Source of the DNA: Octopus sinensis
Lineage: Eukaryota
Assembly: GCF_006345805.1 (NCBI RefSeq)
Contig: NC_043021.1
Location: forward strand, 14,632,001 to 14,696,000
Direction of reading: 5' to 3'
DNA length: 64,000 nt
The notes under the pieces are model-generated. The model was not told the origin of the DNA and did not search any database. It was given only the letters and a program-made list of their open reading frames with translations. The stretch's first letter is position 1, and every line of letters starts with the position of its first letter. Made by a program: the position numbers and the translations under genes. Positions 1-64,000 of the stretch are shown here, in pieces.

Positions 1-403
1 TTCGTTTGTCTTTACGTTCTGAGTTCAAATCTCACGGGAGTCAAATTTACCTTTCGCCCTTTCAAGGTCACTAAATTAACAACCAGTTGAGCATTGGGAT
101 AGATTTAATCGATTTCCCCCCTCCCTCAAAATTGCTGGTCTTGTACCAAAATTTGAAACCATCATCATCATCATCATCAATATTATGAAGGCGGCCAGCT
201 GGCAGCATCATTAGCGTGCTGGATGAAATGCTTAGCAGTATTTCACCCGTCACTACATTCTGAGTTCAAATTCTGCTGAGGTCGACTTTGCTTTTATCCT
301 TTTGGGGTTGATAAAATAAGTACCAGTTATGCACCGGAATCGATGTAATTGACTTAACCCCTTCCCCCAAATTTGAGCCCTTCTGCTTCCAGTAGAAAAG
401 ATG

Positions 404-435
<32 letters not shown>

Positions 436-1010
436 CATTATTATTATTATTATTATTATTAGGAAGGTGGCGAGCTGGCAGAATTGTTAGCACGCCAGGC
501 AAAATACTTTGTCTCATTTCGTCCGTCTTTAATCTTTTTGGGGTTGATAATATAAGTACCAGTTGAGAACTGGGTCGATGTAATCGAAGTATCCCCTCCC
601 CTGAACTTGCTGGCCTTGTGCCAAAATTTGAAATCAGTGCGGCGGCAAACTGGCAGAATCATAAGCACACCGAGTGAAATGCTTAGCGGCATTTCATCAG
701 TTTGCACATTCTGAGTTCAAATTCCGCCAGGGTCATCTTTACTTTTCATCCTTTCGGTGTTGATAAATTAAGTACCAGTGAAACACTGGGGTTAATGTAA
801 TCAAGTAGTCCCCACCCCCAAAATTTCAGGATTATCATCATTATTATTATTAGGGTTGTGGATTGACAAAATCATTGATGCGCTGGATAAAATGTTTAGC
901 AGTTATTCTTGTGACAAGGTGGACTTTGCTGTTAATCCTTTCCGGGTTGAGAAATATAAGAATCAGCTGAACAATGGTGTCGATTATCCCTATTCTCCAT
1001 AAATTTCAGA
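1..1010 (+). mobile_element. Cluster of ~5 tRNA-derived SINE copies (family B: ggcggcgagctggcagaa...cctttcatcctttcggggtcgataa), separated by (ATT)n/(ATC)n tails
   Basis: Homologous units at ~1-160, 190-400, 462-635, 640-835, 850-1010; core resembles the Deu/Nin-type SINE central domain (from memory). Confidence 0.8.
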
Positions 1011-1032
1011 AAAAGAGACAAAAATAGTATAA

Positions 1033-1123
1033 TCCCTCCGTAGCTCAGTCAGTAGAGCATCAGATTTTAGGGCGATAGTTAAGTTCATCAGAGGATCATG
1101 GGTTAAAGTCCTCATGCGAGTGA
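1033..1123 (+). pseudogene. Degenerate tRNA-Lys(UUU)-like sequence with a ~16-nt insert at the canonical intron position
   Basis: TAGCTCAGTCAGTAGAGCATCAGATTTTA matches the tRNA-Lys D-arm and anticodon 5' half; ATCAGAGGATCATGGGTTAAAGTCC matches the 3' half and T-arm; mismatches in A box, B box and acceptor stem. Confidence 0.5.
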
Positions 1124-1794
1124 AATAACTGTTTACAGGTGCAGACATAGCTGTGAGGTTAAGAAGCTACTCAATCACAGGCCTACAGGTTCCGAACCAC
1201 AGTGTAGACCCGTGATTTCCAACGTGGGGCATGGGAATATTTTGGTGGGACATGGTAATATTTTGGTGAGGCATGCACAGGGTCAATGTTTAGTATACCA
1301 GTAAGTGAAAGGGGGCATTTCGAGAATTGAGTCATTAAAAAAAAAATTCTTTACATTCCCTCTGTGGACACTGTGGTGTTAGCGGTGTTATGGGCTGTGA
1401 TGGAGCTATGTGGTGCTGGTGCAGAGGATAACAGATGAGGTGGGCAGAAGTAAGGCTTGCAGGGGCATGCGCGGGCAGGAAGCACGTGGTCAGTTCAAGC
1501 AAAGAGCGCAGAGAGACAAGACGTTTTGACTTGGTGAGAGCGACCGCTGATATAATAATAATAATGAAATTATTGTATACAGTGCTCAGGTGCACCACAA
1601 CAATTTCGCCGAGGTAAGGCCTTTTGTATTTTTCTTTCTCCCGTTATCAAATTTGTGACAACAGTTGTTTGTATTATTTCCAATAGCGATAAGTAAGATC
1701 TAAAGTGGGAATAAGATGGTTTCCTTCGATTTAGTGGTATGTGAAAAACATGTCGGTAATTTCAAATGTGCGCGCGTGTGTGTCATCATTGATA

Positions 1795-1935
1795 TAAGGT
1801 TGTCCCAAAAGTTCGTAGAAAGTCTTGGAAAATAATGGTCTTTATTTTGAGGAATAATTTTTGTTGTTTTTGTTAGTACTTGGCGAGTAAAAATTCAATT
1901 TTCGCAAGTGTTTACGAACTTTTGGGACAACCTAA
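1795..1935. mobile_element. Mariner-type MITE (141 bp)
   Basis: TIRs aggttgtcccaaaagttcgta / tacgaacttttgggacaacct flanked by TA dinucleotides. Confidence 0.8.
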
Positions 1936-2014
1936 TAAAATGGTTTTTGCTGCTGAGAAGATTCACGGAATATTTTTTTGTTTCTTCTGAGCATATTTTC
2001 CGAAAGCTTATTTA

Positions 2015-2226
2015 TACTCTTTACTCTTTTACTTGTTTCAGTCAGTTGACTGCGGCCATGCGGGAGCACCGCCTTTAGTCGAGCAACTCGACCTCGGGAC
2101 TTATTTTTTGTAAGCCCAGTACTTATTCTATCGGTCCCTTTTGCCGAACCGCTAAGTGACATTAACCAGCATCGGTTGTCAAGCATTGCAAGGGGGACAA
2201 ACACAGACACACAAACACACATACGC

Positions 2227-2259
<33 letters not shown>

Positions 2260-2412
2260 TACGACGGGCTTCTTTCAGTTTCCGTCTACCAAATTCACTC
2301 ACAAGACTTTGGTCGGCCCGAGGCTATAGTGGAAGACACTTGCCCAAGGTGCCACGCAGTGGGACTGAACCCGGAACCATGTGGTACTTACCACACAGCC
2401 ACTCCTGCGCCT
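2015..2412 (-). mobile_element. SINE family A, full-length copy (tRNA-like head ggcgcaggagtggctgtgtggtaag, central (TA/CA)n, tail gtaaaagagtaaagag)
   Basis: Matches >20 other copies in the window. Confidence 0.9.
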
Positions 2413-2714
2413 GAACTCTTTTAGGCATAATAACTAGATTTCTGCCCCACCCACCGATTTTTGGATGATCATAACTTTCAGAAAAATGGATATTTTTAAA
2501 TCAAATTGTCTACGAATATGTGTTATATCATGTAGAATCGGAATATATAAATCTTTTTGTGGGGGGGGGGAGTGTTTTAGGAGGGGATAGGGTGGGAAAT
2601 TTCGGAAATTTCACCAGAGTCCACTTCAATTCGTCTATACTCTCAAGAAAATGGATATCTTTTAATGAAATTATCTACAAATATACCTCGGACAGTGTAG
2701 ATTCCGAAGACAAG

Positions 2715-2990
2715 GAAATTTGTGGGACTTCAGGAAACATTTTTTCACGCTGAGAGTTGCTGACAAACTGCCGGCATCGGTTGTCAGTTGTCGGAGCACT
2801 GCATCCTTCAAAACTTCCATGTTTCCTGAGATTCGCCAACACTACACTTGATTTTCTCCCCTCCATACACACACAAGCATGTTCACTTTCCAGACATTTC
2901 TACACTGCTGCATGTACTTTATATGCACTTTCTGACAAGTTGTGGTGCACCTGAGCACTGTATACAATAATTTCATTATATTATATATAT
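2715..2990 (+). mobile_element. CR1/L2-type LINE 3' end fragment
   Basis: Frame FFTLRVADKLPASVVSCRSTASFKTSMFPEIRQHYT* resembles the CR1/L2 ORF2 C-terminus (FFxxRV...LP..VV...S...FK), followed by 3'UTR and AT tail; the 3' tip is repeated inverted at ~1562-1600. Confidence 0.7.
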
Positions 2991-3204
2991 TATTAAATCA
3001 ATTGGGGTCTATTTTTGAGAACTGTTTCTGAACAAGTTGTCCATGTTTGTTTCATTTTCTCCGGTTTGTGCATCCGTAGATTTCTACTGAAGCAACGAAC
3101 AAGCAATGAAGCCCTCACCAGAAAACTCGTTTGGCTAAAAATAGCAGCTAAAGTTCTGGTACACAGAAATATGTTATTCAGACGACTTATCTGTTGCATA
3201 CGCT

Positions 3205-3760
3205 TTCCTTTTTGGCGTAACTTCGGTATATGTACCGGATACATTTCAAGAAAGTGTTTTTTTTATATATGGTGGGGTTAGGATTAGGGTTAGTGTTTCT
3301 GTTAGGGGTGGGAGAAAAGGGTTTCTGTTATCTTCAGAAATGTAAACAAAGTCACGTGTGTACATATACCGAAGCATCGCCACATACCCTAACCCTACCC
3401 CCCCATATATAAAAAAACCCCACTTTTTTAAAATGTATCTGGTACTTCCGGAAGTACACCGGTACTTATACCGTAACGGCGAGCTGGCAGAAACGTTAGC
3501 ACGCCGGGCGAAATGCTTAGCGGTATTTCGTCTGCGTTACGTTCTGAGTTCAAATTCCGCCGAGGTCGACTTTGCCTTTCATCCTTTCGGGGTCGATAAA
3601 TTAAGTACCAGTTACGCACTGGGGTCCATTTAATCGACTTAATACCTATGTCTGTCCTTGTTTGTCCCCTCTGTGTTTAGCCCCTTGTGGGTAATAAAGA
3701 AATAGGTACTTATACCGTGGCATCGCCCACGTGTGTACCTATACCGAAGGTTCGGCGATT
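3205..3760. mobile_element. Foldback/MITE-like DNA element with TTAGGG-like motifs, interrupted by a SINE
   Basis: ~65-bp inverted arms 3230-3295 / 3385-3460; repeated cttcggtata/tataccgaag motifs; direct copy of the left arm at 5408-5495. Confidence 0.45.
3475..3704 (+). mobile_element. SINE family B copy with 14-bp target-site duplication
   Basis: GGTACTTATACCGT at 3461-3474 and 3705-3718 flanks the copy. Confidence 0.9.
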
Positions 3761-3886
3761 TTTTTTTTCACTTTAAGTAAATTCCCAGGTAAACGTTTCT
3801 AATAGAAAGGCAGAAGACACCAGAAGCAAAAATAAGGAATATACGCGCACAGTTAAATATAGAAGTGTAAAGCGTAATTTGTGACA

Positions 3887-4399
3887 TCTCTATATATAAA
3901 ACTGTAGTTGTGTGAGTGTCTGTCCCCTTCGATTTAGATTCCTAACTACTCCCACATTTTGCGGTGCAGTTTAACCAAATTCGGGTATCTTATAGTCGTG
4001 ATTCATATCAAGCCCGTCTGGGTATTAGCGCGCGTCTACGATGAGTCTACGATTTAAAAAATAATTTAACATAATTTTTTATTCCATTTTAATGCATAAT
4101 ATTTCGTGTGTCGATGGCGGTGGAGTTGGCGTCCATGGTCACACCTGCACCTGTTTGCTTCTCCCCCTTCTTCCCTCCCTCGTGAAGCTGTGGGGAAGGG
4201 AGTGTAAGGAAATCATCGTCGTAATGCGTTGTCAAGGAGACCAGCGTTCTTTTAGAACAACGACTTCATGGCTTGAAGACACCAAAACAGAAATGGCTAA
4301 GAAAGCCCGAATTGGCATCTATAAGGGAAGTAACTCTCTAAAAATGCTTATATAGTTATTTCCCTTACAAACCCGAGCAACGCCGGGCGATACTGCTAG
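3887..4399 (+). mobile_element. Non-autonomous Helitron (513 bp)
   Basis: A|TC 5' end (tctctatatataaaactg), 3' hairpin cccgagcaacgccggg at 4372-4387, terminal CTAG|T; no TSD. Confidence 0.85.
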
Positions 4400-4593
4400 T
4401 AATCTCTATAATAAACATGGTATTGAATGGAATAATTCCCCGTTTGTGTGTGTGTGTGTGAGAGAGAGAGAGAGTGGTAGAAATCTACAGATGCAAAAAA
4501 ACAAATATGGACTGTTCAGAAATACCCGCGAGTGGGGAACAATTCTTAAAAATAGCCCCCCCAGTTGTTTCCTCCCACCCCACAAATTTTGTA

Positions 4594-4960
4594 TACTCTT
4601 TACTCTTTTACTTGTTTCAGTCATTTGACTTGCAGCCATGCTGGAGCACCGCCTTTAGTCGAGCAACTCGACCCCAGGACTTATTCTTTGTTAAGCCCAG
4701 TACTTATTCTATCGGTCTGTTTTGCCGAACCGCTAAGTGACGGGGACATAAACACACCAGCATCGGTTGTCAAGCAATGCTAGGGGGACAAACACAGACA
4801 CACAAACATACACGCCCACATATATATATATATATATACGACAGGCTTCTTTCAGTTTCCATCTACCAAATCCACTCACAAGGCTTTGATCGGCCCGAGG
4901 CTATAGTAGAAGATACTTGCCCAAGGTGCCACGCAGTGGGACTGAACCCGGAACCATGTA
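4594..4960 (-). mobile_element. SINE family A copy (head truncated)
   Basis: Homology to other family-A copies. Confidence 0.85.
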
Positions 4961-5501
4961 TATTCGGAATCTACATGATATAACACATATTCGTAGACAA
5001 TTTCATTAAAAATATCTATTTTTCAAAAAGTTATGATGATCCAAAGTTGGGGGCGCAAAAATCTGTAGTTATGTCGATTCAAAAATATATAAAATGAGTA
5101 ATGTAAGTAAAAAAAAATGTTCGTTAATATTCAGAGGAATATTTAAAATTTGGATTTATACCCTCTATCCACGATAAACTGTCACCAAGTTATGGGTGAA
5201 AAACTCGGATCTTGTTAATTTTCCGAAATCCTCTCCCCACCCTTGGAAAAGATTTTCCCACAAATTTTTTTATAATCGTAATCTATGCCGGTTCAAAGGT
5301 ATTTATATAAAATTCCATTTAAAAAAAAAAAAGCATTTTCCGTCCGTTGCACTATTCTTTTTTATTTTGTTTCTGGATAAACAATAACCAAATTTTGAAT
5401 AACGAAGATTGGCGTAACTTCGGTATATATACCGGTGTAAGTACCGGATACATTTCAAGGAAGTGTTTTTTTTATATATGGTGGGTTAGGGTTTGTGTTT
5501 G

Positions 5502-8220
5502 GCTACTGACTTGGTCACCTAGGTAACAGAAGCTATCAACTACTTCTAGTTTTTCTCCCTGGAAAGTGACAGAGGTTGTTTTCTGCAGATTTTCAGTGTT
5601 TATTGCTCCTGAGCATCTGCCACATACAAAAACTATCTTCCCAGTTAGCCTTCCTTTGACATTGCTGCACTTCTTATGTGTCCATAGCTTACACTGGGTA
5701 CATCTTATAGAATTTCTACCTACACCTTTTCTACAGATCGAGCAGGGCCATCTACCTGAAGGCGTTTGTGGTTTGTCTACCTTCCTGCTTATTAGTACTT
5801 TTGTTTTAGCTAGGTTGACTCTAAGGCCCTTCGATTCTAATCCTCCAGTTCTGATAGTGACTCAGCAATTAGAGCAAGGTCGTCAGCATAGAGGAGCTCC
5901 CAGGGGCATCCACTCTTGAATTCCTCTGTTATTGCCTGGAGAACTATGATAAATAGGAGGGGGCTGAAGACTGAACCTTGGTGAACTCCTACGTCTACCC
6001 GGAATTCTTCACTGTACTTGTTGCCAACCCTTACCTTACTAACAGCATCCCTGTACATGGCTCGCATGGCTCTCACTAACCATTCATCTATCCCTAGTTT
6101 CCTTGTTGACCACCAGATAAGGGATCGGGGGGGGGGGCTGTCAAAGGCTTTCTCCATGTCAACAAAAGCCAGGTACAGGGGCTTATCTTTGGCTAGGTAT
6201 TTCTCCTGCAGCTGTCTTACCAGGAATTTGGCATCAGTGGTGCTTTTCCCTGGTACAAACCCAAACTGCATTTCATCTAAACTGACTCTCTCTCTAATTA
6301 GTTGGGCTATGACCCTCCCCGTGACCTTCATTACTTGATATCTCTGTAATTATTTGTATCTAAGGCGTCACCTTTACCTTTGTAGCAGTTGACTATTATG
6401 CTGCTACGCCAGTCATTGTGTATAACTCCTTTGTGTATCACCTGGTTAACTATATGGGTAACTAGGCTATAGCCGACACTGCCAGATATTTTGAGCATCT
6501 CTGCAGTAAATTCTGATGGGCCTGGGGCTTTCCCGGTCTTCATGCTTCTAATTGCCTTAACTACCAAGGAACTGTCAACTCGGATAGCTGGTCCCTCTGT
6601 TGGGACGCTATTCGGCAGACTCTCTTTATCCTCTTCATAGTGGCATCTCCAAACCTTTCTCTTTGCATCCTCATTTAGCGCAAGTGAACCATCATCCATG
6701 CGAACACATTTCTCTCCTACCACATCATGATTCTCTCTCACTCACTGTCTTGCAACACGAAATACCTCAAGTCTTTGGTCCTCACGGCGCAGAACATTGG
6801 CAAACTTTTCCTTATCTGTTTCCCCTCTGGCTAAATAAACCTGTCTTCTAGCTTCCTTTCTGGCAGTCTGATACAATTCCCTGCTACCTCCGTTCTTCCA
6901 GTCCTTCCAAGCCTGTTTCTTTTGTCTAATAGCCCTGTCAACCACATTGTTCCACCACCATGTTACCTTGGGTTGGGAGGGGACTTTGCACCAGCCACAG
7001 ATCTGGTCAGTGGCTCTCAGCAGGTTGTCCCGTAGAAACCTCCAGTTGTCTTCCACATTACGTGATGCTATATTCCCTTCTATTTCGTCAAAGGCTTTGA
7101 GTAATGCGTTTCTAAGTCTCTGCCCATTTGCAGGGTCTTTAAGTTTCCAGACCCTTCTCCTCCAGGCTGGTCTTCTTCTGGGCATCCATTCAGCCCTGAT
7201 CCTGAAGTCGCTAACTACTAATCTATGTTGAGGGGTACATTCTTCGCCTGGGAATGTTTTGGAATTTATAAGCAGCCCTCTTTCCCTTTTTCTGGTGAGG
7301 ATATAGTCAATTTGACTAGTGTGTCTGCCAGAACGATAGGTGATGGGTGGGTTTCCTGAAGTTGGTATTGCAAACCATAAGATCATTTCCATCGCGGAAC
7401 TCCAGCAGCCTGGTTCCCTCCTCATTGCGAGAACCAAAACCGTAGCCTCCTTGTATGCCATGGAAGCCCCCGACATGCCGACCAACATGTCCATTGAAGT
7501 CACCAGCCACAAAGAGAAGGTCCCTGCCATTTGTCAACGAGGTAGTCTGCAATAGGGTGTCATAGAATCGGTCTTTCTGCCCTTCCGGTAGTCCCAGTTG
7601 AGGAGCATAGGCTGAGATAATGGTAGCTGGCCTATGGTGAAGCACTAATCTAATCTTAAGTACTCTGTCACATACTCTGACTACCTCGATTACCTTATCA
7701 ACCCATTTCTCCGCAAGAAGTATACCCACACCCCCGACCCCGTCAGTTTTCCCTGCCCAGAAAATCTTGTACCTGTGTTCTTTGCCTGTGAGGAACCTAG
7801 CAGAACCTCTTCTCCTCCACCTTACTTCTTGGATGCAGCACAAATCGACACATCTCCGCTCAAGTATCTCAACAATCTCACCAGACCTACCTTTCAGTGT
7901 GCCAACTCTGAGGGTGTGGGCCTGTGAGACCCTGGGATGAGGGACAGCAGTGTCATGTACCTGAAAAGAAAGCTAGCATTTGGCAGAATTCATGAGACAC
8001 TAAACTACAACCTACAATACACTACACCATTTTCATGCGCTATATGATCAAATAAACCCCATGTAGGGGTGGGGTGGAATTTGGCCCTTAGGAGTGTTCG
8101 TGGGAGGCAAACAAGGAAGACATATGTTAGGGACTTCCGGTTAAGGTGGAGGGGGTGGGAGGGCGGGTGTACCGCGAACCAGCAAGTTTAGACTAGAGCA
8201 TCGTCGTCTTCTGCCCTCGT
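5502..8220 (-). mobile_element. RTE-clade LINE (APE endonuclease + reverse transcriptase + PHD-like finger), frameshifted and 3'-truncated
   Basis: CCIQEVRW, SAYAPQ, GDFNGHVG and IDYIL endonuclease motifs; QFGFVPG, AFVDMEKAFD, GVHQGSVFSP and YADD RT motifs; FCYLG near the truncated end; spread over several frames (track ORFs 7316-7843, 6742-7530, 6331-6741, 5837-6331). Confidence 0.95.
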
Positions 8221-8225
8221 ACACT

Positions 8226-8613
8226 ATTCTCTTTCTCTTTTACTTGTTTCAGTCATTTGACTGCGGCCATGCTGGAGCACCGCCTTTAATTGAGCAACTC
8301 GACCCCGGGACTTATTCTTTGTAAGCCTAGTACTTATTCTATCAGTCTCTTTTGCCGAACCGCTAAGTGACGGGGACATAAACACACCAGCATCGGTTGG
8401 ATGGACAAACACAGACATACAAACATATATAAATATATATATATACATATATACGACGGGCTTCTTTCAGTTTCCGTCTACCAAATCCACTCACAAGGCT
8501 TTGGTCGGCCCGAGGCTATAGTAGTAGACACTTGCCCAAGGTGCCACGCAGTGGGACTGAACCCGGAACCGTGTGGTTGGTAAACAAGCTACTTACCACA
8601 CAGCCACTCCTGT
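8226..8613 (-). mobile_element. SINE family A copy
   Basis: Full-length match to family consensus. Confidence 0.9.
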
Positions 8614-9185
8614 GACTATGGTTAGACAAATTTAGAGAGAATGAATTAAACGAAATGATAACCTTGAATAGAATAAATAAATAGAATATGACGATTAAAC
8701 AGATATGCATGATCTTAAGACAAACAAGGAAAATGAAGCTATCGGTACTATGTTTACGTGATAAAGAAATAGATAGATAATAGTGAACGAAATGGGGGGG
8801 GGGGGTTAGGGTTACGATCTACGCATTAAACATGGAGTACATGAACGAGGTTGAAAAGTCAAATTTTTCTCTTATCTCAGCATCTTCTGGGGTCTGTGTT
8901 CTATCAGCAGAGGGATTGAAAATCGAGGAGGGGAAAAAACAGGGCTTGCACTAGTTTATATAGGGTTAGGGGGGGAAGTGTTGGTTTATCAGGTGGTAAA
9001 TCGAAGAGAGGGAGGGAGAGAGGTCAGGCTGTAAATACACCACGAGGAAGGGGAATAATTTTTAGGGATTCTCGGTAAGATAAATTAATGAAACAGCAAA
9101 TGCCGAAATCCTGAGATAGAATTGAAAAATATTTTGAGATTTTGAGAAACATAATTTAATGAAACAGCAGTGGTAGATTGAAGAG

Positions 9186-9221
<36 letters not shown>

Positions 9222-9224
<3 letters not shown>

Positions 9225-9612
9225 GCAGGAGTGGCTGTGTGGTAAGTAGCTTGCTAACCAACCACATGGTTCCGGGTTCAGTCCCACTGCGTGGCATCTT
9301 AGGCAAGTGTCTTCTGCTATAGCCCCGGGCTTACCAATGCCTTGTGGGTGGATTTGGTAGACAGAAACTGAAAGAAGCCTGTCGTATATATGTATATATA
9401 TATATATAAGTGTGTGTGTATGTGTTTGTCCCCCTAGCATTGCTTGACAACCGATGCTGATGTGTTTACGTCCCCGTCACTTAGTGGTTCGGCAAAAGAG
9501 ACCGATAGAATAAGTACTGGGCTTACAAAAGAATAAGTCCCAGGGTCGAGTTGCTCGATTAAAGGTGGTGCTCCAGCATGGCCGCAGTCAAATGACTGAA
9601 AAGAGTAAAAAG
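9222..9612 (+). mobile_element. SINE family A copy
   Basis: Full-length match; tail-to-tail with the next copy. Confidence 0.9.
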
Positions 9613-9633
9613 AATATATATATTTATTTGAAT

Positions 9634-10003
9634 ACTCTTTTACTTCTTTCAGTCACTTGGCTGCAGCCATGCTGGAGCACCACCTTTATAGTTGAGCAAA
9701 TTGAACCCAGGACTTATTCCTTGCAAGCCTAGTACTTATTCTATCAGTCTCTTTTGCCAAACCGCTAAGTTACGGGGACATAAACACATCAGCAGCAGCA
9801 GTTGTCAAGCGATGCTGGGGGGACAAATATACACACGCACATATACGATGGGCTTCTTCCAGTTTCCATCTACCAATCCACTCACAAGGCTTTGGTTGGC
9901 CCAAGGCTATAATAGAAGACACTTGCCCAAGGTGCCACACAGTGGGACTGAACCTGAGACCATTTGGTTGGTAAGCAAGCTAGTTACCACTCAGCCACTC
10001 CTG
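9634..10003 (-). mobile_element. SINE family A copy
   Basis: Full-length, somewhat diverged match. Confidence 0.85.
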
Positions 10004-12343
10004 AATATAAAAAAAAGGTAGAATATTCTGGTCAGTTGAATACTAAAGGGTTAGTATCTGCCTTGTCATAATCTTTGTTGTCTTTCACATAATTTTTATC
10101 ACCAATATCATTGCTGCTAGTCAGCAACCTCCACCCCAAAAGAAAAAAACCCACTTTGCACAGAAATAAGAGATAAAACAAAAAAAGTAAACAAAATATT
10201 TTTTATTGTCATTATTATTATTATGTATAAATATATATACAGTTACCTTAACAAGCCGTTGCTATATACAGTTATCAAAAAAAAAAAGACCAAAAAAAAA
10301 AACAGGGCAATTTTTGTTTAAATTGTTATTTTTCCATTTTGTTTGTTTTTTTTTTCATCTTTTTTGTTTTCTTTTTTTTCACCCCACAAAGAAATCACAG
10401 TAGTGGATAAAAGAAACAGAGTAGATAAATAGGCTGAGAGTAGCTGAAGAAGAAGTGGTTTTTTTTTTTTTTCTTTTTGCGTAGCTAATTTACAATGTTT
10501 TGGTTGTTGTAGGTAGGTAGATAGCATGTCGGAAGCAAAGACAGTGTTCTTGGTGCAAGGTCATATTGGCCAGTGATGTTTCGTTTTATGATCCAGAAAG
10601 TGAAAGCGCACTGACATCGGCAGAGATTGGCATAAATAAATTGAAAGTCAATGTTTGGTAGTACTCGACTAAATTTGGCATTGAAATGAAGCTTAGGAGG
10701 TTTCTGTTCAAAAGCGAGAGTTTGTTTTGAATTTGTTCATGCATAGAAGCAATGGCTGATCATTTTATGACAAACACCTGCAAGAAATCTAGACGACATA
10801 TTTAATATTGATGAGCTGACAGAAGGGAATTACATTGTATGGGATATTTTCTATTAATATAACAAGCATAAGACGTTAAAAACACTACAGTTGCAGTGAA
10901 TAAAAATTAGTTTTCTGATCGAAACGTGTAGCTGAAATCTTGAAATAATAAAAGAGACTTGAAAGCCATATTAATATATTAAAATTGAAAGCCACATTAA
11001 TAAATTTAAATATTTACTATATTAAAATTGGAATTTATAGGAATTTTCTAGACAGTGTAATTACACTTTTTTTTTAGTAAAAGTTACTTCCTCATAATTA
11101 ATTCATAAGCAGCTTTCTTAATTATGGCTTAGATGAACATTGGAAAAGCAATTTACTTTCTCGCATTGTTGGGGTTAATTCACACCTCAGCAGTATGGCT
11201 ATAATGAACCAATGTGTTTGGTTAATCACCACATATGCTGAAATCAAGGTGTTACTGTGCATGCAGGTGTTATCGAAGTATTAGACAAGATTCTCTCTTA
11301 TATACGCTTTTACTTGTTTCAGTCATTTGACTGTGGCCATGCTAGAGCACCGCCTTTTATAGGTTTCATATGGCAATGCCTTGTTTTACAGAGCATATAT
11401 GTTAGTGGGCAGTAATAGATTGCAAACAATACGTTATTACGGAGCAGATCGGTGTTAGTAGAGAAGCAATATTTAACTGGTATAACTATTTTAGAGATGT
11501 ATGTGCCAAATGGTTAAACAATTCTGTACAGGCTGGGAAAAACAATTTACACAATTTCTTAAATGTGTTTGACAGAATTATCCGGTCTTATTCTTATATT
11601 TTAGTTTATTATTAAGCAAATTTCAATAAAATAAATCAAAAGCATTCTCCAGAAAAAAAAAAAAAAACACATTTTACATTTACCATTTCATTTCATCAGG
11701 TTTATATCACTTTTACTTCATTTCAAAGAAAACAATTCTTTCCTTTAATTTATTTACTGAGTTTCCAGTAAATGATCTCTGCCAACTTTAGTAGTTTCAT
11801 TTTCTGGATCATAAAACGAAACATTGCCAGCCATACATATATATATATATAATACATACATCCTTCTTTTTGTTGGTTTTCTTTCTCTTAAGCATTCATT
11901 AATTTTACTCTTGAAATTCAAGTTTATTAAAAATAAAAAGATTAAAAAAAAAACAAATAAATAAATTAAAACATTTGTTGTAAGAGAAAAAACTTTGTTT
12001 TTTTCTTCTTTGCTTTCATTTTCTTTAATGTAAAAAAAAAACCAATAAAAAAAGGTAGCTGCAAGGGAGATAACTGGGTGTTCATTATTAAATATGCCAG
12101 GCTGCGTGATCAATATTAGTTTATAACATAGGCACAAGGCCACAAATTGTGTGGGGTGGGGTGGGGGAGAGGAGGAGAGCAATCGATTACAATGACCCGA
12201 GTGGTTGACTGGTATTTGGTGTATCTATCCCCAGAAGGCTGGAAAGTTAAAGTGAACCCACACGGGTGGGATATAACATTAAAAAAAAAAGGAATTCTTT
12301 TGGAGGGGACATTTGCACTGAAGCATAACAGTAATAAACACAC

Positions 12344-12374
<31 letters not shown>

Positions 12375-12624
12375 GAGAAAGCATACTCAATACCGAATGT
12401 AGAGTTTAAGTTATAGAAAACATGGACTATAGGCTGAACAGTTGTGGCATAAATTTTATCTTTCTTTTCTATATTAGCGTGAAACCCTGGGTCCTGAATT
12501 TTTGCTGAGAGATTGTGGATATATATGTGGTGGTGGATCATTGAAATACTGCCGAGTATTTTGTGTGGCTCAGTAATGATTTGGCCAGCTCACTGCTTTC
12601 AATAATAATAATAAGGATAATAAT

Positions 12625-13975
12625 AATAATCCTTTCTATTATAGGTACAAGGCCTGAAATTTGGGGGATGGGGATACTTGATTACATCGACCCCCTCCCC
12701 AGGACTCAACTGGTTCTTATTTTATTGACCCTGAAAGGATGAAGGGCAAAGTTGACCTCAACTCAGAATGTAAAGATGGACAAAATGCTGCTAAGAAGCA
12801 TTTTGTTTCAGTCATTTGACTGCGGCCATGCTGGAGCACCGCCTTTAGTCAAGCAAATCGACCCCAGGACTTATTCTTTGTAAGCCTAGTACTTATTCTA
12901 TCGATATCTTTTGTCGAACTGCTAAGTTACGGGGACACAAACACATACATATATATATATATATATACGACAGGCTTCTTTCAGTTTCCGTCTACCAAAT
13001 CCACTCACAAGGCTTTGGTTGGCCTGAGGCTATAGTAGAAGACACTTACCCAAAGTGCCACGCAGTGGGACTGCACCCAGAACCATGTGGTTGGTTAGCA
13101 AGCTACTTACCACACAGCCACTCCTGCACCTTCAGTAATAATAATAATTTTTGAGTTAGGCACAAGGTCCGCAATTTCGAAGAGAGGTGGGGACTACTCT
13201 ATATCAATGTCTCCAGTAATTTCATCAACCTTGAATGGATGAAAGGCAAAGTTCATCCCAGTGGGATTTGAACTCAGAATGCAAAGAGTTGGAATAATAC
13301 AAGTCATTTTGTCCAACGCTCTAACAATGCTGGAAATCCACTGCCAATCCACTGCCCTTCAGAAAATGATTTCTAGTATAGGCACAATGCCTTGAATTTG
13401 TGGAGAGGTGTTAGTCAAATAAATCAGCCCCATTACTAGGCTTGTATTTTATTGACCTTGAAGAGATGAAAATCATAGTTGATTTTGACAGGATTTGAAC
13501 TCAGAACCAGGATAAAATACTGCTTGATGCTCTAACAATTCACTCTCTCATAATGAATACAAAGCCACACAATTTTAATAAAAGCGTAGATGAGATGAGA
13601 TTATATTGATTCCCAATAACTGATTGGTGGTCATTTCATTGATCTTCTCTTGGAAAGATAGAAGAGAAACTTGACTAAGATTTGAACTCAGAACCTTAAG
13701 CGTTGTGACTAAATACCATACAAGACGTTATCCAATGTTCTGATGAATGTAGCAAATAAGAATTTCTAACATAGAGCATAAGGGCCAGAAACTAAGGGTT
13801 AAGAGAGAGAGAGAAGGAAAAGTCAATTATATTTTTGCTAGTATTTGGTCAGTTCTTTATTTTATTGACACCGGAAGAATGAAAGGCAAAGCTGACCTCG
13901 GCAAGATTTGAATTTTAAATGTAAAGGGATGGGACAAATACTACAAGGCATTTTATCAGACATTTTAATGATTGT
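12625..13975 (-). mobile_element. Cluster of ~5 diverged family-B SINEs plus one internally deleted family-A SINE (12803-13111)
   Basis: Recurring gatgaaaggcaaagttgacctc...gatttgaactcagaa motif at about 200-bp spacing. Confidence 0.7.
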
Positions 13976-14353
13976 GCAAAACAGTATTAATCTATAAGTG
14001 TCTAAGGAATATGATTAAAAAAAATAAAATTAATATCAACTATTCATCATCATCATCTAATGTCATGTTGGATGGTTTGACAGGATCTGGCAAACCATAG
14101 GGTTGTATTGAGCTCCAATATCTGTTTTGACATGGTTTTATACAGCTGGGTTCCCTCCCCGACACCAATCATTTTTGTACAACTAGGTCCATTTTAAAAG
14201 CCTACAAAAAAAAGTTGTATGAAGCTGAATCAAACTTATTAAATATTAAATAATATATGTAATTCCTACCAAATGTATTGAATGCCACTTTTTTTCATTT
14301 GACCACTCACTCATATTTGTGTATGTGTTTGTGTGTATATATATATATATATA

Positions 14354-14720
14354 TACTCTTTTACTTGTTTCAGTCATTAGACTGCGGCCATGCTGCAGCA
14401 CTGCCTTTAGTCAAGTAAATCGACCCCAGGACTTATTCTTTGTAAGCCTAGTACTTATCCTATTGGTCTTTTTTGCCGAACCGCTAAGTGATGGGGTCAT
14501 AAACACACCAGCATCGGTTGTCAAGCAATGCTAGGGGGACAAACACATACACACACACGACGGGCTTCTTTTAGTTTCCGTCTACCAAATTCACTCACAA
14601 GGCTTTGGTCATCCTGAGGCTATTGTAGAAGACACTTGCCCAAGGTTCCACGCAGTGGGACTGAACCCGGAACCATGGGGTTGGTGAGCAAGGTACATTC
14701 TACACAGCTACTTCTGCGCC
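14354..14720 (-). mobile_element. SINE family A copy
   Basis: Full-length match. Confidence 0.85.
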
Positions 14721-17700
14721 TACATATATATATATATATATATACATATATATGGTTATATATGTTTTGTGTGTAAATTATATTATCTGATAATCCAATC
14801 AAAAGGTTCAGTACTTGATATGAGCTCAACATGGCAGCAATTACTGTGATGTGAGGATGATTTGACAACTATTTCTAGTGGGTCGGTGATTAACTATATA
14901 GAAATTCCTCCTTGGTTCAAAATATTTGGGAATAATTAGCACACATGATAAATTAACACAATGATTAACTTAGTTGTTTCAGAGAGAAAAAAAAAAAGGG
15001 GGAAAAAAAAAACAATCGCCTAAAATGACCGCCACATGTTTTACTATAAGTTTGTAGCAAATATTTGTTTTTCCATCCTGGGATGGATAGGAAGTTCTTT
15101 GATTTATCGCTTGTCGGATTCCATATTTTTTGTGTGCCTTTCTTTTACAGCTGGATGCTCTCCCTACTGCTAACCATTCAACTGTGAAGGAGAGAAGCAT
15201 GCCACAGCTAACTGAAGCAAACTGATATGGAATGGTATGTGTCTGTTTTGTCTGGGAGTAGAACATAGAGGCAGGCCTTTAACAAGACTTTAATGCATAA
15301 CAACAACCTTATTGGTAGGAGATGAACTCATCACTTAGAAGCAGCAGTGAAAATTTCCCTCGAATCACATCTTGCTATTGTAAGAAAGGTGGGGAAAAGC
15401 CAGTTTAGATAATGTAGTGTCATAACGTGTGTTTGTGTGTGTGGACTCAAACACCAGAGGGTCTTGTCAGGGCATGGTTGTAACATGAGGAATGTCATGT
15501 AGGGGGTACTGTCATGAGATACTGTATGTGTCGGGCACTTTTAATGTTCAGGGTGACTTCTCACAGAGAGGTGGGGTACTGACTCCTTTCAGTTGATTTA
15601 TTTATCAGCTCCAAAAAGCTCACAAGGAATGTTGGCCCCTGAGGGATTTAAACTCTCAGTGCTAACAGCCATAACAAATACTGCAAGGCTTTCTGTTTGG
15701 AACTCAAATGACTCCGGTACTTTTAAAAGTACACTTTTCGGAGTCTCTAAAACAGTGTAAGGTACCACTAAAAAATAGAGCCTTAGGTTATCTCTAAAAG
15801 TACAGTGTAAGGTCCATCTAAAATAACAGTGTTAAGTGTGACTAAAGTAGTCTTAGATACCACTAAAAATACAAGGAATGTGTTGGAATTTATTTTATAT
15901 GTCTGCTTGGTCAGGATAGTCCAGAGGCTAAACAACATCGGCAACTCATGATCATAATTATTTCTATAATCAACTGAAGTGCTAATAATGCCTGGATGGG
16001 ATAAATAAATCACATCTTCATAACTGGGATATTTGATAAGGGGAATCTTTCCTGAAATATTATAGAGGCATTAAACAACCTATGTAGGGTAATACAGTAT
16101 CTTCTTTTTGTTTTAATTTATTGGCATCATATTTTGTCTAACCTTTCACCCAGATTGCTTAAATGTTTCATTTAATATATATATATATATATCAAGATAA
16201 AACTGATTTTTCTTGTTGTGGCAGATAATTCAGCAGAAAATATTGGTTTTGAGTTGCATAGTTGGAGGTTGATATATAATAGGGAAAAGAGGAAGAAAAC
16301 TGTAATTACTATGATATAGTTGTAGTTGCTGATTGTTTAACCTTCCCAGGTCTGCTCTGATAGAGCATCAGATCTGTGATCAAAGAGCATTCCAGTAATG
16401 ACCATCCTATCTATTTTGCCCCTATTAAAAAAACCCAAAAAAACCCCACTATGGCTAGAACTACATTATCAAATGTGTCATTCCTCTTTATTTATTTCTT
16501 AGGATAGTAAGGTGTGAATTGAGGGATATTTGGCTGCTATTTTCAGCAGGACACGCAATCACATACAAGCTTCCCTCTTTAGCTCCCAGGTATTTATAAT
16601 GAAGAGGTGGTGTAAACACAAGCAAACAAGACAAGAAACCAACCCATTAAAACTTAATTAGTTTCTGATTTACTTGGTTGACTTCAATGTTAACCAGAAC
16701 AAGATAGTAAGTGTATTGGTGGTAGTGGAGGTGGTGATGATGGTACGCTGGTAATTGTGGTAATAAGAACACTAACAAAGAGACTGAAGTAAACAAGCAA
16801 CATCAAGAATATTACTAGAATTGGCATAACTTTTTTTAGTTGTATCTCAGGAGGGTCATTATGCCAATAGCAACACATACACTGGTTCTATTTCAGTTCA
16901 CTTATCATCTTTCGTTGACCAATTAGATAATCAGTTGCTTGATTAATTGTCATGGGTTAAATAGTTAACCAAATGACAAATAAAAGTGAAGAAGTGAAAC
17001 ACAACCAGTGTGTGTGTGTGTGTGTTTATAATTGGCATAATATAAATTTTCTTATTCTGTATCAGTGGAAGTACGACTGAGAATTTGTGAATATGAGTGA
17101 CGGAGACTGGAAATGCCTGCACTTATAAATATATTGTGAAGGCACACGGCTTAGTGGTTAGGGCGTTGCACTCACAATTGCGAGATTGTGGGTTGGATTC
17201 CCAGGCCGGGCGTTACATTGTGTTCATGAGCAAAGCACTTCAGCCAATATTATAGCTGTTAGACTACTCACATGAGCTGGTTTGTTTTCAGTGGTGAAAG
17301 TTTGTGTAGGACCAATTATACCTTTCAGAAATGCCGACAGTAGAAAGTTGATTAATGAATAATAGAGCTCAGATTTTTTTCTACTAATGTTCTTGTTTTT
17401 CTGGGTTAGTTGCCTTTGCCATGGCAAAGTGTCCTACCCATTGGGATAGTGGCTAAGTGTGCATCTGGGTACCAAACTATTTGTTAAAGCCTAAGTAAAA
17501 TGGTAAAATCGAAAGAAATCCAACTGAGTTTGGCATCAGAGTGGCCATTGTGTTGAAATGAAAGTGAAAGTAGAAAGAAGAAGGGAAGGAGGGACTAACA
17601 GATGAGGCAGGGGTGGAAAAGAGGAAAAAGAGAAGGAAGAAATAAGGGGAGACGGGAGAGAGGTGGAAGGAGAGATAGAGAAGGGTTGGAGTGGAAAAAA

Positions 17701-18645
17701 GAGAGAGAGGGGAGTAGAGAGAAGGTGATAGGAGGGGGTGGAGATTGAGAGTAATGAAGTGGGCACTGATGAAATATGAAAAAAAAAAATTCTACTAATT
17801 GTAGGTATTTCTTAATACATAAAAAGGGCCAATTATTTTGAGACAGAGAGAGAGAAGACATTGGTTGATTATAGCGACTGAAGTGAAAGACTTGTTTCAG
17901 TAAAATGGTTTCTCACACTGGCTCAGCCCAAAACTCATGGCGATGAAGATGACATTGCCACTACCACCACCACTGCTGCACTGTTTGAAAAAGAGAGGTG
18001 TGGGGGGAGGGAGTGAAGGCATAGTTGATTAGATAGACTGCAGTATTTGGCCAGTACTCATTTTATTGGCGCCCCCCCCCCCTTCCACTTTGACACCGCT
18101 CACTCAGTAGGATTTGAACCCAGAATATAAAGAGACATAACTAAATTCTGCAGGGATTTTATTTGTTCTCACCAAGCATGATTATTATTTTTATTATTAT
18201 TATTATTATTTATTCATCTATTTACTTTTTATTTATTTGTAAGATAATGTTTTAATTTTTTTTTTAATTTTCAGAGGGGAGAGGAGGGTATGTTCTTGTG
18301 GCAATAAAAAAAAAAGAGAGCAAAATAATTATCATCATTACCATCACCACCACCACCAGCACCACAACCATCACCACCAATTCTTAACTTTCAGTTTTGA
18401 AAAAAAAAAAATAAATTCTGAAGTGTAAGAAAAAATATATAAAAACAAACAAAACAACAACAACAAAAATGGTCTGGCACTTAACAGAAACATCAGACAT
18501 GGCAAGGAATTAAAATAATGGCATTAACAACGAAAAAAAAAAATCGAAAAATGATATTTAATAATAATAATAATAATAATCCTAATAATTTATGTTTTCA
18601 ATGATGCTATCACTCCAGAATATTCTCCAATGACCTGTAATAAAA

Positions 18646-21217
18646 TCAATATAATTCATCATCATCGTCATCATAATTATCTTCACTAGCATTACTTTTT
18701 GTGTATGTCCTGTTGTCATGGTAACTATCTTCAAAGGAAGAGTCAGAAACCACCTTGATAAAGTTTGTCCTGTCTTTGCTCCTCGTTTCCCTTTGGCGAG
18801 CATTCAGGAAACGCTGGCGGCCAGTGGTCAAAGGCTTGGTGAGCTTCGGCACCTGAGTGTCTGCTCGCGTCCCCCCCGCATTGTTTGTGCTCGCATCTGA
18901 TGTCGAGACGTAGCTGTCGTCACTACAAGAGGTTCGTCGAGACGTGCTTCCCAGGTTTTCTTGCGACCCTCGCTTCGTTACCTCCGAGTAATCAAGGTAA
19001 CTGGAACCCGAAGCATTCTCATCGGAATAGTTCAGCTCGGAATACATAGCACTGACACCATTCCGAGATGCAGAAACTTTGCTAGATAAATCTTTAGTTG
19101 ATGCGGCTGGAATACGAGAAGTGTGTGCACTCGGAATTCGAGATTTTGGAATTCTTGTTTCGATAGATTCCTGAGAAGTTGGAACTCTGCTAAGTTCTTG
19201 AAGTGCTGCTGATATTTTCTCGACAGAATCGTTGTCGGAGTTTCTTTGGATCGATGAACGTCTCGAGTTGGTTCGTGAAGAACGTGAACTATAGGGTTGG
19301 TTAGCATTACTGTCCAGTGAAGAGGCATCAGTACAGTTTCCCTGGGACTCATTATCGACGCTATCAAACAGATCCATTGCAGCATTGGTGCTGTCGGTCG
19401 CTTTCACCATATCCTGCAACTCCTTCTGGCGATAAACTTCAAAAAGTCTTTCCATTTTTTCGTACATTTCTGGATCTTCAGGTGGAGCATCAAGCTCTTC
19501 GGGGTCTGAGACTTTCGGCATGATACCATTGACTGGAATCAGAGCTGCTTTGATTGCTTCCAGAGGATAGGGAGTCAGGTCATAATCACAGTTATCTTCA
19601 GGTTCTGCAGCTGGAGGAGGTCGTTTAGCTAACGATGCAGCCCGTTGTGAACGACTGTACTTCACATTGCTGCCATGGGCTGCGGTGCTGTTCTTGGTTG
19701 CTCCTGGCTTCGACAACTCAGACAGACGTTGACCCAGTGGACGTGTTTTGTTCTGAGCCAAGTCTGCTCCATCTTCCATGCTGCTTGTACTGTCCAGTCT
19801 TTGGCGCTGAGAGAATCTATCAACACTCTGAGATCGGGGTTTCAAACTTGAACTAGCTGCCATGTGTTTGGCTCGCCCCACTTTGGGAGACTGGGAAATT
19901 TTCCGATCAGGCCGTGACATGTCTCCAACGGCATCTTTGGAGGCATCCTTTTTGCTTGATTTTGCAACCCCTGAACTCATTTTGGGGACGCCCTGAGCTT
20001 TAGCTAAGGACACAGTGTGACCTCCTGAGTTTGTTCTCGAAACAGTAATTACTTGGGGGCTTTCTTTACTGTTGTAGCGTACAGCCGAAGCAGAACGCTT
20101 GCTGCGGTGCCATCTGTCAACATAACTAGGCAACAATAGCTTGTTCTTTGTCTCATCCATTGTCAGATCTCGTCTCGTATTCAGACTCTGAGTAGATGAC
20201 GACCGAGAAGAGAGGCCACTCTGAGACTGAAGACTACCACGACGACCTGGTGTTGGGGTGAGTGCTTCGTTATCTTCATCAGCGGAAGACTGAGTATCGT
20301 CAGTTGAGTACTGCTTTGCCGCTCGTCGATGTGTGAATTCCTGAATACCTGGAGTCGAAGCTCTCCTAGGGACATTCACTGACAGTTTGTGTCCACTGTC
20401 TAAATCTCTTGGTCCAGGGGTAGTGGACCTAGGAATTGCAATTTTAGATTTTGATGAAGACTTCTTAGTAGTTCCCAAGGAAAGGTCCTCCATCGATTGA
20501 CGTAGACTCTTGTTATTACGACTATATTTTCTCTCTTGCTTTGGTGTATCAAACACAGAACTTTTATCACTTGGAGTGACAGGACAAGAAAACTGGGAAT
20601 TGGTAGAGCTGGGGCTTGTACTTTGAGATGTACAAGGTCTACTTGAGTCTTGTGAAGGAGATTTCATGGGGATTTTGGAATCTCCGTTTATATGCAATGA
20701 AGCTGGAGTGTTCGGCTTTGGAAGGAGACTACTGGATTTGCCTTTGGTGACATCTCTGTGTTGATTTAGGTTAGAGATCGAACTGGAATTACTTTCAGAG
20801 GGTTTCATACAAATTTTGGACTCAGGAGACGGAGAACGCGTCCGGCTACTCGGAATTCTAAGGCTCTGCGTATTCTGATGAAGATTGGAAAATTTCTGGT
20901 CTGTAGGTTGAGTTTTAGAAACATCCTTGTTATTATGTCCTGGATACTGAAGCCGGGAAACTTTGGAAGGACTGCTTTTGGTACTGGAACAGTTACTTCC
21001 GGTTGTCGATGCTGCCTGCGAGAGGTTCGACTCTACAGAACTGCTGATGTTGCTACCGTCTTTCGGCGCCGGCACAATTTGGTTGTTGAGCAGATTTTTG
21101 AACTGCTCCAAGGTCATGGTACTAATTTGATTCATATCTAGTTTTCCGGAACGTTCTTTAGGGTCCACATCACTCAATTTTTCAGAAGATGCACTTAATG
21201 ATGAAGAGGCAGACGAT
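18646..21217 (-). CDS. Large terminal coding exon (2572 nt to stop); Ser/Arg-rich disordered region with multiple SxIP motifs and acidic C-terminus
   Basis: 870-aa ORF in track; acceptor ttttttttttccttctatttccag|A is phase 2, matching the donor at 25825 (AA+A = Lys). Exon sum 169+403+2572 = 3144 nt = 1047 aa + stop. Confidence 0.92.
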
Positions 21218-21492
21218 CTGGAAATAGAAGGAAAAAAAAAAGAATGAGACTCAATCAACAGCGATGATTTAATTATATTAATAAAAGATTTGAAATTTTT
21301 AAAAGTTTAAGGCATAGCTGTGTGGTTAAGAAGCTTGGTTTTTCAGTCACGTGGTTTTAAGTTAAGTCCCATTGTGCAGCACCTAGGGTAAGCATCTTCT
21401 ACCATAGCCCTGAACTAACCAAAGCCTTGTGAACAAATTTGATAGATAGAAACTGTGCAGAGGCTGGTTGCATATATATATATATATGTATA

Positions 21493-21729
21493 TTTTGGGT
21501 TGGTGCGAAATTATTACGGCTTTTTTTCAAATTTTATTCAACAAAAACAATAACAATATTTAACAAAAACATCTTCAAATGGCGGTCTGACCCATCTGCC
21601 AAGCAAATGGGAAGCAGTAATTGAAGTAGATGGGGAATATGCTCCGGAATAATCATTTAAAGATGTTTTTGTTACATGTTGTTATTGTTTTTGTTGAATA
21701 AAAGCCACAATAATTATTCACCAAATCTA
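21493..21729 (+). mobile_element. Mariner-derived MITE retaining the transposase C-terminus
   Basis: Long imperfect inverted arms (ttattcaacaaaaacaataacaa...); internal frame HLPSKWEAVIEVDGEYAPE* resembles the mariner transposase end. Confidence 0.7.
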
Positions 21730-22678
21730 TGTGTATATACAGGTGATCTGGAACTAAATTCTGTTTTTAAATGTCTCGCTTCGAGAATTGCATTCGGTAC
21801 GATTTGTTTATTTTTGGTAGTTATGACTTTAAAAGTCCCTCCTAGCGTGTGACATTTATGTGTAATAATGCCCTCTATATAATATAAATATATATATATA
21901 TATATCTTTTTTACATTTTATCTTATATTAAACTTTTTAATACTTTTTCATAGTTATATATATATTTAAAAAAAATTATATATATATATAAATTCATAAA
22001 TATAAATTAATAATTTTAAGTTTTTAACTTTAAATTTAAATATTTTAAATTTTATATATTTTGTATATTATATTAATTATTTTTATTTCTGTGTTTTGGT
22101 TTATGTTTTTCACTGTTTGATTTGCCTAATAGTGGTTTTATCTCTAATTTAATTTATATCTATATCTATCTATCTATATATATATATATATATGTGTGTG
22201 GTGTGTGTGTGTGTGTTCCCTCTGTTACTTGACAACCGGTGTTGGCTTGTTTATGTTCCTGAAACTTAGTGATTAGGCAAAAAGAAAAAAAAAACTAACA
22301 GGATAAGTACTAGGATTGAAATAGCAAACAAAAACAAGTGCTGGGATCGATTTGACCAAACCTGTTAAAGCAGTGCCCCAGCATGGCCGCAGTCCAAAGA
22401 CTGAAACAAGTAAAAGAAGACAGTCAGAGGCAGACAGTCAAAGACCATGATCTTTGCAGTCAGCTCACAAAACAATTCATAGTGTATATGTGTGTACATA
22501 CACAGACATATACATATATACATGCAGGCATGGTTGTGGAGTAAGAAGCTTGCTTCCCGGCCACATGGTCCTGGGTTCAGTCCCACAGCATGGTACCTTG
22601 GGCAAGTATTTTCTACTATAGCCTGAGGTGACCAAAGCCTTGTAAGTGGATTTGGAAGACGGAAACTGAAAGCTCATC

Positions 22679-22716
<38 letters not shown>

Positions 22717-22734
22717 GAGGATCAGAATCGAAAT

Positions 22735-23103
22735 CGATCAATGGAAATTGCAGATGTGTTACCAGTGCCGGTGGCATGTAAGAGAACTTTCCGTTTCGCG
22801 ACCGTTGCCAGCACCGCCCTGTTTCGTGTCCGTTGCCAGCCTCGCCTGGCCCTCGTGCCGGTGGCACATAAAAGCACCATCCGTTCGTGGCCGTTTGCCA
22901 GCTCTGTCTGGCACCAGTGCGGGTGGCACGTAAAAAGCACCCACTACACTCACGGAGTGGTTGGCGTTAGGAAGGGCATCCAGCCGTAGAAACACTGCCA
23001 GATTTGACTGGGCCTGATGAAGCCTTCTGGCTTCACAGACCCCAGTAGAACCGTCCAACCCATGCTAGCATGGAAAACGGACGCTAAATGATGATGATGA
23101 TGA
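22735..23103 (+). mobile_element. SINE/non-autonomous retroelement family C (ttggcgttaggaagggcatccagccgtagaaa ... (TGA)n tail)
   Basis: Homologous copies at 43688-43830(-), 50600-50760(+), 52385-52580(-), 60571-60930(-). Confidence 0.75.
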
Positions 23104-23123
23104 TATATATGATTCGATATTTA

Positions 23124-23161
<38 letters not shown>

Positions 23162-23374
23162 TTTTGACCAACAAACAAATTGATTACCACCATTAATTCT
23201 GTTATTACCTGATTACCTGTATCCTATGTACATAGTATGCTAGCATAGTCATGCCCAGGGTTAGCATAGGTAAGTTAAACATGTAGTAATAATGGATATT
23301 CTTATCTCTTAGATGGTTACTCTAACCGCTAACTCTACTTACCTCTCTCTCTCACTGTATGTATATATATATAT

Positions 23375-23679
23375 CACGTCATCACCATCACGTGACCGAC
23401 CAGTCCATCAGATGTAGTTACACATCGCTGGTCACAATGCGTTCGCATTGTTTTAGCCTTCGAATTACGCCACCCCGCTGGCTAAGCGAGCAGGCCAACA
23501 GAAGAAAGAGTGGGAGAAAGAGTGGTGAAAGAGTACAGCAGGGATCACCACCCCCTGCCGGAGCCTCATGGAGCTTTTAGGTGTTTTCGCTCAATAAACA
23601 CTCAACGCCCGGTCTGGGAATCGAAACCGCGATCCTACGACCGTGAGTCCGCTGCCCTACCCACTAGGCCATTGCGCCT

Positions 23680-23681
<2 letters not shown>
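23375..23681 (-). mobile_element. tRNA-derived SINE family D
   Basis: Minus-strand head ggaggcgcaatggcctagtgggtagggcagcggactc...ggtttcgattcccagacc (A/B boxes); second copy at 53006-53298. Confidence 0.8.
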
Positions 23682-23733
<52 letters not shown>

Positions 23734-24278
23734 TATGTATGTATGTATGTATGTATGATGTATGTATGTATGTATGTATGTATGTATGTATGTATGTATG
23801 TATGTATGTATGTATGTATGTATGTATGTATGTATGTATGTATGTATGTATGTATGATGTATGTATGTATGTATGTAGGTGTATGTATGTATGTATGTAT
23901 GTAGTAGTTGTATGTAGTATGTATGTATGTATGTATGTATGTATGTAGTATGTATGTTGTATGTAGTATGTATGTTGTATGTATGTATGTATGTATGTAT
24001 GTGATGTATGTATGTAGATGTATGTATGTATGTATGATGTATGTATGTTGATGTATGTATGTAGGTAGTATGTATGTATGTATGTATGTATGTATGTGTA
24101 TGTATGTATGTATGTATGTAGTATGTATGTATGTATTATGTATGTATGTATGTATGTATGTATGTATGTATGTATGTATGTATGATGTATGTATGTATGT
24201 ATGTATGTATGATTGTAGTATGTATGTAGTATGATGTATGTATGTATGATGTATGTAGTATGTATGTATGTATGTATG

Positions 24279-24309
<31 letters not shown>

Positions 24310-24337
24310 TGTATGTATGTATGTATGTATGTATGTG
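23682..24337. repeat. (TA)n followed by a long imperfect (TATG)n microsatellite
   Basis: Directly visible. Confidence 0.95.
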
Positions 24338-24354
24338 TGGTGGTGTGTGTGTGT

Positions 24355-24765
24355 CAGGCATGGCTGTGTGGTCAGGAAGCTTACTTTCAACCACACGGTT
24401 TCAGGTTCAGTCCCACTGCGTGGTACCTTGGGAAAGTGTCTTCTGTTATAACCTGAGGCTGACTGAAGCCTTGTGATTGAATTTGGTAGGTGGAAACTCC
24501 CTTTGTGTGTGTGTACATATTGTAAAAGTGTTTATGCTTCCAATAACAGATAAGAGGGTAATATCTATGCGTGTGTGTCTGTTTGTCCCTCATCACCACT
24601 TGACAACTAGAGCTGATGTCTTTTATGTCCCTGTAACTTAGCAGTTTGGCAAAAAAAAGAAACTGATAGAATAAGTACGAGGCTCGAAAAAAAAAAAAAA
24701 AAAACGTCCTGGGACTGATTCCTTTGACAAAACATTCTTCAAGGTGGTGCCCCAGCATGGCCGTT
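24355..24765 (+). mobile_element. SINE family A copy (diverged)
   Basis: Head ggcatggctgtgtggtcagg to tail gtgccccagcatggcc. Confidence 0.8.
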
Positions 24766-24789
24766 CATTGCAACTTTTGAATCAGTGCA

Positions 24790-25290
24790 GTGAAACATGG
24801 ACACTGGCAAAGAAATGATCAAACGGGCTGAATGGATGCCAGAAAAAAGCCCTAAATATGAAACGACTCAACATATGATGAATGAATGAATGCCTTTATG
24901 GGGACCAGCTGAAAGTGAATGAGAAGATCAGGCAAAGACAGCTGTGTTTATCTGGTCACTGCGTGAACCACCCTGAACTGGAAGCATCGAATTAAGTCTT
25001 GTGGAACCCACTTCATGATGTAAGAAAAGGAGAACTTGATTGCAGACACTGACCAGGATCTTGAGGCAGTGGTGATGTACCCCGAGAAGTGTGGCAGGTA
25101 GATTTTGTTGCAGCAGCCCGATCAGGCAAAGATGGCTTTGAATATCTGGTCACTGCGTGTGCTACCCTACAACCGGAAGCACCCAAATTAGTCCCGTGGA
25201 ACCCACTTCATGGTGGAGTAAGAAGATTGCAGAGACTGGCCTGTAATGTATCCAGGACCTCGAGGCAGAGATGATGGACATGGGTGGACT
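24790..25290 (+). mobile_element. Degenerate RTE-type LINE C-terminal relic with an internal duplicated segment
   Basis: Frame ETWTL...LYGDQLKVNEKIRQRQLCLSGHCVNHPELEAS.VLWNPLH; the tatctggtcactgcgtg...gtggaacccacttcatg block occurs twice (~24950, ~25144). Confidence 0.65.
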
Positions 25291-25420
25291 TTGTTGCCGC
25301 AGCCTTTGTTGGAACCGAACTATAATAATATGACTGGAACAAGTAAAAGATTATCATCATCGTTTAATGCCTGCCTTCTATGCTGGCCAGATAGAAGACT
25401 ACCCCCAGGCTACTGTGTCT

Positions 25421-25790
25421 GTTTTGGCATGGTTTTTACAGTTGGATTCCCTTCTTAACACCAACCACCCCGTAGAGTGGACTGAATGCTATTTACATGG
25501 TACCAGCACAGGTGTGGTCAGTTTTGGCATGGTTTTTACAGCTGGATGCCCTTCCAAATGCCAACCACTTCAGTGTGGACTGGATGCCTTTTATGTGGCA
25601 CCAGCACAGGTGTGGTCAGTTTTGGCATGGTTTTCACAGCTGGATGCCCTTCCCAATGCCAACCACTTCAGTGTGGACTGGATGCCTTTTATGTGGCACC
25701 AGCTCAGGTGTGGTCAGTTTTGGCATGGTTTTTACAGCTGGATGCCCTTCCAAATGCCAACCACTTCAGTGTGGACTGGATGCTTTTTAC
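25421..25790. repeat. Tandem array of ~3.75 x 98-bp units derived from family-C SINE sequence
   Basis: Unit starts at 25421, 25521, 25619, 25717. Confidence 0.9.
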
Positions 25791-25824
25791 ATAAAAGATA
25801 AAAGATAAAATAATATGTACTCAC

Positions 25825-26227
25825 TTGAGACTAGATGAAGATGCCGGTGACATAGTTCTCTTGGTTGGAGAGAACTGCAGCCTCTGGTAAGAGGATGGCG
25901 GAGCCATTTTAGAACTAGCTGAATACGGATGGTGCTTTGCAGGAGAGGTAGACAGGTTCCGTGACAAATTGCTGATATTTTCGGCGCTCGAGTGGAAATT
26001 ACCAGTTTTTTTGTTGAGTCTTTCAGCTACTGGAGACTGAGAGCGAGGGGGTGTGGTTGAAACATAATTTCCTTGTTTGTTACCAGAACCGCCACCGGTC
26101 ATCAGGACTTTTTTAGGACTTCTCTGGCCAAGGTGTTCTGCTAAGATTTGACCACCAGGGGCACTAGCTCTCCGTTCAGTTTGTCGTTTGACCACGGGTG
26201 ATTGTGAAGCAGGGTTTACTCGGTGAC
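25825..26227 (-). CDS. Internal coding exon of host gene (G-HRVNPASQSPVVKRQ...SSSSL-K), Ser/Pro-rich
   Basis: Polypyrimidine tract + tag|GTCAC acceptor; CTCAA|GTGAGT donor; 403 nt open in the frame of track ORF 25821-26195; phase 1 in, phase 2 out. Confidence 0.9.
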
Positions 26228-26592
26228 CTATAGAGACAGGAGAAAAAAAAAAAAAGAAGACATTTGATAAATATATTTTGATTAAATATAAAGAATTGTG
26301 GTTCTATGATCAACAGATTTCTAGATTCTTTGGATATTTGTTTATGACCAAAAACTCTCTCACAGCCATCTTTCAGTTTACCTGTCTGTCCCTTCATTCA
26401 TTAATCAACCGATCACTCTCTCTCTCTCTTTCTATTTTTCTGCATATCTCTCTATCTGTTTGTCTCTGCCTCTCTTCCTGTATTTCTCTAGCTGTTTCAC
26501 TCCCTCTCTATCCCTGTCTCTCTGTATATTTCTCTCTATCTTGCTATCCATAACTCTGAGTATCTCTCTCTCTCTCTCTATATCTCTCTATA

Positions 26593-26638
<46 letters not shown>

Positions 26639-26639
26639 T

Positions 26640-26895
26640 TTTCTCTTTTTACTTGTTTCAGTCATTTTGACTGCGGCCATGCTGGAGCACTGCCTTTAAT
26701 CGAGCAACTCGACCCCGGGACTTATTCTTTGTAAGCCCAGTATATATTCTATCGATCTCTTTTGCCGAACCACTAAGTGACGGGGACATAAACACACCAG
26801 CATCAGTTGTCAAGCAATGCTAGGGGGACAAACACAGACACACAAACATACATGCACATACATATAAAATACCTGTACATCATCTCCAAACCTTC

Positions 26896-26936
<41 letters not shown>

Positions 26937-27087
26937 ACAGGCTTTTAGTTTCCATCTACCAAATCCACTAACAAGGCTTTGGTCAGCCCGAAGCTATAGT
27001 AGAAGACACTTGCCTAAGGTGTCATGCCATGGGACTGAACCCAGAACCATGTGGTTGGGAAGCAAGTTACTTACCACACAGCCACAT
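26640..27087 (-). mobile_element. SINE family A copy
   Basis: Full-length match. Confidence 0.9.
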
Positions 27088-27789
27088 ATATCAGTAGTTC
27101 TGATTCTGTCTCCACAGCAACCCTTCTTCCAGTCTGGCGATCAATCTGTCTATCTATTTGTCTCCCTAACAATCTCTCTCTCTCTCCGTAGTCCATATAA
27201 TCATGTATGTTTGTGATGTTGGTATCACGGTAGTCTGTAGTGTTGTTGTTGTTGTTGTTGTTGGTGCTGCTGGTGGTTGTACTGATGGTGCAGGGGGTAC
27301 TATTGATAGTATTGTAGTCAATCTTGTTAGTGGTTAATATAACAGGTGTGTGTGTGGGTGGGTGGGGAAGAAATAGTGATAGAAACAGTAAATGTAATAA
27401 TGATGATGACAATGAAGATGGTGGATTGATTTTATCTGCTTCACTGCCACCACCACCGCTGCCGCCGAGACCACGATGATGATCCCACTGCCACGACAAC
27501 GACGTACACCACCACCATCACCGAAATTGCTCCACTTCTCCTCACCACCACACCCACTGTACAACCACTACTATTAATTATACAATCAATCCTCTTCCAA
27601 CCTCCACTCCTGCCATGGCCACCTACCCCCACCAAACTACTTAGACATTACACCACAGACAAAATCGGTTAATATTAGAGATTTCAGTGAATTAAACTGA
27701 CATCAAAAGTGTGTGTGTGTGTGTGTATTTACATACATAGTAATGGAGGAAAAGTAGGAGATCAAATGCATGAAGATTATACCACCACC

Positions 27790-27999
27790 ATACACACCCA
27801 CACATGCATAAATATATACCCATACACACATATATATATACACACACATATATACTCATACACACACACATACATGTGTGTGTATATATACATATACATA
27901 TACACATATATATACATATACACATATACATACATATACACATATACATACATATACACATATACATACATATACACACATACATACATATACACACAC

Positions 28000-28034
<35 letters not shown>

Positions 28035-28569
28035 TTGAAAGAGAAGAAAGAAGTCTGACAATGTTGTAATCCTCTTATGTATTATGATAAGAGCACTGTT
28101 CGCATTTTGTAAAGGGGGGGGGAGAATCAGACACAATTGGTTATTGATTAGAGAGAGGGGAAGGGGGTGATGGAGGAAGTGGGTGGGTGATTTCAACGGA
28201 AAAGTAATGGAGATGATGATGATGATAGTGATAATGGTGATGATAGTAAGGATAGAAATTTTTACAACGATGATGATGATGATAGTAAGAATGTTGAATT
28301 GATGATATTGAGGTGGATTGTGATAAATAAGGATGATGATGATGGTGAAGAGGATGATGATAGGTTTATGGTGTGTGTGTGTGTGAATGGGAGAGAGAGA
28401 GAGAAATGTATTTGCGTTTGTATCTACTGGAAATGCGTATGTAATTAACTATGTGAGAGGACGTGGTTTACTTTGTGTGCGTGTATGCGTGTGCACATTT
28501 GTGTGTATGTGTTCAGGTGCAGGTTTATGTGTGTATGAATGTGTATGTGGGTGTGTGTGTATTTGTGAA

Positions 28570-28606
<37 letters not shown>

Positions 28607-28745
28607 GTTTGAGTGTATGTGTAGTCTTGTGGGTGTGTGTGCATGTGCGCGCTTGTGAGTGTGTGTGCATGTTTGTGAATATGTATGCCTGTGCACATGC
28701 AGATGTGATCATGTATATGTGTGTGTGTGTGTATGTGCGTGTGTG
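27790..28745. repeat. Compound (CA/TA/GA)n, (GAT)n and (GT)n microsatellites
   Basis: Directly visible. Confidence 0.85.
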
Positions 28746-28849
28746 TGGTATGTATTGTGACTTCTGTCTTTGACTGCAAATATGTCTGATGTTAACATTC
28801 CTTGGGAATGCTGCAACCAAAGTCAGTCAGTTTCTCAATTCAAAGAACC

Positions 28850-29010
28850 CTGATTACGTGGCCATCAACAAAGAGGGTTGCCAACCGACAATTTGTTCCA
28901 ATGATGGTACATGATTCAAGGGGATCATTAAATTCAAGTACCTCGAACCCTATGTTGCTGACATTAAGAAAGGCTTCCTGACAAACAAGGAACAAGCATG
29001 GAGTACCTGT
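28850..29010 (+). mobile_element. Degenerate LINE RT relic
   Basis: Frame FKYLEPYVADIKKGFLTNKEQAWSTCN resembles the RTE FKYLGS...RK.QAW.ACN region. Confidence 0.45.
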
Positions 29011-29972
29011 AATAGGCCTTGAAGCATCTGACTATCAAGTATATTAAACCTTTAAAGGGTAAAGACCCCTTTTGGTCATGAATGACCATAGGATTGTACC
29101 AAGAAAGTTCTCCGAGGAGGCACAAATCTGGGCAAGGTTGTTTATGGAAGACCAGCAGTCGCCCATGCATACCAGCCTCCCTTCTCCATGTCATTGATGT
29201 TATCCAAGGGAAAGGCAAAGGGGCCAACACAGCTTGGGCACCAGTGATGTTGCAACTCATTTCTACATCTGAGTAAACTGGAGCAACGTGAAATAAAGGG
29301 TCTTGCTCAAGAACACAACACACTGCCCGGTCTGGGAATCGAACTCACTATCTCATGATTGTGTACTTTGTCAAATGCTCTGAGACTCCATTGGTTATGA
29401 TGATGAGTGTTCCAGAAATCAACGGAACAGCCTGCTTGTAAAGTTAACATGCAAGTGGCTGAGTGCTCCACAGACACACATACTCTTAATGTGGTTCTCA
29501 GGGAGATTCAGCATGACACAGAATGTGACGAAGGACTCTTTTGAATCACTGATGCAACTCGCTTTTGCCAGCTGAGTGGACTGGGGCAACGTGAAATAAA
29601 GTATCCTGCTCAAGGACACAATATGACACCAGAATTCGAACTCACAACCCCATGATTGTGAGCTGAATACACTAATCTTGATGTAATAGGCCTTCTGTCA
29701 AATGTAATTCTTATTTATTTACATTGTTATGAACCAATTGTGCATTATCTCATAGCTTTGAGATTTCAATGATATAATTACTAATTTTTAGAATGACATT
29801 GTGGGGTAGGTGTAAGAGGCCAGATCTGAGCAATTTGATCATAAGACAGAAAGAATATTTGGGCTGGATGTGGCAAAAGGATTAAAGACAAGTTGGTCTT
29901 CAGGACAGGTGAAATAGAGAACATTCTTATGGGGGAAAAACCTAGACTACGCAGAAGAAGCTTCAACATTAT

Positions 29973-30600
29973 AGGCGTAGGAGTGGCTGTGTGGTAAGTA
30001 GCTTGCTTATGAACCACATGGTTCTGGGTTCAGTCCCACTGCGTGGCATCTTGGGCAAGTGTCCTCTAGTATAGCCTCAGGCCGACCAAAGCCTTGTGAG
30101 TGGATTTGGTAGACGGAAACTGAAAGAAGCCCATCGTATATATGTATATACATATATATGTATGTGTGTATATCTATGTTTGCATGTCTGTGTTTCTCAC
30201 CCCAACATTGCTTGACAACAGATGCTGGTGTGTTTACATCCCTGTAACTTAGTGGTTCAGCAAAAGAGACCGATAGAATTAAGTATTAGGCTTACAAAGA
30301 ATAATTCCTGGGGTCGATTTGCTCGATTATAGGCGAGCTGGCAGAAACATTAGCACGCTGGGCGAAATGTTTAGCAGTATTTCGTCTGCCGTTACGTTCT
30401 GAGTTTAAATTCCGCCGAGGTCGACTTTGCCTTTCATCCTTTCGGGGTCAATTAAATAAGTACTAGTAAATCACTGGGGTCGATATAATCGACTTAATCC
30501 GTTTGTCTGTCCTTGTTTGTCCTCTCTGTGTTTAGCCCCTTGTGGGCAATAAAGAAATATATAGGCAGTGTTCCAGCATGGCCGCAGTCAAATGACTGAG
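29973..30600 (+). mobile_element. SINE family A copy with a family-B SINE nested in its tail (30331-30560)
   Basis: The family-A tail breaks after gctcgattat and resumes at aggcagtgttccagcatggcc. Confidence 0.85.
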
Positions 30601-31479
30601 AGTATTATATGAAGAACCTGATGTTATATGTCAGGCTTCTCAGGAGGACTCAAAACATGTCATGGTGGTGAGTATAAGATTAAAGAGAAGATTTATAGAT
30701 ACATTCCTCCCCGCATCTCTACTATTCTTGCTCAATGCAGTGTACGCTTTGCTGGCCACCACTATTGAGCTGAACCCCAGGTGGTATCCTGGAGACATCT
30801 CCAACCAGATGGACTGATGACAGAAGTTGTTTTCAATCATCACCATATACATGCATACATACATGTGTGTGTGTGTATGTTCAAAAGGCATCACGATCAG
30901 AACATGACAACCTTTGACCTCTACAGGCTTTTTTGAACTCAGAAAGGGCTCAAATAATACCACAAATATTAACCTGCCACGCAAACAATGCATGCGTGTG
31001 TGTGTGTGTGTGTGTGTGCACATACATAGACACAACAGAACAAAGGAGGAAATTTATTAATATTCAAAACTTGTGGGGACATGTCCAAATTGAAAACAAA
31101 GGGACTCCCCTCTCCTTTCACACCACTGTTAAGAAAGACATTTAAGAAAGAATATTTAAGGTATTCACCGAGAGTTTTAAGGACAAACTGTGAAGAAATA
31201 AGTACTGTAAGGGCAGGGGTGGGTGGCCCAACAGTACTTGGTGGCACCAACAATCTCTTTGTTGTTGTTTTTAGCTGTAGATCTGCCCAGACAAAGCAAG
31301 TTTGGTGCAATTAATGAGGGTTAGCATTGGTAAGTATTGGTGATACTGGTGGTCGTAGTGGTGGTGGTCATGGAAGAAGGTACAGTTAGTGCCGATGGTA
31401 ATAGTGGCTGCAGCAGTGATAGTCGTTTAGCCCCAAGCAGGTCAGTGCTAAGATCCAGTAAACACGATCATCATATGAT

Positions 31480-32087
31480 GATCTTTTACTCGTTTCAGTC
31501 ATTGGACTGTGCACCACCTTAATGGGTTTCAGTCAAATGAATAGACTGTAGTACTTATTTTCTAAAGTTTGGTGCTTATTCTGTGGGTCTCTTTTGCCAA
31601 ACTGCCAAGTTATGAGGATGTAAACACACCAACACTGGGTGTCAAGTGGTGGTGGAAGACAAACACAGGCACAAAGATACAAAACACACACACACACGAC
31701 GGGCTTCCTTCAGTTTCCATCTACCAAATCCACTCACAAGGCTTTGGTGGGCCCAAGGCTATAGTAAAAGACGCTTGGTTAAGATGCCATGCAGTGGGAC
31801 TGAACTTGGAACCATGTGGTTGGGAAGTGACCTTCTTACCACACAGCCATGCCGGTGCCTGATATATTTATATACTCTTTTACTTGTTTCAGTCATTTGA
31901 CTGTGGCCATGCTGGAACACCACCTTTAGTCGAGCAAATCAACCCCAGGACTTATTCTTTGTAAGCCTAGTACTTATTCCATCAGTCTCTTTTTCCAAAC
32001 TGCTAAGTTATGGGGATGTAAAAACACACCAGCATCTGTTGTCAGGTGATGTTGGGGGAACAAACAGACACACAAACATATATACTC

Positions 32088-32143
<56 letters not shown>

Positions 32144-32144
32144 G

Positions 32145-32177
<33 letters not shown>

Positions 32178-32360
32178 TATATACACACACATACATATAT
32201 ATGATGGGCTTCTTTCAGTTTCTGTCTACCAAATCCACTCACACAAGGCTTTGATTGATCCTGAGGCTATAATAGAAGACACTTGCCCAAGGTGCCACGG
32301 AGTGGGACTGAACCTGGAACTATGTGGTTGGGAAGCATGCTTCTTACCACACAGCCACAG
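31480..32360 (-). mobile_element. Two adjacent SINE family A copies (31480-31860, 31873-32360)
   Basis: Consensus matches. Confidence 0.85.
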
Positions 32361-33038
32361 TGGTTAGTTTAAACGGGACCTTCTTAGACAATTGTTAACT
32401 TCAATGGTTCCCTATTTCTCTGGTAGTCAGTTACACCAATTCCAGTAGCTGACTGGAACCTTATTTTGTTCGACTCAGAAGGACGAAGGACGACGACTGA
32501 ACTGAATGGGATTTGAACTCTGAATGTTCGGTTTAGCGTGGTGGTGGTGGTGAATAAATGAACAAATGATGATGGTGATGATGATGAAAACAAGAATGAT
32601 GATGATGGCAATGATGATGATGGTAATGATGAGGATGGTAATGATGAGGATGATGATGTAGATGCATTAATGTGTATATTTCTGAAAATAAATGCAAACA
32701 GGTTTGTTTTGTCTTAAGCTATTTCTAGTCATTAGTTGTTCTGAAGGGACAGTGGGAGTGAGGGTGGTGGTGGTGGGGTGTTGTTAGTGAGTTGTGGTGG
32801 TGGTGGTGGTGGTGATGATGCTGGTGCTAGTGGACATGGTAGCAGCAATGATTGTAATGGTTATGATGATGATGATGATATATGATGGTGGTGGTGGTGG
32901 TGATTAGTGATGTTGATGATAATGATTATGATGATGATGATGGTGGTGGTGATAAAGATGTTTTGCCCTGTAATGAAGAGCAAAGATGTTAGAAGGTTAG
33001 AAGTGGATATAGTAGTAAAGTGGTACTCCTGATGATGA

Positions 33039-33070
<32 letters not shown>

Positions 33071-33315
33071 CAGTGGACAGTTATAAAAAGAACAACAGGA
33101 ATGACAGATAAACAAACACACAAATACACAAATACCCAAGGACCAAAATAATACGATTGATGGGTTTAGAGTTGGTTGCTGTTGGAAACACCTTTCCGTA
33201 AGGAGAAGTAGATCTATGTCTGTTTTTAGAATAAACTTTGCTTGGTTCAATCACAATGAGTTGCTAATTAGGGAGTGTTATGATTAATTAACTAAACTGG
33301 CTAAAGAGAAATTGC

Positions 33316-33351
<36 letters not shown>

Positions 33352-33982
33352 TGCCCTTGTTATATATACTCTCTGCTATGGCCCAGCAACCTGGTATGGT
33401 GACAGCAAGGTCCTTGGGTTGTAGGTTTTTTTTTACCTCAAAGTGTTCTTATCTTTGGCAGGTTGCTGTACCGAGCATACATGACCTTCCCTCCCCACCA
33501 GACATTCCAAGCTAATTAACCCATGCATAAATACACACACACACACACACAAAATGATAGTCTGACTTTGGTGATTTCCGGAATTTATGATGATTTTCCC
33601 AAAATTTATCAACAAACATGTTAAACAAAAAACAAATGTTAACAAAAAATACAAGTGATGCATGCACATACACATTAGACAGTATACATAAACATACACA
33701 TATATTACATATATATATATACACACATATGTACTATATATTATATATTACATATATAAATACACAATGAGAACAATGTCATGGTTTTGTGAATTAGTAG
33801 GTATTAGGAAAAACCTCGAAAGTGATGCACATACACGCACACACACATGACTATGCATGCACACTCACACAAATATACACATGGATGTCTGTTCATACAT
33901 ACACACGTACATACATGCACATGTATATACACATACATGCAGTGGTGGACTGGGTCTAAAATTATTGGTTGCCAAGAGACTA

Positions 33983-34557
33983 AAGGGGCCCACCCGCAAC
34001 TACAAGGGGGGGCCAACCTCACCTACAAGGGGACCCACCAGCAACTACAAGGGGGCCCACCTGCACCTACAAGGGGTCTACCCGCAACTACAAGGGGGGG
34101 CTACCTGCAACTACAAGGGGTCTACCCGCAACTACAAGGGGACCCAACCTCAACTACAAGGGGACCCACCTGCACCTACAAGGGGTCTACCCGCAACTAC
34201 AAGGGGGGGCTACCTGCAACTACAAGGGGTCTACCCGCAATTACAAGGGGACCCACCCGCAACTACAAGGGGGCCCACCTGCACCTACAAGGGGACCCAC
34301 CTGCAACTACAAGGGGGCCCACCCACAACTACAAGGGGGCCCACCTGCACCTACAAGGGGTCCTACCCGCAACTACAAGGGGGGGGGGCCCACCCACAAC
34401 TACAAGGGGACCCACCTGCACCTACAAGGGGCCCACCTGCAACTACAAGGGGACCCACCTGCAACTACAAGGGGGCACACCTGCACCTACAAGGGGTCCA
34501 CCTGCAACTACAAGGGGGCCCAACCTCACCTACAAGGGGGCCCACCCACAACTACAA
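33983..34557. repeat. GC-rich minisatellite, ~20-21-bp units (cacc[c/t]gca[a/c]ctacaagggg..)
   Basis: Roughly 27 variant units; source of repetitive track ORFs 33847-34662 and 33857-34570. Confidence 0.95.
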
Positions 34558-35227
34558 TGCTATCATTTAATTTTCTTTTTTTTTTTGTTGCTAAAAGTAT
34601 TCTTTTCAACTCTCTACAAACACAGCCAGGCTGAAATAATTAAAGCATTCTTCCAGGAGTGAATAAAAAATTCCCAAATTCGAGGGGACGAGACCCTTAG
34701 ATACTAACATGGGCCCCCAAACATGGGTTCTAATGCACAGGGGCCCACTTGCCATCAGACAACCTGGCAACTTGGCCAGTGTGCCAAGTGTGCATACACA
34801 GACATGTGTATGCACAAATGCATGTCTATTCATACACACATGCATAATGGCACATATAAATTGGCACCCTGTCAATTACAATGACAAGGGCTCCAGTTGA
34901 ACTGATCAACAGAACAGCCTGCTCGTGAAATTAACATGCAAGTGGCTGAGTACTCCACAGACACATACCCTTAATGTAGTTTCCAGGGAGGTTCAGCATG
35001 ACACAGAATATTTTGTTGTTGTTGTTAAGCAGCAAGACGGGTAAGGGTGATTAGGTGATGGTCTAGGGCTTTAGGGTGGGAGACCCCAGACCTTGGAAAA
35101 AAAACAAACTTTGGTCGTCTTGTAGTCAAGGGCTCTTTGTTGATGCCCGACATCACTGGGAGGTGGCCCTTGATGTCGCTGGAAATGGAGATCTCCAGGT
35201 CCAAATTCTTGGATGGCTGACACAGAA

Positions 35228-35490
35228 TATGACAAGGCCGGCCCTTTGTATTACGGGTACTACTCTTTTTGCCGGACGAGTGGACTAGAGCAATATGAAG
35301 TAAAGCATCTTGCTGAAGGACTCAACACTCAAGGACACATATACATACACACAAATACACATCGGCATATGACAAGGCCGGTCCTTTGTATTACGGGTAC
35401 TGTGGACTGGAGCAATATGAAGTAAAGAGTCTTGCTGAAGGACTCAACACTCAAGGACACATATACATACACACAAATACACATCGGCAT
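35228..35490. repeat. Tandem duplication (~140 bp; second copy carries a ~20-bp deletion) of a SINE fragment plus flank
   Basis: atatgacaaggccgg...aaatacacatcggcat present twice. Confidence 0.85.
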
Positions 35491-35841
35491 GCAGATTAAG
35501 TCTGACAGCAACAAATAATAAAAAACAAAAACAAACAACACACACACACAGACACGCACAAAGAAATAAACCGAACAACATGCAAACAAGGTTCTAACCC
35601 TGATGATGGACTGTGGTACGATTATTGATGACTTTCATCTGAGGTGTGGCTATAATGAATGAAATAATAAATAGAAAAAAAAAAAAAATTTAAGATGAAA
35701 TAAATGAAAAACAAAAAGACAAAAATATAAAACGAAACAAAATAATATAATATGAAGTGAAATAATGAAGTTCAGAAAAAAAAAACAAAAAATACAATAT
35801 TGTGTTGAAACAATTGTGATTGATAATAAAAATTCTTGTAT

Positions 35842-36248
35842 AGGCGTCGGAGTGGCTGTGTGGTAAGTAGCTTGCTTACAAACTATATGGTTCCGGGTTC
35901 AGTCCCACTGCGTGGCACCTTGGTCGAGTCTCTTCTACTATAGCCTTGGGCCGACCAAAGCCTTGTGAGTAGATTTGGTAGATGGAAACTGAAAGAAGCC
36001 CATCATATGTGTGTGTGTGTATATATATATATATCTATATTTATGTTTGTGTGTCTGTGTTTGTCCCTCCAACATTGCTTGACAACTGATGCTGGTGTAT
36101 TATGATCCCGTAACTTAGCGGTTTGGCAAAAGAGACCGATAAAATAAGTTCTAGGCTTACAAAGAATAAGTCCTGGGGTTGATGTGCTCGACTAAAGGCG
36201 GTGCTCCAGCATGGCCACAGTCAAATGACTGAAACAAGTAAAAGAGCA
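35842..36248 (+). mobile_element. SINE family A copy
   Basis: Full-length match. Confidence 0.9.
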
Positions 36249-36483
36249 TTCCAGCTTCCGCCTTTCATTTACCATATATATATATATACACATATACACA
36301 ACATTAAAACTCATGAGAGATAATAATGTTAGTGGTTGCAAGCTAAAAACAGTATAGGAAAAATTAATAGTTATATAGAAGAGTTATATATAACAAGGGC
36401 ACTGAGAAGCACCAGCTTTGCTAGAAATAAGAGTCAAGATACTACAAAGTCACAAGACTTAACACTACATTTTCCAACCATAC

Positions 36484-36632
36484 CTGTGATGTTAAGTCTC
36501 ATCACTGAGGATGGAGGAGGCTGTGACAAGGGTCCTGGACACCTTCACTTTGGTGGTGGTGGGGGGGGTCTTCCATGGAGCCTTGATGAAGCAGTTGGAG
36601 TGTTGCAGTAAATGCAGTGAAGTCAGAGGATC
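36484..36632 (-). other. Candidate 149-nt cassette/alternative exon of host gene (stop-containing)
   Basis: ctccttcaaaatag|GATCC acceptor and ACAG|GTATGG donor; all three frames contain stops; an ATG at 36502 is in frame with exon 26227-25825. Confidence 0.35.
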
Positions 36633-36770
36633 CTATTTTGAAGGAGATTAGAATTTTATACTTTGAAAATAAGAACTATTTCTCCTGAAAATGTCTGAAG
36701 CTTCTGGAATGCACCTTGCATTTCCATATATAGGTGTAAACATATACTATGTGTGTGTGTGTGTGTGTGT

Positions 36771-37180
36771 ATAAATGAATAACGAAGATGTACAGGTGTC
36801 AATTCATTACAACCGTTTCAAGTAACTTCTTTAATTGGTTAATGAAAACATTACATCACTTGGAAGAAAAGGCCACATAAACTTCAAATGTAAAGGATAT
36901 AACTATTTCCTTGACGTGTTCACATGAAAAATGGAACAGAAAATATTCTTTTGTCGCAGATACAACAAAAGAAACTATGTAAATATTTTGAGTTCCATTA
37001 TTGATGTGAATATGTTTTAAGAGAAAAAAATGGTTATATCCTTTATGTTTGCAGTCTAAGCGATCATCTGATGAGAACCTTTTCTTTCAAATGATTTAAT
37101 GTTTTACATTAATCAATTAAAGGAGTCGCTTGAAATGGCCATAATGAATTGACACCTTTATGTCTTCGTTACCAATTTAT
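36771..37180. mobile_element. Imperfect ~410-bp palindrome carrying decayed Penelope-type hammerhead motifs
   Basis: Arms 36771-36950 and 36980-37180 are reverse complements; CTGATGA at 37068-37074; GAAA-T-GGCC-ATA on the right arm, GAAA-C-GGTT-GTA on the left arm (minus strand). Confidence 0.55.
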
Positions 37181-37561
37181 ATTTCATTCACCTAACTTGG
37201 AATCTGCACTTTGGAAATACTACAGAAAGTAACTTTATAAAAAGAATGTCTGAATTACCAAGAGCAGATATCTTCACTTAGATGGGTTGCGTTGTCTGCA
37301 CACATGGCACGAATATCAGCTACAAACACCCCTGTACAGAGTCTTGATATTCAGTATTCAATATTGTTTGGGTGTGTGGATTACAACCAACTTAGCAAGG
37401 TGCCTCAATTTAAGTACCTAATTAAACGGAATTAAGATCATTTATTGAATAAATTTACTTTTTTGCATATCAAGATATTTTTATGTAATTTTGGTAAATA
37501 TCTGTTAGATGAGATGTCAATGTTATTTTCATTTTTGCATTATTTAGAAAATAGTATATAA

Positions 37562-37750
37562 CTTTTACTTGTTTCAGTCATTAGACTGTGGCCATGTTAG
37601 AGCACAGCCTTTAGTCGAGCAAATTTGGAAGCCTAGTACTTATTCTATCGGTCTCTTTTGCCGAACCGCTAAGTTACAGGGATGTAAACACACCACCATC
37701 GGTTGTCAAGCAATATTGCGGGGACAAACATACATATATACGCCGGGCTT

Positions 37751-37790
<40 letters not shown>

Positions 37791-37952
37791 GGTGGGCTTC
37801 TTGTAGTTTCCGTCTACCAAATCCACTCACAGGGTTTTGGTTGGCCCAAGGCTACAGCAGAAGACACTTGTCCAAAAGGTGGCATGCAGTGGGACCAAAC
37901 TCGGCACCATGTAATTGGGAAGCAAGCTTCTTACCACATAGCTACTCCTGCA

Positions 37953-37955
<3 letters not shown>
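37562..37955 (-). mobile_element. SINE family A copy
   Basis: Consensus match with internal deletion. Confidence 0.85.
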
Positions 37956-37989
<34 letters not shown>

Positions 37990-38334
37990 CACTTACAAAC
38001 AAGCATGTGCAAACACATTATATGAAAGCTTGGCTAAAAATAAAAACAAAAATGAATGTCGCAAAATAAAAGCATACTCTGTATACAAATATACCTGAAA
38101 GAAACCCACACAAATAATTATTGACTAGAAATGAATAAGGTTTTCAATATAAAGGACATAATAAAATTAGAACACAAATATAGAATAGTAAAAAAAAACA
38201 ACAGGCCTTTCCATAAGACCTCATATCTATTGCACTCTGGGAAACCACAGAAATGATTACAGCAAAGCTGGTGGTTAAGTGGCATCGAAATTATCTATGA
38301 TCCTCATTTGATTTGCATTGAGGTAACACTTTTA

Positions 38335-38901
38335 TTGGGTTGTCCGGAAAGTTTGTGCCGATTTATAGTAGCTTACCTTTCAACTTAATTTAGAACATGG
38401 TTGAGTCCATAAAATAGGATTTGACTACATCTCCATTTAGAGCAGAGTTTAAGCTATCTTTTCGTGGAAGAAGGTTTATGTTCCTATAACCTGTGTCAAT
38501 TCTGTAACCCTTTAAAATGGAAGATAAGAAAGTTCATTTTCGGCACTTGATGCTTTGGGAACCAGACAAAAATTGCTGCAGCTCGGCTGGGATGTGTTAG
38601 CCCACCCTCCAAATATTCACCAGATATTGCTCCTTTGGATTTCCACTTATTCAGTTCTCTGCAGAATAGTCTTAATGGTAAAAATTTCAATTCCTTGAAT
38701 GACATAAAAAGATACCTTGATGAATTCTTTGCCATGAAACCACCTCAATTCTGGGAAGAGGGTATTTTCAAGTTAAAGGAAAGGTGGAGATGCATTGTGC
38801 AACAAAATGGTTCAGATCTGGTTGATTAAAAATGTAATGGCAAGTATTTATTGAACTTTTTTTTCCTTTAAAAATTGGCACAAACTTTCTGGACAACCCA
38901 A
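38335..38901 (+). mobile_element. Internally deleted mariner transposon (567 bp)
   Basis: TIRs ttgggttgtccggaaagtttgtgccgattt / aaattggcacaaactttctggacaacccaa with TA TSDs; transposase N-terminus MEDKKVHFRHLMLWE (ATG 38517) fused to C-terminal HPP.YSPDIAPLDFHLF...LKERWRCIVQQNG. Confidence 0.92.
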
Positions 38902-39282
38902 TAGTTTGGACCAGTAGAATGCTTATAAACTCAAAAGATGGACATGGCAGTTGCTCTTTACTGTCACACAAAGTGCATTATGGGATGCAAGCCCCATGGA
39001 AAGGCCTGTTTTCTTTTTCTGTCCAGGACTAGAACCTGTAAATGTCTTATATCAAACACAACACACACATGCATACATATACATATATGTTTGTGTGTGA
39101 GGGTTTGTGGTTTAGTGGTTAGGATGTTGGACTCATGATCTTAAGGTTGTGGTTAAAATTCCCGGACTGGGCAATGTGTTGTGTTCTTAAGCAAAATACT
39201 TCATTTCAGGTTGTTCCAGTTCAGTCAGCTGGCAAAAATGATTAATTCCTGCAATAGACGAGTGTCCCATCACAGGGGACAA

Positions 39283-39950
39283 TATATATATATACATACA
39301 TATATATATATATATACATACATACATACATATACATACATACATATACATACATACATATACATACATACATATACATACATACATACATACACATACA
39401 TACATATATATATACATACATATATATATACATACATACATACATATACATACATACATACATACACATACATATACATACATATACACATATACATATA
39501 TATACATACATATACATACATACATACATACATATATATATATACATATATATATACATACATATATACATACATATACATACTATATATATACATATAT
39601 ATACATACATACATATACATATATATATATACATACATATACATATATATATACATACATATATATATACATACATACATATACATATACATACATACAT
39701 ATAATATATATACATACATATACATACATACATACATACATATATATATATACATACATATATACATACATATATATACATATATATATACTATACATAC
39801 ATATACATATACATACATATATATATACATACATATATATATACACATACATATATACACATACATATATACATACATATAGATATATATACATATATAT
39901 ATACATATACATACATACATATACATATACATACATATAGATATACATAC

Positions 39951-39981
<31 letters not shown>

Positions 39982-40482
39982 CATACATACATATATACAC
40001 ATACATACATATATATATACATACATATATACATACATAATATATATATATATACATACATATACAACATATACATATACATACATATATATATATTATA
40101 CATACATATACATATACATATATACATATATATATATATACATACATATACATACATATACATATACATACATATATATATACATACATATATATATACA
40201 TATACATACATATATATAATACATACATATATATACATACTATATATATACATACATATATACATACATATACATACATATATACATATACATACATATA
40301 TATATACATACATATATACATACATATATATATATACATACATATATATATACACATACATATATACACATACATATACATACATACATACACATACATA
40401 TATATATACATATATATATATATACATACATATATATATACATATATATATAATACATACATATATTATATATACATACATA

Positions 40483-40522
<40 letters not shown>

Positions 40523-40690
40523 CATACATAAATGGCAGTGCCCCAGCATGGCCACAGCTCATGAGCTGAAACTAGATATAATAAATAAAATAAAAAATAT
40601 ATATGTGTATATATATATGTATGTATATGTATATATGTATATGTAGATATATATATGTATATATATATATATGCATATATATATGTATGT
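39283..40690. repeat. ~1.3-kb compound (TA)/(TACA)/(CATA) microsatellite with a SINE tail fragment at 40530-40590
   Basis: Directly visible; source of the YI/VC-repeat ORFs. Confidence 0.95.
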
Positions 40691-40691
40691 A

Positions 40692-40960
40692 TCTCTATAT
40701 ATATAAAACTGAGAATGTGTCTGTCTGTGTGTTTCCCTAAAACTTGAGAACTACACAACCAATTTCATTCAAATTTTACACATGCCTTACTTAGGGTCCA
40801 TGTAGTTTCATGGGCAAAAAAATGTTCAACTTCTTGCCTAGGGTGAGCCCATAGCAATATCATATCTTCTCCACTATTTCAGTATTACATGTTAAAAGTG
40901 AAACAAAAACATTTCTCTATTTTATGTCAGATGCTTTCACTTTAACAATAAAAATAATAA
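40692..40960 (+). mobile_element. Helitron-type 5' end fragment
   Basis: A|TCTCTATATATATAAAACTG start, same as the element at 3887; 3' end not identified. Confidence 0.55.
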
Positions 40961-42329
40961 TAACAATTGAATCATATGTAGTAAGTAATAATTAAAATCA
41001 AACTAAAGTATAATATAATCGTAACATAACAAAAGTAAAAATAGCAGTTGGTATAAAATTGCATCAATGATTTGAATTTGAATAAGTGGTTTCACATGAA
41101 TGGGAATAAATTAAAAATAAAATTAGCGTGCAGAAATGGAATAGTCCGATGGAGCTGTGCTTTTACATTAGATTATCTGCTAATTAGACAGCATTAAGTA
41201 TCTATATGATGTTTGGCTGTATGTAATATCTGTTTTCTCGAACAGCCGCTCCTATAGAATACTGCTGTTGGTTTATTTCTTATACATAAAGGACTAAAGC
41301 TTCAACTGCTTACTGCATTCTGGCTCATCGTAAGGTTTGATGTTATTATTATTACTGTTTAACTATTGTTATCACGTTTGTTGGTTCCTCGTAAAGGAAA
41401 CATTGTTGTGTTGCATTTGTTAAATAATTGTAACCCTCCCCCTTTGGGAGAAGGAGCTTTGGTTATTGTTTAAAAATTGAATTGTGTCCCTGTTTGGGGT
41501 AATTGACAATATTTTCACCGTTTACACGGAAGCATTTTTGTTAGAATGCCTTCGACAAAAGAAAGTCCAAAAATGAATTTCGCTGCAGCCGTTGGCGGGC
41601 GCGAACTCATTGAAATTAAAATGGAAGAAATACGGATTGATCACCGACAAAGACGGTGAATCTAGGATAACACCACCAAATGAAATAAAAAATTAAATTA
41701 AAGAAAAGACTATTGTCTATAAAGTATACAATATAGAGAGAAAAAAAGATTTGAACACCTGGAGGAAAGCACCATCGAAAAGTGTCTTGGTGCAACTATG
41801 AAAGATATCTAACCAGAGGTGGTAAATTCGCCACAACAGAAGCAAGGTTCGAGTCAACGGAGCGTGCAAGGGAGTACTTGACTCGAACCTTGCAAAGTGG
41901 AAATATTTTATTTTTACCTTTATATCTGGGACATAGGACGTCCCAGATAAAAATTTAAAATATCCCCCCTGAAGTAGAGGTAGGCTGGATTGTAGCCACA
42001 CTACAAGAGGGAGGACAAGATCCAATTGATCGAAATTGCAAGAGACGAGCCTACAATTCCAGTCTGTTATATATTTTGAGTATTGTTATCACTAGCGATA
42101 TTAAGATATAACTTTGTATTTTGTGTGTAGATGTATATATATATATATATATATTGAATATATATATATGTACAAATCATCAAGATTGTCTAACGTCCAT
42201 CTTCCAATGCATGCACGGGTAGGACAGTTGACAGGAGCTGGCCAGGGTACTGTGAACGGAGTATTTTTTACATGACACTCGCTCAGGCAAGGTAAAAAGC
42301 ACTGAATGTATGTATGTATATATATATAT

Positions 42330-42712
42330 GTATTCTTTTATTTGTTTCAGTCATTTGACTGTGGTCATGCTGGAGCACCACCTTTAATTGAACAAATTGA
42401 CCCCAGGACTTATTCTTTTGAAGCCTAGTATCTATTCTATCATACGCTTTTGCCAAACCGCTAAGTTATAGGGATGTAAACACACCAACATTGGTTGTCA
42501 AGCGATGGTGGTGGGGTGCAAACACAAACACACACAAACATATATATATGACGGGCTTCTATCAGTTTCTGTCTACCAAATCCACTCACAAGGCTTTGAT
42601 CGAACCGAGGCTATAGTAGAATACACTTGCCCAAGGTGCCATGCAGTGGGACTGAACCCAGAACCATGTGGTTGGTAAGCAAGCTACTTCCCACACAACC
42701 ACTCCTGTGCCT
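42330..42712 (-). mobile_element. SINE family A copy
   Basis: Full-length match. Confidence 0.85.
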
Positions 42713-42839
42713 ATATATACACACACATATATATATATACGCACATACATACATACAAACATTTACATACAGAAAATATATGTGAGAGCTGTATGTATAC
42801 ACAAGTGTATACCTACATATGCTGACATAAGTTCCTTAC

Positions 42840-42922
42840 TTTTCCTGATGAGAAGGCAGCATAATGCACCCCTTATTCCTTCGAAATTAGGAATATGCAG
42901 CCTTCGAAACATATGCCGAAAA
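42840..42922 (+). ncRNA. Type I minimal hammerhead ribozyme motif (Penelope-like), with U16.1>C change
   Basis: uuuuc-CUGAUGA-[stem II g.aaggc.a.gcaua / uaugc.a.gccuu.c]-GAAA-C-AUAU-G-CC-gaaaa; stem I and stem II pair; 1-bp stem III with a palindromic AUAU loop. Confidence 0.75.
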
Positions 42923-43649
42923 TAAAATAAAGGAATTTTGTTAATTCGTCGTTCAACTCCATTCTTTCATTTATTTGTATTCAAAAAAAGATACACACAT
43001 ATATACATACGGATATATATGTACACACACACACATGGGCACAAAATGCTTACACATATGAGACAAATGACAAAATCTGGCTTAAAGTGAATAACAAACA
43101 GGATACATATGTGAACCAGACTGATCGAAACAAAAGAATCAACTTATGAATGTTTGATTGAATTGACATTACAATCAAAACATGATCTTTGGGACAGTGT
43201 TAGGGGTTCGATGGTGTGAAGGGGGTGGGGCAGGGCCTGATGTAAGTTCATTTAGTTTAGGTAGCGGGGAGAAAAGAGATGTTTTGGAGGCGACTCGGTG
43301 TCTTGAGACATCTGAGTTTCTTTGTGTAACTTTTATTTGTTACATGACTTGTGTTTTTCACACAGAAATGATTTATTCTCAGAAAAACATGAATGAGGGG
43401 ACAACCAAGTTATGGGAATGGGATATCTTCATAGAAAAACATTTCTTTATATTTCCTTCTCACTTATTATTAATATTATTATTATTACTAATATTAAGGC
43501 GGTAAACTGGCAGAATCATTGGCATGCCGGGGAAAATGCTTAGCAGCATTTTAACCATCATTGTGTTCTGAGTTCAAATTCTGCCAGGATCAACTTTGCT
43601 TTTCATCCTTTGGTGGGATTTGATAAATTAAGTACCAGTGAAACACTGT

Positions 43650-43682
<33 letters not shown>

Positions 43683-44066
43683 CTTATCATCATCATCATC
43701 GTTTAACGTCCGCTTTCCATGCTAGCATGGGTTGGACGGTTCAACTGGGGTCTGGGAAGCCAGAAGGCTGCACCAGGCCCAGTCTGATCTGGCAATGTTT
43801 CTACGGCTGGATGCCCTTCCTAACGCCAAATTCCTTCCTAATTCCAAAACTGAGTTACAGATTTAGACGTATGGGGTATCAAAAGATTCAGTACTATTTC
43901 AGCTCCAAATTAAACTTAATTTCCATTCACATATTTGCATATCAAAAATTTAACATTATAATCTTTTCCATAAATCAACTATTGTAAAAATGTTATATGA
44001 TGACGTCACATTTTCTGTATGTGTGTGTGTACCTTAAAAGACATCAATCATCATGACACACACCTT

Positions 44067-44097
<31 letters not shown>

Positions 44098-44189
44098 GTC
44101 CATTTCATATAGATGTACATACATCTTTCACTTTCTTTCTCTGTTCTTTTCACTTTCTCTTCTTTCAATTTCTGCTCTCTTCAAATAAA

Positions 44190-44900
44190 ATTTTACGGAA
44201 TGAGCGATAGAAACACAGAAACGACATAATCTCTCCAGAAACAAGTATAAAGCAAGGAAGATTATAGAAAACCGAAGGCAAGAGTATGAAGGGAGAAGAG
44301 ATTTTCTCAAGGTCAGCAAATGCATGTTGCAATACTTAATGCTGAATCATTAATTCAATGTTTTAATGATAAGACAGAGGTCCAGTAGAATAGCTCTTAG
44401 AAACAGACTACGTACAAATTCATTCTTCACAACTTCTGAAGCTGTTTTCAGACATGATCCATCCCATTCTTATAAAAATAACTCTGTCGAAATTGGTGTG
44501 CTAAACACAAATTGTCGTTTATGTAGAGCTTTAACATTTTCAAATGAAACAAATGGTATATGCTGCTCAGGCAGTCAGGTAACATTGCCAGCACAACCAA
44601 CTCCTTTTCAACCTCTTACGAATCTTCTAGAAAGCACTTCCATCCAGTCAAAGGATTTTCTGAACAATATCAAACAATACAACTCTGCATTTCAAATGAC
44701 ATCGTTTGGTGCATCTAAGAAGATAGATAAACATGAATTTACGCTGATGTCAAAGTTCAAGGGCAAGTCTATCAACTCGTTGGTTCCCTGTTACCTGCAA
44801 ATGAACAACCGCAGATCCTCAAACTTTACTTTATGAGTGATGTAGGACAATAAACCTGACGGAAGTGTCAAAATTTCAGATGATGCATTGTGTTAGACAC
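44190..44900 (+). mobile_element. Helitron Rep-helicase N-terminal relic
   Basis: IG...CRLCRALTFSNETNGICCSGSQVTLP...FLNNIKQYNSAFQMTSFG, then after a frameshift KVQGQVYQLVGSLLP...LYF: Helitron N-terminal motifs. Confidence 0.85.
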
Positions 44901-45091
44901 AGCGCCGACAGCTGCAAAGGAAAGTATACCTGCTGACAATATCCACTGACAATAACTAAGTGGTTCAACAAAAGAGGCTGATAGAATAAATAACAGACTT
45001 CACAAAAAAAAAAAGTCCTGAGATTGATTCATTCAATTAAAATTCTTCGGGGCATGGTCAAATGAGTGAAACAAGTCAGAGATAAAAGATA

Positions 45092-45660
45092 TAGGTACAG
45101 GTGTGACTGTGTGACAAGAAATTCACTTCCCAACCGGAAATGAATGGTTCTGAGTTCAGTCCTACTGTGTGGCGCCCCATGCAAGCTTAGTCTATTGCTT
45201 CGGGCTGACCAAAGCCTTGTGAGTGCATTTGATAGATGGAAACTGAAAGAAGCCCATCGTGAGTACGCACGCACACACACACACACACACACACAATATA
45301 TATATATACACACACACATACATACATATTCACACAACATACATACACAAATACATAAACACATGAGTGTATATATATATATATATAAAATACATATAGC
45401 TATATACACATGCCTACATGTGTGTGTGTATGTATCCATTTGTGAGAGTGTGTATGTGTGTGTTTATTCTCTCCCACCAATGTGGCCACTTGACAGCTGG
45501 TGTTGGTTTGTTTACATCCCTGTAACTTTGCAGTTCGGCAAAAGAGACCAACAGAATAAGTACCAAGCTTTAAAAAAAGAAAAAAAAAAGAAAAAAGCCA
45601 CTAGGGTCAGTTGATTCAACTGGCTAAAATCCCTTGACCAATGACCAAAACAAGTAAAAA
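45092..45660 (+). mobile_element. Diverged SINE family A copy with expanded central microsatellite
   Basis: Head and tail match. Confidence 0.7.
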
Positions 45661-46239
45661 GAAATAAGAAAAAGAAATATATATATAGATTTTATATATA
45701 GAGATATATAATTACCCTGATATTAGTACTATGATGATGATGATGACACTGATGATGGTGATTATCAAGTCGCTGTCTACATATCTGTTGGGGCTCTTTT
45801 AGCTGTAAAGGAACTCCACTGCTTCCATACAAAAACTGTTATGGTCTGTCTAAGTAATCCCAAGTAGAGGGCAGTGACAACAACAACAACACTACTACTG
45901 CTGCTGCTAGTAGTAGTAGTAGTAGCAAAATGGTTGTTCTTTAATTATGATGGGAATGTCAGTTATGTGTTTGTATGTATATTCTTGTATGTGTGTTTGT
46001 GAGCATGTGTGTATGAGGAGGGGGGGTCATGTGTGAGTGTAAGTTAGGGTTAGTTTTGTAGGTTTAATGTGGTGAGGCGAGGTGAGGTGAGAGGAAGGAG
46101 AGAGAGAGAGAGAGAGCAGTTGTCTGAAGGTAGTTAGAGTGAGCGTGGTGGTGGAAGGATTCCTCTGTAGCTAGGTAACTGACGTGTTTGGTGTCAGAAG
46201 TGTAGTCAGGTTTACAGTAAGAGAGGATAAATGGGGAGA

Positions 46240-46362
46240 GAAAGAGAGAGGAAAGACAGAAAGAGAGGCTGTGAGGAAGAAAGAGAGAGGAAAGACAGAA
46301 AGAGAGGCTGTGAGGAAGAAAGAGAGAGGAAAGACAGAAAGAGAGGCTGTGAGGAAGAAAGA
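46240..46362. repeat. 3 x 39-bp purine-rich tandem repeat
   Basis: aagagaggct recurs at 46261, 46300, 46339. Confidence 0.85.
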
Positions 46363-46718
46363 GGAGAGAGAGAAAGAGATAAGACAGAAAAAAAGAGAAA
46401 AGAAAGGAGTGAGAGAGAAAAAGGAAAGAGCTGTATAGGACAAAGAAAAGGGGTAGAAAGGAGGAAGAGGGAAAAATGAGAGAGGGACAGGACTGATAAA
46501 GAAAAAAAAGAAAAGGGCGGATATAAAAGAAAAGGAGAGAGACAAGACAGAGAAACACAGATATGAAATAAAGATGAGAGAGAGAGTAGAGTGTTCTGGT
46601 TTGTAGTGTAAATTGGAAATAGACATGCAATGATTTTTTTATTGAAGTAACAAGGATCTGAGATGTCCTCCTGCACAGATGGTGGTGGCGTTGGGGGATC
46701 TGATTGCTGGAGTGTGTG

Positions 46719-46752
<34 letters not shown>

Positions 46753-46835
46753 GAAATGCATGTATCAGCATGTTTTTGCATGCAAAACATGCTTGTAAAT
46801 GTGCATGTATTATATATATATATATATATATATAT

Positions 46836-47712
46836 ATTACTCTTTTACTTGTTTCAGTCATTTGACTGCGGCCATGCTGGAGCACCGCCTTTAGTCGAGC
46901 AAATCGACCCCCGGGACTTTATTCTTTGTAAGCCCAGTACTTATTCTATCGGTCTCTTTTGCCGAACCGCTAAGTGACGGGGACATAAACACACCAGCAT
47001 CGGTTGTCAAGCAATGCTAGGGGGACAAACACAGACACACAAACATACACGCACACACACACATATATGTATATATACATATATATGACAGGCTTCGTTG
47101 TGGGAAATGGAAGGTTCAATGTTGCAGAGGGCTTTGTGGTTTCTTTCCAGACAGAAATTTTTCTATTAAGTTTGATGATTTTGTGTAATACACACACACA
47201 CCCATACAAGACGGGCTTCTTTCAGTTTCCATTGATCAAATCTACATGCAAAGCTTTGGTCAACCTGGGGTTATATAAGCTTATATACACACACACACAT
47301 ATATATATTGTCTTATTTTTTGTTTGTTTCGGTCATTAGACCGAGGCCATGATGGGGCATTGCTTTAAAGAGTTTTTAGCCAAATGAATCGACCCCAGGA
47401 CTTAATTTCTTTGGCTAAGCCTCGTACTTATTCTATCAGTCTCCTTTGCATAACTGCAGAGTTACGAGGATGCAAACATACCAACACCGGTTGTCAAGTG
47501 GTGCTGGGGGGACAAACAGACACAATGACACACACACACACATATATATATATATACGATGGGCTTCTTCCATTGTTCGTTTAACAAATCCGCTCACAAG
47601 GCTTTGGTTGGCCCAAGGATATAACAGAAGACATTTTCCCAAGGTGCCATGCAGTGGGACTGAACCCAGAACCATGTGATGAGGAAGCAAGCTTCTTACC
47701 ACGCAGCCACCC
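46836..47712 (-). mobile_element. Two SINE family A copies (46836-47090 truncated; 47310-47712)
   Basis: Consensus matches. Confidence 0.8.
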
Positions 47713-47796
47713 CTGTGCTGATATGTACTGACCCTGGTCTTTATTTGGTAGCTTCTTTGAAGAAATTTTATCAGACACTCAATGAAGACAATAATG

Positions 47797-48195
47797 GCAC
47801 ATGGTCTAGTGGTTAGAGCCTTGTGTTCATGATTGCAAGGTCATGATTTCAATTCCCAGGCCAGCAGGTGTGTTGTGTTTTTGGACAAAACCACACCTCA
47901 TTTCAGTTCACTCAGCTGTAAATGAGTAACCTTGAAATGGACTGACATTCCGCCCAGGGGTAATGTTGTGATTTCATGGAGGCGCATGGCTTAGTGGTTA
48001 GGGTGTTGGACTCATGAGTGTAAGACTGTGGTTTTGATTCCTGGACCAGGCAACATGTGTTTTTGAGCAAAACACTTCATTTCATGTTGCTCCTGTCCAC
48101 TCAGTGGGTGAAAATGAGTAACCCCGCGATGGACCAACGTCCTGTCCAGGTGGGGAATTTCTACGGAAATCAGGAAACTGACCCTTATAAGTTGG
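47797..48195 (+). mobile_element. Two tandem tRNA-derived SINEs of family E (ggcgcatggcttagtggttagg...gatggac..cgtcc.gtccag)
   Basis: A/B-box head and CORE/V-like central block; related copies at 17145-17240, 29125-29350(-), 39100-39280. Confidence 0.7.
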
Positions 48196-48374
48196 TATGA
48201 TCCAAGAAGGAAGCTTTACCTTCACCTTTAATGTTGTGGTCTTGGTCAGTTTATGTGCTATGGAAACCAGGTGACCAATCCTGTGAGTCCTAGGAGTTGA
48301 GGCAGTAATGTCCAGGGTTGATGATGATGACAATTATAATAACTGCTGAAACGTTCATTTGAGTTCTCAACAAT

Positions 48375-48845
48375 GATAATCCTTTCTGCAATAGGAACAA
48401 GGCCAGGGTGAGGGGACTAGTTGATACATTGACCTCAGTACAAGACTGGTATTTATTTTATTGACCCCCGAAAGGATGAAAGGTAAAGTCAACCTTGGTG
48501 GAATTTGAACTCGGAATTTAGCGACAGGCGAAATACCGCTAAGCATTTCACCCAGCGCATTAACGATTCTGCCTGCTCGCTGCCTTTATAACGATAATAA
48601 TAATTATTTCAAATTTTTGCCACAAGGGTAGCTTGGGGGAGGTGGGGATGAGTTGATTACATCAACCCCAGTGCTCAACTGGTACTTATTTTATCGACCC
48701 CGAAAGGATGAAAGGTAAAGTCGACCTTGGTAGAATTTGGTTTCCATAGCACATAAACTGACCAAGACCACAACGCAGTAACAGGTGAAATATCACTAAG
48801 CATTTCGTCCGGTATGCTAATGTTTCTGCCAGCTCGCCGCCTTTA
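48375..48845 (-). mobile_element. Two family-B SINE copies (48375-48590, 48605-48845)
   Basis: Consensus matches; the second carries a templated insertion. Confidence 0.85.
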
Positions 48846-49911
48846 TAACAATAATAATAATAATAATAATGATGATGATGATGATAAAAAAGATAATAAT
48901 GATTTCTTTCTTTTTTTTTCTAAAGTTTATAATAAGGAATATAAAAAGAGGTGGATGATGAATAATTAACGATAAAAGTCTATAGGAAAAGAGAAGCTGG
49001 GGAGGGAGGGTGTTTCGGAGCAGGAAATGGGGGCAGTTATTCTGGGCACCAAATGATTACTAAGCTGTACTAAGGAACTGTGTGTGTGTGTGTGTGTGTA
49101 TGCGGAGGAACACAGGCACACACATACATACAGACATGCATACATGTGCCGCCTCGCTGTGATAAGCCAAATTTAATGCAAGCCATGATGCCATCTCAAA
49201 ATAAATCAAGCAACCACTACCACCACCACCTCCTCCTTCCCCTTTCTCCACTACCACCACCTCCTCCTCCTCCTTCCTCTTTCTCCACTACCACCACCAC
49301 AACCTCCTACACAATTAATTTGCGTCTTTTCTCTTAAACAGAACACGGCTTAATCTCTATCAAATCTAAAAGTCACCATTCTAAGACCTTCTTCTCTTCC
49401 AAGAATACCATCTTCAGTGCCAACTCCTCCCTCAACCATCTCGCACAGAAATTCTTCAGTTTTCTCTTCCTCTGTCAGCATTTTTCTTAAGTCTACAAAA
49501 TACTTATCTCACTTGTATCATTCAAGTTGCTATTGTAATTTTTAATTTTGTTCTCACAACAATTGCATCTGCATAATTCCCCCAGCACTTCATTAGTGCA
49601 CACTAATTAACTATTTTGGTCCCAATTAATATAACATGTTTATTTTTTCACAAATCATTTAAATTAGTGCCTTTTTTTTTTTTTTTGCTTCGTTTTGTTT
49701 CTTTTGCTCATTTCAGTCATTTGACTGTGGCTGTGCTGGAGCATCGCTTTGAAGGGTTTTAGTTGAACAAATTGACCCCCACCCTCCTGGCCACCAGGAC
49801 TGTTTTTTTTTTTTAAAGTCTAGTAATTAATCTAGTGGTCTCTTTTGCCGAATTGCTAAGTTACAGGGTCATAAACACACCAACATTGATTGCGGGAAAG
49901 GGACACACATA

Positions 49912-49942
<31 letters not shown>

Positions 49943-50910
49943 TGCCCTTCCTAACAACAAATACCTTACATAGTGGACTGACTTTTTTATGTACCACTAT
50001 ATATATATATATATATATAGACGTTTATGTATTTGTTGTGCAAGATTTTTTATGCGGTCACAGTGTGACGAAAGAACTCTGGCCGAAATAAGATTAAGAT
50101 TAATGTAAATAATAAATAACACTGAAGCAAAATAACACCAAATATATAGTGCGTGTGTTTTTATTGGCTAAACTGGCAAAATGACCATTCCGAAATATAA
50201 CAATATATATATATAAATAAATAAATAAATGTGTGTGTGTGTATTTATGTACGTATATATATATATATGTATATATATATATGGTATAATTATAAACAGG
50301 ACAAATTCTAGCCATTTCTCCACAGACTGAAAAAGTGACGAACAACCTTAATCGATTTTCGAACCTTTATATATGTATGTGTGGCTGAGTTACCACTCAG
50401 CCACACATAGTAGCTTACTTCTCAACCACATAGTTCCGGGTTCAGTCCCACTTGCAGTTTGGCAGGAGAAACTGATAGAATAAGTACTAGGCTTTAAATG
50501 AAACAAATCCTGGGGTCAATTTGTTTGACTAAAGCCCTTCGAGGCGGTGTTCAAGCTTGGCCACAGTCAAATGACTGAAACAAGTAAAAGATATGTACGT
50601 GTCACCCAGGACATCCAATGGTCAGTGTTAGAAAGGACATTCAGCCATAGAAACTACACTGAAGCAGACACTGTAGTTTGATGAAGTCCTCGGGCTCTTT
50701 GAATACTGTCCAAGTGTCCACCTGAAGCTAGCATGGAAGACAGACATCGAATGATGATGAGGATAAGGATATAGGCAAATATGAGTGTGGGGAAATGCAC
50801 GTGTGTGTGTGCGTGCGTGCGTAAATACATCCAGTGGTAATGTACAGGTAATGAAGAGTAAAGACAATTTAATTCGGTTAGCTGAAACTAAAACTATATG
50901 AGTTACTTAA

Positions 50911-51225
50911 CCCTTTCGTTACCAACCCGGCTGAAACCGGCTCTAGCTCTTTAGTACAAATGTCTTGTTTTCATAAGTTTTGAATTAAAATCTTCCACCA
51001 GGGTGGAATTTAACCCTTTTGTTACCATATTTCTTTTGAGGTGCTCTGTTTTTCTTTCAATTAATTTTAGATATAACAAAGAATTTAGTAAAATAACTTA
51101 GTTATCATTCAGCTAATGTTAGGAACATAAATTGTGACTAAGTTATTTTACTAAATTCTTTGTTATATCTAAAATTAATTGAAAGAAAAACAGAGCATCT
51201 CAAAAGAAATATGGTAACAAAAGGG
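50911..51225. mobile_element. piggyBac-type (TTAA) MITE rearranged by an inverted duplication
   Basis: TTAA|CCCTTT(C/T)GTTACC ends at 50907, 51010 and (reverse) 51229; 105-bp inverted repeat. Confidence 0.75.
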
Positions 51226-51261
51226 TTAAATTCCACCCTGGCCTTCATTATTGAACCACAA

Positions 51262-51400
51262 TAATAACAGCCACAGATTATGGTAATGCTGTCACTCTCT
51301 TTATAGATGCGGTCTCAGAAGCTTCCACTCTTCTACATGACCTTGGAAAAGCAGCAAGAATTATTGATCTTTACGTCTCTGCAGTACTGGCTTAGAACAA
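51262..51400 (+). mobile_element. Degenerate RTE RT relic (post-YADD region)
   Basis: Frame ITATDYGNAVTLFIDAVSEASTLLHDLGKAARIIDLYV resembles DYADDIALL.D...AQ.LL..LE.AA..IGLYVN. Confidence 0.5.
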
Positions 51401-51789
51401 GGGCTTACTGGGCAGTTGTCTGAATGGTCTCACGGGTTTGCATAGAAAAGAATGTGCACGTACAAGTGCTAGGTTAAGAAGCTCACTTGGCAACACTGAG
51501 GGTTAAGGTTCACTCCCACCGTGTGGCACCTTGGGTAAGTGTCCTGTACTGATGTTAATCTATGTATATCAGAGTTGTGTATATAAGGGTCCCAGAATGT
51601 TGCTACATTCAGGGTCTACAATTCTGTTAAGACAAATTTATGTCTATATCTCAAAAACGAACAGATCTACAATCAGGGGCAGGGTTTAGCAAACATTATC
51701 AAAGAAAACCCTTCAAATCTGTAGATTCCTTGGTAACAGTATTCACAGAAAAAAAAAAACACCCAAAAAATGTACAGGGATAGTTGCGT

Positions 51790-51950
51790 GTTTGAAATGC
51801 TTGTTCAGTAATGACGTGGTTTTGGGTTCAGTCCCACTGCGTGGCACCTTGGGCAAGTGTCTTGTACTATGACCCTGAGTTGATCAATTCCTTGTGCATG
51901 AATTTGACAGTTGAAAACTTGGTGGAAGCGCATCTTGTGTGTGTGTATGA

Positions 51951-51981
<31 letters not shown>

Positions 51982-52200
51982 AGTGTGTGCTTCATCCCCA
52001 CTACCAGTCCAACAACTGGTATTGGTTTGTTTACATCCTCATAACTTAGTAGTTCAGCAAAAGAGACCAATAGAATAAGTACCAGACTTATTAAATATGT
52101 ACTTGGGGGATGATTTGTTCAAATAAAACCATTCAAGATGGTGCCCCAGCCTGGTCACAGTGCAATGACTGAAACAAGTTAAAAAAAAAAAGATAAAAAA
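51790..52200 (+). mobile_element. Diverged SINE family A copy
   Basis: Head and tail match. Confidence 0.75.
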
Positions 52201-52938
52201 CATTTTATCCACCTTTCAGTGACCTTTTTCCTAAGACAGCTATGCTGTGATTTGAAGGAGATTTAACTTCTATTTCTAGCTGGTCAACAACTGTGCAGTG
52301 GAGGGGTCCCTCATCAGCATATAGAGCAGTTTATTAGGGTTCATGCTGCAGAAGATGATTGCTGTCACACCATCTAGCACAACAACATCAGACACCACTG
52401 CCATTTAATGTCTGATTTCCATGTTGGCATGAGTTGGACAGCTTGACAGGAACTGGCAAGGCCAGGGACCACACCGGGTTCCATAATCTGGAAGCCCTTC
52501 CTAATGCCAACCACTTTACAGAGTGTACTGGGTGCTTTTTAGATGGTACCAGCACCAGTGCCCACACCAATGATTTCTATGTGGCATCTGGTTGTAGGAT
52601 AGAGGGGATGTTTTTCCCTTTTTTTTTTGTACTTGCTGGGGGTCCAGAGAAAGATGCAGTGTCTGTGGTGTATTTTGGGCCCTCCAAGACTTGGTGAGAT
52701 TGATATCATTAATGATCTTGAACCCTTCCTTGTAAACCAACATCTGCAGGACTGGCATGAGCACGGTGGGAATTCCAGAGGGATGGAGACTGGAGGAGGA
52801 AGGATTGGGAGGAGTGATTAGTGCAGAGCCTTGTAGAGAGGAAGGGGTCAGTCACAACAAAAAATGATGAGAGGAGGAGAGACAAGTGGAATGGGAATGC
52901 ATGAAAGGATGTGGCATAAGCCACACACACAGACATCA

Positions 52939-53003
<65 letters not shown>

Positions 53004-53607
53004 TATCACATGATCGACCAGGCTATCAGATGTAGTTACACATCGCTGGTCACAATGCGCTTCACATTGTTTTAGCCTTCAAATGACGCCACTCCGCTGG
53101 CTAAGCGAGCAGGCCAACAGAAGAAAGAGTGAGAAAAGGTTGTGGTGAAAGAGTACAACAGGGATCATCACCACCCCCTGCTGGGGCCTCGTGGAGCTTT
53201 TAGATGTTTTTGCTCAATAAACACTCAATAAACAATCGAAACTGCAATCCTACGACCGCGAGTCTGCTGCCCTAATCACTGGGTCATTGCACCTCCACAT
53301 ATATATGAATATACGTATGCATAAATATTTATACTATAAAGCTGTATATACCTACTGAATGACAACCATTGCATCAAACGGTGAAAGGATGAAATTGCAG
53401 ATGTTAAGCGGGTTGGATAGGTCAACAAAAGTTTGGATTTGAGAGGGTTTTATAGCATTGGTTGTGAGTTTGGTGCAGGGCTTCAAGGGAACATATATGT
53501 GTGTGTGTCAGTGGATATACATGTGAGTGTGACTGCGTGTGTCTGTGTAGCTGTGGTGGACCAACAGAAAAGTAGAAAGATAACACAATACAACAGACAA
53601 ATATGTA

Positions 53608-54575
53608 AATCTCTCTGGTCTCACAATCTTATGATTCTCAAGAGTAACATTAGGTGTTAAATGGAAGGACTTGGAGCTATGATGTATTTCTCAGAGTCAA
53701 GACAAATACACCATAAACAAATGAAATTCTGAGACTGATGGAATATATCTAAATAACTCTTCTTAATGACTCCGAGTGCATTTTCAACTTCTCTTTTCCT
53801 TATATGTGCATGTATGTATGTATATATGCATGTGTGCAATCAAGACACCATAAAAGAAAAATGGAGAATTATACATCTTCAAAATTCGTTTATTAAAATA
53901 TTATTCTCATTAAATTCTCTACCCTTATTCCTTTACATTATGTGTGTGTGTGTGTGTGTTGGTAATAGTAAGGTTAGTCAGAAGACATTATTCCTTAGTT
54001 TATTTATATGCAAGAAATCTTCAAATTTTCCAATGAAATGAAATGAAATAAAATATTTTATTTTATTTCATTCCATTTCCTTAGAAAATGTGTGTGTGTG
54101 TATGTATTCTGTACACTGCCAGAGACACTTTGTTCCCCACTTCCTGAAAAGTACAAAAACTGTGTGATAACATACAGAAGATGCAGATAGACATATTATC
54201 ATTGATAAGGTCACAGGATGTGATGAAAGAACTTAACCAACCAATTAATCAACTAATCAATCAATCTATGTTTTTAAATAACTCTCTAATTAATTAATAA
54301 TAAAACTGAAGCAAAATTGCATGAATTAGCTGCAAAGCCACTCCACTAGAATATAAAACAATACTCATACACACAAATACATACAGAAAAGAGAAGTTGA
54401 AAATGCACTCGGAGTCTTTAAGAAGAGTTATTTACATTTACTTCATCAGTCTCAGAATTTCATTTGTCTGTGGTGTATTTGTTTTGACTCTGAGAAAGAC
54501 ATCATAGCTCCAAGTCTTTCTGTCTAACACCTAATGCTACACTTGAAAATCATAAAATCGTGAGACCAGTGAAAT
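53608..54575. repeat. Inverted repeat pair, arms ~190 bp (53608-53800 / 54383-54575)
   Basis: The second arm is the reverse complement of the first at roughly 85% identity by eye. Confidence 0.85.
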
Positions 54576-55042
54576 TCAATGTAGATAAATCTTTTTAAAG
54601 ACTCCAAGTGCGTCTTCATTTTCCACTTCACTTTTCCATGTACTTCTACTCATGTAAAAGAAACTTATTTTCTTGTGTGTGTGTGCATATACAAATAAAT
54701 GGCGAGAGAGATAAGGTAGATGGGGTATGACAAGAAAAGGAAGATAAATGAGGGATAGATAAAATAGAGATAGAAAATAAAATTGGGAGAGAGATAAGTG
54801 AAGAGATAAGAAGCAAACAGATCAATAAAGATTGCCATGATGGTAGATTACATACATACACACACACTAGAAAGAGAGAGAATGCTGAATATACATGCAT
54901 CCAGACATACATATACATACATTATATATATATATATATATATACATATTCGGAGAGAGAAACACATATGCAAACAACAAAAAAATATGCAAATAAGCAT
55001 ATATATATATATATATATATATGCTTATTTGCACACACACAC

Positions 55043-55074
<32 letters not shown>

Positions 55075-55271
55075 CACACACATAAACATACAGATATAAA
55101 CACACATAAATATACAGATATAAACACACATAAATATACATACACACACACACACACTGCAGGAAAGAAATCTACATATATTTATATAGAGACGCAATGA
55201 ATGAAAGAATTAAAGAATGAGAAAGAATGGAAGGAAAAAAAAAAACCGAGACGCAAAAAGAAAGAACCTAC

Positions 55272-55440
55272 CATGAGGAACGACTCGAAAATCGTTGCAG
55301 ATTAGTTTTTCCAAGTTCTCTTCCTTTCTCTTAGCCTGTATTTCCTTGTTATCATCGTAAGCACTAAGCACGTTGTGTGTGCAGATGGTTGCGATATTCA
55401 TCTGCGCATTCAGAGACTTTCTGCTGTTGGTGTTCCCCAT
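55272..55440 (-). CDS. Predicted first coding exon of host gene (MGNTNSRKSLNAQ...DFRVVPH-G); N-myristoylation-type N-terminus
   Basis: ATG in strong context (ataATGG); 169 nt = 56 codons + 1 nt; ends at CATG|GTAGGT phase-1 donor, matching the phase-1 acceptor at 26227; non-repetitive, protein-like composition. Confidence 0.65.
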
Positions 55441-56910
55441 TATTAAACTGTGCCTACGACTATTATTATTATTATTATTATTGTTATTATTGTTGTTGTT
55501 TTTGCTTTTGGTATGATATCTGCGATTAAAGATGGCAGCAGACCATACAATACTTGCAAAGAATGTAAAGATTATTATGATTATTATTATTATTATTATT
55601 ATTATTGTTATTATTATTTCTGTGATTAAAGATAGCAGCAGACCTCAGCACTTTCAAAGAAAGTTCTTCTTCTTCTCCTTCTTCTTATCAAATTCCCGAC
55701 GTAGGAGACTGCATAAAATAAATATCACTTGTTGTGGCCTTTTAAACCACTTTTCACTTTTAAATCGTATTTATATACTATCCATATAGTGTTTATATAG
55801 TATATAACATATAGTACAGTATTTATATAACATTTGCCTTCAGTTATGATTAAGATGGGATGTATTTAGCCATTAAAATTCGTCCTGGTTGCAGTTAATC
55901 TGTTAAAACTCGTTCATATTAATATTATCACTGGTTGTACTAATCTGTTAAGATATTTTCTTAACAGTATTAAGATTGGTTGTTAAGATTAGTTCTTCCT
56001 ATCAAAACTATTTATATTTTTATCTGTTAAGATCTTTTCTTAATACTTCATGTCTGGTTATATCTAAACTGTTAAAATATGTTAATACTGTTAAGTCTGA
56101 ATGTATTTTGTCTGCGTTCTTTATTCTACTAAGACTAACTGCATCACACTGCGAAGTTATGCTTCTAATATTATTACAACTGGCTATATTAACCTGTTGT
56201 GATTTCTTTTACTGCTTTTAACACTGGTTCGAGCATTTTGTTATAAAATGTATCCTTATAGTAGTTCAAACTGATTTTACTAACCTCTTTTGATGTCTGC
56301 ACTTATTGCTGTTAAAACTGGTTTGTATGAATCTCTTGGGTAATGCTGTTACAGTTGTGAAGAACAGTTACCAATATTTGGTTAACTGGTTGGTTGGTTA
56401 TAATATTCCAAGTTTTCTACGTTAACGCCCTCAAAGTGGTTGTAATTTTTTAGTTATGAGCCTCCTTTCTTCCACCTGTTATGTACTCATAACGGTAACC
56501 TCTTAAAAGGCCTCCCCTTCCTTAATTCTATTAAAATCAGTTATATTAATCTATTAAAAACACCAAAACAACCCAACTCTTTTCTGCAGCTGTTAACAAC
56601 TGGTTGTACTAAAATGTGTTTACATTAATCTGTTAATTCAGTCAAAATTAATTGCAGCTTTCTTTAAGAAACAGCCTCCTTCTTAAAATTGTTTATCACT
56701 GGTTATATTAAAAATGCAACTCACTCACAACAGTTAACATTTAGTTATACTAAACTACGTTTTTGTTAACCAGCTCGTCTCATTAACATTAATAAACAAC
56801 CTTCCTGTTAGCAGTCTTATTAAAATCACAACTTTTTCGCAGCAGTTAACATCTAGTTGTACCAAAGTGTGTTTATGTTAATTGCGTTGATCAGGTTGTC
56901 TTATTAAAAT

Positions 56911-57208
56911 TAGTTATAGTTTTCCGCAATAAACAGCCTTCTTAAGAGCCGTTCAACACTGGTTTACACGAAATGCCTTGTTACATTAATTAAAATTTTT
57001 CTTCCAATTGCTCTGTTAATAAACAGATTACGGTATTTTATAAAAATCTTCAAAGAAACTAGTTATAGTTTTCCGCAATAAACAGCCTTCTTAAGAGCCG
57101 TTCAACACTGGTTTACACCAAATGCGTTGTTACATTAATTAAAATTTTTCTTCCAATTGCTCTGTTAAAAACAGATTATGGTATTTTATAAAAATCTTTA
57201 AAGAAACT
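56911..57208. repeat. Tandem duplication, 2 x 149 bp
   Basis: tagttatagttttccgcaataaacagcc starts at 56911 and 57060; few differences. Confidence 0.92.
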
Positions 57209-57359
57209 GCTAAACAGCTGCTAATCACTGGATTTCCAAAAACATTTGGTTGTATCTATATACAAATATATATATATACACGTGTATATGTTATTAATTA
57301 GTTAAGAGTCCCGTGTTGTCTTCCTTAGAACCGTTAATTTCACAAGAGTCATACTTGCT

Positions 57360-57620
57360 GCATTCTAAAACAGGTGTTTCTCACTGACTGCCGTGGGATG
57401 CAGCATTTGCCAGATGCAGCGACGACAACAAAATTTTTCGCAGATTACCAACAACCCACAACATCTGTTCGTCCGTCCGTCCGTCCGTCCGCCCGTCTGC
57501 AGTGTCGCAATCAATGAAAATCTTATTATCGATGTAGACACTTTGTTACTCCGACTTCCAGCAGCAACTATTTTTACTGTTTCACTGCAAAAACACTTTC
57601 CTCCGACAAAGAGAAAAAAA
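57360..57620 (-). promoter_or_regulatory. Candidate promoter/5'UTR region upstream of the MGNTNS exon
   Basis: Unique sequence, locally CpG-richer than its flanks, including (CCGT)n; lies upstream of the predicted first exon. No TSS evidence. Confidence 0.25.
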
Positions 57621-58003
57621 GGGGGTGTGACGGGGGGAGTGGTGGTTGAGTGACAGTGATTGTTATGGTAGTGGTGGTGGCAGTGGTGCAGACCAGGGTT
57701 GTAATTGAAATGGTGATGGTGATGGTGATGACAGTGGTAAAGAGTGGTCATTCGGACGATTATAATAGGTGATGACTGGTGGCTGTAGTGGTGTTAGTGG
57801 CTGCAGTGGTGGCGGTGATAGTCGTTGTGGGATGATGGTGGTGGTGGTAGTGATGGAGGAGTATAATGATAGTAGTTATAGTAATGGTGGCGGTAGCGAT
57901 GTTGGTAGTAGTTGTAATAGTAGTGTTGGTGGTAGATAGTGATGGTTGTTGTAATGATGATGGTGGTGGTGGTGGTGTTGGTTATAATGGTGGTGGAAGC
58001 AGT

Positions 58004-58355
58004 TAGAGTCCAGAGCCTCTGGGTATTTACATAGTCTAGCGCCCCTAAGCTCTTATAGAGTCCAGGGCCCCTCAGGTTTTGCAGAGTCCAGCACCCCTAA
58101 GCTCTTATAGTGTCCAGGGCCCCTCAGATTTTGCAGAGTCCAGCACCCCTAAGCTCTTATAGTGTCCAGGGCCCCTCAGGTTTTGCAGAGTCCAGCACCC
58201 CTAAGCTCTTATAGTGTCCAGGGCCCCTCAGGTTTTGCAGAGTCCAGCACCCCTAAGCTCTTATAGAGTCCAAGGCCATCAAGCTCCTATATAATTCATA
58301 GCCCTAAGCTTTCATATAGTTCAGGGCCTCTAAGCTTTCTATAGTTTAAGGCCCC
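58004..58355. repeat. 52-bp minisatellite built from two 26-bp subunits
   Basis: gcagagtcc at 58081, 58133, 58185, 58237; decays to monomer-like units at both edges. Confidence 0.92.
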
Positions 58356-58640
58356 ACCATGGCTAAATCCAACAGTGTTTGTAGACACTTCAACTAACAT
58401 TACTATTTATTTGAAACTAGCAAAGGAGCTTCTAGGTTTATGTTTGGCCTGCTAGAAATAGCAATCAAATGTCTATCAAATTACACACTAATGTCTTAAA
58501 TAAAGAAGAAAATATTACATTATGTAGTCTCTGATATGCAATGTGTGTGGGTGGTGTTAGGAAGGGCATCCAGCTGTACTAATACGTCTGTTTGTTTTGT
58601 ACACCACCTGTCTTCGTCTTTTGTTTTTTTCGTAAACTCT

Positions 58641-58683
<43 letters not shown>

Positions 58684-59334
58684 TGTATACACACACACAC
58701 ACACACATTACTACAGATAGGACATCCTCTATCAGTAGGTGTGCTCCAGACAGGGCTGATGTAGATCTAAACAACTGTTACAACTATAAAGACTAGCAAA
58801 AATACTAATTATTTTTCCTCCTCTCAAATCATTCCTTGCCCACCTCCACAAAAATTATGCCCATGGACACAAGAAACCGCCCCCTCCCACCAAGTCAAAC
58901 CTCCTAAGATTTGAACTCAAAACTGAACACTGCAAGATACTCTATTCAGCTTCCTCTTATCATACCTGCTGATTTGATCATACCGCACCCCTCTCAAAAA
59001 CTATACAGTAGCGACACCAGCAGCAATAATAGCAGCAGTAGTAGTAAATATTTATTTTTTTTTTAAATGACTCTTTATCCTAAAGAACGTTCCAGACTGC
59101 CTCCCACCTTCTTGGCAGCAGACCAAGAAATGACTGTCTTTTCAGGTTATTACGAATATCGTCTCATCACTTGGAACAATGTCAATTACACTTTAGTCGA
59201 CAAGAGTCCTCCATTAAAATCTTGAATCACAAAATCCTCAGCAGATCGATAGCCAATGATAATGACGCAATAATAATAATAATAATAGTAATAATAATAA
59301 TATTAATAATAATAGTAATAATAATAATCATCAT

Positions 59335-60150
59335 CATCTTTTCTACTCTAGGCACAAAGCCTGAAATTTTTTTGGGAGGGAGGGGGCCAGTCGATTAGAT
59401 CAACCTCAGTTCACAACTAGTACTTAATTTATCGACCCTGAAAAGATGAAAGGCAAAGTCGACCTCGGCGGAATTTGAACTCAGAATGTAGTGGCAGAAG
59501 AAATACCTATTTCTTTATTACCCACAAGGGGCTAAACATAGAGGGGACAAACAAGGACAGATATAGGTATTAAGTCGATTACATCGACCCCAGTGCGTAA
59601 CTGGTACTTAATTTATCGACCCCGATAGGATGAAAGGCAAAGTCGACCTCAGCAGAATTTGAACTCAGAACGTAGTGGCAGACAAAATACCTATTTCTTT
59701 ATTACCCACAAGGGGCTAAAGATAGAGGGGACAAACAAGGACAGACATAGATATTAAGTCGATTACATCGACCCCAGTGTGTAACTGGTACTTAATTTAT
59801 CGACCCCGAAAGGATGAACAGCAAAGTCGACCTCGGCGGAATTTGAACTCACAATGTAATGGCAGACGAAATACCGCAAAGCATTTCGCCCGGCGTGCTA
59901 ACGATTCTGCCAGCTCGCCGCCTTAATAGTAATAATAATAATCCTTTCTACTAAAGGAACAAGGCCTGAAATTTGGGGGGAAGGGACTAGTTGATTACAT
60001 CGACCACAGTGTGTAACTGGTACTTAATTTATCCAACCCCCGAAAGGATGAAATGGCAAAGTCAACCTCGGTTGAATTTGAACTCAGAATGTAAAGATGG
60101 ACGAAATGTTGCAAAGCATTTTGCCTGGAGTGCTAATGATTCTGTCATCT
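59335..60150 (-). mobile_element. Family-B SINE concatemer (184-bp period) plus an adjacent copy
   Basis: aaatacc junction at 59501, 59685, 59869; separate copy at 59940-60150. Confidence 0.88.
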
Positions 60151-61109
60151 TGCTAATGGTGTGTTTACATCCCTGTAGCTTAGCGGTTCGGCAAAACAGA
60201 TGGATAGAATAAGTACCAGGCTTTACAAAAATTATAAGTACTGGAGTTAATTCGTTGAATAAAATTCTTTGTGGTGGTGCCCCAGCATGGCACAATATAA
60301 CAACTGAAACAAGTACAGGATAAAAGATATGTCCACTTTCCATGTTCAAAGGGTCAAATCTCTCTAAATTGCTAATTGTTTCTGAAATTTCATTGAAACG
60401 AATGAACAGTGTATTTCATTAGAAACTAACAGAAGTACCCAGCATTGCTTGAGTTAAAGAAAATAATGAAATTTTAAAATGTCGTCTAGATTATGCAGGT
60501 GTCAACTGTTAGTAGCTGAGATACCAATTTTCTACATTAATAACTTTCCAACCCATGCCAGCATAGAACATCATCATCATCATAAGTGTTTAACATTCGC
60601 TTTCCATGCTGGCATGGGTTGGACGATTTGACTGGGGACTAGCGAACCAGATGGCTGCACCAGGCTCCAATCTTGATCTGGCAGAGTTTCTACAGCTGGA
60701 TGCCCTTCCTAATTCCAACCACTCTGAGAGTGAAGTGGGTGCTTTTATGTGCCACCGGCATGAGGGCCAGTCAGGCGATACTGGCAACGGCCACGATCAT
60801 ATGGTGTTTTTTTACGTGCCACTTGCACAGGAGCCAGTCCAGCAGCACTGGCAACGACCTTGCTTGAATGTTTTTTCATGTGCCAGTAAAGCGATGCTGG
60901 TAATGATCACGCTTTTTACGTGCCACCGATAGACATTAATTGAAATGTTAAAAGGAAGTTTTCAATTCATATACGTATATATAAAGTAAATACACGTAAT
61001 TCAAAAATACGTTTTGTGTAGCTTATTTCGTAACCAAAAAACAGGTACAGATTATAAACAATGAAAGGCTGTGCATAGAGTACACACACACACACACACA
61101 CACACAGAC

Positions 61110-63029
61110 AGTGAATATATCACATTGTTTCACTTTTATACACACAGATATACATTAATGCAGGTCAGTTGAAAAGTGAAAGTGTAATAGTAATATTTAC
61201 TTTAACACTCAATGGTTTTACACTTCTGTACATGACATGGACCTACTAATCATGTAAGTGATTCTTCATATACTATGCTTTCTGTCTTCCTGTGTTTATC
61301 ACTGAGAATGTAGAAGTTCTTTTCATCTCCAACTCTGGAACATCCAACATACAGCTGACCATGTGAGAAGCAAGGTTGAAGGGGGTTAAGTCCCACCACC
61401 TTTAGAGAGAGACTGACCTTGTGCTTTGTTGTTAGATATTGCAAAGCTAAGTTTGACAGGAAACTGCAGTCTCTTGAACTGAAAGAAGAGATCATTTGAG
61501 ATGAGAGGTATCCTTGGAATGAATACATTCTCACCCATGTCACCTGTAATTATTGTAGCTTCCAGCACCTGGGGCATGGCTGTTTTAGCAACCAACCTTG
61601 TTCCATTGCAGAGTCTGGGTGCATCAAGGTTTCTTAATAGCATTATGGGAGCACCTGTTTTCATGATCAGCATGTGTGGTGGCTGAAGTGAATTAAAGAA
61701 CTCCACTGAGTAATGCATTGCCTGTCTTTGATCAGGGACAGAGTCAATTGATCTGTATGAACATTCAGGCCCTGGAAGCTGAGACAACAAATTTAGATTC
61801 AGCTTGTCTACAGCATCATTCCTTGCTGCCAGAATTGTTCTTTCACATCGCCACTTGTGACTTTTATAGTTTATGGCAATGTTTGGAAACACCTTCAGTT
61901 CTTCAAGGGAGGCAGTCATATTGCCACATGAAAGGTGGTGCAGACTATCTTCTGGATCTTGTGGAAGTTTCCCATTTCCAATGTCAAGTAACTTGTTGGA
62001 GAACTGTGCAGCTAATGGGTCACCATGAATATGAACCCTCATGCAGGTTGTCAGAGTGAGCTGCTTGACATGTTGCCAGCATGCTTCCCTTTCTGCAGCC
62101 AGCTGTCTCTCTTTTCATAGACATTCTTTTGGCTGACCTTGATATTGTAGACAAATTTGACATTTTCCTTCTAAGCATGGTTATATACATATACAGAAAT
62201 ACGAGTGCAGCAGATAGTAAACAATGAAAATAACTTGGAAATGGAAATTATGTTTCATAATACGATGGGCAGAAGATAAATAAGAAATTTTAAGGGAAAA
62301 TAAAGTATTGTACGGGTTGAAGTGAAATTTGTCACTCAGTGAACCAAAGAGCCAGTATTGAAGGAACCAGAAAGAAAACCGTCAACAACAGAAAAACACA
62401 AAACACGAAAGTGAAATTTATGAAGATACTTCTGTCGGTACATTATGAAATTACTTACATCAGTAATTGTGAACTTATTTCTGTTCGTAATTTGTCATTG
62501 TTTGTTTGTAAATAGCGATTGCAAACTTAAACTTACAGTAAAAACAATAACGATTAAAGTTAAAGTGTAAAAGCAATGGGGTAAAGTGTAAAAGCAATGA
62601 AAATTGAAAGTGAAAAGAATAGTGTCAGAAAAATGAAAGTGAAAAGAATAGCGTCAGAAAAATGAAAGTGAAAACAATAGAGAGAGAGAGAGGGAGAGAT
62701 AGCTTGTTAGACAGACAAATAAGAGAAATATAGACAGCTATAGTTACATAAGATATAAACAGATAGAGAGAGATATGTTACAGAGAGAAAAAGAGAGATA
62801 TGTTATGTCACTGACACTAGAAAACCAGAAGTAAATATTTTTAAAACTTTCAAAGACCTGAATGTAATATAAAAAGCAATATTTTTTATTTTTAATAAAA
62901 AAAATCAAATGAAGAGCCTATAATTTGTCCGAGGTCAAATTATTCATGCATCACAAGTATGGAAGCAATTGGTGAAGCCATTTTCATGTAAAAAGTGAAT
63001 ACACACACATTTCTGTTTTATATATTAAA
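61110..63029 (-). mobile_element. Internally deleted Helitron with PIF1-like helicase C-terminal region
   Basis: PIMLLRNL..PRLCNGTRL, IPRIPL, KRLQFPVKLSFA..NKAQGQSL and FSHGQLYVGCSRV motifs (ORFs 61386-62042, 61250-61543); degenerate 5' end A|TTTAATATATAAAAC at 63029. Lower boundary approximate. Confidence 0.85.
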
Positions 63030-63871
63030 TAAATATAATTATGAATCAAATTGCTGTTATTGTTGTTGTTATTTAGACCCAGGTAAGTCTATCATTGAGC
63101 AAACCTATAATTAAAGGTATTCCAGATATGCCCATCCATTCTTGTTTCAGGCATTGTGCATTTAAGAATGCATTATCCAAGGTGTTCTTCATTTTTCAAG
63201 ATTGTAGGATGTGGTTTTAAGGAGGTTTGGTTGCTATTCCTAGCAAGTCAAAGAAGCAATGTAGCAACTCTCTCATTGTCTCAGTTGCATGAAATGGATA
63301 ACCAATGTGTAGTAGTGGCTATCATCAATTTCCTTTGCTTATATAGATAACACAGGGCATGACCCTGAGAATTCAGAAATAACAACAAAAAAACAATACA
63401 CACCCAACCAAATCAAATACTAAAAACAAAGAACAATGACCCTGCACCCTCACCTCTACATCAGACATAGAAAAAACAAAAAGAAACAAAAAAACCTTTA
63501 AAACTTGGGTTGCAGTGGGTGTCCAACATCCTCTGGCCCACAGATATGCTGTGTTTCCTCACTCTGCCTCTTCTGTTGTAACTACAGTGGCCTCTGGTCC
63601 TTCAGTCCTGTCGGTCCTTCTCGGCTCACTATTTTTGTCACCCATATTGTGTCCATCCTATGCCCCACACGCCTAGGACATCCACTGACTATTTTACAAT
63701 TTTACCCAGTCCTTCCTCTCTAAAGTCAACCCTCTGGTATCCATCCCTCTTCTCATGTTTTCCTTGCAGACATCAGCTTGTGGATGTCTATGCTAAACAT
63801 CACCAACATCTCTCTTACAGGTCTTGGAGGGCCTACACAAACCAAGAGGACATCCATTTCCTTCAGTTTTA

Positions 63872-63937
63872 GGTAACCTGGATAAGCTTGAAGTGATGTG
63901 CCTATATGCACATTACCTCAAGCTTATCCAGGTTTCC
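63872..63937. other. 66-nt near-perfect hairpin
   Basis: 30-position stem with 2 mismatches and 1 G-T pair, 6-nt loop ctatat. Confidence 0.8.
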
Positions 63938-64000
63938 ATGGTGTATGAGCAACTGGAAGTACAATACTCCCTTCCCCTTGAATGGGACTCCAACCCCACC

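Follow-up and report, generated by a model that had tools for sequence, protein, structure and literature searches.

An octopus GAS2-like cytolinker gene with a putative EB-binding tail and a candidate N-myristoylated, tail-only isoform

Exons and identity of the gene

The features described here lie on the minus strand of the window, that is, the whole stretch of 64,000 nucleotides of Octopus sinensis DNA that was analyzed (Table 1). Splicing of 55440-55272, 26227-25825, and 21217-18646 (minus strand) gave 3144 nt, with 1047 codons and a lone terminal stop. All sites were GT/AG sites, the donors reading ATG/GTAGGT and CAA/GTGAGT and the acceptors ending in ...CTCTATAG/ and ...ATTTCCAG/. Because the first two exons measure 169 nt and 403 nt, the junctions fall in phase 1 and then in phase 2, and the phases match at both. 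The initial annotation had proposed this three-exon model; it is in frame and proved identical over its entire length to a protein already deposited for Octopus vulgaris, CAI9740870.1.

Exons 2 and 3 matched proteins annotated in two Octopus species at 98 to 100% and decapodiform transcripts at 42 to 56%, and exon 2 was also matched by P0015 and P0016, which are genomic ORFs of other cephalopods. On sequence grounds, both are certainly real coding exons. The long C-terminal tail of an actin-microtubule cytolinker, basic, rich in Ser, and disordered, is specified by these two large exons, most of it by exon 3, and in the long isoforms exon 2 comes directly after the GAR domain (GHRVNPASQSP...RRASAP...). 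Database searches, which had been suggested alongside the model, returned Octopus and decapodiform proteins for exons 2 and 3 and no homolog for the exon-1 peptide. Of the two cassette exons, the 51-nt one is present in isoforms X1, X2, and X4 of O. sinensis; the 1047-aa model and the models for O. vulgaris skip it.

Table 1. Features of the octopus GAS2-like gene in the window (aa numbering of the 1047-aa product)
Feature	Position	Strand	Remarks
Candidate alternative 5' exon, coding part (56 codons + 1 nt)	55272..55440	-	N terminus of CAI9740870.1
Cassette exon, 51 nt, phase 1-1, ATPQMKVINNRTTVHHQ	35599..35649	-	100% tblastn match; AG/GT boundaries seen
Constitutive coding exon, 403 nt, start of disordered tail	25825..26227	-	Cephalopod ORFs P0015, P0016 match
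Cassette exon, 39 nt, N-LWTAAMLGHCFN-R	22362..22400	-	In O. sinensis X1, X3, X4
Terminal coding exon, 856 codons + stop at 18648-18646	18646..21217	-	
Second conserved island, aa 217-238, LDMNQISTMTLEQFKNLLNNQ, short predicted helix	21076..21141	-	
SLLP/SFLP, 17 residues upstream of SKIP	20730-20719	-	
SKIP, aa 371-374	20668..20679	-	Cephalopod-conserved NG[DE]SKIPMK
Most conserved tail island, aa 740-807 (PLEAIKAAL.PVNG...ELDAPPEDPEMYEKMERLF..R.KEL)	19369..19572	-	
Three tandem SxIP motifs, TRIPKSRIPSAHTSRIP, aa 878-894	19108..19158	-	
C-terminal ELY, closing the acidic end DDDDDELY-COOH	18649..18657	-	

The 90% cluster of CAI9740870.1 also holds CAI9740868.1 ("GAS2 2," 1267 aa), CAI9740869.1 (1090 aa), and the O. 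sinensis isoforms X1 to X4. In assembly GCA_951406725.2, a gene record exists for the longest product alone, with a span of ~283 kb, and the 1047-aa protein is thus an extra product of that gene, one of three in O. vulgaris. Pfam placed a CH domain (PF00307) at 41-164 (E = 1e-12) and a GAS2/GAR domain (PF02187) at 205-273 (E = 3e-34) of the 1267-aa product (P0011), and PF02187 (GAR) at 30-96 of P0012. The long isoforms therefore add N-terminal actin-binding (CH) and microtubule-binding (GAS2/GAR) domains to the tail, and the solved structures nearest to the long product are the GAS2 CH domain (9kbx) and the GAR domains of MACF1 and GAS2. The window contains neither the CH exons nor the GAR exons, which lie upstream of it. 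A Pfam search with the 1047-aa isoform gave no domain, CH and GAR both being missing, so that the claim of a protein with no globular domain holds for this isoform and fails for the gene, whose main products carry PF00307 and PF02187.

In every deposited isoform but the tail-only one, namely two from O. vulgaris and four from O. sinensis, the tail exons are connected to CH-GAR exons. Two decapodiform transcript-derived proteins also join the tail to CH-GAR (an identical CH-GAR-tail layout is seen in the decapodiform transcripts P0003 and P0004), and oyster joins it to GAR. The region 18646-55440 (minus strand) is very probably the 3' part of a ~283-kb octopus GAS2-like gene, orthologous to Drosophila pigs and to vertebrate GAS2L1 to GAS2L3. 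The product, which had been described as not assignable to a known gene, is an isoform of this GAS2-like (GAS2L/Pigs) cytolinker gene; a window spanning just the 3' portion of a gene of 283 kb can make a familiar family look new. The result is in this respect mostly an ordinary one: the exact model is already public, and what seemed an orphan protein is the EB-binding tail known from GAS2-like linkers.

The disordered tail and its SxIP motifs

The 1047-aa product contains 18.5% serine and 14.4% lysine plus arginine, with a net charge of +39, and its mean hydropathy (0.387) lies below the Uversky boundary (0.427). In the AlphaFold2 model, pLDDT was below 50 at 919 of the 1047 residues, including most of those encoded by the terminal exon, and ~88% of the protein is predicted to be disordered. 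The most conserved tail island (aa 740-807), over which the oyster ortholog is 46% identical across 103 aa, contains a helix at 773-807 that is predicted with confidence, pLDDT rising to 95. The second island (aa 217-238; pLDDT 83) is conserved in oyster as well, and its columns Q221-N235 are invariant.

We found five [ST]x[IL]P motifs, namely SLLP 354, SKIP 371, TRIP 878, SRIP 883, and SRIP 891. SKIP 371 and TRIP 878 are each immediately preceded by an acidic residue and are therefore weaker EB-binding candidates. SRIP 883 and SRIP 891 lie within KSRIPSAHTSRIPAAST, without acidic neighbors and in a basic, Ser/Pro-rich, disordered context. The cluster that holds the last three motifs is conserved in decapodiforms, and the last SRIP (SRIPA, aa 891) is also found in bivalves including oyster, where it reads SRIPAP. 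In position and in sequence (S-K/R-I-P-A-P), this last motif corresponds to SxIP3 of Pigs.

The tails of G2L proteins bind EB via SxIP/SxLP motifs (PMC4058111), and the unstructured C terminus of Gas2L1 makes plus-end comets on its own (PMC6831992). In Drosophila Pigs, the last SxIP (SxIP3) is required for plus-end tracking, and PigsCT follows plus ends (PMC4732294). The presence of SxIP motifs in basic disorder, recognized in the initial annotation, is thus borne out by motif conservation and by these experiments on orthologs. The octopus tail would likewise dock on EB proteins via its conserved SxIP motifs, above all SRIP at aa 891, and such docking would bring the protein to growing microtubule ends, with electrostatic binding of the basic tail to the lattice presumably assisting. 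Taken jointly, we are highly confident in the identity of the gene as GAS2-like and in an EB-binding tail.

An intronic exon as a candidate alternative start

Exon 55440-55272, whose sequence is unique within the window, sits inside a >37-kb intron ahead of the tail exons, and in the public O. vulgaris annotation it is the coding start of the third product, CAI9740870.1. With A at -3 and G at +4, the context of its ATG is Kozak-like, and no other ATG in this frame lies between it and the upstream stop at 55647-55645. As had been noted from the sequence, the N terminus MGNTNSRK has the myristoylation consensus: it fits PROSITE PS00008, G-{EDRKHPFYW}-x(2)-[STAGCN]-{P}, by regular expression. A PS00008-type start was found in 6 of the 1996 ATG ORFs of the window (0.3%) and in a single one of the 450 with at least 50 codons, which is the first exon. 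Gly2 of the alternative product may accordingly be a site of N-myristoylation. One myristate with just two nearby basic residues provides weak membrane binding, and a myristoylated tail-only product would track plus ends while blind to actin and weakly held at the membrane, or would compete with the full-length protein for EB.

We infer transcript support for the first exon solely from the published annotation method, since in the O. vulgaris annotation PASA supplied the alternative splice forms, drawing on StringTie/TACO models of RNA-seq and Iso-Seq data (PMC10700109). The junction 55272>26227 probably occurs in RNA, and 55440-55272 could be a genuine alternative first exon under an intronic promoter. 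The exon is not in any of the four NCBI O. sinensis isoforms; these do have another alternative start (MERRSY...) in common with O. vulgaris. The exon-1 peptide had no homolog among 5.8 billion clusters in a word-indexed search and no true match in a HMMER search against 1.84 billion representatives, which returned one spurious zinc-finger repeat protein. No exon-1 counterpart was present within 10 kb upstream of exon 2 on a decapodiform contig. The octopus first exon appears to be young.

A serious alternative, to which we give somewhat less than an even chance, is that the exon is transcribed yet provides no productive start, being internal, cryptic, or a poison exon, or else an intronic transcript of low level. 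In that case, the pipeline, by choosing the longest ORF, would have generated the 1047-aa CDS as a by-product, and the gene would give the CH-GAR-tail and GAR-tail proteins alone. This would fit the absence of the exon from all four O. sinensis isoforms, the orphan peptide and its pLDDT of only 45 to 53 (AlphaFold2), and the (AAT)n microsatellite duplication just 5' of the exon, where no obvious promoter is seen. Furthermore, acceptor-like CAG sites with 70% pyrimidine tracts occur 5' of the ATG, at 55619 and 55519, so that the exon could be internal rather than first; most upstream acceptors would put a stop into a transcript containing the GAR exon, and the ORF from the ATG at 55440 would then be the longest. 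A non-productive exon is, however, harder to reconcile with a donor that fits 7 of 9 consensus positions, with a well-placed ATG that has no in-frame ATG upstream, and with a myristoylation pattern as rare in the window as the one described above, and the pipeline does take its isoforms from transcript assemblies.

Chance could also produce an exon of this kind. The 37.8 kb upstream of exon 2 contain ~10 distinct non-repeat ORFs of the form ATG...GT, in phase 1 and with at least 50 codons, and an upstream ATG exon that joins in frame is therefore not unusual by itself. With this number of comparable ORFs in the same intron and no homologs found, the first exon might be an ORF that arose by chance and is at no time spliced to exon 2, in which case ab initio prediction, and not transcripts, would have supplied the 1047-aa model. 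We consider this quite improbable: a single gene has three products, of which the model is one, and in the published pipeline extra isoforms enter EVM consensus genes only through PASA transcript updates. Moreover, transposon ORFs aside, the first exon alone among the ~10 candidates has a 7/9 donor match, the best of the set, as well as the sole myristoylation-type start, and a sequence-only reader and the pipeline independently chose the same exon. Finally, a separate, unassignable gene for a domain-less, lipid-anchored +TIP, which a nearly all-disordered product with no Pfam domain, a myristoylation pattern, and SxIP motifs might suggest, is ruled out, since 95% of the product is common, exon for exon, to CH-GAR GAS2-like isoforms in two Octopus species and the fusions of the tail in decapodiforms and oyster make it an isoform of a known family.

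A myristoylated, tail-only isoform of the GAS2-like gene is thus plausible, its lipid anchor being predicted from the N-terminal residues. That such a protein is produced is possible, if doubtful. The fullest reading, in which an intronic first exon that evolved within the octopus lineage, and for which no homolog is detectable, turns the EB-binding tail into a stand-alone N-myristoylated plus-end tracker, we regard as unlikely. If it were true, a natural tail-only isoform would tether growing microtubule ends to membranes or titrate EB and the full-length protein. The membrane-to-microtubule-tip linker put forward in the initial annotation would likewise require the first exon to serve as a productive start. 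A start that is real and lipid-modified would represent a natural experiment parting microtubule-tip function from actin and lattice binding.

Comparison with other cytolinkers

Like the long octopus isoforms, GAS2L1/2/3 and Pigs combine CH, GAS2/GAR, and a long, unstructured, basic SxIP/SxLP tail (PMC4058111). The octopus SRIPAA and terminal ELY match Pigs, whose last SxIP, the functional one, reads SKIPAP and lies near a C terminus that ends in ELY. In Gas2L1 and Pigs, fragments engineered to contain the tail alone are EB-dependent plus-end trackers (PMC6831992, PMC4732294); in the literature, we found no natural tail-only isoform or N-myristoylation start described for GAS2L or Pigs.

The same gene logic as that proposed for octopus is found in dystonin/BPAG1 isoform 3 (BPAG1a3/b3), where alternative first exons vary the N terminus of a spectraplakin cytolinker with CH, GAR, and SxIP modules, one of them carrying a conserved N-myristoylation motif (PMC3352950). 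If the octopus isoform is real, this would be the second cytolinker gene, after dystonin isoform 3, to gain membrane targeting by an alternative first exon. However, dystonin is a giant spectrin-repeat protein and not an ortholog of the octopus gene, its myristoylated isoform retains the actin-binding and GAR parts, unlike the tail-only product, and vertebrates share its motif, whereas no homolog of the octopus exon was detected. STIM1, AMER2, and melanophilin are membrane-held proteins that capture growing microtubule ends with an EB-binding SxIP motif; they use transmembrane, phosphoinositide-binding, or Rab-binding modules, not a myristoyl group, and we know of no sequence relationship between them and the octopus 1047-aa protein.

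Compared to GAS2L and Pigs, the octopus tail is longer (~990 aa), its SxIP cluster is triplicated, and the gene has further cassette exons, one of which is repeat derived. Indeed, the 39-nt cassette exon sits within a dispersed repeat of ~220 bp (22201-22417), of which at least 20 diverged copies are present in the window.

Gene model and family assignment

Spliced together, the three minus-strand exons proposed in the initial annotation yield an ORF of 3144 nt (1047 codons), closed by a single terminal stop. The donors read ATG/GTAGGT and CAA/GTGAGT, a strong pyrimidine tract precedes each acceptor, and exon phases agree across these GT/AG sites; the spliced model is identical to the deposited protein CAI9740870.1. 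The product starts with MGNTNSRK, contains 18.5% serine and carries a net charge of +39; by the charge-hydropathy criterion it counts as disordered. An AlphaFold2 model, built with a 7-sequence alignment as input, gave a pLDDT below 50 for 919 of the 1047 residues. Five [ST]x[IL]P-type motifs were found (SLLP at 354, SKIP at 371, TRIP at 878, SRIP at 883 and SRIP at 891), and a Pfam scan of this product returned no family. The ORF had thus been described accurately, and we confirm the observation.

The same annotation held that the product could not be assigned to a known gene, and this does not stand. Searching with the 1047-aa product recovered Octopus proteins of ~1280 aa (95% coverage, 99% identity) harboring Pfam CH (PF00307) and GAS2 (PF02187) domains, as well as proteins of 1200 aa derived from transcripts of more distantly related cephalopods (42-43% identity) with both domains. 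The 1047-aa product itself matches no Pfam family; the GAS2-like family is seen only by way of homologs in which the upstream domains are present. By exact-sequence look-up, the protein is CAI9740870.1, "Hypothetical predicted protein [Octopus vulgaris]", and it shares a cluster with CAI9740868.1 ("GAS2 2", 1267 aa), CAI9740869.1 (1090 aa, in which a different alternative start, MERRSY..., precedes the GAR domain) and the O. sinensis isoforms X1 to X4. The gene index holds only the longest product per gene, and the 1047-aa and 1280-aa products have no entry of their own. Since the longest product alone is indexed as the gene and the others are its cluster-mates, the 1047-aa protein is a third product of one GAS2-like gene.

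This gene extends over 283 kb in O. vulgaris (GCA_951406725.2); its span in O. sinensis is 278 kb. In the long product, CAI9740868.1, Pfam places the CH domain at residues 41-164 and the GAS2/GAR domain at 205-273. Among solved structures, the CH domain of GAS2 and the GAR domains of MACF1 and GAS2 come closest. The exons encoding residues 1-276 were absent from the window by tblastn, so that of this gene the window covers the 3' end alone. An intron of more than 37 kb precedes exon 2. As the gene combines a CH domain, a GAR domain and an SxIP tail on physically linked exons, it belongs to the GAS2-like family, and being already annotated it is not a novel gene. The 1047-aa isoform lacks both CH and GAR, so that "no recognisable globular domain" holds for the isoform and fails for the gene. 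Likewise, the broader interpretation survives for the motifs and likely EB binding, while an unassignable gene without a globular domain has to be given up at the gene level.

Coordinates of features in the window and in a decapodiform contig
Feature	Position	Strand	Remarks
Exon 1	55440-55272	minus	
Exon 2	26227-25825	minus	
Exon 3	21217-18646	minus	
51-nt cassette exon	35649-35599	minus	ATPQMKVINNRTTVHHQ; used in O. sinensis X1, X2, X4
39-nt cassette exon	22400-22362	minus	NLWTAAMLGHCFNR; used in O. sinensis X1, X3, X4
~220-bp dispersed repeat	22201-22417		contains the 39-nt cassette
Further ~220-bp repeat copies	~30621, ~47340, ~26664		TAAMLxHC-like peptides
Stop preceding exon-1 ATG	55647-55645		in frame
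Acceptor-like sites	55619, 55519		upstream of exon-1 ATG
~105-bp duplication	55462-55566 and 55571-55664	minus	each copy with (AAT)n microsatellite and CAG acceptor-like site
Codons of acidic C-terminus	18649-18672	minus	DDDDDELY-COOH
Transposon-like ORF, large intron	61386-62042	minus	
Transposon-like ORF, large intron	44366-44836	plus	
Broken ORF series	5837-7843	minus	downstream of gene 3' end
Simple repeats	39270-40562, 23657-24394, 33847-34662		TG/TA-rich; minisatellite within this group
Decapodiform locus L001	10001-14747 of ERZ21867824:ctg122354l		

The disordered tail and its probable EB binding

The tail encoded by exons 2 and 3 harbors islands kept from octopus to oyster, namely LDMNQISTMTLEQFKNLLN (217-235), PLEAIKAAL.PVNG...ELDAPPEDPEMYE.ME.LF (740-790), SRIPAP (891) and VPKL.KPLTTGR (980-991). 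The only helices that AlphaFold2 predicts with confidence coincide with two of these islands. The SxIP cluster was found in decapodiforms, and its last motif is kept in bivalves.

In the mammalian relatives G2L1-3, SxIP/SxLP motifs of the tail mediate its binding to EB proteins (PMC4058111). The unstructured C-terminus of Gas2L1 is sufficient to form plus-end comets, and in vitro, together with EB3, the larger Tail fragment (GAR domain and C-terminus) follows plus ends (PMC6831992). In Drosophila Pigs, PigsCT follows plus ends, and it does not associate with microtubules at all unless its SxIP motifs are intact; the last SxIP, which is SKIPAP according to the primer sequences and lies close to a C-terminus ending in TELY, is the only one required (PMC4732294). 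The octopus protein resembles Pigs in this respect, with SRIPAA for SKIPAP and an end in DDDDDELY for TELY. Taken together with this literature, the conservation of the SxIP motifs provides good grounds for viewing the octopus tail as a probable EB-dependent plus-end tracker, and the EB binding proposed initially for SxIP motifs in a disordered tail appears likely on the same grounds. Such tracking by a GAS2-like tail is already known.

The octopus protein ends in an acidic run followed by a tyrosine; the corresponding ends are DDDEDETY in a decapodiform orthologue, TELY in Drosophila Pigs and EEEEFV in bivalves. The EEY/F-type C-termini of EB1, alpha-tubulin and CLIP-170, to which the octopus end is similar, are bound by CAP-Gly domains. 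Judging from this likeness, the acidic C-terminus with its tyrosine could be a second connection to the +TIP network.

Exon 1 as a proposed alternative start

Exon 1 is the only uncertain part of the 1047-aa model, and the interest of the finding depends entirely on a productive alternative start. The exon-1 ATG is the first in-frame ATG following an upstream stop, with A in position -3 and G in position +4. Of the candidates lying outside a transposon ORF, exon 1 has the best donor, which agrees with the consensus at 7 of 9 positions. PROSITE pattern PS00008 is the N-myristoylation consensus, and MGNTNSRK matches it, bearing out the consensus reported initially. Only 6 of the 1996 ATG ORFs in the window fit this pattern, and the exon-1 ORF is the sole one among the 450 with at least 50 codons. 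A literature search for a statement of the NMT consensus yielded only a Lys7-Asp471 contact.

The O. vulgaris annotation consists of EVidenceModeler consensus models, to which alternative splice forms were added in two PASA update rounds from StringTie/TACO models based on RNA-seq and Iso-Seq (PMC10700109). An extra isoform should therefore be transcript-derived, and we consider it quite probable that the junction 55272>26227 exists in RNA. The literature yielded no natural GAS2L/Pigs isoform described as tail-only or myristoylated, and searches for natural myristoylated SxIP proteins or alternative-promoter GAS2-like isoforms gave nothing relevant. Isoform 3 of the related spectraplakin dystonin/BPAG1 has an alternative N-terminus with a conserved myristoylation motif (PMC3352950), and thus offers a precedent for the gene logic of exon 1.

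Several observations weigh against exon 1. It is missing from all four O. sinensis isoforms, and about 10 comparable phase-compatible ORFs share its intron. A word-indexed search across 5.8 billion clusters, with exon 1 and a portion of exon 2 as the query, matched exon-2 genomic ORFs alone and gave no exon-1 homolog. A full HMMER search of 1.84 billion representatives with exon 1 alone found no homolog, its lone match being a spurious zinc-finger repeat protein. By tblastn, no counterpart was detected in the 10 kb that precede exon 2 in one decapodiform contig, octopus exon 1 lying 29 kb upstream. The exon-1 peptide is predicted as a low-confidence helix (pLDDT 45-53, AlphaFold2), and a single myristate, with no basic residues close by other than Arg7 and Lys8, would confer weak, reversible membrane binding. 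Production of a myristoylated tail-only protein is possible, and on balance we find it doubtful.

Given the two acceptor-like sites upstream of its ATG, exon 1 could instead be internal. Most splices from the GAR exon to such acceptors would meet a stop, leaving the ORF starting at 55440 as the longest; this ORF would then be the "longest ORF" chosen by the annotation pipeline. A transposon origin of exon 1 was ruled out by self-BLAST, in which the exon proved unique within the window and part of no dispersed repeat. Splicing at 55619 would give a 348-nt in-frame, phase 1-1 exon with poly-Ile and poly-Asn stretches before MGNT, and the region 55462-55664 is a ~105-bp duplication.

Cassette exons and repeats

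Neither cassette exon is included in the 1047-aa model or the O. vulgaris models. The repeat containing the 39-nt cassette has at least 20 diverged copies across the window (67-72% identity), and this cassette looks like an exonised SINE-like element in a GAS2-like tail. Further copies of the repeat encode similar peptides.

By eye, one of the two transposon-like intron ORFs carries a Pif1/Helitron-helicase-like C-terminal motif, GAPIMLLRNLDAPRLCNGTR, and the other is similar to a Helitron N-terminal region. The broken ORF series resembles a non-LTR retrotransposon, with endonuclease and reverse-transcriptase parts recognized by eye. The long simple repeats give rise to spurious ORFs (MYVYIY...) as long as 430 aa, and these, together with a minisatellite of repeated RGPTCTYKG-like units, are traps in ORF-based scans. 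In decapodiform locus L001, the intron between the tail exons measures ~1.9 kb, versus 4.6 kb in octopus, and gene callers divided the tail into separate prokaryote-style ORFs, one of 147 aa and one of 810 aa.
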